A DNA stretch of 64,000 bases from Blastocatellia bacterium. GTDB lineage: Bacteria > Acidobacteriota > Blastocatellia > RBC074. This document shows positions 1 through 64,000 of this stretch, one piece after another. Location of the stretch: assembly GCA_043783625.1 (NCBI GenBank), contig JAYVZE010000017.1, positions 2,230 to 66,229 of the forward strand, given 5' to 3'. The number at the start of each line of letters is the position of its first letter. Within the stretch, counting starts at the first letter, position 1. The notes beneath the pieces were generated by a model, which made no database searches, was not told the DNA's origin, and saw only the letters and a list, made by a program, of their open reading frames with translations. A program made the position numbers and the translations under genes.

Positions 1-887
1 TTTCTAAGCTTTCGTCCAATCTCAGTGCGTTGAGCTATTCAACGTTTATCGGTGGCACGAACATGGATTACGGGCAGGCGATAGCTGTTGACAGTGGATT
101 GATTTACGTCACTGGCAGCACGCAATCCACCAACTTTCCATTCTCTGCGGATGCGTTTGATAACAAGCTGACAGGGCTTGCCCCCGTAGATGCTTTTTAT
201 GTCAAACTTGATCCCGCCACAGGTACAGCGGGGTTGAAATACAGCACATTTTTAGGTGGGAATGGACGTGAGTACGCATACGGAATCGCCGTGCAAGCAG
301 GTGGAACAGGCGTTTACATCACAGGGCGTTCGCATTCCGCGACAGTTTCAAATGTGGCGTATTCTTCCACTTCAAATGGATTTCCGGTCACGGCGAATGC
401 CGCGCAGACAGTGCAAAAAGGCGCGGGAGATGTTTTCCTGACGCGCTTTAATGCAGCGGGGAAGATCATTTATTCCACCTTCATCGGCGGCTCTGATTAT
501 GATACGGGGTACGGAATTTCGCTGGTTGGGAACGATGCTTTTATCGTGGGCGAGACAGATTCTTCTGACCTTGCAACAGTGGATGCGATAGATGGAAATT
601 TGCCCGGAACAGATGGCTTCATCGCCCGCATCAGCCCGGATGGATTAGGTGCGGCGGATGTGAAATATCTGACCTATTTCGGCGGCGGCGCACCGGATTA
701 TCAAGACGGGAATGCTGACAGCATTCGCGGACTTGCACTTCCACCGACGACGGCAAGAGCTTACATCGTAGGCTTTACCAATTCCTCCGCTTCGCAAAGC
801 TTTTTTCCTGTGAAGCCGCTGGGTTCTGCCTATCAGGAAGATTTGGCGGGAGGATTTGACGCTTTCGTCGCACGAATCAATCCGTAA
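1..887 (+). CDS. SBBP beta-propeller repeat protein, C-terminal part. The gene is truncated at its 5' end by the window edge: the frame is open from nt 3.
   Basis: Repeated 'YSTF(I/L)GG', 'YITG.T.S..FP', 'DAF(V/L)(A/T)(K/R)(I/L)' motifs typical of SBBP (PF06739-like) repeats. No stop upstream in frame. TTG at 30 is only the first start-like codon. Confidence 0.55.
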   Translation, partial: SKLSSNLSALSYSTFIGGTNMDYGQAIAVDSGLIYVTGSTQSTNFPFSADAFDNKLTGLAPVDAFYVKLDPATGTAGLKYSTFLGGNGREYAYGIAVQAGGTGVYITGRSHSATVSNVAYSSTSNGFPVTANAAQTVQKGAGDVFLTRFNAAGKIIYSTFIGGSDYDTGYGISLVGNDAFIVGETDSSDLATVDAIDGNLPGTDGFIARISPDGLGAADVKYLTYFGGGAPDYQDGNADSIRGLALPPTTARAYIVGFTNSSASQSFFPVKPLGSAYQEDLAGGFDAFVARINP

Positions 888-906
888 GGAAAAGGGAACG
901 CCTTTA

Positions 907-1010
907 CTGGGAGCGCCCGCATCCTGCGGGCGAATCCGTGCAATAGATATACCTTGCATCGCAGGGATTTGCTCGCCACGGATTCGCCCGCAGGATGCGG
1001 GCGTTCCCAG
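907..1010. repeat. Composite REP-like palindrome: two inverted copies of the unit TTCGCCCGCAGGATGCGGGCG(T/C)TCCCAG forming a 27-bp stem (plus extension) around a loop of about 35 nt. It lies between convergent genes and is a probable bidirectional terminator.
   Basis: Arm 915-941 is the exact reverse complement of arm 977-1003. The same unit recurs at 26710-26737 and 35898-35919. Confidence 0.7.
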
Positions 1011-1023
1011 TAGTTCCCAGCTC

Positions 1024-3885
1024 TTACTTCACAAAAATCTGCACTGTATTTGTAACCTTGCCATCCACTGTTAACCCGATGTCAATTAATCCGCTGCCAA
1101 TCAGACTGCGCGGAAGTAATATGTTGACCTGATCTAATCCGACATATCCATTTTGCGAACCCGCATACTCAACCGGCAACGTGAGATTTCCAATTCTGGC
1201 TGTTACCAGATTCAAACTGCTGCGGAGACGAATTCCAGTTCCGTAAAGCACCAGAAAAGCCTGTTCATTCGGGTTGCTCAAATCAATTGGCAGCGCGGCA
1301 AATTGTCCACGCGAAAAATCGAATTTTACGATGGACTCAAAGGCGGTCGAAGCACTGTGTTGTATCTGTGCCGCTGCTAAACCTTTGCCCGTTGAATCCG
1401 CTGAAAACAAGCTCGGAGCCACGGTCACAATTTCAATCGTCGAGAGCGAAACACTGCCAGTACTGCTCAAAATCGTAATCGTCGCCATTCCCGAAGCTGT
1501 GCCCGATGGAATTTGAAAATTAATCTGGGTTGGCGAAGTAAAGAAAATCGGGGCGTCGCGTTCGACTCCCAAACTATCTTTGACCTTGACCGAAGTCCCG
1601 CCAAGATTCGTTGGCAGTGGAATGGCATTTGCACTTTGCGTCGTGGTTGATAGCTCTGCGCCGAAGGCTGAAGCGATGCCTTCACACGCGATTTTCGCTC
1701 CGAGATAACTCGCTGCCGACACCGTAGTCGCTACACGCGGCGCACTTAATTTCATCAAATACACGGCAGCGATCTCAGTTTGAAAAGCATTTGTGGTTGG
1801 ATGAAAAGCTTCCGAAGCCGATCCCGTTAGATAAATATTTCCATTGCGATCCAACGCAATTTTTTCGGGAACTCCTTGTGACAAATACGTTGATTCAACG
1901 ATGGCAGAGCCGGTTGCATTGAGCTTCGTCACAAAGCCACCCGTTTGATTGATGGTTACAGGTATTCCCGTTTGCGGAAAATCCGGTGAATTCGTTAAGC
2001 CTGTGACGATGGTGTTTCCAGCGAGATCAATCGCCAATGCTGTCGCGTAATCAGCGGTATTCGCGCCTGTGCCGCCGAGGTAGGTTGAATACGCGAGTGC
2101 GCTGCCATTCGCATTTAATTTCGTCACAAATGCTTCACCACCGTCATCGGCATTGGCTCCAAAATTTTTTCTGAAAGCGTTGGCTGTGACCGGAAAAGTT
2201 TTGGAACGCGTGAAGCCTGTCAGGTAGGCACTGCCCGCTGCATCAATCCCGAATCCAAAGGGCGGAAGGCTGCTGTTGACCGTTCCAATCAGGGCTGAAT
2301 AAAGGAGTGCTGTGCCGTTTGGGTTAACTTTGGCAGCAAAGGCGTAGACGGGAATAAATTCTCCAAGTCCGCGCGTATCAGTTGTCTGATATGAATTCGC
2401 CATCGTCGGAAAAATGGTTCCTTGCGGGCGTGTCACCCCGACGATGCCGTTGCTCGTCGCTCCGCCAACGTACGCATTTCCCGCCGCATCAACAGCAATT
2501 CCCATCCCTTTATCGGTATTGTCTCCACCGCCGAGATAGGTTGAATAAACGATTTGTGAACCGCTGGCATTGAGCTTGGTGACGAACGCATCCTGCGACG
2601 GCAACCCTTTATACGTTGTCATTGTTGGTTGCAATGCATTCGGCGTCGTCGGGAAATCAGAGACATTCGTATCTCCCGTGATGTAGGCGTTGCCGTTCGC
2701 ATCTACGGCGATGGCACGGGCGACAGTTAATTTTTTTTCTGAAATTTGAGTGGCTTCACCTTTGACGTAGGTCGAATAAATCAACGCGCTTCCTTGTGGA
2801 TTTATTTTCGTCACGAAGGCGTTGGAACAGGTTCCGCAGGCGATGCCGAAATCAGTTTGAAAAGCTCCTGCTGTGGTTGGAAATAAAGACGAATTCGTCT
2901 TGCCCGCCATATAGCAATTCCCGCTGCTATCAACGGTAATTCCGTACGCCTGATCCAGCTCGCCACTACCGATAACCGCTGAATACAGTACTGCCGTTCC
3001 GCTTGGGTTTATTTTTGAAATTGAAATCATCGAACCGCTTTGCACGGCTCCATTGGTGGCAGGAACGCCGAAAGTTCGTGCGATGTAAGCGTTGCCCTGC
3101 GCGTCTGTGGCAATCACTGGCGACGAATTCAGGTCTTCGCCAACGTAACTGGCATAGCTGATAACCGGATCAATAATCAACGGAAAATCCAGCGAATAAT
3201 CGCCAACTGCAAAACCAATTTCATTATTTTTTAAAAGGGTGTAATCCGCTGCGACTGAAATTTTTTCACCGTGAATAATTTGATATGCAACTGGTTTTCG
3301 TTGAATCATTTCAGCCGTGGGATTTTTCAAGACCAGTTCGCCATCGTGATTGATGAAGATAGTTTCCGCTTCGTCGAATTTAAATTTAATGCTGTGTGGC
3401 TTGCTGTGAGGTGCGACGATGAAGTCGTATTCCAGCTCCCGATCATTGCCGTAAAATAACAGGTCAATGCCGGGAAATATTTTTTCATAACGAACTTTTT
3501 CAAAATTAGAAACGCTCGTTGTCCATTGCTTCGGATCAGTACCGACAAAGTAATTACTTCGTTTTTCTAATAAATCTTCGCCGGAAATTTTTGGAGTTGG
3601 ATTACTGCTGATCCAACGCATCGTTAATGAATGATGTGCACTGGATTCCAATTTTGCCGAAGTCTTCTCTAAGTATAAGGTCGCCTGCGCTCCGCGTGCG
3701 ATATATCGAACGTCGGGCGCAGACTGACCTTGATTGCGCTCGAAGGCGAGCGGGATTTGTGAATGTGTGGTGGTGTGAAGCGGTTTATTTTCAGGAGCCA
3801 AAGCCCCGATTCCAAACAGCAAAGCCGGGAAGATCAGATGAACTACTCGCAAGCATTGCCGGACTGAATTGAGTTGTTCGAACAT
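1024..3885 (-). CDS. Secreted SBBP beta-propeller repeat protein (953 aa) with the Solibacter-type C-terminal domain.
   Basis: N-terminal hydrophobic signal, then 'PLAFERNQGQ' N-domain, then about 12 SBBP-type repeats (NAYI(T/A)G.T...FPTT). The C-terminus 'SAASYLGAKIA...PTQINFQIP...APSLFSADSTGKGLAAAQ...YAGSQNGYVGLDQVNILLP' matches the TIGR03437 Soli_cterm pattern. Confidence 0.7.
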   Translation of the reverse strand: MFEQLNSVRQCLRVVHLIFPALLFGIGALAPENKPLHTTTHSQIPLAFERNQGQSAPDVRYIARGAQATLYLEKTSAKLESSAHHSLTMRWISSNPTPKISGEDLLEKRSNYFVGTDPKQWTTSVSNFEKVRYEKIFPGIDLLFYGNDRELEYDFIVAPHSKPHSIKFKFDEAETIFINHDGELVLKNPTAEMIQRKPVAYQIIHGEKISVAADYTLLKNNEIGFAVGDYSLDFPLIIDPVISYASYVGEDLNSSPVIATDAQGNAYIARTFGVPATNGAVQSGSMISISKINPSGTAVLYSAVIGSGELDQAYGITVDSSGNCYMAGKTNSSLFPTTAGAFQTDFGIACGTCSNAFVTKINPQGSALIYSTYVKGEATQISEKKLTVARAIAVDANGNAYITGDTNVSDFPTTPNALQPTMTTYKGLPSQDAFVTKLNASGSQIVYSTYLGGGDNTDKGMGIAVDAAGNAYVGGATSNGIVGVTRPQGTIFPTMANSYQTTDTRGLGEFIPVYAFAAKVNPNGTALLYSALIGTVNSSLPPFGFGIDAAGSAYLTGFTRSKTFPVTANAFRKNFGANADDGGEAFVTKLNANGSALAYSTYLGGTGANTADYATALAIDLAGNTIVTGLTNSPDFPQTGIPVTINQTGGFVTKLNATGSAIVESTYLSQGVPEKIALDRNGNIYLTGSASEAFHPTTNAFQTEIAAVYLMKLSAPRVATTVSAASYLGAKIACEGIASAFGAELSTTTQSANAIPLPTNLGGTSVKVKDSLGVERDAPIFFTSPTQINFQIPSGTASGMATITILSSTGSVSLSTIEIVTVAPSLFSADSTGKGLAAAQIQHSASTAFESIVKFDFSRGQFAALPIDLSNPNEQAFLVLYGTGIRLRSSLNLVTARIGNLTLPVEYAGSQNGYVGLDQVNILLPRSLIGSGLIDIGLTVDGKVTNTVQIFVK

Positions 3886-4250
3886 ATTTTTCCAATGAAC
3901 TAAACCGCGAGGAAGCGGCGTAAAAAGCTGAATTGTCCAGTGAAAATAAGAAAAAGGCGTGAATAGGCTGTCCGAAAAACTTTACGTTTGTCGTGAGTCG
4001 TTCTAATAGAATTCGTCTTCTACGAAACAATTTTGCCGGTTGTGAGGAAGACTTTTATTCCGGCTGAGAGCTTGCCACAGTTTTTGAAGCGAGGTCAATA
4101 GAAATTTTGCCGGAAGAATTCATTGATTGCGGATGTGTCATATATGCCCCGCTCTTACTCAGTTTTGATTTTTGGCGCGACTCCTCAAAATCTCTCAGAA
4201 CCTCCGCGCTGATAAAAAATATTCGACTATGCACCGGCAATGTTTAGTCT

Positions 4251-7200
4251 ATGAAACGAATTTTTCTTTTTGTATTTCTCTTCACTTTAACCGTTTTCGC
4301 GGTCATTAATTCCTTTGCTCAAACCAGTAACTCAACCGCAGATTTCGATCTTCGCGCCGGAGCGAAACCTAAGCGGACAGCCGTTTTTAATCCTTCAAAA
4401 TCTGAATCGTCTGTGTTGCAAAAGGCTGAATCTATTGCGCGAAATTTTCTCAATCGAAGCTCCACCGCTGAGCTTGCATTAGTTCGTGAAGACCGGACGA
4501 ATCGAATGACGCACTTGTCTTTCCGGCAAAACGTGAATGGAATCGAAATTTTTCAGCCACCGATTCGCGTCCATTTGGATTCTAACGGCGAGATCATTGC
4601 TGCCGATGGCGCAGTTTTTGAAAATGCTTTACGTCTGGCTGAAAGCGCAAAAGTAAAAATAAATGCTGTGCAGGCGCAACAAATTGCGACTGAAAAAACA
4701 GGTCTTAAAATTAGTAATTCCCGCGCTTCTGAATCCAGCAACGAGGCTCGCTTGCTATATTTTCCGCTCAGCGCTGACCGCTTGATTCTGGCGTGGGAGC
4801 AAATTATTTGGGCGACCGGAACACCCGATGCGTATTACATTTTAGTAGATGCCAAACGTGGATCAATTTTATTTCGGCGCAATCTGACCAGCTACGAATC
4901 CGATCCGCATGGGCTGATATTCAACGCAGAAAGTCCGCGCCCGAATAATCCGAATACGACAAATTCGCCCGCCTTTATTGATCGAAATGATCTTGCCTTT
5001 AATGGTTCGCTAAATTTTCCAATGAGCGACCCGCATTTTAATTGGTGGGCGGGAGCCACTCCCGACAGCCTGATAAGCAACAGCGTAGACGCGCATCTTG
5101 ACCGCAATAACGATAATTTGCCCGACGCTCCAACGCTGAAAATTCTCAACCTGAACTTTTCTTTTCCGCTGGATTTTATTAAATCCGCCACTGATTCCGA
5201 CAACCAAAAAGCCGCGCAGGTAAATTTATTTTATTGGATTAATCGCTTTCACGACATTTTGTACAACTACGGATTCACCGAATCGGCAGGAAATTTTCAA
5301 GCCAACAATTTCAACTTCGGAGGCAAGGGAAATGACGCGATTCAGGCAGATGCGCAGGATGGCAGCGGGGTAAATAATGCGAATTTCACGACGCCGCCGG
5401 ATGGCAGAGCGGGACGCGTCCAAATGTTTTTGTGGAATGGTTCGCCGCAACTGGATGGCAGCTTCGATCAATCTGTCATTCTGCATGAATTAACGCATGG
5501 AGTCAGCGGGCGTTTGATCGGCGATGGGCTGGGACTCGGCGGAATGCAGGCGCGTGGGATGGGCGAAGGCTGGTCGGATTTTGTTGCGTTGGCTTTGCTG
5601 CGAAAGGCTTCTGACCCGGTTGATGGCGCGTATTTGATTGCGCAATACGCGACGAATAATTACGTGCATGGCTTGCGGCAATTTCCTTACAGCACAGACC
5701 TGAATATTTCTCCGATGACGTTCGGGCGGATTTTTACGAATCCAACCCCGCATTCTGTTGGTGAAATCTGGTGCGCTACATTATGGGATTTCCGCGCTTT
5801 GCTAATTAAAAAATACGGCTTTGAAGAAGGGCAGAAACAAAGTTTGCAACTGGTGATTGACGGGATGAAACTGACTCCGGTGGAGCCAAGTTTCATCGAA
5901 GCACGCGATGCAATTTTGTTGGCGGATAAGGTCAACAATAACGGTTCCAATCAATGTTTATTATGGGAAGCTTTCGCCAGGCGCGGATTGGGATTTTCGG
6001 CGAAGACGTTGGACACTAATGATCGTCGCCCGGTTGAATCTTTTGATGCGGCTCCATTTTGCAGCGACCTTGCGACGCTGAAGCTCGATCAAAATAATTA
6101 CGTTAACGGCGAAATAATGAACATCACGCTCTCGGATCGCAACGCAAAAGCTCCGGTGAAAGTGACAGTGAAAAGTTCAATCACGAATGACAAAGAAGAA
6201 ATTTTACTCAGGGCAGATGTCGCACAAACTGGTATTTTTCGCGGCGTCGTAAAAATCTCAGAATCACGCGCAGTCAATAATGACAGGGTTTTGCAGGCTT
6301 CGACGAAAGTGCAAGACCTTTTGATCGTGAGTTATCAGGATGCCGACAGTACCTCGCCAGTCATCGCACAGGCCGCGATCAGCCGTGAACAAATTCTTTT
6401 CGCGGATAACGTCGAACGCGGGAATCAGGGCTGGAGCGGAAAATGGGCCATCACTGCCACGGCGTCTGCCTCTTCAACGCATTCGTGGAGCGATAGCCCC
6501 AATGGAAATTACACCGATAAATCTGAGGCTTCGTTGCTTTCGCCATCGTTTGATCTGACGAAATACAGTGATGTTTATTTGTTGATTTCGCATCGTTACG
6601 AATTCGAGAATCGTTATGATTATGGCTATGTCGAGTATTCAATTGATGATGTAAACTGGATTGACGCCGCTTCGTTCACGGATTCACAACTAAATTTTAC
6701 CCAATCTATCATCAATTTGAATGGACTCTCGAATCAATCAAACGCACGATTTCGTTTTCGTGTTTTGAGCGATGAAGCGGTTAATGCCGATGGCTGGTAC
6801 ATGGATGATATTCAACTTATCGGACGTAGTTCTGATCCGAATCTCATTTCACCGAATAGCGTTGATGTGCCTGTTATTACTGATGTTTCGCCCGCCTTTG
6901 GAGCTTCAACCGGAGGCGCAATAATTACGATTTCAGGCAGCGGCTTTACTACTGATACGAAGTTAAATTTTGGAAATGTTGCGGCGAGCAACGTGAAGAT
7001 AATTAGCAATGCAACGATCACGGCGATTGTTCCACCGCATTCAATCGGAGCTGTTCCGCTGATAATTTCTAATCGAAATGGCGGCTCATCGTTAAATAAT
7101 GGCTTCACGTATTGGGACGGAAGCGAAACAAATGTGCCGGGAAAATTTGCCGAAATTTGCCCGGCTTCCGGTTCCTTGCGCGGAGGCATGCGCGTCACAG

Positions 7201-9611
7201 TGTTCGGCGAAAATTTTACGCCTGACGTGAAATTAACGCTGGCTTCAAAGCCTGTTGATACGGAGTTCATTAACGCGAACGCGCTGCGATTTATCACGCC
7301 AGCTTCGGATCAACCCGGTCGCGTAAATTTAGGAATTAACGCGCCATCTTTTCAATTGGCAGTTTTTAATGCTTTCAATTACGTCGCCTCGATTCCGCCA
7401 ATGGTGAAAATTCTCAGTCAGCCCGATACGGTTTATTCGGGGTCTGCGATTGGCATTTTCTGGCAATCTTCGGATGACACTTTCGTGACGAAACAACGCC
7501 TTGAATTACTTCATCAAGACGGAAGCGTAGCGCAGACTATCGCCAATGAAATTGGAGGTGAAACGCAATCCTTTGTCTGGAAAATCCCTTTAAATTTGTC
7601 GGCAACGAATGTCCGTCTTCGCCTGACTGCAACAGATGATGAAGAAAATTTTTCCAGTGCCGAATCCGCTAGTTTTGAAATCAGGCAACGCTGGAAAGCT
7701 GAGCCAAAAATCCCCGCCGTGAACTGGCAATTTCCGATGGTGAGCGATGAGAAGAATCTTTTTGCAATGGGAGGCATTGCGCAGGGAAGCACTGTTAATA
7801 CTGCATTTCGTTTCGATTCCGCGAGTGGCGTGTGGCATTCAATCGCTTCTATGCCGCTTGCAGTCAGTGGTACGGAAGCGGCATTTATCAAGGGCAAAAT
7901 TTATGTTCCGGGAGGCGTTCAGGAATCGGGGTTAGTCATCACAAATTTGCAGCTTTACGACATTGCTTCAAATAGTTGGTCACAAAAACTGGAAGCTCCG
8001 ACCGCTTCGCAATGGTTCGCTTTGGCGACGGAGACTGAGAACGGAATGATTTATCGCGTCGGTGGTTCACGCCGGAATTTCACGGCTCCGATTTCTGATG
8101 TTTTGGTGTATGACACGAAGGCGAATTCGTGGGAGCAGTTGCCCGAAATGCCGGAACCCCGCTACGGTCACGAAGCTGTTTTTATCAACGGAAAAATTTT
8201 GGTTGCAGGTGGCGCAAATCGTAGCGGTGGTCTGACGCGATGCTGGCAATACGACGTAAAGACAGGGCTTTGGTCACAAATAGCTGCAATGAATCAAGCG
8301 CGAAGATTTGCTGTTAGCGGGCTTGGCTCTGATGCTTCAGGTCGCCCGTTCTGGTTTGTTTTTGGCGGTGATGATCCGAATTCCTCACAGCCTTTAGCGG
8401 ACGGAGAAGCCTACGACATTAAAAATAATCGTTGGATTCAATTAGACGAATCGTTCAATTTTTCAGCCGGAAAAACTTCGGCGGCAGCGGCGATTTTGAA
8501 TAAACAATTGTACGTGGCAAGTGGTGCCAATCTGTCTGCCGACGGGCAATCTTTCGTCGTCAGCGATGCCGTAGAAAGCATTGGACTCAACGCCGTCACG
8601 ATCAGAAATATTGATGCTCCGCCGTCACTTTCAGCCCCGTCAACATTGGTTGGATTTGCTGGAAGAGAAATTATTGCAAATGTCTCTGCGAGTAATTTTG
8701 GAGCTTCAGCAGTAATGACTTTGACGGCTTCGGGAATACCGGAGCGTGCAGAATTTGTTACAACGCCGATTAGTAATAATAAGGTAAACGGAAGTCTGAA
8801 ATGGACTCCAAATCCTTCTGATGTTGGCAAGCAATTCACCGTGAATTTTTCTGTGACGAATGGTCAATTTACGGACACGAAAGCGGTCAACCTTCGTGTC
8901 GTGAACGCTGCTTCAATTGCTGTCGTAAATGCCGCAAATTATTACGGCGGAGCTTTGGCAAGTGATGCCATCGCCAGTGTTTTCGGGGCAAAGCTCAGCC
9001 CGCGCATTGAATCTGCGCAGGCTTTACCACTTCCACTTGAGATAGCTGGCACATCAATTACAGTCAATGGAATCGCTGCGCAACTGCTGTATGTTTCCAG
9101 CGATCAAATTAATTTTGTGCTGCCAAAAAATCTCGCAGCAGGGGTGGCTACAATTATCGTCAAAAATATTTATGGAGAATATTCGAGGGGAACGGTCACG
9201 TTGGCGGCAGCGACACCGGGGATTTTTACGCGTGATTCGTCAGGGCGAGGGGAAGCCTCCGCAACTGCTTCGGCGGATGGAATTCATTATCAATCTGCGC
9301 CATACAGTCTGACGGTTAATGGTCAGCCGAATTATTTGTCGTTGTTTGGAACGGGATTTCGCGGATCGGCGGCGGTGAATCCTGACGATGAAAATGGTGT
9401 GGCCGAATCCGTCACAGCGACCATTGGCGGCGTTCCTGTGCGTGTACTTTACGCCGGAGCGCAGGGCTATTTCGTCGGCGTAGACCAAATCAACGTAGAG
9501 CTTCCGCGCGAATTATCAAACCGCCTGAATCCCGGCGTAAATCAATTTGAAGCGGTCATTTCAGTGAATGGAATCGAAGCCAATCACGTGATGGTCAGTA
9601 TTCAAAAGTAG
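4251..9611 (+). CDS. Secreted multidomain M36 (fungalysin-like) zinc metalloprotease, 1,786 aa. Domain order: signal, FTP/PepSY-like propeptide, M36 catalytic domain, MAM/CUB-like beta-sandwich, 3x IPT/TIG, Kelch beta-propeller, Ig-like, Soli_cterm domain.
   Basis: HELTH zinc motif at nt 5484-5498 followed by 'GMGEGWSDF' (M36 signature). 'ITISGSGFTTDTKLNFGNVAAS'-type IPT repeats. Kelch-like 'GKIYVPGG ... YD..SNSW' blades. The C-terminus 'VVNAANYYGG...SDQINFVLP...TPGIFT...YAGAQGYFVGVDQINVELP' matches the TIGR03437 pattern. ATG at 4251 starts a clear signal peptide. Confidence 0.8.
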   Translation: MKRIFLFVFLFTLTVFAVINSFAQTSNSTADFDLRAGAKPKRTAVFNPSKSESSVLQKAESIARNFLNRSSTAELALVREDRTNRMTHLSFRQNVNGIEIFQPPIRVHLDSNGEIIAADGAVFENALRLAESAKVKINAVQAQQIATEKTGLKISNSRASESSNEARLLYFPLSADRLILAWEQIIWATGTPDAYYILVDAKRGSILFRRNLTSYESDPHGLIFNAESPRPNNPNTTNSPAFIDRNDLAFNGSLNFPMSDPHFNWWAGATPDSLISNSVDAHLDRNNDNLPDAPTLKILNLNFSFPLDFIKSATDSDNQKAAQVNLFYWINRFHDILYNYGFTESAGNFQANNFNFGGKGNDAIQADAQDGSGVNNANFTTPPDGRAGRVQMFLWNGSPQLDGSFDQSVILHELTHGVSGRLIGDGLGLGGMQARGMGEGWSDFVALALLRKASDPVDGAYLIAQYATNNYVHGLRQFPYSTDLNISPMTFGRIFTNPTPHSVGEIWCATLWDFRALLIKKYGFEEGQKQSLQLVIDGMKLTPVEPSFIEARDAILLADKVNNNGSNQCLLWEAFARRGLGFSAKTLDTNDRRPVESFDAAPFCSDLATLKLDQNNYVNGEIMNITLSDRNAKAPVKVTVKSSITNDKEEILLRADVAQTGIFRGVVKISESRAVNNDRVLQASTKVQDLLIVSYQDADSTSPVIAQAAISREQILFADNVERGNQGWSGKWAITATASASSTHSWSDSPNGNYTDKSEASLLSPSFDLTKYSDVYLLISHRYEFENRYDYGYVEYSIDDVNWIDAASFTDSQLNFTQSIINLNGLSNQSNARFRFRVLSDEAVNADGWYMDDIQLIGRSSDPNLISPNSVDVPVITDVSPAFGASTGGAIITISGSGFTTDTKLNFGNVAASNVKIISNATITAIVPPHSIGAVPLIISNRNGGSSLNNGFTYWDGSETNVPGKFAEICPASGSLRGGMRVTVFGENFTPDVKLTLASKPVDTEFINANALRFITPASDQPGRVNLGINAPSFQLAVFNAFNYVASIPPMVKILSQPDTVYSGSAIGIFWQSSDDTFVTKQRLELLHQDGSVAQTIANEIGGETQSFVWKIPLNLSATNVRLRLTATDDEENFSSAESASFEIRQRWKAEPKIPAVNWQFPMVSDEKNLFAMGGIAQGSTVNTAFRFDSASGVWHSIASMPLAVSGTEAAFIKGKIYVPGGVQESGLVITNLQLYDIASNSWSQKLEAPTASQWFALATETENGMIYRVGGSRRNFTAPISDVLVYDTKANSWEQLPEMPEPRYGHEAVFINGKILVAGGANRSGGLTRCWQYDVKTGLWSQIAAMNQARRFAVSGLGSDASGRPFWFVFGGDDPNSSQPLADGEAYDIKNNRWIQLDESFNFSAGKTSAAAAILNKQLYVASGANLSADGQSFVVSDAVESIGLNAVTIRNIDAPPSLSAPSTLVGFAGREIIANVSASNFGASAVMTLTASGIPERAEFVTTPISNNKVNGSLKWTPNPSDVGKQFTVNFSVTNGQFTDTKAVNLRVVNAASIAVVNAANYYGGALASDAIASVFGAKLSPRIESAQALPLPLEIAGTSITVNGIAAQLLYVSSDQINFVLPKNLAAGVATIIVKNIYGEYSRGTVTLAAATPGIFTRDSSGRGEASATASADGIHYQSAPYSLTVNGQPNYLSLFGTGFRGSAAVNPDDENGVAESVTATIGGVPVRVLYAGAQGYFVGVDQINVELPRELSNRLNPGVNQFEAVISVNGIEANHVMVSIQK

Positions 9612-9704
9612 CGTAACCATGGCTGGTTGCGCTACAGTAATTTTCTTTCCCCTAGCCTCAAAACTCCGCCCACCTTATAATCTTTTTTACTTTACGTTTA
9701 AGTT

Positions 9705-9730
9705 CCGCCCTTACTGCGTGCGGCTTCTGC
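9705..9730. repeat. Orphan half-copy (right arm only) of REP family 1 (CCGCCCTTACTGCGTGCGGCTTCTGC).
   Basis: Matches the right arm of the hairpins at 14958-15029, 18678-18747 and 57014-57083. No left arm was found upstream. Confidence 0.45.
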
Positions 9731-9771
9731 ATTTTATAATTTCTGAAAGGTGTTGGAATTTTCCTGTAGCA

Positions 9772-11208
9772 ATGAATCAACGTCATTATCATTTAATCGG
9801 AGTGTGTGGCACGGCGATGGCTTCGCTGGCCGGGATGCTGAAAGCGCAAGGGCATCGGGTGACTGGCTCGGACAAGGCATTTTATCCGCCGATGTCAGAT
9901 GAATTAATTAAGCTCGGCATTGAAACGTTTGCAGGATTTGAGGCGAAGAATTTAGACCCCGCGCCTGATGTTGTCGTTGTCGGGAATGCGACTTCGCGGG
10001 GCAATGTTGAAATTGAATATGCGCTGAATCACAAGCTGAATTATGCTTCAATGGCGGAGGTCGTGCGCGAAAAATTTATTCGTGGCAGGCATTCCGTAGT
10101 CGTAGCCGGAACGCACGGCAAGACGACTACGACTTCGATTTTGGCGTGGGTGATGGAAGTTGGAAAACTTGATCCATCGTTTTTAATCGGCGGCGTCGCG
10201 GAAAATTTCGGTTCCAGTTTTAAGGTTACAGGCTCGGAATATTTTGCGATTGAAGGTGATGAATACGATACGGCTTTTTGGGATAAACGTCCGAAATTCC
10301 TCAGCTATTTGCCGGAAACGGTGATTCTAAATAACATCGAATTCGATCACGCCGACATTTACGAAAACCTCGAAGCCGTCAAAAAACAATTTCGCTTATT
10401 GGTAAATTTGATCCCGAACGGCGGACGTTTGATCGCGGGTTGGGATTCGCCCGTCGTACGCGAAATTGTGACAAAACCAATTGCTCCACAAGGCGTGTGG
10501 TGTCCGGTGGAAACCTTTGGCATTGATGACCACGAAGCCAAATGGAGCGCGAGCAATATCGAATTCACGCCCGAAGAAACAATTTTTGATGTCACGTGTG
10601 AAGGTAAAGATTTGATGAAAATCCGTACGCCGCTCGCGGGAAAATACAACATCCGAAATTGTCTGGCAGTGATTGCGACGGCTGAAATTTTAGGGATTGA
10701 TCGTAAGCTTTTGCAAGAGGCTCTGGCGACCTTCAAGAGCGTCAAGCGGCGAATGCAGGTACGCGGCGTAGTCAATGGAATCACGGTCATTGATGACTTC
10801 GCGCATCACCCGACCGCGATCAGGGAAACGCTGGAAGGTGTGCGACAAAAATATCCCAAGAACCGCATTGTAGCCGTGTTTGAGCCGCGTTCGTGGACGA
10901 CCCGAAAAAAGATTTTTCAGGATGAATATCCGAAGTCGTTTGCGCCTGCGGACTACGTGATTCTCACACCGATCTTTGAAGCGCATCGCCTCGCCTCCGA
11001 TGACCAATTATCGGTGCCGCAAGTGATTGAAGATTTAAAAGCGCAAGGGAAATCCGCGTACGAAATCGGCGGCGAAGATTCCAATGTCAGCGCGGATGCA
11101 ATCGTGAAGCATCTCGCACCCGAACTGCACAGCGGCGATGTCGTGATGATCATGTCGAACGGCGGATTCGGCGGGATTCATCAGAAGTTGTTGGATGTTA
11201 TCAAATAG
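9772..11208 (+). CDS. mpl: UDP-N-acetylmuramate:L-alanyl-gamma-D-glutamyl-meso-diaminopimelate ligase (murein peptide ligase).
   Basis: 'HYHLIGVCGTAMASLAGMLKAQGHRVTGSD...FYPPMSDEL' is Mpl-type N-terminus. 'VVAGTHGKTTTTS' is the Mur-ligase P-loop. ATG at 9772 preferred over the upstream in-frame extension. Confidence 0.8.
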   Translation: MNQRHYHLIGVCGTAMASLAGMLKAQGHRVTGSDKAFYPPMSDELIKLGIETFAGFEAKNLDPAPDVVVVGNATSRGNVEIEYALNHKLNYASMAEVVREKFIRGRHSVVVAGTHGKTTTTSILAWVMEVGKLDPSFLIGGVAENFGSSFKVTGSEYFAIEGDEYDTAFWDKRPKFLSYLPETVILNNIEFDHADIYENLEAVKKQFRLLVNLIPNGGRLIAGWDSPVVREIVTKPIAPQGVWCPVETFGIDDHEAKWSASNIEFTPEETIFDVTCEGKDLMKIRTPLAGKYNIRNCLAVIATAEILGIDRKLLQEALATFKSVKRRMQVRGVVNGITVIDDFAHHPTAIRETLEGVRQKYPKNRIVAVFEPRSWTTRKKIFQDEYPKSFAPADYVILTPIFEAHRLASDDQLSVPQVIEDLKAQGKSAYEIGGEDSNVSADAIVKHLAPELHSGDVVMIMSNGGFGGIHQKLLDVIK

Positions 11209-11274
11209 CATTTGAAGTTAAAGATGACTAAAATTTCTACCAAAATAAATAAAACGAAAAAGCGAGGGATAGGG

Positions 11275-12156
11275 ATGCCTGAAATAGCTACTGATATAGC
11301 TTGTGGTGATTGTTTAGAAATTCTCAAAGGATACGAAAGTAATAAATTCGATCTGATTGTCACGTCTCCTCCTTACGCGGATAGCCGTGATAAGACTTAT
11401 GGTGGAATAAAGCCTGATGATTATGTGGAATGGTTTCTGCCTCGTTCGGAAGAGTTTCTTCGTGTGCTCCAACCGACCGGAACTTTCATTCTGAACATTA
11501 AAGAAAAGGTCGTTAATAGCGAGCGGCATACCTATGTTCTGGAGTTGATTCTGGCTTTGCGTAAACAAGGCTGGCTTTGGACAGAAGAGTATATGTGGCA
11601 CAAAAAAAATTCCTATCCAGGAAAATGGCCAAATCGTTTTCGTGATGGCTGGGAAAGATGCCTACAATTCAATCAGCAAAAGAAATTTAAGATGTATCAG
11701 GATGAAGTACGCGTGCCGATGGGAGATTGGGCCAATACACGCCTGAAATCATTAGGAAAAAATGATGTGATCAGATTTGATTCTCAGGTCGGAAGCGGGT
11801 TTGGAAAAAACATTGCCAATTGGGTAGACCGTGAATTGGCTTTTCCCGACAATGTTTTACATTTAGCTACTGAAACTGGGAATAAAAAACACAGCGCCGC
11901 TTTCCCCCGTGCCTTACCAGAATGGTTCATTAAGCTTTTTACTGAAACAGGCGATTGGGTTTTGGATCCATTTGCTGGTTCAGGGACTACTAACGAAGTT
12001 GCCTCAAAATTACGGAGAAACTCAGTTGGCATCGAGGTCTTGCCAGAATATTGCGAACTGGCAAGAGCCAGAGTAACAAAGAAGGATTTAATTCTTTTTG
12101 ATGAGGCGAACGGGAATGGTACAAGTCACAAAACAGCAAATAACGGAATATATTGA
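11275..12156 (+). CDS. Beta-class amino DNA methyltransferase (N4-cytosine or N6-adenine). It is the modification subunit of a type II R-M system.
   Basis: Motif IV 'DLIVTSPPY' lies upstream of motif I 'VLDPFAGSGTT' (beta-class order, PF01555-like). A GAGGGA Shine-Dalgarno precedes the ATG at 11275. Local GC is low. Confidence 0.8.
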   Translation: MPEIATDIACGDCLEILKGYESNKFDLIVTSPPYADSRDKTYGGIKPDDYVEWFLPRSEEFLRVLQPTGTFILNIKEKVVNSERHTYVLELILALRKQGWLWTEEYMWHKKNSYPGKWPNRFRDGWERCLQFNQQKKFKMYQDEVRVPMGDWANTRLKSLGKNDVIRFDSQVGSGFGKNIANWVDRELAFPDNVLHLATETGNKKHSAAFPRALPEWFIKLFTETGDWVLDPFAGSGTTNEVASKLRRNSVGIEVLPEYCELARARVTKKDLILFDEANGNGTSHKTANNGIY

Positions 12157-12883
12157 AAAGAACATTCAAACCTTCCATGAGCGTCGGTTGGAAAATCTTT
12201 CCAGGCTGAAATTAATGAATGTGCTGAAAAAGAAAAATCCTTATCTTTTTAAAGCCAAAAACATTAACACCGCGCAGGATTTGGTTGAAGGAATTCTATC
12301 TGCCCATCTTTCTTCACAAGAAGAAGGAATCTTTGGAAACTTTCTTGAAGGCTTGGCTATTTATGTTTGTGGAATTGCACATAATGGTCGCAAATCTTCT
12401 GCTGAAGGAATTGATCTTGAAGTTGAGATAGATGGTGTCTATTACATTGTCACCATTAAGTCTGGTCCAAATTGGGGTAATAGTAGTCAAATCAATAAGA
12501 TGAAAGATTCGTTTATAAAAGCCACTCGAATCTTGCGCACAAGCGGGCACCAAATCAATGTTATTGCTGTCAATGGGTGTTGTTATGGTCGTGAAGGTAA
12601 TGAAGACAAAGGCGGGTATTTGAAGTTATGTGGAGAAGCTTTTTGGACTTTTGTTTCAGGGCAATCATCGTTATATCTTGAAATAGTTGAACCGTTGGGG
12701 CATCAGGCTAAAGAGCGAAATGTGAGCTTTCAATTAGAATATGAAAAGGTTTTGAATAAGTTCACAAAAGAGTTTCTCGATAGATTTTGTAGCGAAGATG
12801 GGTCAATAAAGTGGGAAGAAATTGTCGCAATAAATTCTGGAAAAGCTCTTCCCAAAGTTCCAATGCAAAAGAAAGAAAAATAA
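12116..12883 (+). CDS. Putative type II restriction endonuclease (partner of the methyltransferase). The family cannot be assigned by eye.
   Basis: A 256-aa ORF begins 41 nt inside the methyltransferase 3' end, an overlap arrangement typical of R-M pairs. It has the same low GC. A possible PD-(D/E)xK-like segment is 'EGIDLEVEID...TIK'. No other recognisable fold. Confidence 0.45.
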   Translation: MVQVTKQQITEYIEKNIQTFHERRLENLSRLKLMNVLKKKNPYLFKAKNINTAQDLVEGILSAHLSSQEEGIFGNFLEGLAIYVCGIAHNGRKSSAEGIDLEVEIDGVYYIVTIKSGPNWGNSSQINKMKDSFIKATRILRTSGHQINVIAVNGCCYGREGNEDKGGYLKLCGEAFWTFVSGQSSLYLEIVEPLGHQAKERNVSFQLEYEKVLNKFTKEFLDRFCSEDGSIKWEEIVAINSGKALPKVPMQKKEK

Positions 12884-12947
12884 TTGTGTTTGAAGATTGG
12901 ACTTAAAACAATCAAAACTTATTAACCAAATTTCCTGGGGAGAAATT

Positions 12948-14399
12948 ATGAAGACAGTAAAAAATACACTTTTCCTTTTATTGCTGATTGCTTTACCAGC
13001 AATCGCACAACGAACCACAACAACTACGCGCAAGCCTGCAACGCCTGCGCCTGCTGCTGTGGTGGAACCGGAAACGATCAATGATTTGAAGCTCAAGACG
13101 CGGATGGAAATGCAGGGACTCAATATGGATTCCACTGTGTATATCAAAGGCGAACGTGAGCGGACGGAGCAGACTTTGCCGGGGATGAATTTGCAAATGG
13201 TGACGATTAAGGAATGCGATTTGCGCCGTGATATTCAGATCAACGACAACGCGAAGGTTTATAAAATTAATCCATACAGTGATCGGCAAGCTGCGGCGGT
13301 TGCGCCAAAAACTACGACTACGGCTCCTCCGCCTCCGGTGGCCAATAAACCGACGCGCAAGGGTGGCGTTGTCACGATCAGCGTCACGATGACGGACACG
13401 GGTGAACGCAAGGAAATGTTTGGCTATCAGGCGCGGCATTTGAAAATGGCGATGAGTTTTGAGTCTTCGCCGGATGCTTGCTCCAAAGCGAAGATGCGCA
13501 TGGAAACCGATGGCTGGTACATCAATTTTCGGAGCAATTTTAGCTGTGAGGAAGACTTCGTACCGCGTCAGGCACTGGAACGCGGGCAACGCTCGAAACC
13601 GGATTGTGTAGACGAATGGCACTACAATGTGAAAGGTTCTGCGAAAGTTGGGTATCCGGCAGATGTGACGACGACGATGTTTGGCGAGGACGGCAAAAAT
13701 TTCACGATGCGCCAGCAGATTGTAGAATTGTCACGCGCCAAATTAGATCAGGCTTTGTTTGAAATTCCGGCGGGTTATCAGGAAGGCGATCCGTATTCGA
13801 TGAAGGCGATGATGGGCGGATTGAACATCGGTTCGCTTGGTAAAATGGCAGAGGATGCGTCACGGCATGAAAATTCTCGCACCACTTCTGTCGCTTCTAA
13901 AAAAGCCGGAACGGTGCGGCTTGGCATTGTGCAACCTTCCGCAAAAATCGGACAAAATGACGTGAGCGACGGGATTCGGAGTACGCTAATGCGGTACATT
14001 AACGGCGGAGCATCATTGGAAGTAATACCATTATCTTCGGCGTCAGAAGCTTCGTCGAAGCAGTGCGATTTTGTGATGACTTCGAGCCTGCAACATACGC
14101 CGGGCAAGAGTGGCGGCGGACTCGGCGGGTTTATGAAAAAAGCAGCGTCGGTTGGTGGGCAGATTGCTTCGGGGACGATGGGCAGCGGTTCGTCTGCATC
14201 GCAATCAGCGGCGGATGCTTCGTCGAATATCAAAGCGAAAGACGAAGTGAATTTTGATTATCAAGTGACGCGTGCGGATGGTTCGTCGGTCGCTTCCAAT
14301 TCGCAAAAACGCAAAGCGAATTCGGATGGCGAAGATGTGATTTCCCCAATGCTTTCACAGGTCGCGGGCGAAGTGCTGCGGGCGGTTTTGAAGAAATAA
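12948..14399 (+). CDS. Hypothetical secreted protein with Thr/Pro-rich linkers and a Ser/Gly-rich C-terminal tail.
   Basis: GGGGAG Shine-Dalgarno, ATG at 12948, signal peptide 'MKTVKNTLFLLLLIALPAIAQ'. Low-complexity 'TTTTTRKPATPAPAA' and 'KTTTTAPPPPV' linkers. No recognisable domain. Confidence 0.5.
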   Translation: MKTVKNTLFLLLLIALPAIAQRTTTTTRKPATPAPAAVVEPETINDLKLKTRMEMQGLNMDSTVYIKGERERTEQTLPGMNLQMVTIKECDLRRDIQINDNAKVYKINPYSDRQAAAVAPKTTTTAPPPPVANKPTRKGGVVTISVTMTDTGERKEMFGYQARHLKMAMSFESSPDACSKAKMRMETDGWYINFRSNFSCEEDFVPRQALERGQRSKPDCVDEWHYNVKGSAKVGYPADVTTTMFGEDGKNFTMRQQIVELSRAKLDQALFEIPAGYQEGDPYSMKAMMGGLNIGSLGKMAEDASRHENSRTTSVASKKAGTVRLGIVQPSAKIGQNDVSDGIRSTLMRYINGGASLEVIPLSSASEASSKQCDFVMTSSLQHTPGKSGGGLGGFMKKAASVGGQIASGTMGSGSSASQSAADASSNIKAKDEVNFDYQVTRADGSSVASNSQKRKANSDGEDVISPMLSQVAGEVLRAVLKK

Positions 14400-14502
14400 C
14401 GAAAATTTTTAGACAGGATTAACAAGATCAGTGAATTGGCTTCCTGTTCATCCTGAAGCAATCTTGTCAATCCTGTCTAAAATTGTTTTGAGTGAAAAAT
14501 TT

Positions 14503-14952
14503 ATGCGAAAACTATTTTTACCGTTGGCGGCGTTCACTTTGATTTTATTGAGCGGAACGTCTGTCATTGCGCAAACTGGCGGAACGATGCAGCGCGATGA
14601 AACTTTCGTTGTTGAGTATTACTACAAAGTGAAATGGGGCTACACAGATGAGTTCTTACGACTCTTCAAAAAAAATCATTTGCCAGTGCTGAAAAAGCAA
14701 ATTGAGATGGGGCGGATGACGCGGGTGAAGGTGGAAAAGCCGCGCTATCACGCTACCGAAGATGGTCGCTGGGATTTTCGGGTGACGATTGTTTTTAAGA
14801 ATGCGGCGACGGCATTTGCTCCAAGCCCTGAAGAAGAAATTACGAAGCAATTGTATCCCGATCAGGAAACTTTCAAGAAAGAAGAGCAGCGCAGATTTGA
14901 GATTTTGATTTCTCATTGGGATGTGCCGATTACGACTGTTCCGGTGGAGTAG
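14503..14952 (+). CDS. Hypothetical small secreted protein (150 aa).
   Basis: ATG at 14503 with signal peptide 'MRKLFLPLAAFTLILLSGTSVIAQ'. The ORF ends at a REP hairpin. Confidence 0.5.
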   Translation: MRKLFLPLAAFTLILLSGTSVIAQTGGTMQRDETFVVEYYYKVKWGYTDEFLRLFKKNHLPVLKKQIEMGRMTRVKVEKPRYHATEDGRWDFRVTIVFKNAATAFAPSPEEEITKQLYPDQETFKKEEQRRFEILISHWDVPITTVPVE

Positions 14953-14957
14953 TTTTT

Positions 14958-15029
14958 GCAGAAGCCCGCACGCGAGTCGAGGGCGTTTCTTCATTCGCAA
15001 TGACGCCCTTACTACGTGCGGGCTTCTGC
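14958..15029. repeat. REP family 1 hairpin (GCAGAAGCCCGCACG...CGTGCGGGCTTCTGC). The left arm is degenerate.
   Basis: Inverted repeat between the stop of the upstream ORF and the recF start. Confidence 0.65.
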
Positions 15030-15038
15030 CTGAATTTC

Positions 15039-16166
15039 ATGTACCTTTCACGCCTCGAAGCAATTAATTTTCGTAATCTTTCCGGTGCACTGGATTTTTC
15101 GCCGGGCTTAAACGTTATTTACGGGCGCAATGCGCAGGGCAAGACGAATTGGCTGGAAGCGATTTATCTGCTCGGTACGACGAAATCTTTCAAGACGGCT
15201 CAGCCGAAAGAAGCTATCAATTTTAAGGCCGGCGAACTCAATACAGGTGAAGCAATTTTGCGCGGCTCTGTCCAACTTGGACAGTACAACCGCGATATTC
15301 AATTGCTCCTGACCAAGACTACCAAACAGACTTTCGTCAACGGGCGCAAAGAAGCGATTGTGCGGTATTTGGGCATTCTCGACGCGATAGCTTTTACGGC
15401 AGAAGATTTAGAAGTGATTCGCGGCGGGCCGGAAAATCGGCGACGCTTTGTGGATCGCGGGTTAGTGGCTACGACGCCTTCTTATTTGAATACTTTGTCG
15501 GAATACAATCGCGTTTTGAAGCAGAAAAATATCCTGCTCCGGGCGGCTTCGGATGTGGAAGATTCGATGAAATTTTTGCCGATGATTGAGCCGTGGAACG
15601 ATCAGTTGGTCGCGTTCGGAACGGAAATTCATCAGGCGCGCAGCGGCTACGTTGAAAAGCTGAGAGCGGCCTTGCGTCCACAGCTTTTTCAGAATGAAAC
15701 GGTGGCAGTTCGGTATAAATCTTCGTTGGAAGGCAAAGGGGATTTGAACGAATACACGGCACTCATGCGGGAGCGTTTGGAGCATCATTTTCAGAATGAA
15801 GTTCGTACGGGATATTCCCTGGTCGGGCCGCATCGGGATGATGTCGAGATTTTGTTTGACGGGTACGACATCTCGCGGTTTGGCAGCTCCGGTCAGCAAC
15901 GATCCGCCTTGCTGATACTTGATCTTGCGCAGCTAGTGGTTTACCATGACGTGTTAGAAGATTATCCGGTTTTTATACTTGATGACATAGATGCCGAGCT
16001 TGACCGAAACCGGATTGAAATCCTGCTCGATACTCTCGAAGGGAACTCACAAGTTTTTATTACAACCTCGAAACGCGCCCTCGCGCAACATTACCGTCAG
16101 CGTGCGAATACCATTGAAATTGCCGACGGGAAAATTGCCGGAGCCGGGTCAGAACCGCAAACGTAA
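15039..16166 (+). CDS. recF: DNA replication and repair protein RecF.
   Basis: 'MYLSRLEAINFRNLS...NVIYGRNAQGKTNWLEAIYLLG' (RecF N-terminus and Walker A). The conserved position lies immediately upstream of gyrB. Start set at ATG 15039, downstream of the REP hairpin. Confidence 0.85.
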   Translation: MYLSRLEAINFRNLSGALDFSPGLNVIYGRNAQGKTNWLEAIYLLGTTKSFKTAQPKEAINFKAGELNTGEAILRGSVQLGQYNRDIQLLLTKTTKQTFVNGRKEAIVRYLGILDAIAFTAEDLEVIRGGPENRRRFVDRGLVATTPSYLNTLSEYNRVLKQKNILLRAASDVEDSMKFLPMIEPWNDQLVAFGTEIHQARSGYVEKLRAALRPQLFQNETVAVRYKSSLEGKGDLNEYTALMRERLEHHFQNEVRTGYSLVGPHRDDVEILFDGYDISRFGSSGQQRSALLILDLAQLVVYHDVLEDYPVFILDDIDAELDRNRIEILLDTLEGNSQVFITTSKRALAQHYRQRANTIEIADGKIAGAGSEPQT

Positions 16167-16189
16167 CTGTACGGAAAGAAACGAATTAA

Positions 16190-18676
<2,487 letters not shown>

Positions 18677-18677
18677 T

Positions 18678-18747
18678 GCGGAAGCCCGCACGTAGTAAGG
18701 GCGCATTTACCAGTGAAGAACACCCTTACTACGTGCGGGTTTCTGCC
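18678..18747. repeat. REP family 1 hairpin. It is a probable terminator of the recF-gyrB unit.
   Basis: 'GCGGAAGCCCGCACGTAGTAAGGGCG' and 'CACCCTTACTACGTGCGGGTTTCTGCC' arms starting 2 nt after the gyrB stop. Confidence 0.7.
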
Positions 18748-18761
18748 TCAAAGGAAATCTC

Positions 18762-19334
18762 ATGATCGCCGCAAAGTGGCAGCACAATTTTAAATCCTGG
18801 TGCTTCTTTGCGGCTTTGATGTTTTTTAACTCCTGTCAGGGGCCGCTATATAAAATTGCTCCTATTCCGCAAGCTCTACCAATTGAGTCAGGAAAATCTG
18901 CCTCCAGTAATGTCATCGAAATTACGGCGTCGGCTTTACTTGATGATGACAAAGTTTATGAAAGATTCGAGGCGAATTTAGTCCTCGTGGGCATCGTTGC
19001 GATTGATATAAACCTGGTCAATCGTTCCAATCAGTCCCTGAATCCTAAATTTGAATTGCATGATGCTGAGGGACAAAGTTTTTCACAGCTCGAATCCAAA
19101 AAAGAGCTGGATCGTGTGATGAAATTTGAAGGAATTCGTGCTTATTCAAAGCTTGGAAAACAGGAAACTCTGGAGCAACTGGAAGCGATTGCGATCCCGA
19201 AAAAAATGACCTTGCCTGCGCAGCAACAAAAACGTGGAGTCTTATTTTTCAATGTGAAGCGCGACGCGGCACAGCTAAACGGCTTACGATTAACCGTGAA
19301 AGGAATGAAGGACGAACTTCAGATAAATTTATGA
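18762..19334 (+). CDS. Hypothetical exported protein, possibly a lipoprotein.
   Basis: N-terminal hydrophobic segment ending 'FFNSC'. No recognisable domain. Confidence 0.45.
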   Translation: MIAAKWQHNFKSWCFFAALMFFNSCQGPLYKIAPIPQALPIESGKSASSNVIEITASALLDDDKVYERFEANLVLVGIVAIDINLVNRSNQSLNPKFELHDAEGQSFSQLESKKELDRVMKFEGIRAYSKLGKQETLEQLEAIAIPKKMTLPAQQQKRGVLFFNVKRDAAQLNGLRLTVKGMKDELQINL

Positions 19335-19392
19335 GGAGACGGTAGACCACAAACTACCGTCTACCGTTCTACCGCCTACTCCCCCACAACCT

Positions 19393-20097
19393 ATGAACCC
19401 AATTAGCAAATTTTTCCTTGGCATCCGGCATTACTTGAGCGGTCTGAAACGCTTGCTGATTTATCCGAGCCTGCTGCTTCTGGCGATTGTCCCGATTCTA
19501 TTGACGCTGGCAACGCTGGTATTTCTTGCGGGTGGGGGAGCGTGGTTGATTGGGAGCTGGATGCGGACCAGCTTTTCGTTGCCTGCTGACAGTCTGATTT
19601 TTATGCAGGCGCTGACAGTTTTGATTATTATTTTTTTGTCGTTGTGGATTTATCTCCCCTTGACGCGCATCTTTCTGGCTCCAATCAGTGAGCAGATCAG
19701 CGTCAAAACCTTTAAAATCCACGGAGAAATGCAACCTTCAGATCGTGAAGTGAATTTTGCGCATGCGATGTGGGAAGGGGTTAAACTGGTTGCGTTGCAA
19801 TTGATTGTTTTAGCGCTGGTCTTGCTGGTGAGTTTTATTTTCCCGCCGATTGCGCCGCCGCTTTGGATTATAATTACAATTATTTTTGTCGGGATGGATT
19901 TTCTGGATGTGCCACTGTCATTACGCGGGCTGAATACTGGCGAGAAACTGACATTTTATTGGAACCATCGCGCCATGTTTCTGGGTTTTAGCTTTGCCGG
20001 ATATGCGGTACTTCATATTCCGCTGGTCAACGTCCTGGCTCTACCAGTGGGGATTATCGGGGGAACAATGTTAGTCATGAGAAAGATCAGCGATTAG
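19393..20097 (+). CDS. CysZ/EI24-family integral membrane protein (tentative).
   Basis: Four to six predicted TM helices. N-terminal pattern 'GIRHYLSGLKRLL.YP.LLLLAIVPILL' resembles CysZ-like proteins. Confidence 0.5.
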   Translation: MNPISKFFLGIRHYLSGLKRLLIYPSLLLLAIVPILLTLATLVFLAGGGAWLIGSWMRTSFSLPADSLIFMQALTVLIIIFLSLWIYLPLTRIFLAPISEQISVKTFKIHGEMQPSDREVNFAHAMWEGVKLVALQLIVLALVLLVSFIFPPIAPPLWIIITIIFVGMDFLDVPLSLRGLNTGEKLTFYWNHRAMFLGFSFAGYAVLHIPLVNVLALPVGIIGGTMLVMRKISD

Positions 20098-20430
20098 TTA
20101 TAGCCCGATGTCTATCGAAATCCCGACCGAAAGCAGTGCGTTAAGCGCCGAAAATTTCGGACTTAACAAATTGACCTGACCATCATTCACCATCGCAAAT
20201 GCTTTGCCGTCCTGCCAGAATCCATGAGAAAAATCCGTATCGAATTCTTCACCGTCCAGCAATAACCACATATCATTCAAATCCTGTTCAATGCGTTCGT
20301 CAATGCGCTCGCGCAATAGTGAATAGGAGATTTTTGGCAGAGTCAGCGCCGTAAAGCTCTCTTCCATGTTCTGAATCTGCGCCAGGCCTGAAGTGAGTTG
20401 GTTGTCTTGAGAATCGAAATAATAACCCAT
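20098..20430 (-). CDS. Hypothetical protein (110 aa, acidic).
   Basis: ORF only. Confidence 0.35.
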   Translation of the reverse strand: MGYYFDSQDNQLTSGLAQIQNMEESFTALTLPKISYSLLRERIDERIEQDLNDMWLLLDGEEFDTDFSHGFWQDGKAFAMVNDGQVNLLSPKFSALNALLSVGISIDIGL

Positions 20431-20609
20431 AATGGTTGCCTTTCCTGGAATCGGGGGAAGATTTCAAAGGGCACTGATACAGATGTCTGCACAACAATTT
20501 GCGTTGCCTGAGCATCGTGAAAAAACAGGGGTCATGAATAAGTACGATCAGCAGTAAAAATCGGATTGGAGCGGGTGCGGATCAGGTTTCAGGGGGGTAG
20601 CAGCTCAAA

Positions 20610-20906
20610 TCATTTTAATAAATCACCGATCACATTGGTCTGGAAATGAATGCGAACTTCATCATCTTCAATTCTGTCTTCGCCAACTAATCTACCTTTC
20701 AAAGCGGGGGAAAGAGTCATAAAAAATCGTCGTGTCCCAACGTCAGCGCGGATGAGGCGATTACCAGAAGCGTCTATGGCGCACTCAACGATTTGGCTTG
20801 GAGCAGTTGTCGCTTTGTCACCAATCCCATTACTTTCGAGGATAATGGCAATGGGTTCTGAAAATTGGTCAATACTTGTAGAGGTCTTAATCGCAGACTC
20901 CAACAT
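20610..20906 (-). CDS. Hypothetical protein (98 aa).
   Basis: ORF only. Confidence 0.3.
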   Translation of the reverse strand: MLESAIKTSTSIDQFSEPIAIILESNGIGDKATTAPSQIVECAIDASGNRLIRADVGTRRFFMTLSPALKGRLVGEDRIEDDEVRIHFQTNVIGDLLK

Positions 20907-21132
20907 TGTAGCTTCTCCTCACAGTGATAGGTAATACAAAGCTGGCAGAATTTACAATAACTTCGGTGTCAATTCAAGTAATCTGTGATCTCTCCCGAAC
21001 ATCTCTTCGCAAAGTCAGTTCTCCGACTGGAAATCAAATTTTGACAACGGAGACGTACACCGCATAAACTCTTGGTTTATTTTGCTCCCGCCTTTTATTT
21101 TTAAGGCTGAGCGCAACCTTGAGGAGTTTATT

Positions 21133-21843
21133 TTGTCGCGCCCATTAATTGGAATTACATCCCGCCTTGACCTCGTTCCAAATAATTTTTACCTGCGTCG
21201 TTACTACTCCGAAGCTGTTTGGGCGGCGGGCGGTGATCCGGTTCAGATTCCGTTAATTCCCGACGAAAATTATCTTTTGTCGTTAGGAAATAAACTGGAT
21301 GGCTTACTGCTTTCCGGCAGTGACAGCGATGTTGATCCGAACTATTACGACGAAGAACCGCATCAAAAAATCGGCGGCGTCACGTTTGAGCGCGACCAGA
21401 CGGATTTGATTCTGCTGCGCGTCGCTGAAGCCAGAAATATTCCCGTGTTCGGGATTTGTTTTGGCACGCAATCGCTGGCGGTTTCGCGTGGCGGGAAATT
21501 AATTCAGGATATTCCTTCGCAGGTTCCGAACGCTCTGAAGCATTCGCAAGGTGAGCCGTATAAACCCATTCATCACATCAAAATCGAAGCCGATTCGCTG
21601 CTCGCAAAATTAGCCGGAGCCGACTCCGCGCGCGTCAATTCCAGCCATCATCAGGCGATCAGAGAGCCGGGGGGAAATCTGCGGATCACCGCCCGCGCTT
21701 ACGACGGCGTGATTGAATGCGTCGAAGATACGCGCCCTGACCGCTGGGTGCTGGGCGTGCAATGGCATCCCGAAATGCACTGGGATTCGGATGATTTATC
21801 GAAGGCGATTTTTAAGAAATTTGTAGAGGTCGCGCAAAAATGA
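21133..21843 (+). CDS. Class I glutamine amidotransferase, peptidase C26 family (gamma-glutamyl-GABA hydrolase PuuD-like).
   Basis: 'VFGICFGTQSLAVSRGG' catalytic Cys context and 'HHQAI ... WHPE' His/Glu region. TTG at 21133 is preceded by a GAGGAG Shine-Dalgarno; the alternative TTG at 21082 lacks one. Confidence 0.65.
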   Translation: MSRPLIGITSRLDLVPNNFYLRRYYSEAVWAAGGDPVQIPLIPDENYLLSLGNKLDGLLLSGSDSDVDPNYYDEEPHQKIGGVTFERDQTDLILLRVAEARNIPVFGICFGTQSLAVSRGGKLIQDIPSQVPNALKHSQGEPYKPIHHIKIEADSLLAKLAGADSARVNSSHHQAIREPGGNLRITARAYDGVIECVEDTRPDRWVLGVQWHPEMHWDSDDLSKAIFKKFVEVAQK

Positions 21844-22100
21844 AATCAGCAAAAAAAGTAGCCGGAATAGTTCTAATGGTTATCGGTATTTCCTTCTCGA
21901 TCATTAGTTTTCTAACGACACTTTTATCGGTCATAAAGTTTCAGAATGAAGTATCTATCGAGGGGCATGAGCCATTTTATTTAGGATATGTACTTGGATT
22001 GTTCGCGCCCGCTGTTTTTGGTGTGGGAGTAGCTGTGATCGGGTTTTTTTTGTATCGGTCTTCAACTAAAGTTAGTCGAGAAAAAGTAGAGCTTTCATGA
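21840..22100 (+). CDS. Small two-helix membrane protein (86 aa), translationally coupled to neighbours.
   Basis: ATGA overlap with the upstream gene and ATGA overlap with the downstream MFS gene. Two hydrophobic helices. Confidence 0.4.
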   Translation: MKSAKKVAGIVLMVIGISFSIISFLTTLLSVIKFQNEVSIEGHEPFYLGYVLGLFAPAVFGVGVAVIGFFLYRSSTKVSREKVELS

Positions 22101-23302
22101 ACAGACATTTACGCAACATCACATTCCTCTCACTCGGTCATGCCGTGTTGGATGCCTATTCAAGTTTTCTCATGCCGTTGCTTCCGATGCTGGCCTTGAA
22201 GCTTGATTTGACTCCGGCGCAAGTCGGTTGGCTGATTCCGACGATGATGATTACTTCGTCGTTATTCCAGCCGGTTTACGGACTAATTTCTGACCGATAT
22301 TTCAAGCGTGCCTTTGCCGTAGCGGGGCCGATTCTGGCAGCGATTTTTATTTCAAGTATTGGACTTGCCGGCAGTCTTCCCGCTTTGCTCGGATTGATTA
22401 TCGCGGGCGGCATTGGCATTGGTGCGTTTCACCCGCAAGGCGCAGCTCTCGCGCATCGGGCGGCGACGGATTGGAATCCGGCGCGGCAGGGTACGGTAAT
22501 GTCAATATTTTCGTCTTCAGGGACAGTTGGTTATGCGCTCGGTCCGTTGATGGCTTCGATGTGCGTTTTGTGGTTTGGATTGGAACACACTTCGTACACC
22601 ATGATTTTCGGAATTGTTGCGTCAGCCCTGCTCTGGATGTATTGCCCGGAATTAGAGCCGCGTATTAAAACGGAAGATTCACCTTCGCTGTTTGAATTGC
22701 TCAAAGCCGCGCGTGTCCCGCTGACGATTTTATATTTTGCTGTTGTCTTTCGTTCCGCCGTGTCCGTCAGCATCCAGAGTTATTTACCATTTTGGTTGCA
22801 GGAACATGGGCTGGAGATGAAAAGTTTCAGCCTGATTATTTCGGGCTTTATTTTGTTCGGAGGCATCGGCGGATTTTTCGGCGGAGCCTTGGCGGATCGC
22901 TTCGGGGCGCGTCGTGTTTCTATGGTTTCAGTGCTGCTTTCAACGCCGATTTTAGTGGCTGGGTTTTTGACGCACGGAGCTTTGAGCTATGCGCTGATTA
23001 TGTTCGGCGGAATGTGCTTGAATCTTCCGCTGCCGATTTCAGTCGTGATGGCGCAGCGTTTAGTCCCCGGCGGAGCGAGTACCGTATCGGCTTTAGTCAT
23101 GGGCTTTGCATGGGGCTTGGGGGCGTTAATGAATCCCATCACCGGAAAGCTCAGCGAATCTTTTGGCTTAACAAATGCGCTGGTCATCGTCGCAGTTGTT
23201 CCGTTGATTTCGGCAGCTTTATTCTGGTGTTTTCCGAAAGATAATGTGGCAATTCGCAAAAAACTCGAAGCCTCACAAGAAGCCTTCGCCAGTGGAGACT
23301 AG
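22097..23302 (+). CDS. MFS transporter.
   Basis: Twelve hydrophobic segments. The 'ISDRYFKR' loop 2-3 motif region is typical of the major facilitator superfamily. Confidence 0.75.
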   Translation: MNRHLRNITFLSLGHAVLDAYSSFLMPLLPMLALKLDLTPAQVGWLIPTMMITSSLFQPVYGLISDRYFKRAFAVAGPILAAIFISSIGLAGSLPALLGLIIAGGIGIGAFHPQGAALAHRAATDWNPARQGTVMSIFSSSGTVGYALGPLMASMCVLWFGLEHTSYTMIFGIVASALLWMYCPELEPRIKTEDSPSLFELLKAARVPLTILYFAVVFRSAVSVSIQSYLPFWLQEHGLEMKSFSLIISGFILFGGIGGFFGGALADRFGARRVSMVSVLLSTPILVAGFLTHGALSYALIMFGGMCLNLPLPISVVMAQRLVPGGASTVSALVMGFAWGLGALMNPITGKLSESFGLTNALVIVAVVPLISAALFWCFPKDNVAIRKKLEASQEAFASGD

Positions 23303-23365
23303 GCGAAAGGATGAGTTTTTACTCATCACTCGTTACTCATCACTCATCACTTTTAGATAAACTTT

Positions 23366-24556
23366 ATGGCATTTTGGAATCGTAAAAAAAGCAGTGACTT
23401 CATTTCACTAAATCTCAGCGGCCCCGCCGAAGTTGAACCGGAAGCCAAGCCTGAATCCGCGCCAGTCGTCGCAGTTGAAAAAATTGTAGCTCCTGAACCG
23501 ACAAAATCTGAGCCTATAGCTTTTGCTCCACTGCCAACGCCGATTGAAACTGTTATAGCTCCAATCGCCGCGTCTCCAATTCCCCCCACTCTCCTTTCTC
23601 CAATCAACGAAGAAGAGGAACAAAAAGGATTCTTCCTCCGTTTCAAAAAAGCGGTTGCCAAAACGCGTGAGAATTTCACGGAACGGATTGAAGATGCTTT
23701 CAAAGGTAAAAAAGCAATTGATGCCGAGACGCTGGAGCAACTGGAAGAAATTTTGATTGGCGCAGACATCGGCGTGCAGACTACGATGGATATTATTGAG
23801 GACGTGCGCAAGCAGGTAGACCGTCAAACTTTGAAAGAGGTTGACGAACTCAAACAGGTCATCAAACAACATCTCATAAATATTCTGACGAAGGCGGCGA
23901 ATTCACGCGGCATCGCTTCTGAAACGGCGATTCCCGACAACATTCAGCCTTACGTGATGATGGTCGTAGGCGTCAACGGCGTCGGCAAAACGACGACAAT
24001 TGGGAAGCTGGCGCAGCGTATCAAAGCCGAAGGAAATTCTGTGGTGATTTGTGCGGCGGACACGTTTCGCGCTGCCGCTGCCGATCAATTAGAAATCTGG
24101 GCGAACCGCGCCGGAGTCCCGTTGATCCAGCAAAAACAAGGAACTGATCCGGCGGCGGTGCTCTACGATTCGCTCAAAGCTGCCAAAGCTCGCAACGCCG
24201 ATGTGTTAATTGTAGATACTGCGGGGCGGCTTCATAACAAACAAAACCTGATGGCAGAATTAGAAAAAATGAAGCGCGTCGCAGCTAAAGAAGTCCCCGG
24301 CGCACCGCACGAAGTCTTGTTAGTCATTGACGCCGTCACTGGACAAAACGGCTTGAGCCAGGCGCGAGAATTTTTGAAGGCCGCCCCCGTGACAGGACTC
24401 GTCCTGACGAAATTAGACGGCACAGCCAAAGGCGGAATTGCGGTAGCCATTGCGAAAGAATTGAACTTACCAATTCGCTATTGCGGTATTGGTGAACAGG
24501 CGGATGATTTGATTGTGTTTGATCCGCAGGTTTATGTGGATGGGTTGTTTGAGTGA
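23366..24556 (+). CDS. ftsY: Signal recognition particle receptor FtsY.
   Basis: Acidic/Pro-rich N-terminal region. '[19 protein letters not shown]', '[16 protein letters not shown]' and '[10 protein letters not shown]' are the SRP GTPase G1-G4 motifs. Confidence 0.9.
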
Positions 24557-24580
24557 TAGAATTACCTCAAGGTGTGAATT

Positions 24581-24751
24581 ATGACTCTACAAGAAATCAT
24601 TGACGAAATTCCGAACCTTTCGAAGGACGAAATAATCATGGTAGGAGATGCCGTCGTAGAAAGTTTAATGTCGGCAGAAGAAGATTCCAGTCAGGTGTGT
24701 TTGGATTGGAAGAAAGTCAAAGAAGAATATCTTTTGGAGAAATATTCCTAA
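24581..24751 (+). CDS. Possible small ORF (56 aa, acidic).
   Basis: AAGGTG Shine-Dalgarno 7 nt upstream of the ATG. Below the ORF-track cutoff. Local low GC. Confidence 0.25.
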   Translation: MTLQEIIDEIPNLSKDEIIMVGDAVVESLMSAEEDSSQVCLDWKKVKEEYLLEKYS

Positions 24752-24793
24752 TTTGTTCCTCGACTTTATTGCCTTACCTATCATAACAAATCA

Positions 24794-25492
24794 ATGATTG
24801 CTTTCCTAAAAATTCGTGGATGGATGATTTTGCTGCTTAGTTGTTTGGTGATGATTGGATGCCAAAAGGCGCATGTTGCAGCCAATGAAAAGCCTTCTGT
24901 CGCAGTCGAATCGAATCCGCTTCCACAATCTTCAATCAAGCCAAGTTCGACACTCATTCCAAACTCGCCTATTCGTAATTTTGATTTTAAGAATTTCTCC
25001 TATCCTGAAGCCGTCTATGGATATTTAAGTCGAAAGAAAGGCATTGGCAATCTGGGACGTTCTCGTTATTTCTATAAGCTAGAAGATGGAGGAGAGCTTG
25101 AAATTAGAGACAAGTCAGGCTTGCTTAAAAATTCTCCTGCGTCATTATCCTCATTGGTGTATGAAGATTTGACGGGAGATTCTGAGCCGGAAGCACTGAT
25201 TGAGTTAAGTATTTTGACAGGTGGTTCCGCGATGGCAAATGAACTTTACGTTTATACTTGGAGTCATAAGCACCCGCAGAAAATATTTTCATTTTCAACT
25301 GGCGACCGCGCAGATGGCGGATTTCGCAAAATGTACGCTGAAAATGGAGATTTAATGATTGAACTCAATGCCGGAGATGAAAATGCTCCTGATTGTGATG
25401 GCTGTCAATCTACAAGATTAATGCGAATTCGATATAAATGGGACGGGCGAAAATTTGTGAAAGTGAATCAAGAACTATTACCTATACGATGA
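24794..25492 (+). CDS. Hypothetical lipoprotein.
   Basis: Signal with lipobox-like 'LVMIGC'. Low-GC gene. ATGA overlap with ribD. Confidence 0.5.
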
Positions 25493-26661
25493 CCGACATC
25501 GAATACATCAACCAAACATTACAGCTCGCCGCGCAAGGCAAAAGCTTAGTCTCTCCTAACCCACTGGTCGGCTCCGTCGTCGTCAAGGACGGCGAAATTA
25601 TCGGGCGTGGGTTTCATCGCTACGATGATTTCAAGCACGCCGAAGTGTGGGCTTTGGAAGAGGCGGGAGACAGCGCGAAAGGCGCGACGATTTATGTCAA
25701 TCTGGAGCCGTGTTCGCACCATGGAAATGGCAAGCGGACTCCGCCTTGTGTGGAAGCGATAATAAAATCAGGCGTACGACGCGTTGTCGCTTCGATGGTT
25801 GATCCGAATCCGAAAGTGAATGGGCGCGGCTTTGAAATGTTACGTGCGGCGGGTATCGAAGTTTCAGTTGGAGTGATGGAAAAAGAATCGCTCTTGCTCA
25901 ACGAAAAATTTGTCAAAGTGGCGCGGACTGGATTGCCGTTTGTCCATTTGAAAACGGCTTGCTCATTGGATGGCAGAATTGCGACACGAACAGGTGAGTC
26001 GCAGTGGATTACGGGTGAAGAATCACGTGCGGCTTCGCAGCAATTACGGGCTGAGTACGATGCAATTTTGGTGGGAATTAACACGGTACTCGCGGATGAT
26101 CCGTTGTTGACAGATCGTTCAGGAAATTCGCGCCATCGCCCATTAACACGAGTTGTGCTTGACGCTGCGCTGCGAATTCCACCGACTTCAAAGCTGGTGA
26201 AGACGGCGCGAGAATTTCCTTTGCTGGTATTTGCTGCCGACGATGAAATATTAGATGGCGGCGGCTTTGGCATTTATACCGATTGGGGAAACTCGATTGA
26301 CGAACGACAAAAGCTGATGAAAAGCCTCGGCGTTGAAGTTGTGCGTGTTCCTGTAAATGGCGGGCAATTACAATTAATAGAAGTACTGAGGGCGTTAACT
26401 GCGCACTCGTTGACAAGCGTCATTGTCGAGGGGGGAGCCGCTGTCGCGGGTTCATTTGTGGAGCAAAAGTTGATTGATAAAGTGACATTTTTTTTAGCTC
26501 CAAAAATCATTGGCGGTCTCGAAGCGAAGTCTGCGATTGGAGGCGAAGGCTTTGCGACGTTGAGCGACGCGCTGGAATTACGCGATTTGAAGTTGGCACC
26601 GCGCGGCAGAGATTTGGAAGTCACAGGTTATTACCGGGAGCGTCCGCATCTTGCGGGCTGA
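25489..26661 (+). CDS. ribD: Bifunctional riboflavin biosynthesis protein RibD (deaminase/reductase).
   Basis: '[11 protein letters not shown]' and '[16 protein letters not shown]' (CMP/dCMP deaminase zinc site), followed by a RibD reductase C-domain. Confidence 0.85.
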
Positions 26662-26709
26662 GGCGTGGCGACAAAATTAACTGCGATGAAACTGTAACTT
26701 ATGCCAGGT

Positions 26710-26737
26710 TTCGCCCGCAGGATGCGGGCGCTCCCAG
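26710..26737. repeat. REP family 2 unit (TTCGCCCGCAGGATGCGGGCGCTCCCAG).
   Basis: Near-identical to 980-1010. Internal palindrome GCCCGCAGGATGCGGGC. Confidence 0.6.
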
Positions 26738-26845
26738 GGCTAGAGCTCCCAGTTGAGAAAAAATATGAGTCGTTATCGCGGTCGCTGGGAAACTTTCTGA
26801 GAAATCGCCGTCAAGGGCGGGCCTCCCGTGCGGGGGCGAAAGTTA

Positions 26846-27265
26846 ATGGCTTGGCAATTGCCGGCAATGATGGCGAATGTAAAAAATTACTCGACGGAAA
26901 AACCGGTCGGGTCAATGGTTCCGTGGGCGCAAACGCAACTGCTACAAGCGACGCAGCAGGCTTTGGCGGCGGTGGCGAATGATGTCGCAAATGGTATCAA
27001 GGAAACGGTAGGATTGAAGAGCAAATGGGGAACTGAGTCGCTTGAAAATGATCGTTGTTCGGTAATTCTTGAATTGCCTGAAGAAGCCGATCCTGAATTT
27101 ATCGCGCAGGCGATTGACCTCGAAAATGTTGAAGCCTGGTGCGATGAAAATAAAAAAGTCCACGTCGCCATCGGCCCGTGGTATTCGACGAAAGATGTAG
27201 ATCAAGTTGTCTTGTCCGTGACCAAAGTTGTGCATGTCTTGCTGGGGATGCATGCGCCAGTTTAG
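26846..27265 (+). CDS. Hypothetical protein (139 aa). It may be a stand-alone fragment resembling the C-terminal small domain of fold-type-I PLP enzymes.
   Basis: ORF with ATG at 26846. The tail 'VHVAIGPWYSTKDVDQVVLSV' resembles the terminal strand-helix of class V aminotransferase-like proteins. Weak. Confidence 0.3.
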   Translation: MAWQLPAMMANVKNYSTEKPVGSMVPWAQTQLLQATQQALAAVANDVANGIKETVGLKSKWGTESLENDRCSVILELPEEADPEFIAQAIDLENVEAWCDENKKVHVAIGPWYSTKDVDQVVLSVTKVVHVLLGMHAPV

Positions 27266-27274
27266 AATAAAATT

Positions 27275-27517
27275 ATGCCGACGGTGCTGAGACAAGATGG
27301 GTTCAGGTTTCAAGTTTTTACGGACGATCATCCTCCTGCGCATCTTCATATTTTTAAAGCAGGGGCTGAATTGGTGATAAATTTAGGCGATGAAAATCTC
27401 AAACCATGGATTCGGGAGAACAAAGGAATGAGCAGAAAAGATAGCGATAAAGCATTGCTGATCGTGCTGCAAAATCAAGAAACCCTCTTAGAACAATGGG
27501 AGAATATACATGGCTAA
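27275..27517 (+). CDS. DUF4160 family protein.
   Basis: 'MPTVLRQDGFRFQVFTDDHPPAHLHIFKAGAELVINL' matches the conserved DUF4160 N-terminus (MPTV.R..GF.F.....H.P.H.H). Confidence 0.7.
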   Translation: MPTVLRQDGFRFQVFTDDHPPAHLHIFKAGAELVINLGDENLKPWIRENKGMSRKDSDKALLIVLQNQETLLEQWENIHG

Positions 27518-27947
27518 AATTATCAAATCTAAGAAATGGGAATACTCCGCAGAAGAATTAGAAATGATGTATGAGACCGCTACGCGGCGAGGTGAGGAAG
27601 CTTTAAAAACTGAAAAGCAAGCGCAAGCCGTCCGCTACGATCACGCGACACATCGGATTATTCTCGAACTGAAAAATGGTATTACGATGTTACTCCCATG
27701 TGATTTAATGCAAGGCATTGCTGATGCTGCGCCAGATGAAATTGCGGAAGTGAAATTAGGCGCACGCGGAGCTTCCTTGCATTGGGAAAAATTGGATCAG
27801 GATTTCAGTGTGAATGGATTAGTGAACGGTATTTTCGGCACGAAGAAATGGATGGAAAATTTAATAACGAAGAACTTAAATCTCTCAAATTCGACTACCG
27901 CAGAAACGCATCGTCAAGCTGGGACTGACCAGAAAAAGGTTGCGTAA
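27510..27947 (+). CDS. DUF2442 family protein.
   Basis: Core 'VRYDHATHRIILELKNGITMLLPCDLMQGIADAAPDEIAEVKLGARGASLHWEKLDQDFSVNGL' fits the DUF2442 pattern. It overlaps the DUF4160 gene by 8 nt. Confidence 0.6.
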   Translation: MAKIIKSKKWEYSAEELEMMYETATRRGEEALKTEKQAQAVRYDHATHRIILELKNGITMLLPCDLMQGIADAAPDEIAEVKLGARGASLHWEKLDQDFSVNGLVNGIFGTKKWMENLITKNLNLSNSTTAETHRQAGTDQKKVA

Positions 27948-28772
27948 ATGCACGCCAAAAAATCTCTCGGACAAAATTTCTTAGTCGGCGATCATTATCC
28001 AAAACGGATCGTCGCTTCTGTTGCGCCCAAGCCCGATGAAACGATTCTTGAAATCGGTCCCGGACACGGGGCTTTGACAGAATTTTTAATCGCTTCGGGA
28101 GCGCGAGTCATCGCCATTGAACTGGATCGTGATTTGATTCCGAAATTGCGGGAGAAATTTTCCGCCGCAGAAAATTTTCAACTCGTCGAAGCCGATGCGC
28201 TGCGAGTGAAAATTTCTGAAATTATCAAACCTGCTACAACCGTTCGCGTGGTAGCGAATTTGCCGTACTACATTTCAACCGCCATTCTTCAGCATTTACT
28301 CACCGAGCGAACCTGCATCACAGACCTGACGTTGATGTTGCAAAGCGAAGTCGTGACTCGCCTCACCGCGACTCCGGGTGGTAGGGATTACGGTTATTTA
28401 TCGGCTCTCGTGCAGTTTTATTGTGAAGCACATAAATTATTTGATGTTCCGCCGGGAGCATTCCGACCGATTCCCAAAGTGACTTCGAGCATGATGAGGC
28501 TGCGCGTCCGCGAAAAGCCTGCGGCAGAAGTCAGTGATGAGAAATTTTTTGTCGCGCTCATCAGCTCACTGTTTGCACAGCGTCGCAAAACGATTTCCAA
28601 TAATTTGCGAGCGGCGCGAGGGAGATTGCATTTAGGAGATGATGAATCCATTTCTAATGCGTTAGCCGCAGCGGAGCTTGACGGTCGGCGGCGCGGCGAA
28701 ACATTATCGCTTCAGGAAATGGCGCAGCTCGCAGAAAATCTGCTCAAAATTTCAAGGCCGCAACAGAGTTGA
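27948..28772 (+). CDS. rsmA: 16S rRNA (adenine1518-N6/adenine1519-N6)-dimethyltransferase.
   Basis: '[19 protein letters not shown]...[15 protein letters not shown]' and '[11 protein letters not shown]' are KsgA/RsmA motifs. Confidence 0.9.
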
Positions 28773-29146
28773 AAAGCGTGGCTCATTTCGGAGTGCATCA
28801 AAATACGGGTCTACTTTCAGCAATCCAACAAGAGATTCACGCGGCTTTTTCTGCTCTCCCAAGCCTGCATAATCACAGCTAAGTAATAAGCACTGATGAG
28901 CTTTTGATCGTTTTATGATTGGACACGAGCTGCAATTTTAGCTTCTGAAAATATGGGGGGATTTGCCAGACGTGGCAGGGGGGAATGTCGCGGGAGCTGT
29001 GGGATTAATGATGATGCCAAATATAAGACCCGCGTCGGAACAGATGTGAATACACTGGTGAATTAGCGGCTTCAGTTGCTAGATTTATCCAAATGAAACG
29101 CTAACAGAGTGAGGCGGGGGAGTACTATTTTGCACTCAGTATGACC

Positions 29147-29851
29147 TCACTCTGTCAACGCACCAGACACAGAAGACGCTGCCAGAAGCGTCTTCTGCGC
29201 ATGCTTTTGAGTCTTTTCATCCACCAGTCCCACACACTTGAGGATGCGACTCCCGAAGAATTCAGATGCCCTAGCATCAGGGTGATTGCTTTGAAAAATA
29301 GGCACCAGTATTTGCGGTAAGCGCCGGGGGGGCAAATACTGGTGTCTTTCAAAGCTTTCCCTGGCATAAGTTTTTGTAAGAGCAGAGATACCTACAAAAA
29401 TAATGCCAAAGAAGGCGCCTCTCATCTCCGCCCTATCATGGAAAAGGAGGCAATTACGGTACAAGTCAGGCTTGCATGGCGGCATCAATTGCTGCGCGTA
29501 AAGTGACAGCTTTGAAAACTCTGACTTTTTGATAAGGTTTCCAAAGATAAACCTGGAAACCGATCAAGCTTGATTCGATGCGAATAATCGAATCGGCACA
29601 AAAATCTAAACGCCGCTGATCTAGCTCAAGACTTTCGTCTACCAAAGCAATTCGTTGCTGACGCGCACATTCATCCATTTTGTAACTTCCTGAAAATCAA
29701 CATGCCTCACCATGCGAGCGACCTCGTGTCGGCTTGGCTGATTGAAATTCATCCCCCGCCTTGTAAATTTAATTGCTCGAGAAGCAGAGAGCATCATTCG
29801 AGATAAAGATTGTAGGCCTACTTTAAGAAAAAGGATGACAGATAATTCCAT
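29147..29851 (-). pseudogene. Possible decayed gene: three consecutive minus-strand ORFs in three different frames inside a low-GC non-coding stretch.
   Basis: ORFs 29639-29851, 29466-29678 and 29147-29488 abut or overlap with frame changes. No recognisable domain. The region 28773-30087 otherwise lacks a good gene. Confidence 0.2.
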
Positions 29852-30087
29852 GTCAACGCATTAAGCAACTTGTGAATACTTATAACCAAATGTTTAGAAA
29901 CGCAATAATCAATCTTTCTGTGTGAAGAGCATCCCAGCTATATTCGTAGCAAAAAAGCGATTCAACAGTGCAAATGCTGAGAAACTATAACGAAAATCAA
30001 GAGGTTTGAAAATCCGTAGTGCTCGGTATTTTGTCTAGGTATAAACTGGTATCCAAAGAGGTAGGAAAGATGGTATTTCTTGGGGGA

Positions 30088-30726
30088 TCAAACGTCATCA
30101 AGATGGGTAATGGCAAATTTCATCAGTGCATGGCTGCCGCGTATTTTTAGTTTTTCGTACATATTAGAGCGGTGTGTTTCAATGGTGCGTGGGCTGACAG
30201 AAATGGCGGCGGCAATTTCTTTTGTGGTTTTGTATTGGGCAATTAATTTCAGAATAGTGCGCTCAGTCGGAGTCAGACTTTCTACTTTTTGCACTGGTTT
30301 TGAGTCAGTCCCTCGGCGTATTAAATAAGAAGTCATGGCAGGGCTGATAAAAGGGTATCCGCTGCAAACGGTTTTGATCCCGGCGACGATGTCAGCCGGT
30401 GTACTGTCTTTCAAAATATAGCCTTGCGCCCCAACTTTGAGCGCTTTATTGAGAAAGCTTTCTTCCCGATAGACTGTCAGGAAAATAATCTTAATCGCAG
30501 GGAATTCTTTTTGTAAGACCTTAGCGACACTAAAGCCATCCAGCTTTGGCATGTTGATGTCGAGTACGATCACTTGCGGCTGAAGCTGTCGCGCCATTTC
30601 CAGTATTTCATTGCCATCCTGAGCCTCTGCCAGTAGCTCTATTTCAGGGGTTTCTTCGAGTTCTTGCCGTAATCCTTTGCGCACAATCGGATGATCGTCG
30701 GCGATTAAGATTTTACACTTACTCAT
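30088..30726 (-). CDS. NarL/LuxR-family response regulator.
   Basis: Receiver 'ILIADDHPIVRKGL ... VIVLDINMPKLDG' plus C-terminal LuxR-type HTH 'LTPTERTILKLIAQYKTTKEIAAAISVSPRTIETHRSNMYEKL'. Confidence 0.85.
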   Translation of the reverse strand: MSKCKILIADDHPIVRKGLRQELEETPEIELLAEAQDGNEILEMARQLQPQVIVLDINMPKLDGFSVAKVLQKEFPAIKIIFLTVYREESFLNKALKVGAQGYILKDSTPADIVAGIKTVCSGYPFISPAMTSYLIRRGTDSKPVQKVESLTPTERTILKLIAQYKTTKEIAAAISVSPRTIETHRSNMYEKLKIRGSHALMKFAITHLDDV

Positions 30727-33722
30727 AACTTGTCCTTAATGGGAAATCGCAGATGAAGGGTCGTTCCGTGACCTGGTACGGAACGAATGGTCATGTGTCC
30801 GGCTAACAACTTAGATCGTTCAATAATACTTTGCAGACCCAAACCACTGTAACCCCATTTGTCAGTTTGCGCCTTCACCACAAATCCACACCCGTTGTCG
30901 GTAATCATCAATTCAAGGCGATGTGGTTTTCGATTAATTGTTATTGTTACCTGCGAGGCTGCTGCATGTTTACTGATATTATTAAGCCCTTCCTGCACAA
31001 TTCGGTAGAGATTATTTTCCCCTTCTTTGGATAATGCACCATCCAGATTGTCTAATTGCTTGATGATTTGCCAACTCTGCGCAGCGGAGACGCGGTCAAG
31101 CAGATCGGAGATGGCTTCGGAAACACCCACCCGATCCAGTTGATGAGGACGCAAATCAAAGATGATTTCTTTGACCTCATCCAAGGCGAAGGTTGAGGCT
31201 TCGGCGATTTCCTGCAATTGTTCTTTGATTTGTTCCCGATCATCGACTGAATGCAAGCCGGTCAGTGCCCGTCGTTTGATAATCACCAGACTTTGACTTA
31301 ATCCGTCATGCATTTCGACCGCCATCCGCTGCCGTTCCCGTTCCTGTGATGCGATTAGTTGGCGGGCGAAATTTTCTTTTTGTGAAGCACGACGGTGCAA
31401 ACGTGAAAGTGACCAATAGTAAATGAACAGGAGCAGCCCCAGCACAAATGTTCCAAACAGGATTCGAGCCAACGATGTTTGCCAGAAGCGAGGTTGTACT
31501 TTTATTTGGATGGTAGCTTCGTGCAAGCTCCAGCCTCCAGCGGGGTTGGCAGCAATAAGTCGGAAACTATAGTTACCGGGTGGAAGCTGTGAGTAGAGTG
31601 CTGTGCGACGCGAACCAGCCGCAATCCAATCATTATCGAAACCCTCCAATTTATACATAAACTGAAGTTGTTCAGGTTTTGTTAAAGCTAACCCTGTATA
31701 CTGAATCTCTAAATTATTTATTCCGGGCGCAATTTTGATAGGAGATAAAGTATTTTGTGACTCCCTATCCAGAAAAACCTGCTCAATTGCCACCAACGGA
31801 GTCAAGACGTTACGGTTGTCAGGGGTGACGATGGCAATACCGCGAATCATTGGAAACCAAAGCTGCCCGTTTTGCATTTGCCAGCCAGCGGGAGAGGTTC
31901 CGCCATTGCCTTCCGTGACATCCAACCCATCAGAAACACCAAAGGCTTCACACAGCACCATTTTTGTTTTACCGCTGAGAAAATCATTGAGTCTTTGTCG
32001 GTCCAGACTAAAAATTCCACGATTCCCCAGCAACCAAAACTGATGCTTCTTATCAACTAAAATACGTGAAATAAAATCATCTGGAAGCCCGTTTTTAGTC
32101 GTGATATGCTCGAACTGGCCAGACTGAAACCGATTTAATCCACCACCGTAGGTAGCAATCCAAAGCACGCCATCCTCATCTTCATAAATGTCTCGAATAT
32201 AATCATTCGAGAGTCCTTCACGGGTTGTGTAATTGGTAAAAACACCATCTTTGAAATGACTGAGTCCCTTCACCGTGCCAATCCACAAACCTCCTTCTTT
32301 GTCTTCAAAAATTACTTTCACCTCCGCATGGACAAGCCCGTCAGATGCGCGGTAGTGTTTAATTTGCCCATCCCGGAAATGCCCCAATCCATCCTGAGAT
32401 CCCAGCCAGATTTGCCCGGAACGATCTTCAGCTATAGTTGACACACGCCCTAGAGATGGATCCTTATATTCGGTAAATTTTCCCTGCTGCAAATGCGTAA
32501 CTCCGTTAAATTGTCCGATCCATAATGTATCGTCGTGAGCTGCATAAAGCGCAGCAATCTCAGGTAGTTTAGCTGAGATCGTATTTCGAAAATCCAAAGT
32601 TACTTGTCCGTCCTGAATACGACATAAGCCCTTCTCTGTGCTGAGCCAGATATTGTTTCGATGGTCTTGTATAATGGATGAGACGTTGTATGGGAGCATC
32701 GAGATATTTCGAGGGCTGATTCGGTACAGACCGTCCCCGGATATTCCCAGCCAAAAATTTCCTTCTGTATCCTCAAACAATGAACGGGTAACTTGATTTT
32801 TTGCCAAGCTTGTTTTGTGTAAAAAAAGTTGTTCAGATTTTTCATTAAACAGGTCTCCGGTGTCAGGACTAAACCAGAGGGCAGATGTTAGCCCTGAAAC
32901 TATGGACATACGGGATGATTTATTAGCAAAAGCACGATGAACTTTGTAACGGCGATCCATGAAATGACCGATACTATTTGTGGTACTTAACCAAAAACCA
33001 CCATCCACATGAGGAAAGATTGCCATCGGATGATCTTTTGGGTTTGTTTGAATTTGCTGTGTGCTAATAATTTTCCCATTGTGAAATTCAACTAACCCCA
33101 AGGGAGTGGCTACCCATAAATTGCCATCGGTAGCTTCGCTGATTGAGGTGACATTGTTGTCTGGTAATCCCGCATGGCGATCAAAATGCTGTGACTGTGT
33201 GGGGTCTTGCTGATCGAAGCGCGTCAGCCCTGTGGTAACCGTGCTAAAATACATTGCCCCTGCCTTGTCTTCGTAAATTGTCTGGATGAAGTTGTACCCG
33301 ATGCCAGCACCAGTCGTTTCAAAATAATGGAAGACACCGTTGCGATAGTAGTAAATTTCGCAGGCATCAGTGCCGATCCATAATTTTCCGTCCCGGCTGA
33401 CATAGAGCGAGGTGATCCGATTACTTTTGAGGACAGGGGTATTGCTGGTATTGAAGATCGTGAATTTTAAGCCATCAAAGCGGGCTAATCCGCCAAACGT
33501 TCCCAACCACAAGTACCCATCTTGCGTCTGGACAATGGCTACGACGGTATTTTGTGGTAATCCATCCTCGGTTGTCCAATGTTTTGCAATGAAAGGGGTA
33601 GCTGAGACTGGACTGCCAGTCTGTGCCCTGACACCCACCACCAGCAGTTCCCAAAAGGCAAAAGCTAATCCTATTTGCCATAGCAAGATAAACTTATTTC
33701 GCATAAATGATAGAATGCGCAC
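30723..33722 (-). CDS. Sensor histidine kinase with a periplasmic two-component-regulator propeller plus Y_Y_Y domain, one TM helix, and HisKA_3 and HATPase_c domains.
   Basis: Repeated 'DG.LW(I/L)GT..GL..F' Reg_prop blades. TM 'ILFGTFVLGLLLFIYYW'. H-box 'EMHDGLSQSL'. HATPase 'DNGCGF ... GYSGLGLQSIIER'. The stop overlaps the regulator start (ATGA). GTG at 33722 or ATG at 33704 are candidate starts. Confidence 0.8.
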   Translation of the reverse strand: MRILSFMRNKFILLWQIGLAFAFWELLVVGVRAQTGSPVSATPFIAKHWTTEDGLPQNTVVAIVQTQDGYLWLGTFGGLARFDGLKFTIFNTSNTPVLKSNRITSLYVSRDGKLWIGTDACEIYYYRNGVFHYFETTGAGIGYNFIQTIYEDKAGAMYFSTVTTGLTRFDQQDPTQSQHFDRHAGLPDNNVTSISEATDGNLWVATPLGLVEFHNGKIISTQQIQTNPKDHPMAIFPHVDGGFWLSTTNSIGHFMDRRYKVHRAFANKSSRMSIVSGLTSALWFSPDTGDLFNEKSEQLFLHKTSLAKNQVTRSLFEDTEGNFWLGISGDGLYRISPRNISMLPYNVSSIIQDHRNNIWLSTEKGLCRIQDGQVTLDFRNTISAKLPEIAALYAAHDDTLWIGQFNGVTHLQQGKFTEYKDPSLGRVSTIAEDRSGQIWLGSQDGLGHFRDGQIKHYRASDGLVHAEVKVIFEDKEGGLWIGTVKGLSHFKDGVFTNYTTREGLSNDYIRDIYEDEDGVLWIATYGGGLNRFQSGQFEHITTKNGLPDDFISRILVDKKHQFWLLGNRGIFSLDRQRLNDFLSGKTKMVLCEAFGVSDGLDVTEGNGGTSPAGWQMQNGQLWFPMIRGIAIVTPDNRNVLTPLVAIEQVFLDRESQNTLSPIKIAPGINNLEIQYTGLALTKPEQLQFMYKLEGFDNDWIAAGSRRTALYSQLPPGNYSFRLIAANPAGGWSLHEATIQIKVQPRFWQTSLARILFGTFVLGLLLFIYYWSLSRLHRRASQKENFARQLIASQERERQRMAVEMHDGLSQSLVIIKRRALTGLHSVDDREQIKEQLQEIAEASTFALDEVKEIIFDLRPHQLDRVGVSEAISDLLDRVSAAQSWQIIKQLDNLDGALSKEGENNLYRIVQEGLNNISKHAAASQVTITINRKPHRLELMITDNGCGFVVKAQTDKWGYSGLGLQSIIERSKLLAGHMTIRSVPGHGTTLHLRFPIKDKL

Positions 33723-34220
33723 ATCAGGAGTATTTAAGGCTGAGAACCCTGACAGGCTACCTCCAGTTTAGGAAACAGGAGTTTGCGATAAAATAACGGG
33801 GCTCACTGACATAAAAACTACCTGATCTAGCGTAGGCTATTGAGTTCACGCTTTTTCAGTTCTCTCTGGCGAAAGCTGGGAATGCGTCCCTTCTAAGGGG
33901 AAGTCTATATTATGTATTGTAGTTAGACCACTTACTCTTCGTGGATTCGTTTCGTAGTTTTTCTACAATCGTTTATTACAATACACTAGCGCGGATGATG
34001 TAGCAATATACTTGATATGCAGCGAGTGTCCCAGCCTTGAATCAGGGAATTAGCAGGTCAAAACAGGCGTGCAGAAGATGTGCTGTTTGTCCCCTTTATC
34101 TTCCGTAGGCTTCTACCTTTTCTTCCTAAACGTAAGATCATTTACTGATCGCAAGGAGTTTTGTTGTTTAATTCTTCCTTTGGGTTATACTTGCCGACTA
34201 TTTTGAGAAAGTTATAAGTA

Positions 34221-35891
34221 TTGTTGAATATGTCGAATGATAAATTAGAGATCACTCCCTTAGGTGGACTAGGGTTCTTTGGAATGAATATGACCGTGTT
34301 TCGTTACGGCGGTCAAATGATGATTGTTGATGCGGGCATGATGTTTCCTGATGAGGATTTGCTCGGCGTAGACATTGCCATTCCTGATTTTACTTACATT
34401 GAGGAACACCGCGACGAAATCGTTGGCATCGTCCTCACGCACGCGCACGAAGACCATATCGGCGCTCTCCCGTTTTTGCTTCAGCTCGTTAATGTTCCCA
34501 TCTACGCTACAAAATTCACCTTTGGTTTAGTTGAAAATAAACTGAATGAATTCGGCTTGCTTGGCGAAGCTGAGACGCACACGATTGCGCCGCTGGAGAG
34601 CTTTGAATTAGGGCCGTTTGAAATTGAATTTATTCAGGTTTCACACTCATTGGTAGATTGTGTCGCACTGGCGATTACGACTCCGGTGGGAGTTGTGATT
34701 CATACGGGCGATTTCAAAGTTGATGAGACTCCGGTGATTGGCGATGCGATTGATTTGAAGCGGCTGCATGAATACGGCGATAAAGGCGTCCTTGCGTTGA
34801 TGGCGGATTCTACGAATGTCGAAAAAGAAGGTCGCACCGGTTCGGAACGATCCGTGATTCCGGGGCTGGATACTATTTTCAGCCAGGCGGAAGGGCGCGT
34901 CATCGTAGCCTGTTTTGCGACCAGCATTCATCGTTTGCAAATCGTCTGTGATTTAGCGGCGGAGTATGGGCGCCATGTGGCTCTCGTCGGGCGCAGCATG
35001 ATCCGTAATTTCGAGACGGCGCAACGATTGAATTTTCTCGATTTGCCGCATGGATTATTAGTCAGTCCGGGCGAAGCTAAAAAAATGTCTCCGTCAAAAG
35101 TCACGCTGATGGTGACCGGATCGCAGGGCGAACCGATGGCTGCGCTGCCCAGAATGTCCGTAGATCAGCATCGTGATGCGAGTATTGTCAAAGGTGATAC
35201 CGTAGTCATTTCAGCACGTCAGATTCCAGGTAATGAACGTAGCATTTCTCGAATGATGAATAATATGTTCAAGAAAGATGCGAACGTCATTGACAGTAGT
35301 GTCGCACGCATTCACGTTTCGGGTCACGGGCGTCAAGGCGATTTGCAAATTATGTATGATGCCGTTCGTCCAAAATTTTTGATCCCGATTCACGGCGAAA
35401 CCCGTCAGCTTTATCGTCACGCGGCCGCTGCGAAAAAATGGGGACATTCTTCAGACCGCATTATTTTGTCAGAAAGCGGAGACGTGATTGAACTGGATGA
35501 AAACAGTGGCTTCGTCGGAAGTAAAGTTCAGGTAGGGCGGACGCTGATTGACGATTCTCGTACGGGACGAATTAACGACATGGTGATTCGTGACCGCAAG
35601 CATTTGGCCTACGATGGAATGGTGGTGTCAATCGTGACGATTAATAAACAATCCGGCGAAATGGAAACTCCGCCCGAAGTCGTCCAGCGCGGCTTGGCGG
35701 TCAACGATGCGAATGGAGAATTTACCACGCGTGCCAAAAGAATTGTGGCTGAAACGGTAGCCAGAGCTTCGCATGCGGAACGGGTTGACTGGACACAAAT
35801 CAAAGAAAAAATTCGGATTGATTTGAAACGTCATATTCAAAAAGAAATTGGACGTCGCCCGATGATTATTCCGGTAGTACTGGAATTATAA
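34221..35891 (+). CDS. rnj: Ribonuclease J (metallo-beta-lactamase / beta-CASP).
   Basis: 'EITPLGGLG ... [14 protein letters not shown]' and the beta-CASP region '[11 protein letters not shown]'. It is preceded by a leader of about 500 nt. Confidence 0.85.
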
Positions 35892-35897
35892 GTCGGT

Positions 35898-35919
35898 GCG
35901 CCCGCATCCTGCGGGCGAG
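35898..35919. repeat. REP family 2 unit (TGCGCCCGCATCCTGCGGGCGA), a probable rnj terminator.
   Basis: Palindrome 7 nt after the rnj stop. Confidence 0.55.
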
Positions 35920-36249
35920 TCGTTTTCCAAAACCCTTGTTTGAAAAAACAGGGGTTTTCTTTTTTGGAATCAGCTCGTCATTACCTCTTTTATTCAACTG
36001 CGAAACAGAATCGTGAACTTGAATTACCGACCCCCAAAGTACGGTATCCCGGATTTCCGCTAGAGCGAGCAATTGCCCGGTGCGGAAAGGGAGTGCGCTG
36101 GAACCGCCCCGAACCTGCCACTCCTTCACATTAGCGAGTTTGATGAATTCGGATTGACTGATTATTTCTTATCACCAATTTTCGGTACATTGGAATCCAT
36201 CAAGAAGATCAACGGCGAGCTACGAACAGCTCGCCGTTTTTGCGTGTGT

Positions 36250-36310
36250 CGGTACGCCAGCATCCTGCTGGCGAGATTTGATATACTGCCAGTAGGATGC
36301 TGGCGTACCG
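36250..36310. terminator. Hairpin CGGTACGCCAGCATCCTGCTGGC ... GCCAGTAGGATGCTGGCGTACCG. It is a variant of the REP family 2 theme, downstream of gene E.
   Basis: 23-nt arms with a 15-nt loop, ending 1 nt before the stop of the minus-strand gene 36311-40009. Confidence 0.6.
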
Positions 36311-39300
36311 TTACCGGATGATGACGGTGAAGCCGACTTCACCGGAATTATCCGGCGTAATCGAACTTAAATATCCTGCTGTTACTCGCCAGCGAACCGC
36401 TTTGACGTTGCGGTCATAATTCGTTGTTGTGCCACCGCCACCGTTGACAGGTGTGTACGTCCAGGTCGCTGCTGCTGGTGTTACCGAGTTATAATCATTT
36501 GAATATTCCACGACAATTGTCAGGCCAGTCGAACCCGGATCAGTGGTGACGGAGCCGATTTTAAAGTCCGTCACCAGTGGGATGGCATCAGTGAGGGTAA
36601 CTTGTTTCGCCAATGAACCTCCGGTGTTAGTGAACGTGATGCTATAAGTGAGTTCTGTTGCAGGCGGTTGTTCACCGGTTGGATTGACGGATTTGCGCAG
36701 TGTTAGACTTGGAGCGGTAACTGCACCGACCGTCACTGTAGTTGGATCAATAGTGGTTGCAATCGTCTGGGGAATTGAACCTACCGGGATTTTCATGTTA
36801 TATGGCGCAGAGGTCACTGTTGCAGACATATCAGAAGTTTGTCCGGCGTTATCAGTGTTAATTCCGGCGAGCGAGATAATGCTGCCGAACCCGGTCGCCT
36901 GATTTGCGATAGTTCCTGTGAATCCGGCATTCATCGTGACCGGAATCGTGATTGTGAATGCCCCGGTGATATTAAGGTTTGCTCCAGCGGCAATAAGATT
37001 ACTGAGCGCACCGCTGGCAGCTCCCGTATACGCTGGATTTTTACCACCGCCAGTTCCGCTGCCGGCGGCTAAGACTGTTTGTCCACCCGTCGTAGTGATG
37101 GTGATTCCAGTTGGAAGTTGATCGTTGATCTGGAAGTTCGTCACCAACGATCCAAGGTTAATATAGTGAATGGTGTAATTTAGTGTGTCGCCAGCCGAAA
37201 TACCTCCACTCGCATCAGCATCAGTGATGAGTTTGATGGATTTGTAAGCAGCAATATTGACCACAGGAGTGGATTCAAACGCACATCCCGCATTTGCAAC
37301 ACTGCCAGACGTATTTTCATTGGCGGCAGTGCAAGCAGTAATTGCGCCAGTGGTGGTGACAGTCGCTTTGTTCGGGTCGCCTCCACTAAAAACTTTCGCT
37401 TGATTGACGACATCAGTCGTGAGGGTGGCAGCGGCATTAATATTGAAAGCAAAGACGCTCGTGCCAGAGGTCGCAGCAATTGCCGTTGTGCTGGTACAGG
37501 TAATTGATTGTGGTGATATGGCGTCACTGTTACACGTCCAGTTGGCAGCTTGTGAGCCAGATAGAGTAACTAAGCCTGACGCCCCATTGTTGACGGTGAT
37601 GCCTGTTGGCAGCGTATCTTTAACGGAAGTCGTGCCGAACGTTACTCCGTTGCCGACATTGGTCACGGTCATCGTGTATGTCATGGATGCACCCGCTTGC
37701 ACTGAAGCAGGTGCAGTCTTCGCAAGCTTGAGGTCAGGCAATCCACTGACAATAAAAGTGGTCGCATCAATTGTTCCCGTAATGGTCTGGGCAACAGAGC
37801 CGGCAGGAATCGTTAAATTATAGGGCGCACTCGTCACCAGTGAAGGCAAGTCAACCGTTGTGCCTGCGTTATCGGACAGCACAGAGGAACTCAGAGCTGT
37901 CCCTGTCCCGCTTGCTTGATTGATAACTGTCCCGGAAAATCCAGTATTAACCCTGACCGGGATGGATACGGTAATCACTCCGCTTGCTGCGAGCGTTGCA
38001 CCTGATGCCAGGAGGTTGCTCACGGCGGCTCCGATTCCTCCGGTATACCCGGTATTGGCTGAAGCACTGGTTCCGCCGCCTGAAACCAGCACAGTTTGTG
38101 TTCCTGTGGCAGCGATGGAAATGCCTGCCGGAAGTAAATCAGTAATTTGGAAATTAGTGGAGTCGCCTGCTCCAGTGTTGGCGTATTGCAAGGTGTAAGT
38201 CAGGGTATCGCCTGCTGTAATTGTTCCACTACTATCCGCGTCAGTTGTGAGCTTGACCGATTTATAGGCAGTCACTAGCGGAAGGGCGACAATGGTGAGT
38301 GAATAGTCTTCGACTTCGCCGCTGGTGGCATTTCCAATGGAGGACTCGGCCTCCGCCTGGGTGTTGCTGAGGCGAAAGCGGGCATAAGTCGCGGCTGCTG
38401 TCATCCCTGCCGGAGTCGTGAAGCTGACATTTTGACTCCCCGAAGCAGTGACTATGACCGTCGCGGATTTCTCACCTGTATCAAGGAAATCACCGTCCTT
38501 ATTGAAGTCAATGTAACCGACCAGATACGACGTTCCCGACGGGTTGGTGACATTGACGGGAACTGTATATGTCTGTCCGGCTGTTGTGGTCAGCGCTGGA
38601 AAACTGGCGACACCATCTTCATCATCCGGGGTTCCGTTGTTGTCATCGCCGTTGGCTGCCACACTCGATTGTGCGCTCGACTCAGGATCAGGTCCTACAC
38701 TGCCAAGATAAGGAGCAGTTGGGATTAAGGTTGCCATCGTCAAACTGTTCACTGTCGTTGTCGTGGTCAGTTGCGAGCCGCCACTCGCAGTGCGCCGCGC
38801 ATAGTGATTAGGTGTGCCGAAGCTGGCCGGAGCATCTCCATAATCAAAGGGCGTCATGATTCCGAAGGCGACCGCTTGGCTTCCACCAGCGAGTACATTC
38901 ACGGAAATCTGATTGATATTTTGAGATAAAGCAAGAAGTGTTCCGCCACCGGTGTTGGTAAGGTCTTCTGTATAGAGAGTGCGTCCGCCATTAGAAAACT
39001 TTGCGGTTAAAACAGAACCCGGAGCTGCCTCAAGCGGTTGCCATGGAGTACCATCTGTCGTCCAGGTTAAGGATTCATTACTGTTACCCGTATCTTCTGC
39101 ATCGGCGGTTACAATATCGGCAGGGACAGCAACTCCATTGATGAGCACACTAAAACTAACATCGAAGGTGGGGTCTTCTGACGCCACAACGTTAAGTAAT
39201 CCGATTGGGTTAATCCCACCATACAAATCATCCAATTTGTCACCGCCCCAGTCCCCCACATTGTAAGGACGAATCGCTTTGGTAATATTCCTGATAGTGG

Positions 39301-40009
39301 CAGTGATAGTCGCTCCGGTGAGTGTCGTCCAGGTTTTTGTAATGGTATCTCCCGGATTAAATTGCGAAGTTGCGCCACAACTCCAATTCAACCAATAGAT
39401 ATTGTTGCGGTATACACCCGTACCAGATGGGGCAAGCACCGCAGTACCAGTCGGGCAGGTGAGTGATACAGGGGCTGCTGCCGGAGTGATGGAGGGAGCC
39501 AGAGCGCACGTAGTACAAGTGCCGGGAGCGACAGGCGTGCCAGTGGCTACCATTTCGAGCGAAGTGCCGCTTTGAAACATCGTCATCGCCGGAAAAATCT
39601 TAAATGGCGTAGTAAAGTTTTTCAGGTCAGGTGGAGGCATTGGTGCTTCGGAATTAGCCCTGAAATTGGTGGAGCGGTTCGCGGCAATCTTGGGTTCGCC
39701 TGTACTTTGCGTCATCCATTCATCAATGCCAATGGCTTTTTCTGCCATTGGCTTCGCTGCTTCCGCTGCTTTTGTTTCGATAGTTTTTGGCAGCCAGGAG
39801 CGGAACTTCGCCACGCCTCGCTGCGCAGTTGCTTCTGCGCCATGCACGAATGGCGTGGCATTAATGAGCATTGGCTGAATCAATAACAAGGTGACAATTA
39901 AGCGGTTGATGCTTTGTCGAAGTGATTCAGGTTTAGTGACCGCTACAAAAAATGAAAAAGTAAGTGAGACCGCACGGCGGCAAAGCAGAAGAGTGCTGGC
40001 TGAGTTCAT
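36311..40009 (-). CDS. Large secreted DUF11-repeat surface protein E (about 1,230 aa) with a GEVED-like domain and a distinctive C-terminal module.
   Basis: Signal-like 'LIVTLLLIQPMLINATPFVHGAEA'. 'YGDAPASFGTPNHY ... FNKDGDFLDTGEKS ... SGEVEDYSL' carries a literal GEVEDY motif. Several DUF11-type units ('AYKSVKL.TDAD.SG.I.AGDTL.YT', 'LP.GI'). C-terminus '...WTYTPVNGGGGTTTNYDRNVKAVRWRVTAGYLSSITPDNSGEVGFTVIIR'. ATG at 40009 preferred over TTG at 40030. Confidence 0.7.
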   Translation of the reverse strand: MNSASTLLLCRRAVSLTFSFFVAVTKPESLRQSINRLIVTLLLIQPMLINATPFVHGAEATAQRGVAKFRSWLPKTIETKAAEAAKPMAEKAIGIDEWMTQSTGEPKIAANRSTNFRANSEAPMPPPDLKNFTTPFKIFPAMTMFQSGTSLEMVATGTPVAPGTCTTCALAPSITPAAAPVSLTCPTGTAVLAPSGTGVYRNNIYWLNWSCGATSQFNPGDTITKTWTTLTGATITATIRNITKAIRPYNVGDWGGDKLDDLYGGINPIGLLNVVASEDPTFDVSFSVLINGVAVPADIVTADAEDTGNSNESLTWTTDGTPWQPLEAAPGSVLTAKFSNGGRTLYTEDLTNTGGGTLLALSQNINQISVNVLAGGSQAVAFGIMTPFDYGDAPASFGTPNHYARRTASGGSQLTTTTTVNSLTMATLIPTAPYLGSVGPDPESSAQSSVAANGDDNNGTPDDEDGVASFPALTTTAGQTYTVPVNVTNPSGTSYLVGYIDFNKDGDFLDTGEKSATVIVTASGSQNVSFTTPAGMTAAATYARFRLSNTQAEAESSIGNATSGEVEDYSLTIVALPLVTAYKSVKLTTDADSSGTITAGDTLTYTLQYANTGAGDSTNFQITDLLPAGISIAATGTQTVLVSGGGTSASANTGYTGGIGAAVSNLLASGATLAASGVITVSIPVRVNTGFSGTVINQASGTGTALSSSVLSDNAGTTVDLPSLVTSAPYNLTIPAGSVAQTITGTIDATTFIVSGLPDLKLAKTAPASVQAGASMTYTMTVTNVGNGVTFGTTSVKDTLPTGITVNNGASGLVTLSGSQAANWTCNSDAISPQSITCTSTTAIAATSGTSVFAFNINAAATLTTDVVNQAKVFSGGDPNKATVTTTGAITACTAANENTSGSVANAGCAFESTPVVNIAAYKSIKLITDADASGGISAGDTLNYTIHYINLGSLVTNFQINDQLPTGITITTTGGQTVLAAGSGTGGGKNPAYTGAASGALSNLIAAGANLNITGAFTITIPVTMNAGFTGTIANQATGFGSIISLAGINTDNAGQTSDMSATVTSAPYNMKIPVGSIPQTIATTIDPTTVTVGAVTAPSLTLRKSVNPTGEQPPATELTYSITFTNTGGSLAKQVTLTDAIPLVTDFKIGSVTTDPGSTGLTIVVEYSNDYNSVTPAAATWTYTPVNGGGGTTTNYDRNVKAVRWRVTAGYLSSITPDNSGEVGFTVIIR

Positions 40010-40297
40010 GTTGTACGTACCCCTACGCAAATAGACAGGGCTGAAAATCTAACGATGATGCATCCGAAGACTGTGGAATCGGAAAAACTGAAGTGGGAGA
40101 ATGAGGTAGCCGGATTAACTATGTCTTCAGGTTGGCGCCCGAAATGAGAGGTTGATGAACTACCCGTCCACTATCAAAAAAACATCGTATGAGTGAGCTG
40201 AGAAAGATTGTGAGTTGTTGACTACAGGGCTAAAGGCGAGAACAGTGTAATCAAAATGAAATAGATTGCAAGAAAAAATTTCAAACTGACCGAACCC

Positions 40298-40351
40298 ACG
40301 CTAAAGTAAATTACCTGATGCTAATGCATCAGGTAATTTACTTTAGCGTGA
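40298..40351. terminator. Intrinsic terminator hairpin downstream of gene D (25-bp perfect stem, 4-nt loop, T-tract on the minus strand).
   Basis: CACGCTAAAGTAAATTACCTGATGC taat GCATCAGGTAATTTACTTTAGCGTG. Confidence 0.65.
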
Positions 40352-40388
40352 ATCTATCAAGATAGTGAGTAGATATTTTTTGTAAGCG

Positions 40389-42836
40389 TTAACGAATTTT
40401 GACGGTGAAAGTGACATCGCCTGGAGTGCCTGAACTTAGGTTTCCAGCCGTTGTTCGCCATCGAATATGAGTAATATTTCGATCATAGTTGGAGGGCGCA
40501 CCTCCGGCTCCACTGGACGGGGTATACGTCCAGGTAACACCGCTATCGCTCGAATATTCAATGACGAAAGTCAATCCGGTGCTACCAACGTTGACGGCAG
40601 CGCCAGGGCTAACCTGATAATCGGTTGAGGTGGGGATCGGGTCAACGATTTGTACTTTCTGTGCGGCGACTCCACCGCTATTGGCAAAGGTAATTTTGTA
40701 ACTCAGGTCTGTTCCGGCTATCTGGTTGACAGTTTCGCACGTGGCGGGAGCGGTACAACTTTTGACCAAAGCGATTGCCGGAAGGCTTGAAATAATGACA
40801 TCTTCAGTGGTTGTTCCGGTGGCAGTTCCGTCATAATTTGAACCGCCCACACTGCCGGAGAAACTCCCGGTTTCATAGCTGGTATTGGTGGTGTAAGCCG
40901 TTCCTCCATTGGCTATACTGGTAGTTGCATTCGTGAACGGCTTCAGCACGCGGGCGGCAGTGGAACGGGTCGGATCAGCATAGGCAACGGTGGCCGGATT
41001 CTGATAAGTTCCATCGGCTGTCCCTGATGCAATATTGACCGTGAAGGTAATACTGACGGTTCCTCCGGCTGGAATATCAAGTGAATCCCAATGCAATGAT
41101 GTAGCAGCGGCAGCGGGTTTTGTGGTTAGTCCTGCGAGCGTGGCTGCCGTGGTAGTGCCAGCCAGATAAACGCCAGTACTCGCGGTAAAAGTTCCTGCCG
41201 AAGCAAAGGTGAAACCTGAAGGTAAACGCAAATCTGAAATACGAACAGCCTTCGCTGTGCCTGCTGTTGCGGCATTCGCCACTTGAATCGTGTAAGTCGC
41301 GGTTCCACCGGAAGGGAAGGGACCAGGCGTAGAAGTTGATTTTGTGACGGTCAGGGAAGGTAAGCAGCCTGCGCCTGAGGCTGTGCCCGTCGTTGTGACG
41401 GAAGCAGTTGTGACTCCATTTGTGCCATCAGCAGCTCCGTAGCTTTTGGGAGTCGTACTTCGATCCAGACCCGCAACGCCTTTAGTAACATTGGTCGAAA
41501 CTCCACCGTTAGCCGCGATAAATCCGCCGCCGCCGCCGCCGCCAGGGCCGTGTTCGAAATATCCTGAGCGACCACCGTTGCCCCCTTTAGCATTTGCGCT
41601 CAGACCACTTGTACCATTCGCTGACGAGATAGTGATGCTGCCGCCTGCGCCGCCGCCGCCGCCAGAATCAGTTTGACCTGAGGCAGGTAAGTCTAACGCA
41701 GCATTACCATTTGCATTAATCGTTCCACTTCCAGTGATTGCTCCGGCTCGGATTAATACAAGACCTCCGCCGTTTCCTCCACCCATGAGATACTCGTTGC
41801 CTGATGCACCTGCCGTACTGTTATTGCCATCACCAGCACCGCCGCCGCCGCCCATCACGATTTGTGAGCTTGAAGCCAGGAATGCTGAGCCTCCAAAACC
41901 GCCCTGAGCGAATCCATTGGGAGGGTTATTGGCAGCGATATTATTATGCCAGTTATTTCCGCCTATCCCGCCCGTGCCGCCATTAGCGCCGCCGCCGCCG
42001 CCGGCATTCAACCCATTATCTACGTTTGGCGCATAATCATTGGAGCCGCCACCAGCATTACCTGGCGCACCACGTCCGATGCTGCCTCCAGTATAATTAT
42101 CCGCGCCTGTCGCAGCCGTAGTGCCACCGTTAACACTTAACGGTGTTCCTGCGATTCCTTCGCCCTTCATTCCGCTGAAAGTGCGAGACGAAAGATATAA
42201 ATAATCTCCAGTTGCAGAGGTGATGCTTGTATCGCCTGTTTTTTGCAGCCCTGCACCACCACGAAACCCTTGTCCTGAAACGTCAATTGTACCAGAGAAG
42301 GTTAAAGTTCCAGTTGTGTCCAAAGCGACTACGCCGCCAGTCGTGCCATTCCAGACAGCGGCGGTGACAGTCCCGCTCACCGTGGCAGAGGAGTATTGCG
42401 GTACGCGAATGATTTGATAGGTTTGTCGGCTGGAAACGCTTTGCGTGTAGGTGTAGGTGAGAGAAGCCGCCAGCGTTAAGATCGAACCGGAGACCGTTTT
42501 GACGGTCGCATATTCATACCTGCCTGCGGCTGCATCTACGCCACTCCCATAAGAAGCAGAGTTTGAGAAGCTGACTCCGTTACCGCTTTGCATCTGCATC
42601 AGGATAATCAAATCGCCAACGGCAATGGCAGGTTTTGCCGCATCACGAATCGTCCCAAGTGTGACACTCGTACCTGAGGCCGTACTGGTTCCGGCATAGT
42701 AAGTATTGACGACACTCGTCAGGGTCGTGTTGATTCCATCTTTGCCGGGAGATGCACAAACCTGTGCGATGATCGGCATTGCCAGTAAAAATAAGAACAT
42801 TCCCACTGCGGCGAGAGCCTTGAATTTATTCCACAT
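40389..42836 (-). CDS. Secreted DUF11-repeat protein D (about 815 aa) with an approximately 200-aa Gly-rich beta-helix-like tract and the same C-terminal module as E.
   Basis: Signal 'MWNKFKALAAVGMFLFLLAMPIIAQ'. Gly-rich 'GGGGGANGGTGGIGG ... GGGGGAGGSITISSANG ... GPGGGGGGGF'. DUF11 units 'LTVTKSTSTPGPFPSGGTATYTIQVANA'. C-terminus '...WTYTPSSGAGGAPSNYDRNITHIRWRTTAGNLSSGTPGDVTFTVKIR'. Confidence 0.65.
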   Translation of the reverse strand: MWNKFKALAAVGMFLFLLAMPIIAQVCASPGKDGINTTLTSVVNTYYAGTSTASGTSVTLGTIRDAAKPAIAVGDLIILMQMQSGNGVSFSNSASYGSGVDAAAGRYEYATVKTVSGSILTLAASLTYTYTQSVSSRQTYQIIRVPQYSSATVSGTVTAAVWNGTTGGVVALDTTGTLTFSGTIDVSGQGFRGGAGLQKTGDTSITSATGDYLYLSSRTFSGMKGEGIAGTPLSVNGGTTAATGADNYTGGSIGRGAPGNAGGGSNDYAPNVDNGLNAGGGGGANGGTGGIGGNNWHNNIAANNPPNGFAQGGFGGSAFLASSSQIVMGGGGGAGDGNNSTAGASGNEYLMGGGNGGGLVLIRAGAITGSGTINANGNAALDLPASGQTDSGGGGGAGGSITISSANGTSGLSANAKGGNGGRSGYFEHGPGGGGGGGFIAANGGVSTNVTKGVAGLDRSTTPKSYGAADGTNGVTTASVTTTGTASGAGCLPSLTVTKSTSTPGPFPSGGTATYTIQVANAATAGTAKAVRISDLRLPSGFTFASAGTFTASTGVYLAGTTTAATLAGLTTKPAAAATSLHWDSLDIPAGGTVSITFTVNIASGTADGTYQNPATVAYADPTRSTAARVLKPFTNATTSIANGGTAYTTNTSYETGSFSGSVGGSNYDGTATGTTTEDVIISSLPAIALVKSCTAPATCETVNQIAGTDLSYKITFANSGGVAAQKVQIVDPIPTSTDYQVSPGAAVNVGSTGLTFVIEYSSDSGVTWTYTPSSGAGGAPSNYDRNITHIRWRTTAGNLSSGTPGDVTFTVKIR

Positions 42837-42863
42837 GTATTTGACCTGTCTGAATCCCGACAC

Positions 42864-43175
42864 GAACGCGAAGAAGGGAAGTCGTCGGACTCAGGATTAA
42901 TTTTGCAGCCGTTGTGAGACTTCAGTTGAACGCTGGAAGTCACGCCGCAAAGAACGCTAATGATAAAACTATCGAAGGATGTGAAGCTGGAGAAGCGACA
43001 TCAAATTCGATTTGGGATGGCAGCGAGTGAACAGAAAGAACGGATTATAAGAACGCGGAAACGCTGCCATGAACGCAAAAAAATAGAGACTCGAAGTGAA
43101 CGCTTTGATGATCGAGTAAAACTCTGATGTGACAGAAAGAACGAGATGGGGGAACTGTGAGAAAGAACGAAATTG
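42864..43175. promoter_or_regulatory. Upstream region of gene D with ten reiterated GAACG(C) motifs, including three copies of (C/G)AGAAAGAACG(A/G).
   Basis: GAACG on the plus strand at 42864, 42928, 42952, 43038, 43051, 43071, 43098, 43139, 43165 (plus AAACGC at 43059). About 0.3 expected by chance in 300 nt. Confidence 0.4.
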
Positions 43176-43210
43176 ACTTGTTAAGGAACCTGTCAAAAAT
43201 AAGATTAAAC

Positions 43211-43243
43211 GAATCCCCCTCCTGTTTCAGGAGGGGGATTCGT
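43211..43243. terminator. Hairpin terminator 4 nt downstream of the giant gene C (GAATCCCCCTCCTG tttc AGGAGGGGGATTC).
   Basis: 13-14 bp GC-rich stem. Confidence 0.65.
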
Positions 43244-43247
43244 AACT

Positions 43248-46200
43248 TTACTTGTTTTCAGGAGCCGGTGTTGCCGGAGCTGGCGTCGCTGCCGGAGTGG
43301 TCGCTGAAGGTGATTGAATAGGTTCGTTACCGACCAGTCCTTCACGCGAAGTTCCGAACAAATTGAACATATTCGAGAGCTTCGAGGACACCACGAAATA
43401 GAAACCCTTACGAGTATTTAATCCGCGTGAATCAAAGCCGCCGAAGTAGCCGGCATTTTCAGTCATGCGGGTAAAGTTGTAACCACCCGCGAGGCGTAAG
43501 TCAGATAAAGCCCAGAAGCCTACTTCAGCACCTGCTGAGAAGCGTCGTGATGAAACTCCACTCAACCACAGGGAGCGAACTTCACCCGCGACATCAAAGA
43601 ATTTAGCCAGGCGTAATTCAGCTCGTCCTTGTAATAACATTGTCATCGTCGAAGCGAGCGGTAAATTGGCGCTGCCATTTGAGCCAAATTTCAGTGCATA
43701 ACGCCCATACAACTCTAAACGTCGTAATGGTTGATAAAGTCCGTCCGCTGCCAGAATGTCATCACGATCACGAGTTGACGCAAAACTGGAGACAGCGCTT
43801 TGATTGATGGAACGATGCGTGTAGCTAAACAACATGGCGGCGCGGTCTGATTCCAGCGGTCTCCAGGAGGCGGCGAGCTGCCCGTTCATCATTTCGTTAT
43901 TCTGATTTTGGAAAGCAGTACGCGAATACTGGAAGCGACCGAGAGTTGTAAAACTCGCTGATAATTTTCCGGCGGCGCCGACTGTGAAAATGTTGCCAAA
44001 ACCATTGAGGTCACGCAATTCATAACGTGCGGCCGAATGGAAGCTATCGGTCGGATTATAACTGGCTCCAAACATTGCGTTATTGAAGCTCTGTCCGTTA
44101 CCTTTCAAATGCATTCCGCGTTCGTATCCGGCATCCAGTGAAAACGTCTTACTTAATGGAAAGCGGTTCATTAATCCAACGACAGCGAAACTGTCAGTTC
44201 CATTGATGCCGTTGTTGATTTGGTAGCGTCCGCTCATGGTCGTGTATTTGCTCAGCGGAGATTCGACTCCGATAGCGGTTTCACGCCGTGAAGCAGTTTC
44301 AGCAAATCCGGTTGAGCTTAAATCACTGATGGCGCTGATGGCTTGTGAAGCTAATCGTTGCGTAAAGAAAATCTTTGCCAGTGAACTCACCTGATAGCTG
44401 GCTGCGATAGTCGTTTGATCTGGATACGAAGGGTCGGCAGTACCAACGTTTTGCTCGCGCTTGACAGAAATTTGTAATTTGCCGGTCGGGCGATATTCTG
44501 CGCCTGCGGTCACTAAGTTAGAGGTGACACTGCGCCCGGCGAAAGAATTCGCAGTGGCTGGCGTGGTCGTTCCCGCTGTGCCATTCGTATCTGCATTCGT
44601 ATTTGCCTGATTCGCCAGCACGCTGCCGGATGAATCGGTAAAGGTGCGATAATCATAACCAAGACTCACACGAAGTTTGTCGCCGAAAGATTTAATCAAG
44701 CCGACAGAACCAGTTTGGCGAGTGTTATTAAACGTCGCAGTTTTGTTTCGTTCATCAGTGAAACCCAAACGCATTTGCATTGAAGGACGTGGTTTGAAAT
44801 CCAGTGCGACGGTTCCGCGTTGCGATCCAGGTGACACCGTTGAACCAAAAGGATTAAAAAACGATTGATCTGATTTTCCGAAGCTGGCTTGTAACTGAGC
44901 TTCGGCAAAATTCAACGGTTGACGATATTCCGCACGGAAGGCGTTGCCGTTATGTTCACCGTTACCACTGTTCAGGCTTCCGGCTAATCCGTCATAACCG
45001 AAGTAGCTGCCTGTTGAAGCAACACGACCGTTGCTCATCCCCCATTCAAATTGGAACGTTCCGCTCTTCCCGATTTTCTTCTCAACGTCTACGCCGCCGA
45101 GATAGAACGAGCCATAATTTTCCTGACGTTGGTCAATGAATGAAGTTCCAACGCGTAACCCCATCCGGCTGAAATTCTTCGAGCCGCGTGCGGTGTAGAC
45201 TGCCGAATTCATTGCGACTGAGCGGTATTCATAGGTCGTGACAACCTGCACCAGATTCAGCGCATAATCAAAAGCTGACAGCGGACGCATAAAGTAGATC
45301 GAACCAAGATAAGGGTCAATATTGTAATCCACTGAACGGACCAGGACTTCACGTTGCAGAATAATGTCAGGGTTACGACGATCACGGACTTCGCGCATGA
45401 CTGTCTCAGTTCCTTGCAAAACATCAGTATGGGAAAGTCGAATCAATCCGAAGCTACTGCCCGGGAAGACATCACGAGCAAAAGCGGTGTCAGGTCGTGC
45501 GCCAGTCACAGTGATGGAACTGCCGCCTTCACTTTCGAGATGGATTTTAACCCCGGTGAGGCGACGACTGTAACCCGTCAGTTGCGGCCCTTGAGCGGCG
45601 AAAACCGGGACGGAATTAAAGTTATTAATGATTGAATTACCGATTCCTGAACTGGCTAAATTCTCAGCCAAATTGGTCAGCGGAGTTGGTGTGAAGCCAT
45701 TATTGATATACTCCTGTTGATTCGCATTGAAATCACCGAACATCGCGTAAGAGCGGCCTTTATCAATCCGGGCATATAGTTTGGAATTTGATTGCGCATC
45801 TTCAAAGCGAGTTGAAGAATCTCCGAAAATTGGATAGACCCGATCAAGCGGATCAAGGAAGAAAGAGCGATCACGTCCGGCGGTGCGGGTCAACGCACGG
45901 TAGCTGTTATAGGCCAACGTCAGTTGTGCCTGTTTGATGAGCGGGGTGCGATAGAAAAATTCGACGTGATGGTTGTAATTTTTGTCGCCACCGCGTAGCG
46001 CTACTTCAGGTGCCGCTTTACCGAAAGAAGCTTCGGCTAATCCGACGAGAATTTGCGGACGCATTTCAGGCGTGAAGCGAATGTCACGCTGGACTTTTAA
46101 CTCACCGGAGAAGGCGCGGATTTCTGCATTTCCGGGCTGACCTTCACCGACGAGTTCGACCAATGCTTCACCGTTTTCGAGCGAAATAATTTGTTGGCGG

Positions 46201-49200
46201 TTCGTGGCATTGACCTGCTCCGAAGAGAAACCATTGATCGGCTCGCTCCCTGCGCCAAGTAACGGGGAGCGAAGTTTTTCGACTTCTTCGTGGCTCAGTC
46301 CACGAAGTTTTGCGAGAGCTGTAAGGCAATCATTTTCTTCCTGCTTTGTTGCGAAGCTGCCGCGCTCGCAACGTTGACCGGAAAGTGCTGGAGGAGCTTC
46401 GACCGGATTGCCAGCCGCATCTTTGGCAGGTTCTTTGATTGCGACGGGAGAAGTATTAGAGTCAGTCAATCGCAGCAGGCGTCCCGCTGAGACTTGAATG
46501 CCAACTTGTCCACTGGCGGCTGGATTGCCCCATTGGTCAAAGCCTTTGACACGGACAATGGTTGAATCGCGCCCGCCGGATTGGACTTCTTTTTTATCCG
46601 TGACGATTTCCAGACGTGTGACCGGACCGCGTCCCATCACCGATAAATTCTGTGATTGAGCCGGAACTCCGTTTTGATCAACGGCAGTCACTTTAATTTC
46701 ATTTGGTCCCGGTTTCAGAACGATACCGACATACACAAAGGTGGCGATTTTATTTTTCTTGTCTACTTCTTTGACGCCGATGTTCGTTTCAGGAATACGC
46801 TCTCCGTTAACTTCCAGCGCGACCACGTAGTCCATGTGAACCCGCGCTTCGACGCGCAGCGCATTTTCCATAATGACTTCTTTGGCTTCCGGCGAAAGAA
46901 CTTTGATTTCTCCGGCAGCCACAGGTTCGATGTTGTCAGTGGAAATATCCGTATAGGTTCCAGGTGTGCGATAGCCTCCCTTACCGACATTCATCGCGGC
47001 TAATCCGGCGCGGGTTTTCGGGCCGCGGGCGCGACTCAGGACTCCATCCAAAGCACCACCGGAAGCAATGTCATTTTTTGAGCTGGCATTTTTTCGAGCC
47101 TTGCTCTGACGTGATCCGGCTTTACCTTTGACTTTATTTTCATCCGACTTTTCAGCTTCGGCTGCTTCCGCTGTCGGTTTGGCCGGAGCACCTGCCACAG
47201 GTTTGGCAGGTGCCGCAGGAGCACCCGCAATACCTGGTGCGCCGGGCGCACCCGGAGCACCCGCTGCAACGCCAGCAAAGACTCCGGTTTCAACGCCGCC
47301 TTCAATGTCGGTCACAGCTTCCGTGATGGGGTTGCGCGTTTTTTCCAGCACAAAGTTTTGACGATTCAATCCGCCGCCGCCAAGTGGAGTGCGAACCAGA
47401 CGAGTCCAACTGCGATGTGCTTTAAGCTTGCTATCCAGCAAACCATAGCCGCGCGGGACGGTGAATGGATCAAGGGTCAGCGAGGTTGCACCTTCTTCAA
47501 TGGAAGGGAAGTTATACATTCCCTTGGAATCAGTGATAACTGAAGTACCATTGTTAAGATACACGCGAACACCCGCGACAGGGCGATCACATTTTTCGAA
47601 TAATCCGTTCCCGTTCGTGTCTTCAAAGACGCGCCCGATGATGATCTGACGCATTGAGAACTGCCCCATTCCAACTAAGACGGGAGCTTTTACGGCTGGT
47701 GTCGTGATGGGATCACCGTTAGGATAAACTCCTGTCGCTACCACCGAATTGACTTGTTCCCCTTGTTTGGCATTAGCACCGACGCGCAAGCGATAGGTGA
47801 CGGTGACTCTGCCGCCGCCCGCTAAATCTCCAATATTAAAAACCATCTGATTGTTGGACACAGTCGGCTCGATAGCAAAGGCAGGTGTGCCATCAACTTG
47901 TACCCGCGCTGTACCGGGGACATAGCTAAAAGAGAGCGGTAAAGTGTCTCTCAATTGAACGGCAGTGAATTTCTGCGCCGTAGAATTTTGTGCTTCGAGA
48001 CGATACGAAATCATTTCGCCAATTTCTGCTCGCTGCTTATCAGCGACTTTCGTCAACTGCAAGGTAGTTGTCTCAAACATTGGGATATTCAAAACCACTG
48101 CGGCAATATCGAAGAGGGAAACATTTGTATTTGAAAGTTTGAAGCTGCCAGCCTGTGAAATCGGCTGTCCGTCGGCTGAAATTACATCAACGGTGTAAAG
48201 ATCAGGATTGGTTGGGCTGGGCTGAATTTTTATTTCAACCAGACGCGAACGATAGCCTTGTGCTGCGACATTGACGAAATACGTGACAGGCGCACCGGGG
48301 GCACCGACCTGATTGGCTCCCAGGGTAAAACTGAAGTGACCCTGAGCATCAGTCGTGAACGGATTACTATTCGTCGGGTTCGGATCAAATCCACCTGTCG
48401 GAACAGGTAATAAATTCAGTCCATCTTTGTCTGTGGTCAAAGTGACTTTCGCATTGGGGATCGGTACCGAGCCATTGCTGTATCCGGCATAAACTGTTCC
48501 CACCGGATTAATCACGACTTTGGTTTTTGAGGTTTTTATGGCAGTTCCGATGTTATCGCCAGAGACTTGCGCCGTATTAATAATCCCCACTCCGGGAATA
48601 ACGTTGTCATTCAGCTTCGCCTGAAAAGTGACAGAAACAATTTGATCTGGATCAACTTTCGCTAATTTGATCTCAAGGCGACGACCATTAATAATCTGGC
48701 CTTCGTCAGTATCGCTGATATCGGTCAGTGAAGTTGTTCCCAGTTTCAGTGTTCCCGACACATAATCAATTTGAGCCGGAAGATCATCAGACAATAAAAT
48801 ATTAATCGCTGGAACCTGACCACGATTTCGGAAACTGATGGAATAGGTCACGACACTACCCGCCGTAGAAGTAAATTGATCCTTGTTTTCGACTAATTTA
48901 ATTGGCGGTAAAGAAGGATTAGCGGGGTCCGTAATTCTCGCTGGCTCTCCGGTTTTGCTGATGATGGTTCCGTCGTCTTTTTGTGGGCCATTGTTGCTGG
49001 GCGCGTTTGTTTTGACAGTAATCCCAATCGTGACAGGATCATCTTTAGCGACGTTGCCTGTGTCAATGACGGCGAGAATTCCAATACATTCACCGGGAGG
49101 AATTGTCGGGCTGGCAGTTTGATTCAACGTGATGGCAAGATCCGCTGGAGTTACTGTCCCGCTGCCGTCAATGTCCCAATACATCGCAACCAATGAAGAA

Positions 49201-49556
49201 GGCGTAGAAACTGTACTACGGGTGAGGGTAAAGGTATCAGGCGTATTTCCGATGTTGCAGGCGCGGAACACACGTGTCACGGTCTCATTTGCTAAAACTA
49301 CCCCGGAAGATTGTGGATCATCTGGAGTGACAACGATTCCAGTAATCGCCACAACTGTAATTGAGACGATGGGAGAAGAAATCACAAAGTCTTTGCCGCT
49401 TGGATCTTGATAGCTTGCGCGGGCCTGGTTTTTGATGACGACTCCGGCGGAGATGCCACCTGTGACGGGAGTTGCTTCCTTTTGTGCGATGGCTGAAGTC
49501 GCACCGGCTGCAATTAAGACCGCAAAGATGAGGTAGGTGTTAATAAGTCTAAGCAT
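43248..49556 (-). CDS. Giant outer-membrane/surface protein C (about 2,100 aa). Domain order: signal, DUF11 and Cna-B/carboxypeptidase-regulatory-like repeats, Pro/Ala-rich linker, Ig-like (Big) domains, C-terminal beta-barrel-like region of about 900 aa, Thr/Pro/Ala tail.
   Basis: Signal 'MLRLINTYLIFAVLIAAGATSAIAQ' from ATG at 49556 (TTG 49595 is an alternative). 'VIKNQARASYQDPSGKDF' DUF11 end-motif. 'GVRVYLNNGTSVITDSKGMYNF' Cna-B-like. Linker 'AGAPGAPGAPGIAGAPAAPAKP' near 47.1-47.3 kb. The last approximately 900 aa (nt about 43350-46060) show alternating hydrophobic strands that often end in aromatic residues ('LRLGFTDER', 'VSLGYDYRTF', 'LDAGYERGMHL', 'LYGRYALKF', 'AELRLAKFF', 'AEVGFWAL', 'LAGGYNFTRM', 'GFYFVVSSKLSNMFNLF'). 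Confidence 0.75.
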   Translation of the reverse strand: MLRLINTYLIFAVLIAAGATSAIAQKEATPVTGGISAGVVIKNQARASYQDPSGKDFVISSPIVSITVVAITGIVVTPDDPQSSGVVLANETVTRVFRACNIGNTPDTFTLTRSTVSTPSSLVAMYWDIDGSGTVTPADLAITLNQTASPTIPPGECIGILAVIDTGNVAKDDPVTIGITVKTNAPSNNGPQKDDGTIISKTGEPARITDPANPSLPPIKLVENKDQFTSTAGSVVTYSISFRNRGQVPAINILLSDDLPAQIDYVSGTLKLGTTSLTDISDTDEGQIINGRRLEIKLAKVDPDQIVSVTFQAKLNDNVIPGVGIINTAQVSGDNIGTAIKTSKTKVVINPVGTVYAGYSNGSVPIPNAKVTLTTDKDGLNLLPVPTGGFDPNPTNSNPFTTDAQGHFSFTLGANQVGAPGAPVTYFVNVAAQGYRSRLVEIKIQPSPTNPDLYTVDVISADGQPISQAGSFKLSNTNVSLFDIAAVVLNIPMFETTTLQLTKVADKQRAEIGEMISYRLEAQNSTAQKFTAVQLRDTLPLSFSYVPGTARVQVDGTPAFAIEPTVSNNQMVFNIGDLAGGGRVTVTYRLRVGANAKQGEQVNSVVATGVYPNGDPITTPAVKAPVLVGMGQFSMRQIIIGRVFEDTNGNGLFEKCDRPVAGVRVYLNNGTSVITDSKGMYNFPSIEEGATSLTLDPFTVPRGYGLLDSKLKAHRSWTRLVRTPLGGGGLNRQNFVLEKTRNPITEAVTDIEGGVETGVFAGVAAGAPGAPGAPGIAGAPAAPAKPVAGAPAKPTAEAAEAEKSDENKVKGKAGSRQSKARKNASSKNDIASGGALDGVLSRARGPKTRAGLAAMNVGKGGYRTPGTYTDISTDNIEPVAAGEIKVLSPEAKEVIMENALRVEARVHMDYVVALEVNGERIPETNIGVKEVDKKNKIATFVYVGIVLKPGPNEIKVTAVDQNGVPAQSQNLSVMGRGPVTRLEIVTDKKEVQSGGRDSTIVRVKGFDQWGNPAASGQVGIQVSAGRLLRLTDSNTSPVAIKEPAKDAAGNPVEAPPALSGQRCERGSFATKQEENDCLTALAKLRGLSHEEVEKLRSPLLGAGSEPINGFSSEQVNATNRQQIISLENGEALVELVGEGQPGNAEIRAFSGELKVQRDIRFTPEMRPQILVGLAEASFGKAAPEVALRGGDKNYNHHVEFFYRTPLIKQAQLTLAYNSYRALTRTAGRDRSFFLDPLDRVYPIFGDSSTRFEDAQSNSKLYARIDKGRSYAMFGDFNANQQEYINNGFTPTPLTNLAENLASSGIGNSIINNFNSVPVFAAQGPQLTGYSRRLTGVKIHLESEGGSSITVTGARPDTAFARDVFPGSSFGLIRLSHTDVLQGTETVMREVRDRRNPDIILQREVLVRSVDYNIDPYLGSIYFMRPLSAFDYALNLVQVVTTYEYRSVAMNSAVYTARGSKNFSRMGLRVGTSFIDQRQENYGSFYLGGVDVEKKIGKSGTFQFEWGMSNGRVASTGSYFGYDGLAGSLNSGNGEHNGNAFRAEYRQPLNFAEAQLQASFGKSDQSFFNPFGSTVSPGSQRGTVALDFKPRPSMQMRLGFTDERNKTATFNNTRQTGSVGLIKSFGDKLRVSLGYDYRTFTDSSGSVLANQANTNADTNGTAGTTTPATANSFAGRSVTSNLVTAGAEYRPTGKLQISVKREQNVGTADPSYPDQTTIAASYQVSSLAKIFFTQRLASQAISAISDLSSTGFAETASRRETAIGVESPLSKYTTMSGRYQINNGINGTDSFAVVGLMNRFPLSKTFSLDAGYERGMHLKGNGQSFNNAMFGASYNPTDSFHSAARYELRDLNGFGNIFTVGAAGKLSASFTTLGRFQYSRTAFQNQNNEMMNGQLAASWRPLESDRAAMLFSYTHRSINQSAVSSFASTRDRDDILAADGLYQPLRRLELYGRYALKFGSNGSANLPLASTMTMLLQGRAELRLAKFFDVAGEVRSLWLSGVSSRRFSAGAEVGFWALSDLRLAGGYNFTRMTENAGYFGGFDSRGLNTRKGFYFVVSSKLSNMFNLFGTSREGLVGNEPIQSPSATTPAATPAPATPAPENK

Positions 49557-49754
49557 AAAATGTGCCGAACCCTTCTTCTCTAGTTTGTAAATCAATCGTA
49601 AGTCAGTAGTTTCAAATCAATGAATTCGGGAACCGGAATTCTGGGTTGCTGAAATAAACGCTTCAGTGTGACGCTTCGGGTGGCAATCGGGTGGCTGAGA
49701 TAGATTGCGGAAGCGTACGTGTTTAAGCGAAAGTTTCAAGCTTTGGTTATTAAG

Positions 49755-49792
49755 AGAAAGCAGGTTGGCTCAGGCGAGCCAACCTGCTTTCT
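49755..49792. terminator. Hairpin terminator downstream of gene B (AGAAAGCAGGTTGGCT caggcg AGCCAACCTGCTTTCT).
   Basis: 16-bp stem, located 15 nt after the stop of 49808-51352. Confidence 0.6.
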
Positions 49793-49807
49793 GAGCAATG
49801 ATCAAAA

Positions 49808-51352
49808 TTAAGGTTTGATCTTACGGGTGAAAGTCAGTGTTCCGACTTTGGTTCCAGCTAATGTTCCAATGCTGGCAACGTATTTGGCTTGCGCCACTGC
49901 ACCTGTGCTGGCGCTAACGACCGGCACTACTACCGTTCCATCATTGTTGGCAGCTTCACCTGCCACGTAGTTGGTGGCTCCGGCCCAGTTATTAGCACCG
50001 GCATCACCATCTTCAGTGATGACGACTAATTGCGCAGGAAGATCAACGCTGCCTGATCCTGTCGGAGCAGCCGAAACGTTGGTGGCAGTCACGGTGTACT
50101 GAATGTCAGCGCCTGGAACCGGATCAGTCGCTGCACCAACGCCAGTGGCGTTGACAACGGTAGCTGTTTTCAAGAGCCTCAGATAACCGGGGAACAGACG
50201 ATCAATCGTGTTATTGGTAATCAATGGATCCATTACTGAACAGACCGTGATGACGGTGTCATAACCAGCTTCGGTAACAACTCCGGTAGGAAGTGTGACG
50301 CGAACCTTATAGTTCAGACTTGAACCCGCTGCGACCGCCGCAGTGGTGACCATTGGTGTCGCAGTTGGTGCACCGGCTAAAACAACAGTCGTGTAAGTTG
50401 CACCGCCATCAATGCTGATTTCGACGGTTGATCCGGCTGGATAAGTACCAGCACCAGTGGCAGGTTTAATCGTGAATGTTTCCGGGCCGTTGCCAGAGTT
50501 CTTCAAAGTATTATCGAAGACAGTTGGAGTCGTCGGAGCATTTGGATCAACCGCTTTATTGGTGTAATCCGTATTCAGGTTCGCTGGCGCAGCACCTGGA
50601 CCTGTGGCGTTTGGCGCACCATTTGGACCATTCTGAACCATTGGCACGTTGCTGACATTTAGTACTACCGCACCCTTGGCTTCTTTTTCAGGGCCGGTGA
50701 TCGTAATGCCTCCCGGTGCGCTGGTCGAAACTTCATGTATCGACGAATCCTTAGTTTGGTTGTCAAACCCAGTGCCTGTGGTGGTATCGCCGAGTGAAAC
50801 GGTGAGGGCTGCACCTGCAATGGCGGCTGTGTCAACTGTGACAGTGACGACAACCTTTTTGGTTGCGCCCTGGGCAATCAATTGATCTACTGCGGCGGCA
50901 TTGCCCAGGATGTCAATGTCGCCAGCACCAAATGTGCCGTTGCCATCGTTATCAATGAACGCTGAGGCTACGGTTCCAGGCCCGCTGAGCTGAACACTTG
51001 CACCACTTGGCAGGAAGTGAGCGTTGTTCGAGAAGTTGCCCAGATTGTTGACATCGAATGTAAAGGTTGCCGTTGAACCGGGTGCCGGTGTTGGCGCACC
51101 AGTAGCAGGTGCTGTCTGATCCGGTGTGATCGACAAGCCGGCGACATACGCGACAGTGGTGACGACTTCATTCGATGTCGTGTTGTACTTTAATGGAGTT
51201 AACGGATCGTCTGTATAGGTCGCGGACGCTTTGTTTTTGATTTGTGTTCCGCCAGCGGTTGCAGTTGATTGTGCAAGTGCGGAAGTAGCTAACGAGGCGA
51301 GGACAACAGCGCCGATCAGCACCTTTCCCCAAATATTAATTTTGCTCTTCAT
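49808..51352 (-). CDS. Secreted DUF11-repeat protein B (514 aa) with Thr/Ala/Pro-rich segments.
   Basis: Signal 'MKSKINIWGKVLIGAVVLASLATSALAQ'. 'IKNKASATYTDDP ... SNEVVTTVAYVAG' DUF11 end-motif as in C. AGGAG Shine-Dalgarno upstream of the ATG. Confidence 0.6.
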   Translation of the reverse strand: MKSKINIWGKVLIGAVVLASLATSALAQSTATAGGTQIKNKASATYTDDPLTPLKYNTTSNEVVTTVAYVAGLSITPDQTAPATGAPTPAPGSTATFTFDVNNLGNFSNNAHFLPSGASVQLSGPGTVASAFIDNDGNGTFGAGDIDILGNAAAVDQLIAQGATKKVVVTVTVDTAAIAGAALTVSLGDTTTGTGFDNQTKDSSIHEVSTSAPGGITITGPEKEAKGAVVLNVSNVPMVQNGPNGAPNATGPGAAPANLNTDYTNKAVDPNAPTTPTVFDNTLKNSGNGPETFTIKPATGAGTYPAGSTVEISIDGGATYTTVVLAGAPTATPMVTTAAVAAGSSLNYKVRVTLPTGVVTEAGYDTVITVCSVMDPLITNNTIDRLFPGYLRLLKTATVVNATGVGAATDPVPGADIQYTVTATNVSAAPTGSGSVDLPAQLVVITEDGDAGANNWAGATNYVAGEAANNDGTVVVPVVSASTGAVAQAKYVASIGTLAGTKVGTLTFTRKIKP

Positions 51353-51511
51353 CTATACTCCTGATTGAGTTCTGAAGTTGATATTTATAGCTAGGCGGAT
51401 TTTTAGTAATCCGCCAGCCTCCTACGGCGAGAAAAGGCACTATCCACAGGGGATGCACCGAAGTAGCGTTGTGAGAACAACTGCCACTGATTGGGCTTCA
51501 AGCCGGGTCAA

Positions 51512-52036
51512 TTACTTGACGCGAACTTTGTATGAAGCCGAAAATTGCTTACCTTCAGTAAGCGGGTCATTCCATTCGTAGCGAATCCGGGTGTACATAG
51601 AAACGGGTGCTGCTACTTTTTTGGTTGAGCCGTCAGGTTGCTTTTGGTCAATCATTGGCTTTTCATCGAAGGTTTTACCGTCATCAATGCTGTAAACGAT
51701 TTTGACACTGCCTTCTGCTTTGGCACTGCTGGCAACGTAGGCTGTCCCGGTCGGAATTTCACCAACGGTTTTGTAATTTTGGGCGGGAGTCGTTCCCGCA
51801 TTCATGGAGGTGATCGTCCAGTTCAAAACTTCGCCGGGGTTCAGGTTGCCGGCTTTTTCAACATCGACAGGTTTGTTTTCGCGGGTCACTGTTCCCAGTA
51901 AGGAAATTTTGACATCCGGGCGAACGAGCGTAGCGATGGCGTTAGCAATCGAATTGCGTTGTGCAAAAGCACTGCCAGCGACAACGAATAACGCGATTAA
52001 AGTGATCGAAGATAATTGTGATTTAAGGTTTTTCAT
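51512..52036 (-). CDS. Small secreted single-DUF11-domain protein A (174 aa).
   Basis: Signal 'MKNLKSQLSSITLIALFVVAGSAFAQ'. 'PGEVLNWTITSMNAGTTPAQNYKTVGEIPTGTAYVASSAKAEGS' fits the DUF11 core (G..v.Y.itv.N.G...A.nv.v.d.lP.G...v). Confidence 0.6.
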   Translation of the reverse strand: MKNLKSQLSSITLIALFVVAGSAFAQRNSIANAIATLVRPDVKISLLGTVTRENKPVDVEKAGNLNPGEVLNWTITSMNAGTTPAQNYKTVGEIPTGTAYVASSAKAEGSVKIVYSIDDGKTFDEKPMIDQKQPDGSTKKVAAPVSMYTRIRYEWNDPLTEGKQFSASYKVRVK

Positions 52037-52391
52037 GGGCTTCAGTCCTTGAGGTTGAGTTATAAATTTTCATCGGCGCATCCGCGTTGGATTTGCCCGT
52101 TAGGTGGGGGGCTGACTAGCGCTTGTGCAGTGTTGGCACAGCGGCTCGATATAAGTCTTACAACTTCTGTGCCATACTTTTGAGGCAGTCTGTGACGTGG
52201 CTAACTTGCCAAATGAATGAATTTGCAGGATTCGAGTGAAATCTGGTCAAATTGCTGAAGTGACGGAATTCGGCAAAAACGGCTGACAGTAATTGTTGCG
52301 GTCAGGCTTTCTCAAAGTTGGAAGTACTCGCCTTTATGAAAGCTTACCCGTATAATCATTTGTTCCTGATAACTTTGAATTTAATGATGTT

Positions 52392-53039
52392 TTGCTTCAC
52401 ATGAATTTTTTTCTTTCTTCTATTTTCTGCCTGTTTTTTACTCCGTTTTCTTCTTCCTCAGAACTTGAGGTGCTGATCCAGAATCTTCAGAATAAATATG
52501 CCAGGCTAGCAACTCTCAGTGCTGATTTTACGCAGAGCTATACCGCTCCAAATGTGCGATCTCGTCGTGAGTCCGGTCGGTTGCAGCTCAAAAAGCCGGG
52601 TAAAATGCGATGGGATTATGTCGCGCCAGAGGCGAAGCAATATGTGGCAGATGGAAAATTTGTGTATGAATATCTTCCTGCTGATCGAATTGTGACGCGC
52701 ACTTCGGCAAATAATCTGAACGATTGGCGCACTCCGTTTTTATTTTTGCTGGGACGCGGGAATTTACGGCGCGATTTTTCCCGGATTGAATTTTCGAGTG
52801 AAGCTCCGGTCAGGGCTGGTCATCGTGTGCTGCGACTGATTCCCAAACGAAGCTCAGACATTCTCGAAGTTATCCTCGAAGTCGAACCCGGAAGCTGGCA
52901 ATTGTCACGACTGTCATTTCTAAAATCAGGTCAGTCCCGGATAGATTTTTTGCTCAGCAATGTGCAGGAAAATATTGCTCTTCCTGAGACAAATTTTTCA
53001 TTCAAAATACCAGGTGGTGTAACGCTGAAACAGTATTGA
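52392..53039 (+). CDS. LolA-like periplasmic lipoprotein-carrier family protein, divergent from the DUF11 block.
   Basis: 'LQNLQNKYARLATLSADFTQ ... GRLQLKKPGKMRWDYVAPEAKQYVADGKFVYEY' resembles the LolA fold signature (A.F.Q ... G.l.l..P.k.RW.Y..P..q.iv.DG..vw.Yd). Confidence 0.6.
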   Translation: MLHMNFFLSSIFCLFFTPFSSSSELEVLIQNLQNKYARLATLSADFTQSYTAPNVRSRRESGRLQLKKPGKMRWDYVAPEAKQYVADGKFVYEYLPADRIVTRTSANNLNDWRTPFLFLLGRGNLRRDFSRIEFSSEAPVRAGHRVLRLIPKRSSDILEVILEVEPGSWQLSRLSFLKSGQSRIDFLLSNVQENIALPETNFSFKIPGGVTLKQY

Positions 53040-53055
53040 TAATTCCTTTACTCCT

Positions 53056-53727
53056 ATGATTTCAAAACAAAAACTCCATATTTTTTCTGATTTTGACGGG
53101 ACGATTACGAATACTGATTCGCTGGTTTTTCTGACGCGAATGTTAGGCGCAGGAGAATCCGCCATTATCGAAATCGGTCAGCAGCTCCGTGCGAATACAA
53201 TGACTTTACGCGCAGGAATAAGCGCTGAAATGGGCAGTATTCGTGCCTCTTTTGAGGAAGCCAGAGATTTGCTCTTGAAGCAGGTTAAGGTTGATCCCGA
53301 CTTCAAAAAATTTGTCGAATGGTGCGATGAGAGCCAAATCCCCGTGACGGTTTTAAGTGCAGGGTTTCATGAATTCATTGATTTGTTTTTGACATCAGAG
53401 GAATATCCGACTTTGGAAATTCTGGCGAGCCGGATCAACCCGCAACCAACTGGATGGGAATGTATTTTTCGAGATGATTCAGATTACGGCAACGACAAGG
53501 CCGCTGCGATTCAGCGGGCGCGAGCCAGCGGCTATCACACGATTTTTCTCGGTGACGGGCTGAGTGATCGCGCTGCTGCTGAAGTTGCAGATGTTGTTTT
53601 TGCGAAGCGATCTTTAGCTGAACATTGCCGGGTGAATTCGATTCCATTTACTGAATTCCAAACGTTTGCTGAAGTCCTCGCCATACTGGTGCGCCAGCAT
53701 CTTGCTGGCAAGGCTTTGCGCAGCTAA
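53056..53727 (+). CDS. HAD-IB family phosphatase (MtnX / phosphoserine-phosphatase-like).
   Basis: 'LHIFSDFDGTITNTDS' (HAD motif I DxDGT) and 'FLGDGLSDRAAA' (motif IV). Confidence 0.7.
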   Translation: MISKQKLHIFSDFDGTITNTDSLVFLTRMLGAGESAIIEIGQQLRANTMTLRAGISAEMGSIRASFEEARDLLLKQVKVDPDFKKFVEWCDESQIPVTVLSAGFHEFIDLFLTSEEYPTLEILASRINPQPTGWECIFRDDSDYGNDKAAAIQRARASGYHTIFLGDGLSDRAAAEVADVVFAKRSLAEHCRVNSIPFTEFQTFAEVLAILVRQHLAGKALRS

Positions 53728-53750
53728 GTGCCAGCAAGATGCTGGCGTAC
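53691..53750. repeat. Hairpin GCGCCAGCATCTTGCTGGCA ... TGCCAGCAAGATGCTGGCGTAC. It is another member of the REP family 2 theme and overlaps the last 12 codons of the HAD gene.
   Basis: Arms 53691-53710 and 53729-53750. The HAD stop codon at 53725-53727 lies in the loop. Confidence 0.5.
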
Positions 53751-53759
53751 CTGTAATTT

Positions 53760-54497
53760 ATGAACTTAATTATCAGCTCAGAAACGGAGCAACGGGAATT
53801 AGCCGCAAAGCGGGCCGAATTACAAAAGCTTGAAGATGCGTTGGCCGTCTGCGAAACAGAATTGTCGGTCGTGCAATCGGCGGTGCGGGAATTCGAAATC
53901 ACGTATCTTGAAACGATTGGTCAAAAGCTTGATGAGCTGGCAGTTATCGAAAAACAAATTCAGATCGTCATGGGCGAACGCGAAACCGAAGACGATTACA
54001 CGATCAGTAACGACCTCGAATGTGGACAAACAAAGTTTCATGCTTCGGAAAATTTGAAAAAACTTTACCGCGAAGTTGCGCGACTTTGTCATCCTGATTT
54101 AGCTGGCAATGAAGATGATCGGGAGCTGCGACATCGTTTGATGATTGCGGCGAATCAGGCCTATGAAAATGGCAGCGAAGAATATTTGCAAGCCATGCTC
54201 AGCACTGAAGCCAGCTTCGTTGAACTGGCACGGCAAAGCTTACGCGCCAGTGATTATGCACAGGTGATCCGCGCGATTCGCATTACGCAGGAGCGTCACA
54301 CCGAAGTCGCCGCAGAAATTATTCGCGTGAAAAATTCCGAGCTGTACCGCCTGCACCAACGCGCCCTGAAAGCCGAAGCGATAGGTCATAATTTCCTCCA
54401 GGAATTAGTTGAGCAAGTTGAGCGTCAAATCCGCAAAGCGAACAATCGGCTGGCGACTTTAAGCGCGGATTTGGCAATGATGCGCGCTCCGGTCTAA
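53760..54497 (+). CDS. J-domain (DnaJ-like) protein with an N-terminal coiled coil.
   Basis: 'LKKLYREVARLCHPDLAGNEDDRELRHRLMIAANQAYENG' contains the HPD tripeptide in J-domain context. Confidence 0.6.
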   Translation: MNLIISSETEQRELAAKRAELQKLEDALAVCETELSVVQSAVREFEITYLETIGQKLDELAVIEKQIQIVMGERETEDDYTISNDLECGQTKFHASENLKKLYREVARLCHPDLAGNEDDRELRHRLMIAANQAYENGSEEYLQAMLSTEASFVELARQSLRASDYAQVIRAIRITQERHTEVAAEIIRVKNSELYRLHQRALKAEAIGHNFLQELVEQVERQIRKANNRLATLSADLAMMRAPV

Positions 54498-54569
54498 AAT
54501 GAAGTACGATTTCGGAATTGGAAAGCCCGTCACTTTTGACTACAATATGATGACAGGAGGAGTAAATTT

Positions 54570-54788
54570 ATGAGTGCAGTCTTAACACCATCCACCGCAC
54601 CACGGAAAACCGACGAAGGGTGGATTATTGATACTCCGCATGGCTCAATTGGTGTTTTATATCCGAGTAGAAACGGCATCAGTATGGAAATTCTCCCACC
54701 GCCTACACCAGAGTTAGTATCTTCAGTTTTAGAAACTTGTGAAGAGTTTCGAGATGCGTTTGACGTGATGAAAAGGCTTGGAGATTAA
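54570..54788 (+). CDS. Hypothetical small protein (72 aa).
   Basis: Strong AGGAGG Shine-Dalgarno 8 nt upstream of the ATG. Confidence 0.4.
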   Translation: MSAVLTPSTAPRKTDEGWIIDTPHGSIGVLYPSRNGISMEILPPPTPELVSSVLETCEEFRDAFDVMKRLGD

Positions 54789-55010
54789 GAAGTTATTTGG
54801 CAATTCTTATTTGCCGCAGAGCTACAGAAAGATGGTAGTCAGATGTAATAAGCAGCTAGGCAATAATTATCCGGTGATTTCATTTTCCATCTATGAGTTT
54901 CCATTTTTCATTCCGATGGCAGCGACTTGGGCAATGACAATTGACAAATCATCAATGGAAAATGAAAGCTTTAAGGTTGGTTTTCCCGCACCTGAACTTA
55001 AATTTAAATC

Positions 55011-55976
55011 ATGAAAAATTATTACCTCGGCATTGATCTCGGCGGCACCAATATCAAAGCCGCATTAGTCAACACGCTGACCGGAGAAATCAGCGGGACG
55101 ACTTCCATTCCGACACAGTCGCGTGAAGGCTCCGATGCCGTCATTGCGAATATGGGAAAGCTGGTTGAAAGCATCGTCGCTGCCAGCGGAATCGCACCGG
55201 AAAATATTGGCGGGATTGGCATTGGCGTCCCCGGTGAAATTGATATGGAGCGGGGCGTGACTCTGTTCCTGACGAATCTGCCTGGGCAATGGCGCAATGT
55301 GGCGCTGGCTGAAAAATTGAAGGCACTCACGGGTTTTGATGTCAGGTTGATTAATGATGCTCGTGCGATGACGTTTGCCGAGTGGAAATTCGGTGCCGGC
55401 AAAGGCGTTGAGACAGCGGCTTTTTATACGCTCGGCACTGGGATTGGCGGCGGCTTAATCATTAACAATAAATTACATCTTGGGATTGGCGGCGCCGCCG
55501 GAGAACTCGGTCACGTCATCGTAGATTTGTACGGCGATGCCTGCGGTTGCGGCAGCCGTGGCTGTGTCGAATCCTACGCTTCCGGGCCGGCGATTGCGGC
55601 GATGGGAATGAAAGCTGTGGTGCAGGGATTGACGACGAGTCTGGCGGAACTGTGCGGCGATGATCTGAATAAAATTACGCCGGAACTGGTCTGTCAGGCG
55701 GCATTGGCAGGGGACGCTATCGCCAAAGAGATTTACGAACGTGCCGGACGCTACATCGGCATCGGAGTTGCCAGCATTATCACTGCCATTAATCCGCGTC
55801 GCGTCGTTTTTGGTGGAGGAGTCGCAGCGGCAGGCGAACTGATCCTTGACCCGATTCGCCGCACCGTCCACTCACGGGTGACTTTGATTAATGTTCATGA
55901 GGTTCATATTGTGCTGGCGATGCTGGGAAATAATGCCGGATTGGTCGGCGCGGCAACGTGGGCGAGCCAGACCTGA
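55011..55976 (+). CDS. ROK-family glucokinase.
   Basis: '[18 protein letters not shown]' and the ROK signature '[26 protein letters not shown]'. Confidence 0.8.
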
Positions 55977-56036
55977 AGAATTTGTTTTGCGGAGAATCTT
56001 TCTTATGGTACTTAGTACTCTTTAGGAGGGGATTTG

Positions 56037-57011
56037 ATGCAAGCCATGGTCGGAGCCGAAACAAGACAAGTTGATGTATTATTAGTAGATGACGACAAAA
56101 CCGGATTGATGATCCTGACCCGCAGCCTGGAGCGTGCTAATTTTAGCGTCGCCGCCGTTGAAAGTGCGAATCGAGCCTTAGATTTGCTGACCTCCGAAAT
56201 TAAACCTGAAGTTATTATTGCCGACATCAGTATGCCTGAGATGGACGGTTATGAATTCTATCGTCAGGTTCGGGCGAAAGGGCTTTCGGATACGCCTTTC
56301 ATTTTTTGTTCAGGTCGGGACGGCGCCCTTGATCGCGTCCTGGGTTTGCGGATGGGAGCCGATGATTATCTGGTGAAGCCAATTGTCCCTGAAGAAGTCG
56401 TCTTAAAAGTCCGGCTTCAATTGACCAAAATTCAATACTTGAGAGCGCTCAAAACGGCGCTGGTCAATAAGGACTCTTCGGTCATTATGAGTGGGAATTT
56501 TGGTGGCATCAGCGTCATTGATGTTTTACAAACGGCGCGGATGCTGGGGAATGGCGACTATGCCGTTCACCTGACAACTGAAGAAGATAGCGGCGGAGTC
56601 TATTTAAAAAATGGTCAGGTTTTACACGCCGAAACAGGTTGGGCGGTTGGCGCAAAAGCTTTTTCTCGTTTACTAACTTGGGAAAGAGGCGGCTTTGTCA
56701 TTGAGTATAAGCACTTCGATGATGAACGGACGATGGTCGGTGGCTTGGAAGAATTGATGCTGGATCATCTGACGCAAATTGATGAAGTCCGTCAGTTGCG
56801 AAGTGAGATTGAGTATCATGGTAAAAAGTTTATTTGCAGCTCTTATCCCGAACCGATCAACGAAGCTGAGACGCATATTTGCAAAATGCTGCAATCACCG
56901 TTGACACTTGATAAACTTTTTGATGACTCAAAAATGAATGACCGTGCTATCGCCGAAGCTTTATTACAGCTCGTTAAAAGCGGTGGCGTAATTGCCATTT
57001 CAGAAAGCTAA
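56037..57011 (+). CDS. Response-regulator receiver protein with a C-terminal DUF4388 (PatA-like) domain.
   Basis: 'VLLVDDDKTGLMILTRSLE ... VIIADISMPEMDGYEFYRQVR' receiver. 'GNFGGISVIDVLQTARMLGNGDYAVHL...GGVYLKNGQVLHAE' is a DUF4388-type segment. GGAGGGG Shine-Dalgarno precedes the ATG at 56037. Confidence 0.7.
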   Translation: MQAMVGAETRQVDVLLVDDDKTGLMILTRSLERANFSVAAVESANRALDLLTSEIKPEVIIADISMPEMDGYEFYRQVRAKGLSDTPFIFCSGRDGALDRVLGLRMGADDYLVKPIVPEEVVLKVRLQLTKIQYLRALKTALVNKDSSVIMSGNFGGISVIDVLQTARMLGNGDYAVHLTTEEDSGGVYLKNGQVLHAETGWAVGAKAFSRLLTWERGGFVIEYKHFDDERTMVGGLEELMLDHLTQIDEVRQLRSEIEYHGKKFICSSYPEPINEAETHICKMLQSPLTLDKLFDDSKMNDRAIAEALLQLVKSGGVIAISES

Positions 57012-57013
57012 AT

Positions 57014-57083
57014 GCAGAAGCCCGCACGAAGTAAGGGCGCTTTCACATTATGAAAACACGCCCTTACTTCGTGCGGGCTTCTG
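57014..57083. repeat. REP family 1 hairpin (GCAGAAGCCCGCACGAAGTAAGGGCG ... CGCCCTTACTTCGTGCGGGCTTCTG) between convergent genes.
   Basis: It carries a compensatory T-to-A and A-to-T pair relative to the 18678 copy. Confidence 0.7.
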
Positions 57084-57090
57084 TATTTTA

Positions 57091-59193
57091 TTACTTTGAA
57101 ATCCCTATCTGTCCCAACGCAAAAGCATAATCAAAAGCCGTATCCTTCAAGCGATCATATCTGCCCGAAGCTCCGCCGTGTCCGCCTGGTTCAAGCTTGG
57201 TTTTGAAGAGCACCAGATTTTTATCCGTTTTCATCGCGCGTAATTTGGCGACGTATTTCGCTGGTTCCCAGTACATGACCTGACTGTCATTGAGCGAAGT
57301 TCGCACCAGCATCGTCGGGTAAGTTTTCGCTTCGATATTTTCGTAGGGCGAATAGGATTTCATATAATCGTATGCGGGTTTTTCGTTCGGATTTCCCCAT
57401 TCCAGATATTCGCCCACCGTCAACGGCAGCGTAGAATCAAGCATCGTATTCATCACATCCACGAACGGAACATACGTCATGACAGCCTTAAAAATATCGG
57501 GGCGCATATTTGCGACGGCTCCCATTAACAAGCCTCCGGCACTGCCTCCGGTGATGATGAGCTTATCTTTGCTCGTATAATTTTCTTTGATGAGGTGTTC
57601 ACTGCACGCAATAAAATCAGTGAACGTATTTTTCTTGACCATCATTTTTCCGGCATCGTGCCAGGGTTTGCCGAGGTCGCCGCCGCCGCGAATATGCGCA
57701 ACTCCGAAGATAAATCCGCGCTCCAGCAAGCTCACGCGATTCGAGGAAAAATCTACGTCGTTGCTGATGCCGTACGATCCATAGCCTTTCAAAAGTATGG
57801 GATTTGAACCATCACGCTTCATTCCTTTTTTATAAACAATTGAAATCGGAACCTTTGTGCCGTCGCTGGCGGTGGCGTGAATTCGTTCGGTTTGATAAAG
57901 GGATTTATCGTAGCCGCCCAGGACTTCCATGGCTTTCAATAGCTTGCTTTTACGGGATTTCAGGTCGTATTCAAACACGGAATTCGGCGTCACAAACGAC
58001 AAATATCCATAGCGAAATTTAGTGGTTTCGAATTCAGCATTGGCGCTTCCGAACAATGAATACACGGGTTCCGGGAAGCCGATGAAGTGTGATTCATTCG
58101 TTTTCAGATTCACAACTTTCAGCGTATTCAATCCATTTTCGCGTTCGTGGACGACGTAATTATTTGCAAAAAAATCCGTGTCTTCAATCATCACCGCGTC
58201 ACGATGCGGGATAATTTCTTTCCAGTTTTTCTTTGCCGGATCGGAGACCGGAGCGCTGACTAAGCGAAAATTTCTGCCTTTGTCATTTGTCCGAATATAA
58301 AATAAATCGCCGTGGTGATCGGGATAATATTCATGATCGTTTTCACGTGGAAGCATAATTTTTAATGCTTCGCCAGGCTGGTTTGCCGGAAGGTAGCGGA
58401 ATTCAGAAGTGGTTGCGCTGCTGATTTCCAGAAAGATAAATCCCTTGCTGCGCGTACGACTGGAGCCAACGCGGTACAGCTCATCTTTTTCCTCGTACAG
58501 TAATTCTGTTTTTCCTCCGAGCGTTTGCCGATAGAATTTGTCGGAACGTTTCGTCGTTGCATCTTCCGTGCAATAGAACAGCGTTTTGTTATCCGTCGCC
58601 CACGAAAGCGAAGTCACACGCTCGGCAGTGTCCGGCAGCTCCTGTCCCGTGCGTAAATCTTTGATGTGTAATTTGTATTGGCGAAAGCCTGAATCGTCGG
58701 TGGTGTACGCCAGCAGATTGCTGTCATCGCTCACATTAAAAGCCGCGATAGACAGGAATGGCTTGCCTTTCGCCATTTCGTTCATGTCCAGCAGGATTTC
58801 TTCTTTGGCTTTGAGGCTCCCTTTTTTACGGCAATAAATCGGATATTGCTGACCTTGTTCGGTGCGCGTGTAATACCAATAGCCGCCTTTGGGATAAGGC
58901 ACACTCAGGTCGGTTTCTTTAATTCTTCGCAGCATTTCCTGATAAAGCGCGGTCTGAAATTGTTCAGTCGGCTTCATGATGGCCGCCGTATATTCATTTT
59001 CAGCTTTCAGATAATCAATGACTTCAGGGTTCGATTTTTCACGTAACCAAAAATAATTATCAACTAACGTATCGCCGTGAATGGTCGTTGTTTTCGGTTG
59101 TTTCTTCGCTACTGGTGGAGTCTGAGACATAGTTTGATGTATTCCTGTGAACAATAAAATTATTAATAAGAGGGCAATTTGATGAGCTTTCAT
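57091..59193 (-). CDS. Oligopeptidase B / prolyl oligopeptidase family S9A serine peptidase (secreted).
   Basis: N-terminal signal, beta-propeller region, catalytic 'GGSAGGLLMGAVANMRPD' (GGSxGG nucleophile elbow), and C-terminal His in 'EPGGHGG'. Confidence 0.85.
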   Translation of the reverse strand: MKAHQIALLLIILLFTGIHQTMSQTPPVAKKQPKTTTIHGDTLVDNYFWLREKSNPEVIDYLKAENEYTAAIMKPTEQFQTALYQEMLRRIKETDLSVPYPKGGYWYYTRTEQGQQYPIYCRKKGSLKAKEEILLDMNEMAKGKPFLSIAAFNVSDDSNLLAYTTDDSGFRQYKLHIKDLRTGQELPDTAERVTSLSWATDNKTLFYCTEDATTKRSDKFYRQTLGGKTELLYEEKDELYRVGSSRTRSKGFIFLEISSATTSEFRYLPANQPGEALKIMLPRENDHEYYPDHHGDLFYIRTNDKGRNFRLVSAPVSDPAKKNWKEIIPHRDAVMIEDTDFFANNYVVHERENGLNTLKVVNLKTNESHFIGFPEPVYSLFGSANAEFETTKFRYGYLSFVTPNSVFEYDLKSRKSKLLKAMEVLGGYDKSLYQTERIHATASDGTKVPISIVYKKGMKRDGSNPILLKGYGSYGISNDVDFSSNRVSLLERGFIFGVAHIRGGGDLGKPWHDAGKMMVKKNTFTDFIACSEHLIKENYTSKDKLIITGGSAGGLLMGAVANMRPDIFKAVMTYVPFVDVMNTMLDSTLPLTVGEYLEWGNPNEKPAYDYMKSYSPYENIEAKTYPTMLVRTSLNDSQVMYWEPAKYVAKLRAMKTDKNLVLFKTKLEPGGHGGASGRYDRLKDTAFDYAFALGQIGISK

Positions 59194-59276
59194 GAGTTCT
59201 CCCGAAGTTTAGGTTACTGGTGGAGCAACGAGACGAAGATAGTAACTCTGATTGTGAATCTTGCCCAGTCGAAATG

Positions 59277-59364
59277 AAAAACGGTACAGTACGAGGAGCG
59301 ATAGCGACTTGGTAACTATGACGATTTACCAAGTCGCTATCGCTCCTCGTACTGTACCGTTTTT
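59277..59364. terminator. Perfect 39-bp inverted repeat with a 10-nt loop, flanked by an A-tract and a T-tract. It is a probable bidirectional terminator downstream of the giant repeat protein.
   Basis: AAAAACGGTACAGTACGAGGAGCGATAGCGACTTGGTAA ctatgacgat TTACCAAGTCGCTATCGCTCCTCGTACTGTACCGTTTTT. Confidence 0.65.
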
Positions 59365-59375
59365 CTTCCTACCTC

Positions 59376-62300
59376 CTACCGACAAACCGGAACAGCGAGG
59401 GGGATGTCCAGCGTGACGGCTCCAGCTAAGGTCACTGCCTGCAAATTATTGCCGCCGTTGTAGGCATATTGCGATCTGACAGCGTTGAAATTAAATAAGA
59501 CTCCGGTCAAACCAATGTTCGAATCAGCTCCGACTTTCATCCATCCGCTTTGGCCTGAGGGAATAAAGAGGTCTAATTTTTTGGGACCGATGCGCGGGAA
59601 ATTAGCTGAGAATGTATTCGATGACTGAGGCGTCGAAGCCGTGAAATTAAAATCCTCGGCGATTCGCCCGGCGTCATAGATTTTTCCTGAGACAGCTCCA
59701 ATCGAAGGCGCACTGCTGATTAAATTTCCACCGACTCTATTCAATACCAGTATTGAATTATTCCCATCCTTGAGACTGGAAAGGTTGTCAATCGCCAATA
59801 AACGCGGCAATCGGCTATACGCTACCCCGTCAAAATTAATCGTGGCAGTCGTGCCTCCGACAGTGCAGGTGGCAGGCGTGGCGGCAATCGCTGAAACTGC
59901 TACCGCTGACAAGTTGGCACTGTGTCCGGTTGGTAATTTAACATACGCTCCGCCCATTAAAACATTCGCTTTAACGGGGCATCCAGTGATTTTATCAACC
60001 GCGACGGCAATGATGTATCCTGTCACCGATGGATCATATTCCGAAGCCAGAAAATTAATTGTCTGATTTGCTGCGAGGCAGAAAAAGACGATGGAAATAT
60101 TGCCAGTCTGTCCATCAATTAACGACATTCGCACCGTTACTTCAGCGGTGTCACTGGTATTCGTTAATTTAATCTGGGTATTTTTGGAGGCGGGTTGCGA
60201 GACATCCGAGGTGTAATAATTGTAGATCAAAATTGAGCCGATCTTGTGGTCTCCAGCGGACGTGTCAACCGGAGACGGATTACAATCAGGGCTGTTGATG
60301 ACATTAATTGACAGACTGGTCATGACGGATATGCCGTGACCATCGGTGACTTTCAGCGTGATTGAATTGTTGCCAACCGTCGCGCCACATGAGGCAGAAA
60401 CTGGAGCTGAAATGGTTCCATTCGTATTCGTGATCGTACCAATTGTAATTCCGGCAGGAATCGTCATAGCTGTTACTGTAAGGTTCGCCGCAGGTGTTTC
60501 CGTATCAGAAACCGTGGCTATCGTCAGGCTGGTAGCCACGACGTTCTGCGTTGCCGAAATTCCCGTAGCCGCAGTAATCGTCGGAGCGGTATTGGCGGCT
60601 TGGGCGACCGCAAAAACTTGTCCGCCGAGGCTAATATTTCCAGTCCGGGCAGTTCCGTCACTGGCTGCAACTGTGAAGGAAACGGAGCCACTTCCTGATC
60701 CGGTATTGGCAGAAGTGACGGTCAGCCACGCAGTACTTGGAACGGCTGTCCAGGGGCATCCGGTTCCGGCGGTAATTGCAATCGTTCCAGTTCCGCCGCC
60801 AGCCCCAAAGTTTTGCGAAACTGGATTCAACATATAACTGCAACCCGCCCCCTGATTAATGGTGAAGGTTTGCCCTCCGGCTGTCATTGTTCCACTCCGC
60901 GCTATTCCGGTATTGGCAGCGACAGAAAAATTGACAGCACCATTTCCGTTGCCACTACCTTGTGTAACTGTAATCCAGATGTCGTTGGGTGTGGCATTCC
61001 AGGCACAGCCTGCTGGAGCGATCACCGTGAAACTTCCTACCCCGCCGCCAGCCGCAAAGCTTTGATTCGCCGCCCCAAGCGAATACGTGCAGGCGACAGG
61101 GGGAGACAGCGATCTTGTGCCGGCTACGCTGACGCTGATCCCATCGAAAGAGACTGAGCCAATGAATGTCTTGTTGCCGGTTTCTCCCGTTGGCGGTGTC
61201 ACAACATACGTCAGACTGCGGGCTGTGTTATCGAAATATGGCCCCCATTTGACTTTATGATTATTGCTGTCAAAAGCTCCGCTGTTGTTAATGCCTGAGA
61301 CTACCCAACCTGCTGGTACGGTGTCCTCGACCGCATAAACATTGGTACTGGCATCCGGTGTCACGCTGATAGTCACGGTGATTCCGACACCTGGCGTATA
61401 GTTTGCTGCGTTGAAACTGGCCACCGCCGTCCCGCTTACGAAAGCAGCAGGATTGGCTGCGAAAGCTGTCTCTGTCGCAGCCCCCGTTCCAAATCCTAAT
61501 CCCGGCATGTAGCCCAGAGCTTGCAGCATTTTCAGAGGCATTGCTTCATTCGGTTGCAACATGCTGATACTGGCTCCTGCCACAAAAGGTGGAGTCCTGG
61601 AGGCGTCATAGTGATAAACCTCACCGAGCTTCCAAATTAATCCGGCATTGGTCACGTAATTGATGTCAATCGGATTGGGTGGGCGGCTCCAACTCGTGCC
61701 TGCTTTCCAGGCAGCTCCATAAGAGGTGAGTTCGTTGATCTCAATTCTCAGATTATTGTTCAGGTCCGATGGGTGAATGAGGCTGGCAGCGACAATTGTT
61801 GCCGTTCCGCAAATCGCGTTATTCGTGCCGTTGATGGAAACAGTTCCGCTGAAAGTTTTCTGTCCCGTCGTACCCGCTGGTGGCGTGACGGAATAGTTCA
61901 GCGTTCGCGCCGTAGCATCGAAGAACGGCCCCCATTTGACCTTGCCATTGACCGCATCAAATTGACCGCCGTTATCAATGCCTGAGACCGTCCACCCGGT
62001 CGGCGGCGTCTCTTCTACGGCATGCGATTGCGTGTTGACAGGAGGCGAAACTTGCACCGAAACTTGCAGGGCTTGACCGTTGGTGTACTCCGCTGGAAGC
62101 GTACGTTGTGTGATGCAGATAGCCTGTGGCGCGTCTTGCGTAATAGTGAAAGTTTGTCCGGCGACCGTCATCGTACCACTGCGATTCGCCCCCGTATTGG
62201 CTGCCACTGTGAAGTTGACTGCACCACTACCCGTACCGCTGCTACTGCCGACATTGATCGTAATCCAGTTGTCATTACTGATCGCTGCCCAGGTGCATCC

Positions 62301-64000
62301 GGTTCCGGCAGTAATCGCAATCACTGCGGCTCCTCCGCCAGCCACAAAATTTTGCGACAAGGGGCTGACTAAATAATTACAACCTGTGCCCTGATTAATC
62401 GTGAAAGTTTTTCCGGCAACGGTAATCGTGCCAGTTCGCGTCGCACCTGTATTTGCCAGCACCGAGTAATTGACAGTGCCATTACCAGTTCCTGACGCAC
62501 CTGCTGTGATTGAAATAAATGCTGCATTACTGATCGCTGTCCAGGCGCATCCGGTCGGTGAGGTGACATTGATCGTTCCGGTATTGGCAGCAGCGGTAAT
62601 CGTGATCGGTACATCATTTGTTGGAGAAGTTGTATAGGTACAAATTTGTGCGTCCTGATTAATCGTAAAAGTTTTTCCGGCAATGGTAATCGTGCCAGTT
62701 CGCGCCACGCCCGTATTTGCCAACACGGAATAACTGACAGTGCCATTTCCGCTTCCTGACGCACCTGCTGTGATGGAAATGAACGCTGGACTATTACTGA
62801 CCGCAGTCCAGGCGCATCCGGTTGGCGATGTAACGCTGATTGTTCCGGTGTTGCTGGCTGCGGCAATCGTGATCGGCAGCTCTGGTGTAATCGTATAAGT
62901 ACAAGGTATACCGTCCTGATTGAGCGTAAAGGTCCTGCCTTCGACTGTGATTGTTCCTGTCCGTGCGCCTCCGGCATTGGCGTCAAAAGTGAAATTCAGG
63001 GTTCCCGTACCTGTTCCGCTGGAAGTGGTATGAATCCAGGTCGCGGTTGTCGCCGCCGTCCAACGACAACCCGCCGTTGTTGTGACCGTGAAGCTCCCTT
63101 GTCCGGCTGCAAGAGTGACAGTTTGCGTGGATGCTCCCAGCGTGTAATTACAAGTGGCTGGCGTATACAATCCTAATTTTGAAATTTTCGCGCCATCCCA
63201 ATCTCCGACAATCCTCCACCAGTTATTCATCAAATCAGTGTTCTCATGGAAGACCGCATTGTTGAGTCCGGGGATTGATTGCATCCAGTAAATATACCAA
63301 TTCGTTTCAGCTTTAGTGGTTGTATCGGGTGGAATTCCATTCCACCCGAAATTTAACCCGCTCCACTCGGTACTGTCGATTAGAAGCGTTGATTGAGGCG
63401 GATCAATCGCATTCCAATCTTTGATGTCGCTTTGACCACTTGCCCCATCGAAGTTAAGTTCCATTGCGGTATTCGGTGGACGCGTCGCTTTACCGACGCG
63501 CCCGTAGTTATGTGTACCATTTGGAAGCACACCCGTCTCGTCGAATCCCACGAAAGAACGCACAAACATGGTTGTATCGCCATCATGATTTTTGTTGGCA
63601 TAAGTGAACAGTGCTTCGAGCTGGCTGGCATGCGTACGCGCCGCGAGATTGAAGGGTTTCGCCAGATCAATGCCATAAATGGTGTAGGATTTATCATAAA
63701 TCGGGAGGTCATCATTGCGTCGCGGATTGTTGGTGACATCTCCGGTCAATTGGCTGGACATATTGGCATCTTCAACTAATGGTTTTTCAAAAACGGTCGA
63801 ATTGTAACTGTAAGACTCGATCCAAAATTCCTTGACGTTTTGCGTCTTAACCAAGTCTTCTGCCTTAATCCGTGCCAGAATTTGTTTATAATCAGGATAG
63901 TATGTGCCCGATGTCGAACCTTTTATCCCGTTCGGGATAGGTTCATAAATATTGATGATTTTGACAACTTCATAACCGAGCGAAGGCGTCGAAGCAGGCG
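59376..64000 (-). CDS. Very large secreted protein (>1,540 aa; the N-terminus lies beyond the window) built from at least six tandem BACON-like Ig-fold repeats, two copies of a second domain of about 110 aa, and a C-terminal beta-rich domain.
   Basis: The frame is open to the window end. Repeats of about 88 aa fit 'C.Y.(I/L).P......A.GG.G...V......C.W(T/N)A.S...W(I/L)T(V/I).....G.G.G.V.F.V..N.G..R(T/S)GT(I/M)T(V/I).G(Q/K)TFT(I)NQ'. Two of them are near-identical at DNA level. Confidence 0.65.

Follow-up and report, generated by a model that had tools for sequence, protein, structure and literature searches.

The window, by which is meant the whole stretch of 64,000 nucleotides that was analyzed, comes from a soil acidobacterium and contains five consecutive minus-strand genes, termed A to E. 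Their open reading frames and translations were recovered at the coordinates reported in the initial annotation, with longer alternative starts also available for C, D, and E (Table 1). Inspection of the translations revealed textbook Sec signal peptides ending in AxA/Q in A, B, C, and D. The claim of a signal peptide in all five products therefore holds for these four, whereas E starts with a long, atypical pre-sequence that contains two hydrophobic stretches and is kept in another of the loci (L006). All five proteins had been described as built on repeats of DUF11, a domain now named CLIPPER. The Pfam DUF11 threshold was passed by C, D, and E, and A, which fell slightly below it (23.1 bits; cut-off 24.6), passed the NCBIfam model TIGR01451 (30.6; cut-off 24), consistent with a DUF11-type module. 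B gave no DUF11 match in Pfam or NCBIfam, and our own HMMs located DUF11/CLIPPER pieces at its two ends only, so the description does not extend to this protein. Within the window, the CLIPPER modules and the tags described below are confined to these five genes.

A divergently transcribed LolA gene is present at the edge of the block, as had been noted, but it adjoins the cluster in the closest clade only (9 loci), and a link with LolA is not supported. In Pyrinomonadaceae loci, the upstream genes encode a histidine kinase, a sigma-54 activator, and a small response regulator. In agreement with the initial annotation, Pfam scans of 35 ORFs of the window gave no match to a sortase, T9SS, or chaperone-usher gene, and the cluster genes encode neither an energy source nor a chaperone.

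Searching species-representative genomes with a profile of the barrel of C returned 297 loci, the best 80 of which were nearly all labeled Blastocatellia, Pyrinomonadaceae, or unclassified Acidobacteriota. In species-representative Blastocatellia and Pyrinomonadaceae genomes, the order A, B, C on one strand was observed at all 59 loci that had 6.6 kb or more of upstream sequence. At least one further gene with a D/E-type C-terminal catcher module lay downstream of C at 56 of 56 loci with at least 3 kb of downstream sequence. The length of A homologues is also conserved (160-177 aa). Because gene order and strand are conserved in ∼60 species, the five-gene block is a conserved cluster and not a chance run of paralogues. 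This synteny bears out the proposal of an uncharacterized, conserved cell-surface assembly module, of which no description was found in the literature that could be searched.

Table 1. Genes, protein regions, and transcription signals of the A-E cluster (window coordinates)
Feature	Nucleotides	Strand	Residues	Remarks
Gene A	51512-52036	-	174 aa ORF	
A catcher	51515-51961	-	26-174	lone catcher after signal peptide 1-25 (AFA/QR); ends ...SYKVRVK
Gene B	49808-51352	-	514 aa ORF	
B tag	51137-51271	-	28-72	QSTATAGGTQIKNKASATYTDDPLTPLKYNTTSNEVVTTVAYVAG; mature N-terminus; includes isopeptide Asn40
B catcher	49811-50218	-	379-514	ends ...FTRKIKP
Gene C	43248-49595	-	2115 aa from TTG	2102 aa from ATG at 49556
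C tag	49338-49484	-	38-86	QKEATPVTGGISAGVVIKNQARASYQDPSGKDFVISSPIVSITVVAITG; mature N-terminus, right after signal peptide 14-37 (AIA/QK)
C stalk	46929-49337	-	87-889	Pfam, NCBIfam, and own HMM matches
C Ig-like domains	46071-46928	-	890-1175	invasin/intimin Big_1 type; adjoin barrel
C outer-membrane beta-barrel (predicted)	43371-46052	-	∼1182-2075	about 36-38 predicted strands
C barrel insert	45291-45563	-	1345-1435	beta domain
Gene D	40389-42863	-	824 aa	815 aa from ATG at 42836
D catcher	40392-40796	-	690-824	ends ...FTVKIR
Gene E	36311-40030	-	1239 aa	1232 aa from ATG at 40009
E catcher	36314-36733	-	1100-1239	ends ...FTVIIR
Hairpin after B	49755-49792			perfect stem, 17 bp
Hairpin after C	43209-43243			perfect stem, 16 bp; 5 nt beyond C stop codon
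Hairpin after D	40297-40350			perfect stem, 25 bp
Sigma-54-type promoter-like motif	52160-52174	-		TGGCAC-N5-TTGT; ∼125 nt upstream of A start codon

A strong hairpin behind every gene, and with it five independent transcription units, had also been proposed. Perfect stems were found after B, C, and D, but the stem after A is of 8 bp only and that after E of 11-12 bp, and most of the hairpins lack a T tract. In relatives, hairpins recur at one intergenic position only, that after B, where stems of 10 bp or longer were present at 6 of 11 close loci and at 34% of the rest (background, 3%). Hairpins after C in close relatives differ in sequence, and intergenic gaps in relatives are of ∼100 nt or are replaced by gene overlaps. 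Because T tracts are mostly missing, only the post-B hairpin recurs, and gaps are this short, an operon with internal attenuators or stabilizers fits better than five separate units. Among close relatives, 8 also have the sigma-54-type motif at 94-147 nt before A, against a background frequency of 0.002 per 350 nt; no such motif was found in the majority of Pyrinomonadaceae loci.

The term catcher is used here for a CLIPPER domain that stops just before its last two strands; such domains make up the whole of A after its signal peptide and the C-termini of B, D, and E. When aligned to an HMM of 143 positions built from 211 complete internal CLIPPER domains from these loci, the A and B catchers end at positions 99-100, with 1 to 4 residues remaining in the protein. 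The C-terminal module of D and E is shared, as first described (BLASTP 1e-28), but is not private to this pair, since residues 61-174 of A match it with an hhalign probability of 97.4%. The same module subtype, with the pattern YSxDGGxTWxYTP...IRW...FxVxV, occurs as complete tandem domains in P0367, an unrelated protein of 6381 aa, where each is followed by a short loop, VxSNTA, and SNTVxTTI. On a cis-domain HMM built from four P0367-type copies (176 positions), all A and D/E-type catchers end at position 123. These alignments show the catchers to be truncated just before the last two predicted CLIPPER strands.

The term tag is used for the converse element, the last two CLIPPER strands, including the isopeptide Asn, placed as the mature N-terminus of B and C. 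Across 60 genomes, B tags aligned to positions 106-140 of the complete-domain HMM with a median of 11.5 bits, and 52 of 60 exceeded 8 bits compared with 0 of 60 reversed or shuffled controls. C tags aligned to positions 105-140 (median, 9.0 bits), with 42 of 62 above 8 bits and 0 of 61 for shuffled controls. Residues I38, N40, and A42 of the B tag are invariant, and the tag Asn coincides with the isopeptide Asn of the HMM. At modest scores of 9-12 bits, the profile matches show the N-terminal tags of B and C to correspond to the predicted two strands that the catchers lack.

Joining a native tag to the B catcher gave a gain of 11-12 bits in 95-98% of genomes, whereas controls lost 1-2.5 bits. 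On the cis-domain HMM, catchers joined to a native tag aligned across the junction to positions 161-167, with gains of +5.6/+6.0 bits for A and small gains of +3.3/+2.8 bits for D/E-type catchers, compared with about -1 to +2 bits for reversed or shuffled tags. The Pfam DUF11 match of the D chimera lengthened from 7-81 to 7-103, and four CLIPPER-type Pfam models gained about 5 to 6.6 bits (reversed tag, -1.8 to +2); the E chimera gave mixed Pfam scores. In a direct-coupling analysis of 175 B sequences (effective number 62), tag-catcher couplings were not enriched.

The residues of an isopeptide triad are conserved. The tag Asn is present in 62 of 63 B and 63 of 66 C sequences, and the catcher Lys in 60 of 61 A (Lys43), 61 of 63 B (Lys395), and 76 of 80 D/E-type sequences, such that Lys is kept in 95-98% of catchers versus 64% (135 of 211) of internal CLIPPER domains. 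The acidic residue is Glu in 60 of 63 B proteins (Glu447) and Asp in 77 of 80 D/E-type proteins; the canonical acid position of A is occupied by Gly in 58 of 61. Given that Asn is nearly invariant across CLIPPER domains generally (210 of 211), its conservation in the tags is little specific to bond formation, and the absence of the catalytic acid places A outside a purely covalent scheme.

Protein C combines its tag with a stalk and a C-terminal region that had been described as beta-barrel-like, and which is indeed predicted to form an outer-membrane barrel. The stalk starts with a B-like first domain (residues 87-205) and contains two complete CLIPPER domains, at residues 228-362 and 508-645, with a CarboxypepD_reg/SdrD_B-like region between them. 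The corresponding own-HMM matches at 233-376 and 518-651 are in stop-to-stop ORF numbering, the origin of which lies 7 residues before the TTG. An SdrD_B domain (residues 655-717) and a low-complexity Ala/Pro/Gly/Lys-rich linker read from the translation (residues 760-889) complete the stalk. The highly conserved insert interrupts the barrel after roughly five strands and contains, in the window sequence, the motifs TGARPDTAFARDVFPG and EVRDRRNPD, the second of which ends in NPE in the family consensus; a Pro/Thr/Ala tail extends beyond the barrel. That the predicted barrel anchors a CLIPPER stalk is shown by locus L002, where a gene split by an apparent frameshift joins 20 CLIPPER domains to a barrel of this type.

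B, the only protein with both tag and catcher, consists of a signal peptide, the tag, three Ig-like domains (DUF7925 type in relatives), and the C-terminal catcher. It has no Pfam match itself, and its homologues carry PF25546. The AF2 model of B has a pLDDT of 88.4 and a pTM of 0.74, a high value for four domains in one chain, with pLDDT values of 82-92 in the tag strands. In D, the signal peptide is followed by a Gly-rich AgmC_N-like domain (residues 40-454; 158 bits, under the cut-off of 275), one complete CLIPPER domain (residues 498-650), and the catcher. In E, the pre-sequence precedes CshA_NR2 (residues 209-392), GEVED (residues 502-578), three complete CLIPPER domains (residues 588-1081), and the catcher. 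This domain order is that of a fibrillar adhesin of Acinetobacter silvestris (PMC12617251), but E has no membrane anchor. Catcher-only proteins have variable heads (beta-helix, AgmC-like, or CshA_NR2/GEVED) and 0-9 stalk domains, and the sole tag-only protein is the membrane anchor C.

The balance of probability tips, if modestly, toward A to E being parts of an outer-membrane-anchored modular fibrillar adhesin joined by strand complementation and probably locked by Lys-Asn bonds. C would form the base of such an external fibre, with its barrel in the outer membrane and the N-terminus of its stalk exposing a free tag. The tag of one protein may enter the catcher of another and complete the CLIPPER fold by donor-strand complementation; the tag Asn would then adjoin the catcher Lys and acid, and a spontaneous Lys-Asn isopeptide bond could lock the joint. 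A polar chain would result, running from C (tag only) through one or more copies of B (catcher and tag) as connector or shaft to A, D, or E (catcher only) as interchangeable caps or tips. The functional N-terminal domains of D and E would lie at the far end, D bringing its AgmC-like Gly-rich domain and E its CshA_NR2 and GEVED adhesin head, and passage of the subunits across the outer membrane may be enabled by the large barrel and the conserved domain inserted in it. A, a bare catcher without the catalytic acid, more probably serves as a cap held non-covalently or as a protector of tags in the periplasm. Of the envelope fibre, sheath, or S-layer-like structure suggested initially, the place of C as an outer-membrane barrel component is retained. 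The other proteins are no longer seen as stoichiometric or accessory subunits, since the match of truncated C-terminal domains to orphan N-terminal strands points to a specific role for each.

The evidence for strand exchange comes from sequence, and the variable N-terminal cargo on a constant C-terminal Ig-like module could also mean that A, B, D, and E end in a complete, or almost complete, export or attachment signal that the barrel of C recognizes. The module would then play a part like that of the C-terminal domain in T9SS cargo, and the adhesins would be secreted or surface-attached separately, without strand exchange. This reading is unlikely, but the very large barrel, which is in the size class of SprA, and the lack of a chaperone gene in the cluster are consistent with it. 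Resemblance to a strict chaperone-usher-like pilus, with C as a divergent usher, A as the major pilin or chaperone, and subunits joined at the periplasmic face solely through non-covalent donor-strand exchange, may be seen in the incomplete Ig folds of the subunits, the small product of the first gene, the lack of a catalytic acid in A, and a post-B hairpin that could set stoichiometry. The beta domain after about five barrel strands likewise recalls the usher plug. Such a pilus is nevertheless considered very improbable.

Slightly more doubtful than a C-terminal export signal is a conserved operon of paralogous Ig-repeat adhesins and one barrel-anchored adhesin that are co-regulated and physically separate, with the tags folded back within their own chain, onto its first domain, and with a stable short variant of the fold as the C-terminal modules. 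Residues 3-187 of B and 1-179 of C align with an hhalign probability of 99.3%, which makes tag and first domain one conserved unit of ∼180 aa; AF2 modeled B confidently in the absence of a partner, and the tag of B could pack on its own first domain; and no tag-catcher covariation signal was found. Yet the post-tag domain is not CLIPPER by sequence, although the tag shows homology with CLIPPER strands 8-9, and the strict order and co-occurrence at all 59 and all 56 loci argue for physical partnership. E, moreover, has an adhesin head and stalk with no anchor of its own, unlike the A. silvestris adhesin.

For the modular fibre that is favored here, the joining of split domains, in which two strands of one protein complete the domain of another, would be new for CLIPPER/DUF11. 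The proposed tag-catcher joint would resemble SpyTag/SpyCatcher in its spontaneous isopeptide locking. For BsaA (PMC11580942), it has been demonstrated that an N-E-K isopeptide triad locks donor-strand exchange, and for archaeal thread filaments, both donor-strand complementation and isopeptide bonds have been reported.

Five consecutive minus-strand open reading frames, designated A to E from upstream to downstream, are present where the initial annotation had placed them. Inspection of the sequence reveals that A to D carry classical signal peptides with an AxA↓Q ending. E opens with a long pre-sequence containing two hydrophobic stretches ahead of the probable cleavage site, which is kept in the closest relative (locus L006) and recalls the extended signal peptides of large autotransporters. 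All five products had been described as DUF11-repeat proteins, and this holds for four of them: PF01345 gave 68.5, 36.5, and 42.1 bits with C, D, and E, respectively (cut-off 24.6 bits), A was borderline (23.1 bits, below that cut-off) and passed TIGR01451 (30.6 against a cut-off of 24), and B had no DUF11 match in Pfam (PF01345) or NCBIfam (TIGR01451). DUF11 has been renamed CLIPPER, a domain of CnaA-like fold that forms an Asp-catalyzed Lys-Asn isopeptide bond and builds the stalks of fibrillar adhesins (PMC12617251). In addition, Pfam and NCBIfam scans identified a CshA_NR2 plus GEVED head in E, and D contains an AgmC_N-like glycine-rich domain that scored 158 bits, short of the equivalog threshold (275).

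Coordinates of the features described in the 64,000-nucleotide window
Feature	Position	Strand	Remarks
A	51512-52036	-	ORF, 174 aa
B	49808-51352	-	ORF, 514 aa
C	43248-49595	-	ORF, 2115 aa if started at TTG; residue 14 is the ATG chosen in the initial annotation
C linker	46929-47318	-	residues 760-889; ~130 residues, Ala/Pro/Gly/Lys-rich; parts the CLIPPER stalk from the barrel-adjacent Ig domains
C beta-rich insert	45291-45563	-	residues 1345-1435; most conserved stretch of the barrel family; follows about five barrel strands
D	40389-42863	-	ORF, 824 aa
E	36311-40030	-	ORF, 1239 aa
E pre-sequence	39830-40030	-	residues 1-67
Sigma-54-type motif TGGCAC-N5-TTGT	52160-52174	-	~125 nt before A; conserved in position in 8 close relatives
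Type II restriction-modification pair	11212-12883	+	N6/N4 DNA methylase and EcoO109I-like endonuclease
Two ORFs without a Pfam match	12897-14399, 14431-14952		follow the restriction-modification pair
Metallopeptidase protein	4251-9611	+	1786 aa; M36 fungalysin metallopeptidase, TIG, and Kelch beta-propeller domains
BACON-domain protein	59376-63854	-	1492 aa; probable surface type; five BACON domains; no tag or catcher
SBBP-repeat protein	1024-3885	-	953 aa; probable surface type; DUF7948 and SBBP beta-propeller repeats; no tag or catcher

The flanks of the window encode housekeeping or unrelated functions, namely RNase J, LolA, a HAD hydrolase, a ROK kinase, gyrB, ftsY, and a restriction-modification pair, the last lying between a Mur-ligase-family gene and a recF-like/gyrB region. 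Pfam scans of 35 window ORFs bore out the reported absence of sortase, T9SS, and chaperone-usher genes, and no tRNA genes or Rfam matches were found in the window. A role for the neighboring LolA-like carrier, which the initial annotation had pointed out at the upstream edge, was rejected because its gene adjoins the cluster in only 9 close relatives.

Homologues of the last 920 residues of C are confined almost exclusively to Pyrinomonadaceae and other Blastocatellia. A scan with the barrel alignment, limited to one genome per species, yielded 297 loci, of which the best 80 were fetched, and parts of the five proteins were compared by BLAST with all ORFs of the fetched loci. These loci display one order on one strand: A (~175 aa), B (540-750 aa), C (1860-2140 aa, a stalk fused to the barrel), and then one (54 loci) or two (12 loci) further genes, referred to here as tip genes. 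A followed by B was found upstream of C in 59/59 loci having at least 6.6 kb of upstream sequence, and a gene ending in the C-terminal module of D and E was found downstream of C in 56/56 loci having at least 3 kb downstream. The scattering of orthologues by which the initial annotation would have recognized a chance run of paralogues was thus clearly not found, and the five genes very probably constitute one conserved functional module. In one locus (L005), a D-like gene has been relocated upstream on the opposite strand.

The tip proteins vary in their N-terminal parts, and all end in the D/E C-terminal module. Clustering of the N-terminal parts collapsed to a single cluster because of shared stalk repeats and was replaced by Pfam scans of ten tips, which revealed beta-helix, AgmC-like, or CshA_NR2/GEVED heads together with 0-9 complete stalk domains; among the scanned tips, the CshA_NR2/GEVED head occurred in the nearest relative only. 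No source checked gave a functional name for any member of the A, B, or barrel families, and no published description of this five-gene system was found in the literature searched.

In profile comparisons, A and the C-termini of D and E proved to be one and the same module (97.4% probability), and the first ~180 residues of B and C proved homologous (99.3% probability). In A, B, D, and E alike, the C-terminal module breaks off just past the strand '...G....[VI]x[FY]xVx[IV][RK]'. Mature B and C open with 'I-x-N-x-A-x-A-x-Y ... S-N/P-x-V-x-x-T-V', which resembles the two strands that would come next in the fold. The truncated C-terminal modules (A 26-174, B 379-514, D 690-824, and E 1100-1239) are referred to here as catchers and the two-strand N-termini as tags. 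An initial hhalign comparison of short tag profiles with a single internal domain was not significant (E 0.16-0.6) and was superseded by a larger HMM with controls, built from 211 complete internal domains of the loci and comprising 143 positions. The tags alone aligned at positions 105-140 of this HMM, with the tag Asn on the isopeptide Asn of the model. The B tags had a median score of 11.5 bits, with 52/60 above 8 bits, and the C tags a median of 9.0 bits, with 42/62 above that value. No shuffled tag and no reversed B tag exceeded 8 bits; reversed C tags did so in 13/62 cases, but elsewhere on the model. A and B run out at HMM positions 99-100 in their most C-terminal alignments, with 1 and 4 residues remaining. 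With a native tag joined to it, the B catcher scored 11-12 bits higher in 95-98% of genomes and aligned as far as position 140, and the controls lost 1-2.5 bits.

Exhaustive searching of representatives with the catcher profile gave 10,604 matches, mostly giant tandem-CLIPPER proteins. Six proteins contained the full-length module ending exactly at the C-terminus, and one protein of 6381 aa (P0367) had a full-length internal match. This giant protein contains tandem complete copies of the A/D/E catcher subtype. Its domains carry the subtype motif YSxDGGxTWxYTP...IRW...FxVxV, and each copy continues in the same chain with a short loop, 'VxSNTA', and 'SNTVxTTI'. On a cis-domain HMM built from four P0367 copies (176 positions), all A and D/E-type catchers ended at 123/176, and addition of the native tag carried the alignment across the junction to positions 161-167. 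The associated gain was +5.6/+6.0 bits for A and +3.3/+2.8 bits for D/E-type catchers, compared with about -1 to +2 bits for the controls. The Pfam models gave a similar picture for the D catcher joined to a tag, for which DUF11 coverage extended from 7-81 to 7-103 and four CLIPPER-type models gained ~5 to 6.6 bits (reversed tag, -1.8 to +2). Pfam alignments of A plus tag and of B plus tag also spanned the junction, and the equivalent E chimera gave mixed results.

No enrichment of tag-catcher couplings emerged from mean-field direct coupling analysis of 175 B sequences (effective number 62), at a depth too shallow for the purpose and in a comparison that is uninformative if the partners of the B tag are other proteins. 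In an AlphaFold2 model of B (pTM 0.74), the tag strands were predicted with pLDDT values of 82-92; this confidence is compatible with, but does not prove, docking of the tag into the catcher of the same B molecule. Overall, it is reasonably probable that tags and catchers pair via strand complementation.

The isopeptide triad of CLIPPER domains (Lys on strand 1, Asp or Glu, and Asn on strand 8) is present as K-D-N inside one domain in 119/211 internal complete domains, and in the terminal modules it is divided between two polypeptides. The tag Asn, N40 in B of the window, is present in 62/63 B and 63/66 C proteins. Given that Asn is near-invariant in all CLIPPER domains (210/211), its conservation is no specific evidence for a bond. 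Higher retention of the catcher Lys is the more informative signal in these alignments: it is found in 60/61 A, 61/63 B, and 76/80 D/E-type catchers (95-98%), as against 135/211 internal complete domains. In the window proteins, it is K43 of A, K395 of B, the Lys of ALVKSC in D, and the Lys of TLRKSV in E. At the acid position, 77/80 D/E-type catchers have Asp and 60/63 B catchers have Glu. A lacks the acid and has Gly there in 58/61 sequences. This residue pattern fits an intermolecular Lys-Asn isopeptide lock in B and the D/E-type proteins and a non-covalent role for A. That the joint is in fact locked by a covalent bond is a tentative proposal, with the chances at or slightly below even.

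An AlphaFold2 model of residues 985-2115 of C, computed with 79 homologues, had a pLDDT of 72 and a pTM of 0.67, and DSSP assigned ~36-38 long beta strands to it; with this number of strands, C would join the largest known single-chain outer-membrane barrels. DUF2490, a Pfam family of unknown function, was weakly matched by 7/16 barrel-family members, and neither the barrel profile nor B matched any PDB sequence. The conserved insert of C contains the motifs TGARPDTAFARDVFPG and EVRDRRNPD, the second ending NPE in the family consensus, and matches neither Pfam nor PDB sequences. Its position recalls that of the plug in fimbrial ushers, and it may serve as a plug or gate. Beyond the final barrel strand comes a Pro/Thr/Ala tail. 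In a more distant relative (locus L002), 20 complete CLIPPER domains precede the same barrel type in a single protein, which indicates that this barrel type anchors CLIPPER stalks. At this locus (2670-13558, a long-read metagenome assembly), the two called genes of 2376 and 1185 aa look like one ~3600-aa gene; the first ends and the second begins mid-domain, an apparent assembly frameshift.

Perfect hairpins of 17, 16, and 25 bp follow B, C, and D, respectively, and shorter ones follow A and E. The initial annotation had taken these as delimiting five independent transcription units. This was not borne out, and a terminator role for the five was rejected, because most of the intergenic hairpins lack a T tract and only the hairpin after B recurs in relatives. 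A stem of at least 10 bp was found at that site in 6/11 close loci and 34% of the others, compared with 3% background. The recurring hairpin could raise A and B above C, a hint that would fit a repeated shaft subunit. Long hairpins of different sequence were also observed just past the C stop codon in loci L003 (24 bp, perfect) and L006, the position seen in the window, such that the structure is kept and the sequence is not. A sigma-54 promoter was rejected as a general feature because the motif upstream of A is kept only in the closest clade. In Pyrinomonadaceae, genes for a histidine kinase, a sigma-54 activator, and a small response regulator precede the cluster, where TGGCAC-N5-TTGT was mostly not found. 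Overall, the reading put forward in the initial annotation is supported as far as the conserved module is concerned and lacks support with respect to the LolA link, the five independent transcription units, and B as a DUF11 protein.

The distribution of tags and catchers suggests a minimal assembly scheme in which C would contribute only a tag besides the membrane barrel, B both a catcher and a tag, and A, D, and E a catcher only. The resulting chain would be polar, running from the C barrel and stalk through B (once or repeated) to a cap or tip, with the adhesive heads of D and E at the distal end. On complementation, the last strand of the tag would run on without a break into the following domain ('...VAGLSITPD'), as between the repeats of a tandem array, so that the assembled product would mimic one long adhesin such as the L002 protein. 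The B tag ends 'SN.V', resembling the cis domains of the A/D/E subtype, and the C tag has 'SP.V', a difference that makes a fixed C-B-tip order possible. Polymerization of B would be the alternative. Given its size, the C barrel could be wide enough to admit folded Ig domains, with the conserved insert as a possible gate. The broadest version of the scheme is an unrecognized outer-membrane pathway of Blastocatellia in which a ~36-38-strand single-chain barrel with a plug-like insert would be both anchor and translocon, the cassettes would self-ligate through a naturally split isopeptide domain to give sortase-free covalent pili in a diderm, and free A would be a reversible cap or chaperone. 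This full combination is rather unlikely.

Acidobacteria are abundant in soil and hard to culture, and their surface structures are little known. If the pairing of tags and catchers is true, it would explain long adhesins with swappable tips in this phylum. It would also represent the first natural isopeptide (CnaA/CLIPPER) domain found split between polypeptides for surface assembly and the first proposed sortase-independent covalent fiber in an outer-membrane bacterium. Protein engineering would gain new orthogonal tag/catcher pairs from it, and short peptides and small domains would allow the idea to be tested directly.

Several established systems share part of this architecture. Chaperone-usher pili (type 1, P, and CFA/I) likewise have incomplete Ig folds completed by the N-terminal strand of a neighbor (here a proposed completion), two-domain tips with a variable head and a constant C-terminal domain (pilin-like in the pili), an outer-membrane barrel with an inserted domain, and hairpins within the operon. 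The usher barrel has 24 strands with a plug, an N-terminal domain, and C-terminal domains. By contrast, the barrel protein described here itself bears a long stalk and the putative donor strand, two strands rather than one are missing, the fold is CnaA-like rather than that of a pilin, and the joint may be covalently locked. Membership was rejected because 35 scanned window ORFs include no PapD-like chaperone (PF00345 or PF02753) and no Usher (PF00577) match. C resembles autotransporters and inverse autotransporters (type V) in having an N-terminal passenger-like stalk and a C-terminal barrel, and the invasin/intimin-like Big_1 domains adjoining its barrel recall invasin and intimin themselves. 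However, the C barrel is ~3 times larger (~36-38 predicted strands versus 12), the domain order is the reverse of that in intimin, and the absence of a PF03797 or PF11924 match led to rejection of this class. Sortase pili were rejected because no LPXTG-type signal and no sortase were found in the window; the C-termini read YKVRVK (A), FTRKIKP (B), FTVKIR (D), and FTVIIR (E). Three of the proteins (C, D, and E) match TIGR04226, which reflects no more than the CnaA-like fold they have in common with that family. Type IX secretion was rejected on the absence of a T9SS sorting domain and of SprA, PorV, and GldKLMN genes from the window. SpyTag/SpyCatcher likewise pairs a short strand tag with a truncated catcher, and these reconstitute and cross-link spontaneously (PMC6539128). 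They are laboratory constructs derived from a Gram-positive adhesin CnaB domain, whereas the split proposed here would be natural, CnaA-like, and used for assembly.

The closest mechanistic precedents are the "exchange and lock" fibers of BsaA and the archaeal thread filaments. In BsaA, a TasA-family protein of Clostridium perfringens, an N-terminal strand carrying Asn is proposed to enter the sheet of the next subunit, where a Lys and an acidic residue of the acceptor form an intermolecular isopeptide bond with it (PMC11580942). Donor-strand complementation together with isopeptide bonds is also reported for the thread filaments (PMC9715654). The present proteins would follow this arrangement, with Asn on a putative N-terminal donor strand, Lys in the catchers, and the acid in B and D/E-type catchers but not in A. 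BsaA and thread filaments have a TasA/camelysin or thread-subunit fold rather than the CnaA-like CLIPPER fold, with no sequence relationship between the two. They are homopolymers of monoderm bacteria or archaea that have no outer-membrane barrel and no separate base, connector, and tip, and they involve a SipW-type peptidase; Pfam and NCBIfam scans gave no match to a TasA/camelysin-like fold or the SipW signal peptidase family.

By homology, the nearest relatives are single-chain CLIPPER fibrillar adhesins, the survey of which covers intramolecular bonds only (PMC12617251). B9T28_05395 of Acinetobacter silvestris (PMC12617251; PDB 9IFR) resembles E in having a CshA_NR2-like head, GEVED, and a tandem CLIPPER stalk, and it shares the Lys/Asp/Asn triad; in the present system, C provides the stalk and the outer-membrane anchor. 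B9T28_05395 is a single polypeptide with an OmpA-like anchor. Here, in contrast, head, stalk, and anchor are on separate proteins, the protein ends each correspond to half of a CLIPPER domain, and a predicted barrel of ~36-38 strands serves as the anchor.

Follow-up and report, generated by a model that had tools for sequence, protein, structure and literature searches.

Proteins D and E, encoded in the 64,000-nucleotide stretch of Blastocatellia DNA analysed here (the window), end in one and the same C-terminal domain (CTD) of about 130 aa, which occupies the extreme C-terminus of otherwise unrelated proteins, is conserved in a family-specific manner in its back half, and is linked, in both directions and across phyla, to a three-gene module, A-B-C. 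The product of gene C is predicted to form a large outer-membrane beta-barrel, and the product of gene A appears to be a free-standing homologue of the CTD. Considering this genomic association, there is about an even chance that the CTD is specific to this cluster and serves its A-B-C apparatus in docking or sorting. A docking, sorting or terminal-capping module specific to the cluster had been suggested earlier by a reading made from the DNA letters alone (the sequence-only reading). The cluster-specific part of that proposal is borne out by tight gene-cluster linkage, while docking or sorting itself we infer from position and synteny.

Sec-type signal peptides can be read at the N-terminus of all five proteins, A to E (Table 1). 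E has the layout of a fibrillar adhesin, its head and stalk matching those of the A. silvestris adhesin of PMC12617251. In fibrillar adhesins with CLIPPER stalks the sorting or anchoring domain is usually C-terminal (OmpA-like, Por_Secre_tail or CHU_C; PMC12617251), and E shows the same architecture, with the CTD filling this slot.

Table 1. Features of the A to E gene cluster and their positions in the window.
Feature	Position	Strand	Basis
Gene E, 1239 aa: signal peptide, CshA_NR2 head, GEVED, CLIPPER repeats, CTD	36311..40030	(-)	Pfam/NCBIfam
E CTD, residues ~1107-1239	36314..36712	(-)	AF2; front half matches DUF11/DUF7507/DUF7927/TIGR01451
E tail, last 75 aa: Asp-box with 6-aa insertion, NYDRN, VRWRV, ends ..FTVIIR-stop	36314..36538	(-)	
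Gene D, 824 aa: signal peptide, Gly-rich AgmC_N-like region (40-454), CLIPPER, CTD	40389..42863	(-)	Pfam/NCBIfam
D CTD, residues ~695-824	40392..40781	(-)	BLASTP vs E CTD E=1e-36; hhalign
D tail, last 66 aa: canonical Asp-box YSSDSGVTW, NYDRN, IRWR, ends ..FTVKIR-stop	40392..40589	(-)	
Stem-loop, perfect 16 bp, 5 nt past C stop codon	43209..43243	(-)	
Gene C, 2115 aa: signal peptide, ~1100 aa CLIPPER/SdrD_B/Big-like, predicted C-terminal outer-membrane beta-barrel	43248..49595	(-)	Pfam; synteny
C barrel, residues ~1464-2071, ~31 consecutive antiparallel strands (predicted)	43383..45206	(-)	AF2 pLDDT 70-90
Gene B, 514 aa: secreted multi-domain Ig-like, conserved between A and C, ends ..TFTRKIKP-stop	49808..51352	(-)	
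Gene A, 174 aa: signal peptide and one free-standing CTD-like domain, ends ..YKVRVK-stop	51512..52036	(-)	

That D and E end in homologous sequence, with the stop codon directly after IIR in E and after KIR in D, is confirmed by the translations, which read as originally quoted, and by BLASTP: the last 149 aa of the two proteins are 46% identical (E=1e-36), and the tails alone (75 aa of E, 66 aa of D) share 65% identity, a likeness that, at the sequence level, is far beyond chance. The shared unit had been described as a C-terminal module of about 75 aa with similarity starting at 'GSTGLT'. It is not an autonomous module of that size, the similarity extending as far as 'PSLTLRKSV' (E) and 'PAIALVKS' (D) over a homologous stretch of ~130-145 aa, and residues 689-824 of D match the CTD profile with a probability of 100% (hhalign). 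In the AF2 model (36-sequence alignment, pLDDT 95.5) the last 140 aa of E fold as a single CLIPPER/DUF11-like beta-sandwich of eight strands (10-17, 27-36, 46-50, 55-58, 63-65, 72-78, 112-119 and 130-139, numbered within these 140 residues), to which the tail contributes three strands and a 30-residue ordered loop. The unit common to D and E is the whole CTD, of which the tail is the back half.

This back half comprises an Asp-box hairpin, a GGGA..YDR loop, an IRW strand and a last strand ending in [RK]-I-R-COOH, and seven of the eight invariant columns of the family alignment fall within it. In a set of 214 distinct CTDs, the penultimate residue is I in 94% and the final one R in 89%. The Asp-box consensus S-x-D-x-G-x-T-W is recognisable in D (YSSDSGVTW) as well as in the family consensus (YSNDGGATW), S78 being present in 100% of the 214 domains, D80 in 84% (otherwise N) and W91 in 86%. 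When PDB sequences were searched with the CTD profile, no match was significant (best E=0.15), weak sialidase and reelin matches falling at the Asp-box positions (E about 1-9).

The front half of the CTD is ordinary DUF11 and matches the DUF11, DUF7507, DUF7927 and TIGR01451 models; the back half matches no Pfam or NCBIfam model. TIGR01451 scores 37.5 bits against the CTD of E and 28.3 bits against that of D (cut-off 24), over the front half only, and PF01345, with 23.5 and 20.7 bits against the isolated CTDs, stays below its gathering threshold of 24.6 and covers profile positions 2-84 of 114. A concern raised together with the original proposal, namely that the tail is simply the generic ending of DUF11 repeats and has no positional bias, was addressed directly and does not hold. 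When the repeats inside B, C, D and E are aligned with the CTD profile, they cover positions ~2-73 only, i.e., the front half, and among the genome loci described below the front-half-only matches (n=36) are never terminal. The CTD is not an internal tandem stalk repeat, since full-length matches are terminal and single in 89 of 90 cases; the lone weak internal CTD-like domain (33 bits) spans residues 285-404 of a 980-aa protein at locus L007.

In Foldseek searches with the CTD model, CLIPPER 9IFR was the best small-domain match (prob 1.00, TM 0.48/0.53, E>0.02), RrgB and SpaA being matched as well, and the strand number of the CTD lies within the seven to nine of the CnaA-like Ig beta-sandwich. 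The isopeptide triad of 9IFR, K715/D748/N806, is formed by a strand-1 Lys, a catalytic Asp and a penultimate-strand Asn (PMC12617251). Among the 214 CTDs, K14 is present in 82% and D49, the Asp of 'D-x-x-P', in 95%, and the penultimate strand reads (V/I)RW, without Asn. N109, found in 50% of the domains (96 of 176 with K14 and 10 of 38 without it), was considered as a conserved isopeptide partner of K14 and ruled out in that role on account of this level of conservation; an isopeptide bond in the CTD is conceivable. The CTD is derived from the CLIPPER/DUF11 stalk fold, with which it shares the front-half models, the CnaA-like sandwich, the strand-1 Lys and the 'D-x-x-P' Asp, but from which it differs in the Asp-box hairpin and long GGGA..YDR loop, in the IRW penultimate strand at the usual site of the isopeptide Asn, and in being never tandem and confined to the extreme C-terminus.

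Foldseek also returned a weak likeness of the CTD to the cellulose-binding modules CBM2 and CBM3, which, combined with the Asp-box and the conserved tail aromatics (Y77, W91, Y93, Y106 and W115), could suggest a ligand-binding module, e.g., for carbohydrate, LPS or exopolysaccharide, which would fasten the protein, through non-covalent contacts and without the help of C, to glycans on the surface of its own cell or to a substrate. Such a function is very unlikely, given that all Foldseek matches are weak (E>0.02, TM<=0.5), that the Asp-box is a structural hairpin and not a binding site, and that the strict C-terminal position and the synteny with C would be left unexplained.

A position-blind search by pattern and tblastn collected 79 genome loci, in the six-frame translations of which all 90 tail matches adjoin a stop codon, in ORFs of up to 2334 aa, some ORFs ending at contig edges. 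Among 1.84 billion (1.84e9) representative proteins 612 CTD matches were found, and of the best 150 of these, 139 reach the last residue and eight stop one residue short (147/150), so that the C-terminal bias of the tail is upheld in both collections. Within the six-frame translated window, a two-sequence tail HMM matched D and E and nothing further. Carriers are mostly Acidobacteriota (Blastocatellia/Pyrinomonadaceae), with a few Gemmatimonadota and one Eremiobacterota MAG. Their passengers are unrelated to one another, being AgmC-like, CshA_NR2 with GEVED, beta-helix/NosD, G8, DUF642 or SdrD_B, or lacking any known domain, and some are without any CLIPPER stalk. About seven orphan CTD genes, one of them an E paralogue in the MAG of locus L001, lie apart from any C gene, as predicted for a signal acting in trans. 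It should be noted that the CTD is not uniformly better conserved than its passenger: the result is mixed, with 88% vs 60% and 56% vs 29% in E-type proteins, and 80-81% for the CTD vs 88% for the passenger in D orthologues.

A Foldseek search of the C barrel against the PDB gave 154 matches at E<=1e-3, and outer-membrane barrels account for nearly all of the 50 listed, with D. radiodurans SlpA as the best, followed by TonB-dependent receptors, MtrB and LptD. Judging from the model, C is an outer-membrane barrel protein of roughly 30 strands. No Pfam or NCBIfam model matches the barrel, and a PDB sequence search with C gave no match.

A C-terminal beta-sandwich on diverse cargo follows the logic of the T9SS CTD, and part of the carriers come from Gemmatimonadota, which are related to the FCB group; even so, the CTD is hardly credible as a divergent form of a known sorting signal, be it T9SS CTD, PEP-CTERM, LPXTG or another xxx-CTERM. 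In agreement with the sequence-only reading, HMM scans that included TIGR04183, PF18962 and the type-B CTD led to rejection of the T9SS, PEP-CTERM and LPXTG identities, as even at E<=10 neither the D and E proteins nor their isolated CTDs were matched by any NCBIfam or Pfam sorting-domain model. The last element of both proteins is a beta-strand, ..FTV(K/I)IR, and they have no terminal hydrophobic helix or basic cluster; SprA is not among the listed C-barrel matches (SlpA, TonB-dependent receptors, LptD), and the carriers are, again, mostly Acidobacteriota.

Linkage between the CTD and the A-B-C module is seen from either side. A C homologue lies directly upstream of the CTD gene in 57 of the 79 loci, and 15 of the rest end at a contig edge; B was found in 34 loci, and A at every locus with DNA upstream of B. 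When C is taken as the starting point, all four close homologues (L081-L084) show A-B-C and then a CTD protein. In Gemmatimonas (L049) the CTD gene is convergent to A-B-C, hence the linkage survives rearrangement; a distant C-like barrel (L080) is without a CTD neighbour. Part of this synteny could be due to shared descent in one bacterial class. In the window, the stem-loop between C and D is a possible terminator or attenuator. Neither a conserved processing enzyme nor a conserved chaperone or energy source was noticed among the cluster genes, and the suggested co-occurrence with a particular processing enzyme found no conserved counterpart beside the cluster.

It can be argued that the CTD is a structural end-cap, that is, the last CLIPPER domain, diverged since nothing follows it and propagated as adhesin genes were duplicated inside a single operon, with no dedicated partner. 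Such a history would fit the plain DUF11 front half, the generic CnaA-like sandwich, the narrow taxonomic range of the family and the passenger of the D orthologues, which is no less conserved than their CTD. It is nevertheless distinctly unlikely, because the domain is fused to unrelated passengers, including stalkless ones, and kept in orphan genes outside the cluster, its linkage with A-B-C holds across phyla and through changed gene orientation, its terminal I-R and long surface loop are conserved beyond the needs of the fold, and a free-standing paralogue, A, is kept in the operon.

The earlier statement that A, B and C lack the tail stands with regard to close copies, but not for A as a remote homologue of the whole domain. 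The A and CTD families align with a probability of 97.7% (E=2e-12; 96.8% and E=2.6e-10 with 40 sequences; hhalign), reciprocal plain-HMM matches between A and the CTD occur in L081-L084, and the likeness takes in the tail part, with the Asp-box and the IR(W/Y) strand. Profile comparison thus identifies A as a distant, stand-alone relative of the entire CTD by homology; its family numbers at least 151 clusters, and the 120 listed are mostly 160-176 aa long (range 131-204). B was also considered as a CTD homologue and rejected, the match being limited to the front half of the last B domain (prob 82%); relatives of B have 670-750 aa and a weak DUF7925 match.

A stand-alone homologue of this kind also brings to mind an usher-like assembly, in which A would be the major subunit of a thin fibre built at the C barrel and the CTD a 'pilin domain' joining the adhesin to the fibre, as in FimH/PapG. 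The gene order, with small subunit, accessory, barrel and then adhesins with a C-terminal subunit-like domain, mirrors that of fim/pap operons, and A, B, D and E each end in a strand and then a basic residue. This scheme seems rather unlikely, however, as neither C nor B has a Pfam match to usher (PF00577) or PapD-like chaperone (PF00345), the CTD sandwich of the AF2 model is complete by itself and lacks no strand, and the alignment of A spans a full domain in which no donor extension is obvious.

In the docking or sorting reading, D, E and their relatives would be surface proteins that are exported by Sec and have no membrane anchor of their own. Their passengers would vary, adhesin heads, beta-helices and stalks being examples. 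The CTD, with its ..[RK]-I-R-COOH at the protein end, would be recognised by the A-B-C products encoded just upstream, docking most probably to C, a protein of ~2000 aa with its roughly 30-strand barrel, whereupon the passenger would be exported across the outer membrane and/or held there. A, a presumably secreted free paralogue of the CTD, may take the same kind of site, e.g., as a cap, plug or base subunit. It is tempting to extend this to a more doubtful, though possible, scenario, in which the CTD marks the clients of an outer-membrane display/secretion pathway not described before, mainly of Blastocatellia (Acidobacteriota) and some Gemmatimonadota, where C would export and hold Sec-delivered, CTD-bearing adhesins, B would help and A would be a plug, cap or fibre subunit, a pathway analogous, not homologous, to T9SS and chaperone-usher systems.

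Acidobacteriota are among the most abundant soil bacteria, and to our knowledge essentially nothing is known of how they place large adhesins on the outer membrane. With the CTD HMM, applied strictly to protein ends, one can list the likely clients of a single conserved outer-membrane apparatus, amounting to >600 protein clusters with adhesin heads, beta-helices and stalks, and the CTD points to three unannotated partner families, namely A, B and the C barrel. Should docking prove correct, it would constitute a mode of surface-protein anchoring or export that is new for diderm bacteria and would provide new Pfam/NCBIfam models for regions now without any. Literature searches (DUF11, Acidobacteria/Blastocatellia adhesins, secretion, DUF79xx) yielded no description of the cluster and only the CLIPPER survey paper.

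Several known systems offer partial parallels. The T9SS CTD (Por_Secre_tail, TIGR04183) is a C-terminal beta-sandwich with a basic end, carried by unrelated secreted proteins and served by a very large barrel, SprA. The domain described here is likewise a small sandwich at the extreme C-terminus of unrelated cargo, with a basic end to its final strand and a very large outer-membrane barrel predicted beside it, but it is larger (130 aa vs 70-100 aa), has no sequence-model match, occurs mainly in Acidobacteriota and has a barrel gene adjoining the cargo genes; no PorU, PorV, SprA or GldKLMN genes were noticed within the window and the 20-kb loci. Chaperone-usher adhesins (FimH/PapG; FimD/PapC) resemble D and E in the variable N-terminal head, in the C-terminal Ig-like domain homologous to a small subunit (here A) and in genes flanking that of an outer-membrane barrel, and differ in that C and B are not homologous to an usher or a PapD-like chaperone, the CTD is, by prediction, complete and not strand-deficient, and the C barrel has ~30 predicted strands vs 24, plus an Ig-domain extension of ~1100 aa. 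The closest parallel in domain order, CshA_NR2, GEVED and CLIPPER, is between the head and stalk of E and the CshA-type adhesin B9T28_05395 of A. silvestris, whose OmpA-like anchor occupies the slot filled in E by the CTD. As the CTD carries no OmpA-like or peptidoglycan-binding signature, anchoring through it would, in contrast to the OmpA-like mode, engage a partner protein and not peptidoglycan.

The proteins encoded by D and E, which belong to a group of five neighbouring minus-strand genes (A to E), have endings whose likeness is beyond chance. Their translations reproduce exactly the shared ending quoted in the sequence-only reading, with the stop codon immediately after IIR in E and KIR in D; the last 149 residues are 46% identical over 145 columns (BLASTP, E=1e-36), and the tails alone (75 residues of E, 66 of D) are 65% identical. 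The ending thus stands as described, but not its proposed limit of about 75 aa, as the similar stretch is about 130 aa long, reaching back to PSLTLRKSV in E and to PAIALVKS in D; it is referred to here as the C-terminal domain (CTD). In an AlphaFold2 prediction from a 36-sequence alignment, the last 140 residues form one beta-sandwich (mean pLDDT 95.5; strands at 10-17, 27-36, 46-50, 55-58, 63-65, 72-78, 112-119 and 130-139), to which the proposed module contributes residues 66-140, comprising three strands and an ordered 30-residue loop. Because these strands make a single sandwich, the tail is part of a larger domain rather than an autonomous module.

Nor is the tail the generic ending of every DUF11 repeat, the possibility against which the sequence-only reading had set its proposal. 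The first ~55-80 residues of the terminal stretch match DUF11 (now CLIPPER), DUF7507, DUF7927, DUF7619 and TIGR01451, and the tail is matched by none of the Pfam or NCBIfam models at a threshold as loose as E<=10. In profile-profile comparison, the DUF11 repeats inside B, C, D and E cover CTD positions ~2-73 only, and a six-frame search of the window with a tail HMM matched the C-termini of D and E only. Across 79 related loci, none of 36 significant front-half-only matches is terminal, and 89 of 90 matches that reach the profile end lie at an ORF end, the sole exception being an internal copy in locus L007. This weak full-profile match (33 bits, iE 4e-8; residues 285-404 of the protein at 7265-10204) lies in a protein that also bears a terminal CTD.

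These loci represent the best 80 (79 loci) of 200 relatives that were picked out by a position-blind scan of one genome per species. They are 74 Acidobacteriota MAGs (Blastocatellia, Pyrinomonadaceae, Chloracidobacterium and Aridibacter) along with 4 from Gemmatimonadota and 1 from Eremiobacterota. The carriers are MAGs throughout, and the window is 81-85% identical in DNA to two from Blastocatellia. In six-frame translation, tail matches end exactly at the stop codon in 90 of 90 cases, in ORFs no longer than 2334 aa, some of which are truncated at a contig end. An exhaustive HMM search covering 1.84 billion representative proteins yielded 612 matches at E<=1e-3 (404 at E<=1e-10); among the best 150, 139 end at the last residue and 8 one residue short, the remainder having 5 or 14 extra residues or being an odd fragment. 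RIR, KIR, RVR and IIR are the commonest endings. The passengers, that is the parts N-terminal to the CTD, are mutually unrelated: an AgmC_N-like Gly-rich region in D, CshA_NR2, GEVED and CLIPPER in E, and elsewhere beta-helix/NosD, G8, DUF642, SdrD_B or nothing recognisable. The Gly-rich region of D (residues 40-454) scores 158 bits, under the 275-bit cut-off, against NF047640, which models the N-terminal domain of AgmC, an adventurous-gliding protein of Myxococcus.

Conservation is concentrated in the tail half, which holds 7 of the 8 invariant columns of the family alignment (S78, Y93, P95, D107, W115, P127, G131). Among 214 distinct CTDs, D107 and S78 are conserved in 100%, W115 in 99.5% and R114 in 98%, and the chain ends in I (94%) followed by R (89%). 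The tail includes an Asp-box hairpin motif, YS-x-D-x-G-x-T-W, canonical in D and bearing a 6-residue insertion in E; sialidases and reelin are the only PDB sequences to touch this part of the profile, at non-significant E-values. A Gemmatimonadota-type subfamily (P0018, P0019, P0020, P0142 and others) has G-C-G-A..YD-x-C instead of GGGGA..YDRN, with Cys at position 109 in 16 of the 214 CTDs, and its two conserved Cys are probably disulfide-linked within the tail loop.

Coordinates of the A-E cluster, its stem-loops and other large proteins in the window
Feature	Position	Strand	Remarks
Gene A	51512-52036	-	
Gene B	49808-51352	-	
Gene C	43248-49595	-	
Stem-loop	43209-43243	-	perfect 16-bp, GC-rich; begins 5 nt past C stop codon
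Gene D	40389-42863	-	ORF, 824 aa
Gene E	36311-40030	-	ORF, 1239 aa
12-bp hairpin	36211-36238		follows E
M36 fungalysin	4251-9611		TIG and Kelch propeller domains, 1786 aa
DUF7948 and SBBP propeller protein	1024-3885		953 aa
Protein with five BACON repeats	59376-63854		1492 aa

The array is conserved in the order A-B-C followed by one or two CTD genes, which come last, and the CTD is absent from the window's three other large proteins. A homologue of C lies directly upstream of the CTD gene in 57 of the 79 loci; 15 of the others are truncated by a contig end, and about 7 are genuine orphans (L002, L013, L016, L018, L026, L029, L032), L026 being an E paralogue within the MAG of L001. B was found in 34 loci, and A is present in every one that has sequence available upstream of B. 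In the reverse direction, all four close homologues of C on long contigs (L081-L084) stand in an A-B-C array (A of 174-175 aa) followed by a protein with the CTD at its extreme C-terminus. In L049, from Gemmatimonas, the CTD gene and A-B-C are convergent; the association therefore survives rearrangement and a change of phylum. A distant C-like barrel (L080, 42% identity) has no CTD neighbour and may represent the system in a split or ancestral form; within 2670-17014 of that locus, a separate 2376-aa CLIPPER protein comes before this 1185-aa barrel and a TonB-dependent-receptor-like gene after it. In Eremiobacterota (L058, 2848-5724), a D-like, AgmC_N-like 959-aa protein without CTD sits between C and the CTD protein; it ends in a strand and a basic residue (..GTITFAVVVK-stop), as does B (..TFTRKIKP-stop).

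The cluster lies in an ordinary chromosomal context, given the recF-like and gyrB genes at 14916-18676 and Mur ligase, ftsY and ribD nearby. The 16-bp stem-loop precedes a ~400-nt gap upstream of D, and it is possible that A-B-C is transcribed separately from the CTD genes or that transcription is attenuated between them. Directly upstream of A, L081 (9-4355) and L082 (216-3941) encode a GAF histidine kinase, a sigma-54 activator response regulator and a small receiver protein; the window has LolA and a HAD phosphatase at the corresponding place, and a Reg_prop/Y_Y_Y kinase with a LuxR regulator at 30088-33722.

All five proteins start with Sec-type signal peptides, as read from the sequence. 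C continues with CLIPPER, SdrD_B and Big-like domains (Pfam) over about 1100 aa, and neither Pfam nor NCBIfam has a model for its C-terminal ~950 aa. Residues ~1464-2071 are predicted by AF2 (pLDDT 70-90) as an unbroken series of about 31 antiparallel strands. Foldseek gives this barrel model 154 matches at E<=1e-3, and nearly all of the 50 listed are outer-membrane barrels: the 30-strand SlpA of Deinococcus comes first, with TonB-dependent receptors, MtrB and LptD behind it. Database homologues of C are all unnamed. The last domain of B matches only the generic front half of the CTD. B (residues ~36-80, about 51113-51247) and C (~52-95, about 49311-49442) have in common, immediately behind the signal peptide, a ~45-aa motif, IKN-x-A-x-A-x-Y-x-D ... 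V-x-G-[LI]-x-[IV]-TPD, which D and E are without and which could be a common N-terminal interaction element.

The A family (at least 151 clusters) consists of secreted single-domain proteins, mostly of 160-176 aa (range 131-204) among the 120 listed. Compared by sequence profile, A and the CTD are remote homologues, with both the Asp-box and the IR(W/Y) strand in the alignment (prob 97.7%, E=2e-12; with 40 sequences, 96.8%, E=2.6e-10). Reciprocal plain-HMM matches occur in L081-L084, so the absence of the module from A, as stated in the sequence-only reading, has to be qualified. This homology, together with a gene order resembling fim/pap, would suit the main rival explanation, an usher-like fibre with A as subunit and the CTD as the adhesin's "pilin domain"; however, Pfam scans of C and B give no usher or PapD-like chaperone match and the CTD is predicted as a complete sandwich, and this explanation seems improbable. 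Less likely again are a purely structural end-cap and, slightly behind it, a glycan-binding anchor, while a divergent known sorting signal is highly improbable.

The proposal given about an even chance here makes the CTD a docking or sorting domain specific to the cluster, serving an A-B-C outer-membrane apparatus and, within it, most probably the C barrel. Variable Sec-exported surface proteins would be recognised through the CTD and exported through, or tethered to, this apparatus; contact of the CTD with C, the direction of export and the role of A are what we infer. Docking or sorting is favoured because it fits the strict placement at the protein end, the conservation of both the terminal I-R and the surface loop, the unrelated passengers and orphan copies elsewhere in the genome, and the two-way linkage with an outer-membrane barrel gene and a free-standing operon paralogue. 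That the CTD marks a genuinely new outer-membrane display pathway is a more doubtful suggestion.

By fold and front-half sequence, the CTD belongs to the CLIPPER/DUF11 superfamily. Its structural neighbours in the PDB are only weak, generic Ig-sandwiches (integrin calf domains, RrgB, SpaA, CBM2/3), with the CLIPPER crystal structure 9IFR matching weakly at TM about 0.5 (Foldseek). It differs from CLIPPER/DUF11 in not being an internal tandem repeat, in having R-W at the canonical isopeptide Asn position of the penultimate strand, with N109 conserved in only 50% of the 214 CTDs, and in a back half outside every model. In logic it may be likened to the T9SS CTD and the adhesin pilin domain, while being a member of neither family. 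CLIPPER-stalk fibrillar adhesins normally end in a domain for sorting or anchoring (OmpA-like, Por_Secre_tail or CHU_C, for example), and an Acinetobacter adhesin has the same head and stalk order as E (PMC12617251); E carries the CTD in the slot of that C-terminal domain.

Follow-up and report, generated by a model that had tools for sequence, protein, structure and literature searches.

We describe a 2102-residue acidobacterial protein, here called protein C, that joins an adhesin-like stalk to a predicted outer-membrane barrel of about 36-40 strands belonging to an uncharacterised family, and that is encoded within a gene cassette, conserved across several phyla, which looks like an undescribed machine for exporting and anchoring surface fibres. 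The gene lies on the minus strand of a 64,000-nucleotide window from Blastocatellia bacterium (GCA_043783625.1, contig JAYVZE010000017.1, positions 2,230 to 66,229). A first-pass annotation made from the sequence alone had noted N-terminal adhesin-like repeats, a C-terminal region of about 900 residues with the periodicity of beta-barrel strands, and a 35-residue Thr/Pro/Ala tail, and this observation is confirmed by our analysis. Its interpretation, that of a passenger and giant barrel arranged as in type Va autotransporters, is only partly supported, as the genomic context of the gene points to a different reading.

Anatomy of protein C

The open reading frame runs from 43248 to 49595, and the ATG at 49556 yields 2102 amino acids beginning with MLRLINTYLIFAVLIAAGATSAIA|Q, a normal Sec signal peptide whose position is conserved in orthologues. 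Pfam and NCBIfam searches of the N-terminal half identified CLIPPER (DUF11) domains in two stretches, with a PF01345 score of 68.5 bits against a cut-off of 24.6 and a TIGR01451 score of 78.3 bits, as well as an SdrD_B (CnaB-like) domain, TIGR04226 and a weak Ig-like match at residues 982-1023. K503, D537 and N603 of the second CLIPPER domain align with the Lys, Asp and Asn-806 positions of the isopeptide triad in PDB 9IFR, although formation of the bond is inferred from this alignment alone. The weak Ig-like match falls within the region directly N-terminal to the barrel, where Invasin_D3 and Big_1 domains were found in 9 and 5, respectively, of 32 barrel-only relatives, and a family profile searched against the PDB matched invasin (1cwv) and GH2 Ig domains.

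The stalk and the Big-like domains are separated by a low-complexity linker whose position, but not composition, is the same in orthologues. The GAPGAPGAPG run that the first-pass annotation called collagen-like is present at about residues 767-776, and TRF finds a 9-nt period at 47218-47263, but it is only part of this 110-residue Ala/Gly/Pro/Lys segment and is not collagen-like in any meaningful sense. The Thr/Pro/Ala tail is likewise real, but it is not unusual within the family. All 47 aligned homologues that reach the C-terminus carry a tail of 9-40 residues, one of 159 residues, following a conserved GFYFTISSKLSNLFDLFGTSxxGL motif, and in most of them the tail is charged rather than Thr/Pro/Ala-rich. 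In protein C the tail is modelled with a pLDDT below 50, and the conserved motif forms a short helix after the last strand (model positions 901-904). In a relative, P0278, an OmpA peptidoglycan-binding domain occupies the position of the tail, which is thus simply a predicted periplasmic C-terminal extension, as in OmpA or the ushers.

Features of protein C and of its gene cassette (window coordinates; all on the minus strand)
Feature	Position	Residues of protein C
Sec signal peptide (...TSAIA|QKE)	49482..49556	1-25
Stalk of Ig-like domains	47280..49481	26-759
Conserved mature N-terminal two-strand element SAGVVIKNQARASYQDPSGKDFVISSPIVSITV with an invariant Asn (candidate donor strands)	49353..49451	36-68
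DUF11/CLIPPER, first	48555-48890	223-334
DUF11/CLIPPER, second	47727-48062	499-610
SdrD_B	47445-47633	642-704
Low-complexity Ala/Gly/Pro/Lys linker, including GAPGAPGAPG	46947..47279	760-870
Big/invasin-D3-like Ig domains	46062..46946	871-1165
Giant predicted outer-membrane beta-barrel domain, about 36-38 transmembrane strands	43380..46061	1166-2059
Small beta-rich insert (candidate plug) with family-invariant motifs TGARPDTAFARDVFPG, EVRDRRNPD and SVDYNID	45291..45518	1347-1422
Conserved post-barrel motif SSKLSNMFNLFGTSREGLV	43335..43391	
Variable, disordered C-terminal tail, predicted periplasmic	43251..43355	about 2068-2102
Perfect 16-bp hairpin 5 nt after the stop codon, from a terminator scan (probable terminator or attenuator)	43209..43243	
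g174, small secreted single CLIPPER-like domain protein, first gene of the cassette	51512..52036	
g514, secreted Ig-like protein ending in a truncated CLIPPER-like domain (candidate shaft subunit)	49808..51352	
g824, AgmC_N-like glycine-rich domain, CLIPPER and conserved C-terminal domain (candidate tip adhesin)	40389..42863	
g1239, CshA_NR2, GEVED, CLIPPER repeats and the same C-terminal domain as g824 (candidate tip adhesin)	36311..40030	

Structure prediction and comparison with known barrels

The C-terminal 900 residues are predicted to form a transmembrane beta-barrel far larger than that of an autotransporter, in agreement with the first-pass annotation. AF2 models contain 41-46 strands over residues about 1165-2059. 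An initial model was mediocre (pLDDT 67.7), whereas one built with a 120-sequence alignment reached a pLDDT of 79.8 and a pTM of 0.78. In this model DSSP assigns 41 strands of 7 or more residues, of which about 4-5 probably form an inserted domain, leaving an estimate of 36-38; as these figures derive from strand assignments rather than from inspected coordinates, closure of the barrel, the exact strand number and the location of the insert stand as predictions. The insert appears as a cluster of short strands (model positions 188-263) following the sixth long strand and coincides with invariant columns in family alignments and in the conservation profile, and its role as a plug is inferred. 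Foldseek, one of the comparisons proposed in advance as a test of the barrel reading, ranks the 30-strand SlpA first (8agd, 8ae1 and 7zgx; E about 5e-8 to 1e-7), followed by MtrB, TonB-dependent transporters, LptD and FimD. A motif resembling the outer-membrane beta-signal is present in the last two strands, LRLAGGYNF and then RKGFYFVV. Additionally, relatives yield sporadic sub-threshold matches to OMP_b-brl, Porin_7 and DUF5777.

We consider it very unlikely that this region is instead a soluble or surface beta-rich array mis-modelled by AlphaFold. Hydrophobic alternation within strands is only moderate, exceeding shuffled sequences on average with a mean z of 0.82 over 41 strands and values above 1.5 in 11 of them. 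However, pTM rose with the deeper alignment, membrane barrels are the only structural neighbours apart from one low-probability Foldseek hit, and the domain consists of long strands of 10-17 residues joined by turns of 2-5 residues, has a GYNF/GFYF beta-signal-like end and contains no cysteines in 886 residues.

Sequence searches did not place the barrel in an established family. No autotransporter, usher, LptD, SprA or TonB-dependent-receptor model matched, even at E<=10. The absence of an Autotransporter beta-domain (PF03797) or IAT_beta match, together with a barrel about three times too large, argues against a type Va autotransporter, whose barrel has 12 strands. Like type Va and type Ve (intimin/invasin) proteins, protein C combines Ig-like adhesin domains and an outer-membrane barrel in one polypeptide, with a linker that may lie in the pore and, as in intimin, Big/invasin-D3 domains next to the barrel; its domain order, however, is opposite to that of intimin, in which a 12-strand barrel precedes the Big-domain passenger, and it has conserved accessory genes. 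A highly derived TonB-dependent (Oar-like) transporter, in which a plug and an enlarged barrel would be energised by TonB-ExbBD for nutrient import or protein secretion, is also very unlikely, as neither Plug (PF07715) nor TonB_dep_Rec matched at E<=10 in five members, including one labelled a TonB-dependent receptor by PGAP. LptD is found only among weak structural matches. Protein C likewise shows no Pfam or PDB sequence match to the SprA/Sov translocon of the type IX secretion system, SprA is not among the 60 structural matches listed for the better model, and none of the cassette genes matches a T9SS component (PorV, Plug or GldLMN). Furthermore, the system occurs outside Bacteroidota and its stalk is fused to the barrel.

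Among the closest described counterparts, by architecture, are the predicted large OMBB superfamily of 38-40-strand barrels (Solan et al. 2021, PMC8346858) and the three 38-stranded barrels of Deinococcus radiodurans with N-terminal invasin-D3 domains (PMC9388160, Table S3); published members are AAF11946, UID71982 and UID69687. Features that appear to be shared are a giant barrel, predicted here as a single one with an estimated 36-38 strands, immediately preceded by invasin-D3/Big-like Ig domains, the lack of a known function and occurrence in deep-branching diderm bacteria. In the sections consulted, neither paper mentions a fusion to CLIPPER stalks, the conserved cassette or the terminal strand motifs.

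A conserved cassette with fused and split relatives

The family is large, comprising 3800 clusters at 50% identity, and occurs in Acidobacteriota, Sericytochromatia and other cyanobacteria, Eremiobacterota, Verrucomicrobiota and Proteobacteria. The gene encoding protein C is not an isolated element. In 58/58 related Blastocatellia loci it follows g174 and g514, CLIPPER-like proteins of 174 and 514 residues, in that order, and in 56/57 a CLIPPER adhesin lies downstream. Homologues of g174 form 618 clusters, and homologues of 154-172 residues are present in four distant cassettes. The N-terminal domain of g514 is paralogous to that of protein C, with 33% identity to residues 9-148. The domain order of g1239 matches that of the fibrillar adhesin described in PMC12617251, and CLIPPER domains form the stalks of fibrillar adhesins (PMC12617251). 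The same cassette order is found in Sericytochromatia, in two metagenomic lineages and on an Acinetobacter haemolyticus plasmid, where a separate OmpA gene follows the barrel gene. Two-gene modules, in which a giant DUF11 protein is followed by a barrel protein with a 4-nt overlap, occur in Sinorhizobium and Phyllobacterium.

Relatives also separate what protein C fuses. In Sericytochromatia the counterpart of the proposed passenger is a separate protein ending in three SLH domains. In L081, one of the cassettes with a split arrangement, a 1288-residue protein is collinear with the stalk of protein C (27% identity, E 3e-41), ends in FlgD_ig and three SLH domains at the position held by the linker in protein C, and is followed by a barrel-only gene. 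Barrel-only members are common. A self-contained autotransporter-like adhesin, exported through its own barrel and displayed on the surface, with the neighbouring genes as independent adhesins, is a reading in line with the type Va comparison of the first-pass annotation and finds support in the N-terminal passenger, C-terminal barrel and signal peptide of a single polypeptide, and in a disordered linker that could lie in the pore, but the invariant synteny and the split relatives, together with the barrel size and the failed profile matches, render it unlikely.

These variants also bear on a second reading, in which the barrel is an outer-membrane porin or tether of the SlpA/OmpM type, the Ig-like portion remains in the periplasm as a spacer between outer membrane and cell wall, and the CLIPPER neighbours are unrelated cargo of other pathways. 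SlpA is the best Foldseek match, the SLH and OmpA modules of relatives point to peptidoglycan attachment, and both ends of a barrel normally face the periplasm. However, the TM-score to SlpA is only 0.29, and protein C itself has no SLH, OmpA or coiled-coil module, SLH domains being found only in the separate stalk proteins of L081 and a second cassette, L083. Additionally, we infer that a rod of 740 residues of Ig domains is longer than the gap between the outer membrane and the peptidoglycan, the conserved partners include proteins with adhesive head domains (CshA_NR2, GEVED) that must reach the surface, and CLIPPER domains are typically extracellular (PMC12617251). We regard this reading as unlikely.

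A proposed pore and anchor for CLIPPER fibres

Our best reading, to which we assign a probability of roughly 0.55, is that protein C is a dedicated outer-membrane pore and anchor for folded CLIPPER fibres, with the fused stalk as the basal subunit. The predicted fold class, the family size, the synteny, the fusion and fission variants and the conserved terminal motifs are shown by the analysis, whereas the direction of threading, the role in export, the mode of assembly and the formation of isopeptide bonds are inferred, from sequence and structure prediction alone. The SLH and OmpA modules of relatives are equally compatible with a periplasmic scaffold or tether in which the stalk never leaves the periplasm.

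The conserved IxNxAxAxY strands at the mature N-terminus suggest assembly by strand complementation. This motif is present in 61/64 protein C orthologues, in 61/63 g514 orthologues and in five distant cassettes, but is lacking in the alphaproteobacterial two-gene modules, and it resembles the isopeptide-Asn strand of CLIPPER domains. The terminal domains, in turn, stop at position about 81-86 of the 114-position DUF11 profile. Appending the N-terminal peptide extended the alignment to about 103-110 and added 2-6 bits in three of four cassettes, whereas a shuffled control lost score. These gains are small, are absent in one of the four cassettes (L085), and are weak for the N-terminus of protein C itself (+2-3 bits, with no extension of the alignment). 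The first-strand Lys is not conserved in g174 homologues of other phyla, and the N-terminal strands could simply pack against the protein's own first domain. Donor-strand complementation combined with an intermolecular isopeptide bond has a precedent in archaeal thread filaments (Sulfolobus; PMC9715654), which have no outer-membrane pore, and the chemistry proposed here is also that of the engineered SpyTag/SpyCatcher split domain.

The operon logic resembles that of chaperone-usher pili, with a small subunit gene, further subunits, the outer-membrane pore gene, and then adhesins possessing a head domain and a C-terminal pilin-like domain. As in those systems, N-terminal strands may complete an incomplete Ig fold, a small beta domain may be inserted after about the sixth barrel strand, as with the usher plug, and a base subunit would be retained in the pore. 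However, no match to Usher (PF00577) was found, the predicted barrel has about 36-40 strands rather than the 24 of FimD/PapC ushers, the subunits are CnaA-like CLIPPER domains and the base subunit is fused to the pore. No PapD_N/C match was found in g174, g514, g824 or g1239, and the cassette encodes neither a chaperone nor an energy source.

In the proposed mechanism, CLIPPER domains fold and become cross-linked in the periplasm and so would need a wide pore, which the giant barrel would provide while holding the fibre. The N-terminal 740 residues, a rod of Ig-like domains joined to the barrel by the disordered linker and two or three Big-like domains, would be threaded outward with the linker in the lumen and the base fixed on the periplasmic side, whereas in relatives the base would instead be fixed to peptidoglycan by SLH or OmpA modules. 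The other cassette proteins would attach head-to-tail, the truncated C-terminal CLIPPER-like domain of one subunit being completed by the N-terminal strands of g514 or of protein C and possibly locked by a Lys-Asn isopeptide bond. By this logic, g514, which has both donor and acceptor elements, would be the shaft, g824, g1239 and g174, which have acceptor elements only, would be tips or a cap, and protein C would be the base and pore of a conserved, so far uncharacterised surface-fibre system built from CLIPPER Ig-like proteins.

Architecture of protein C and its predicted outer-membrane barrel

The first-pass annotation had described the product of a single long ORF, protein C, as adhesin-like repeats followed by a C-terminal region with beta-barrel periodicity and a Thr/Pro/Ala tail, and this observation was confirmed. 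Translation from the ATG yields a 2102-aa protein with a typical Sec signal peptide, within which Pfam and NCBIfam place two CLIPPER/DUF11 domains, an SdrD_B (CnaB-like) domain and a weak Ig-like hit, together with a hit to the isopeptide-fimbrial model TIGR04226 (see table). The GAPGAPGAPG run, which had been read as collagen-like, is part of a low-complexity Ala/Gly/Pro/Lys linker whose composition varies between orthologues, and the collagen-like reading was rejected. Searches of Pfam, NCBIfam and the PDB sequence set returned no match to the C-terminal region, even at E<=10 or with a family profile.

Table. Positions of protein C, its domains and neighboring features; residue numbers refer to protein C.
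Feature	Position in the window (nt)	Strand	Residues	Description
LolA-like gene	52392-53039	+		Divergently adjacent to the cassette
g174	51512-52036	-		Secreted; single CLIPPER-like domain
g174-g514 gap	51353-51511			159 nt
g514	49808-51352	-		Secreted Ig-like protein
g514-protein C gap	49557-49807			251 nt
Protein C ORF	43248-49595	-		ATG at 49556
CLIPPER/DUF11			223-334	Pfam and NCBIfam
CLIPPER/DUF11			499-610	Pfam and NCBIfam
SdrD_B (CnaB-like)			642-704	Pfam and NCBIfam
Low-complexity linker			760-870	Ala/Gly/Pro/Lys; contains GAPGAPGAPG
Weak Ig-like hit			982-1023	
C-terminal region without sequence matches			about 1165-2102	Predicted barrel and tail
Hairpin after protein C	43209-43243			Perfect, 16 bp, GC-rich; 5 nt after the stop codon; weak T tail
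Protein C-g824 gap	42864-43247			384 nt
g824	40389-42863	-		AgmC_N-like domain plus CLIPPER
g824-g1239 gap	40031-40388			358 nt
g1239	36311-40030	-		CshA_NR2, GEVED and CLIPPER repeats
Second hairpin	36211-36238			Follows g1239
M36 protein	4251-9611	+		Secreted, 1786 aa; M36 fungalysin metallopeptidase, TIG domains and Kelch beta-propeller
BACON protein	59376-63854	-		1492 aa; large surface-type protein with five BACON repeats
DUF7948 protein	1024-3885	-		953 aa; large surface-type protein with DUF7948 and SBBP beta-propeller repeats

The C-terminal region is predicted to be a very large outer-membrane barrel. A first AlphaFold2 model of residues 1130-2102, built from 50 sequences, was mediocre (pLDDT 67.7, pTM 0.54) but already showed 32 long strands at pLDDT 80-90. 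A second model of residues 1160-2075, built from 120 sequences that included relatives at 20-29% identity from other phyla, reached pLDDT 79.8 and pTM 0.78. In this model DSSP assigns 41 strands of 7 or more residues, comprising six long strands, a cluster of short strands at model positions 188-263, corresponding to residues 1347-1422, and then 31 long strands joined mostly by turns of 2-5 residues. If the short cluster is an inserted domain, the predicted barrel would have about 36-38 strands, an estimate that rests on DSSP strings rather than on coordinates and presumes that the barrel is closed. Foldseek ranks the 30-strand Deinococcus SlpA first (E about 5e-8, TM 0.29), followed by MtrB, TonB-dependent transporters, LptD and FimD. 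The only non-barrel among the listed matches is a low-probability hit to ApoB100 (rank 39, probability 0.35), and no solenoid or sandwich array, which had been set beforehand as grounds for refuting the barrel interpretation, appears among them, so that this condition for refutation is not fulfilled. Hydrophobic alternation within strands exceeds that of shuffled sequences on average (mean z 0.82 over 41 strands), and the 886-residue region contains no cysteine.

The last two strands carry beta-signal-like motifs, LRLAGGYNF and then RKGFYFVV. These are followed by a conserved SKLSNLFDLFGTSxxGL motif, predicted as a short helix, and by a variable hydrophilic tail of 9-40 aa in the aligned homologues that reach the C-terminus; the Thr/Pro/Ala composition is specific to this lineage. 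Some orthologues carry much longer extensions after the barrel, exemplified by locus L016 and protein P0117, one being a low-complexity Pro/Ala-rich stretch and the other a 159-aa Ig-like domain. Another relative, P0278, has an OmpA peptidoglycan-binding domain right after the barrel. This places the predicted C-terminus in the periplasm, as expected for an outer-membrane protein, and the tail, which had been considered unusual, is therefore an ordinary periplasmic extension rather than an anomaly.

Distribution of the family and organization of the cassette

A profile search of 1.84 billion representatives found 3800 clusters at E<=1e-3 and 1805 at E<=1e-30, many of them proteins of about 1100 aa that consist of Ig-like domains plus the barrel. 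Among the GTDB species-representative genomes, 295 matching stretches encode a relative; the 80 loci kept are almost all labelled Blastocatellia, Pyrinomonadaceae or Acidobacteriota MAGs, the closest being 92-94% identical, which places the window in Blastocatellia. More distant members come from Sericytochromatia and other Cyanobacteriota, Eremiobacterota, Coraliomargarita (Verrucomicrobiota) and Usitatibacter, and others lie on plasmids of Acinetobacter haemolyticus, Kovacikia, Synechococcus sp. NIES-970, Sinorhizobium meliloti and Phyllobacterium. Cultured carriers include Acinetobacter haemolyticus w12 on plasmid p4 (LIS44_16300-16330), Sinorhizobium meliloti T073 (CDO28_RS34120/34125), Coraliomargarita sp. 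SDUM461004 (QEH59_05770) and Synechococcus sp. NIES-970 on plasmid1 (NIES970_28240). All are annotated as hypothetical, as DUF11 proteins or, without Pfam support, as "TonB-dependent receptor".

The gene encoding protein C is the third of five co-directional genes, preceded by g174 and g514 and followed by g824 and g1239. Among related loci with enough flanking sequence, 58/58 have g174, g514 and protein C in that order, and in 56/57 a g824- or g1239-like gene lies downstream on the same strand. The same order recurs in distant lineages. Homologues of g174 of 154-172 aa are 24-31% identical across phyla, and the family has 618 clusters; an apparent conserved N-terminal extension in g174 was rejected, since in other phyla the aligned segment is the signal peptide. 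The N-terminal half of g824 is a Gly-rich region that scores 158 bits on the AgmC_N gliding-motility model, below the cut-off of 275. The intergenic gaps within the cassette are unusually long for an operon, and the hairpin that follows the stop codon of protein C, itself followed by the gap before g824, may end or attenuate a g174-g514-C transcript. The divergent LolA-like gene keeps its position in only 11 of the 14 closest loci (63-83% identity) and not in more distant loci, and is thus probably not part of the system.

Three architectures were found. The stalk and barrel are fused in protein C, in the distant cassettes L085 and L086, and on the Acinetobacter plasmid, where a separate OmpA gene follows. 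They are split in two further cassettes, L081 and L083, in which a protein of 1288-1418 aa is followed by a barrel-only gene; the L081 protein is collinear with the stalk of protein C (27% identity, E 3e-41), and the L081 and L083 proteins both end in FlgD_ig plus three SLH domains. Finally, in two-gene modules of Sinorhizobium and Phyllobacterium, a DUF11 protein of 3362 to about 3550 aa overlaps by 4 nt the start of a barrel protein of 1261-1278 aa. In the Phyllobacterium sp. 628 plasmid (locus L088, 6744-14322), the barrel homologue, labelled "TonB-dependent receptor" by PGAP with no Pfam support, lies next to a siderophore-interacting protein gene and exbB, exbD and tonB. A linkage to ExbBD-TonB was nevertheless rejected, as it was seen in this one plasmid only; the Sinorhizobium module lacks these neighbors. 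The barrel is therefore a dedicated partner of CLIPPER proteins, and the complex, as judged from the SLH and OmpA modules, is tied to the cell wall in several lineages.

Terminal motifs and a proposed mechanism

Protein C and g514 share a paralogous N-terminal domain (33% identity), and five to twelve residues after the signal-peptide cleavage site both carry G-T-x-I-x-N-x-A-x-A-x-Y-x-D...S-N-x-V-x-V-T-V. This motif is present in 61/64 protein C orthologues and 61/63 g514 orthologues, as well as in the second and third gene products of five distant cassettes. At the other end, g174, g514, g824, g1239 and their distant counterparts all terminate 0-2 residues after a strand of the form h-x-F-x-V-x-I-[RK]; g824 and g1239 share a C-terminal domain of about 150 aa (45% identity) that also resembles g174. 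Where Pfam recognizes these terminal domains, the match to DUF11 stops at profile position about 81-86 of 114. To test whether the N-terminal peptide could supply the missing part of the domain, the peptide of a g514-type or C-type protein was appended to it. This extends the DUF11, DUF7619 or DUF7927 alignment across the junction to about position 103-110 and adds 2-6 bits in the window (g824 with the g514 peptide), in L081 and in L086, whereas a shuffled peptide loses about 1 bit; L085 shows no extension, and the peptide of protein C itself gives only +2-3 bits. In the intact CLIPPER domain of protein C, K503, D537 and N603 align with the isopeptide Lys, Asp and Asn-806 of PDB 9IFR, and the invariant Asn of the N-terminal motif sits in the same sequence context. 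While the motifs and alignments are observed, strand complementation in trans, possibly locked by an intermolecular isopeptide bond, is an inference from them with modest support, for which archaeal threads provide a precedent (PMC9715654).

We propose, likewise by inference, that the giant barrel is the outer-membrane pore and collar for a fibre of folded CLIPPER domains. These domains carry isopeptide bonds and often disulfides, which are reported in 79% of acidobacterial isopeptide domains (PMC12617251), and they probably fold in the periplasm and therefore need a wide pore. In this view the stalk of protein C would be the basal subunit, its base held on the periplasmic side by fusion to the barrel, or by SLH or OmpA modules in relatives; g514, with both donor and acceptor elements, would form the shaft, and g824, g1239 and g174, with acceptor elements only, would be tips or a cap. 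The operon logic resembles that of chaperone-usher pili, and the pore size resembles that of SprA, but the family matches and partner genes tested for membership of the usher and SprA families were absent, so that the system would work like them without belonging to them. Assignments to the autotransporters, LptD and the TonB-dependent receptors were rejected on the same grounds. The interpretation offered in the first-pass annotation is thus partly supported: a giant barrel holds at the level of prediction, but the autotransporter-like reading is replaced by a proposed multi-component CLIPPER-fibre export and anchor system.

Relation to known systems and significance

A superfamily of predicted barrels of 38 and 40 strands has been reported from contact maps (PMC8346858), and three 38-stranded Deinococcus radiodurans barrels with N-terminal invasin-D3 domains, AAF11946, UID71982 and UID69687, are listed without a function (PMC9388160, Table S3); the latter match the barrel-only members found here in a comparison of architecture alone. 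Literature searches found no description of the cassette: a search on AgmC returned nothing relevant, and one on DUF11 and pili returned only archaeal tafi and Chloroflexota grappling hooks, which are not this system. The cassette is best placed among known barrel-mediated adhesin and pilus systems, as a variant of them. A more far-reaching reading, tentative but with a real chance of being correct, is that it represents a previously unrecognized pilus or adhesin biogenesis pathway of diderm bacteria. Here a barrel of about 38 strands would act as a chaperone-less "usher" wide enough for folded, cross-linked Ig domains, and the fibre would be built from split CLIPPER domains, the N-terminal strands of one subunit completing the truncated C-terminal domain of the next. 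The invariant donor Asn would form an intermolecular isopeptide bond with the acceptor Lys, a natural SpyTag/SpyCatcher-like ligation that needs no sortase, and the base subunit would be either fused to the pore or tied to peptidoglycan by SLH or OmpA modules.

Blastocatellia and Pyrinomonadaceae, the groups that dominate the hits, are common soil bacteria whose surface structures are, so far as is known, essentially unstudied. CLIPPER fibrillar adhesins are widespread in Gram-negative bacteria, but how they cross and stay attached to the outer membrane is not described in the dedicated CLIPPER survey consulted, the main text of which has no occurrence of "outer membrane" or "barrel" (PMC12617251); a dedicated wide pore would answer this question. 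SprA, with 36 strands, is the largest outer-membrane barrel solved so far, and barrels of 38-40 strands exist only as predictions with no assigned function; tying one such family to a conserved CLIPPER-adhesin cassette across at least five phyla gives these barrels a testable role. If the split-domain model is right, it would be a new pilus assembly principle in bacteria, and could also provide natural peptide-protein ligation pairs.
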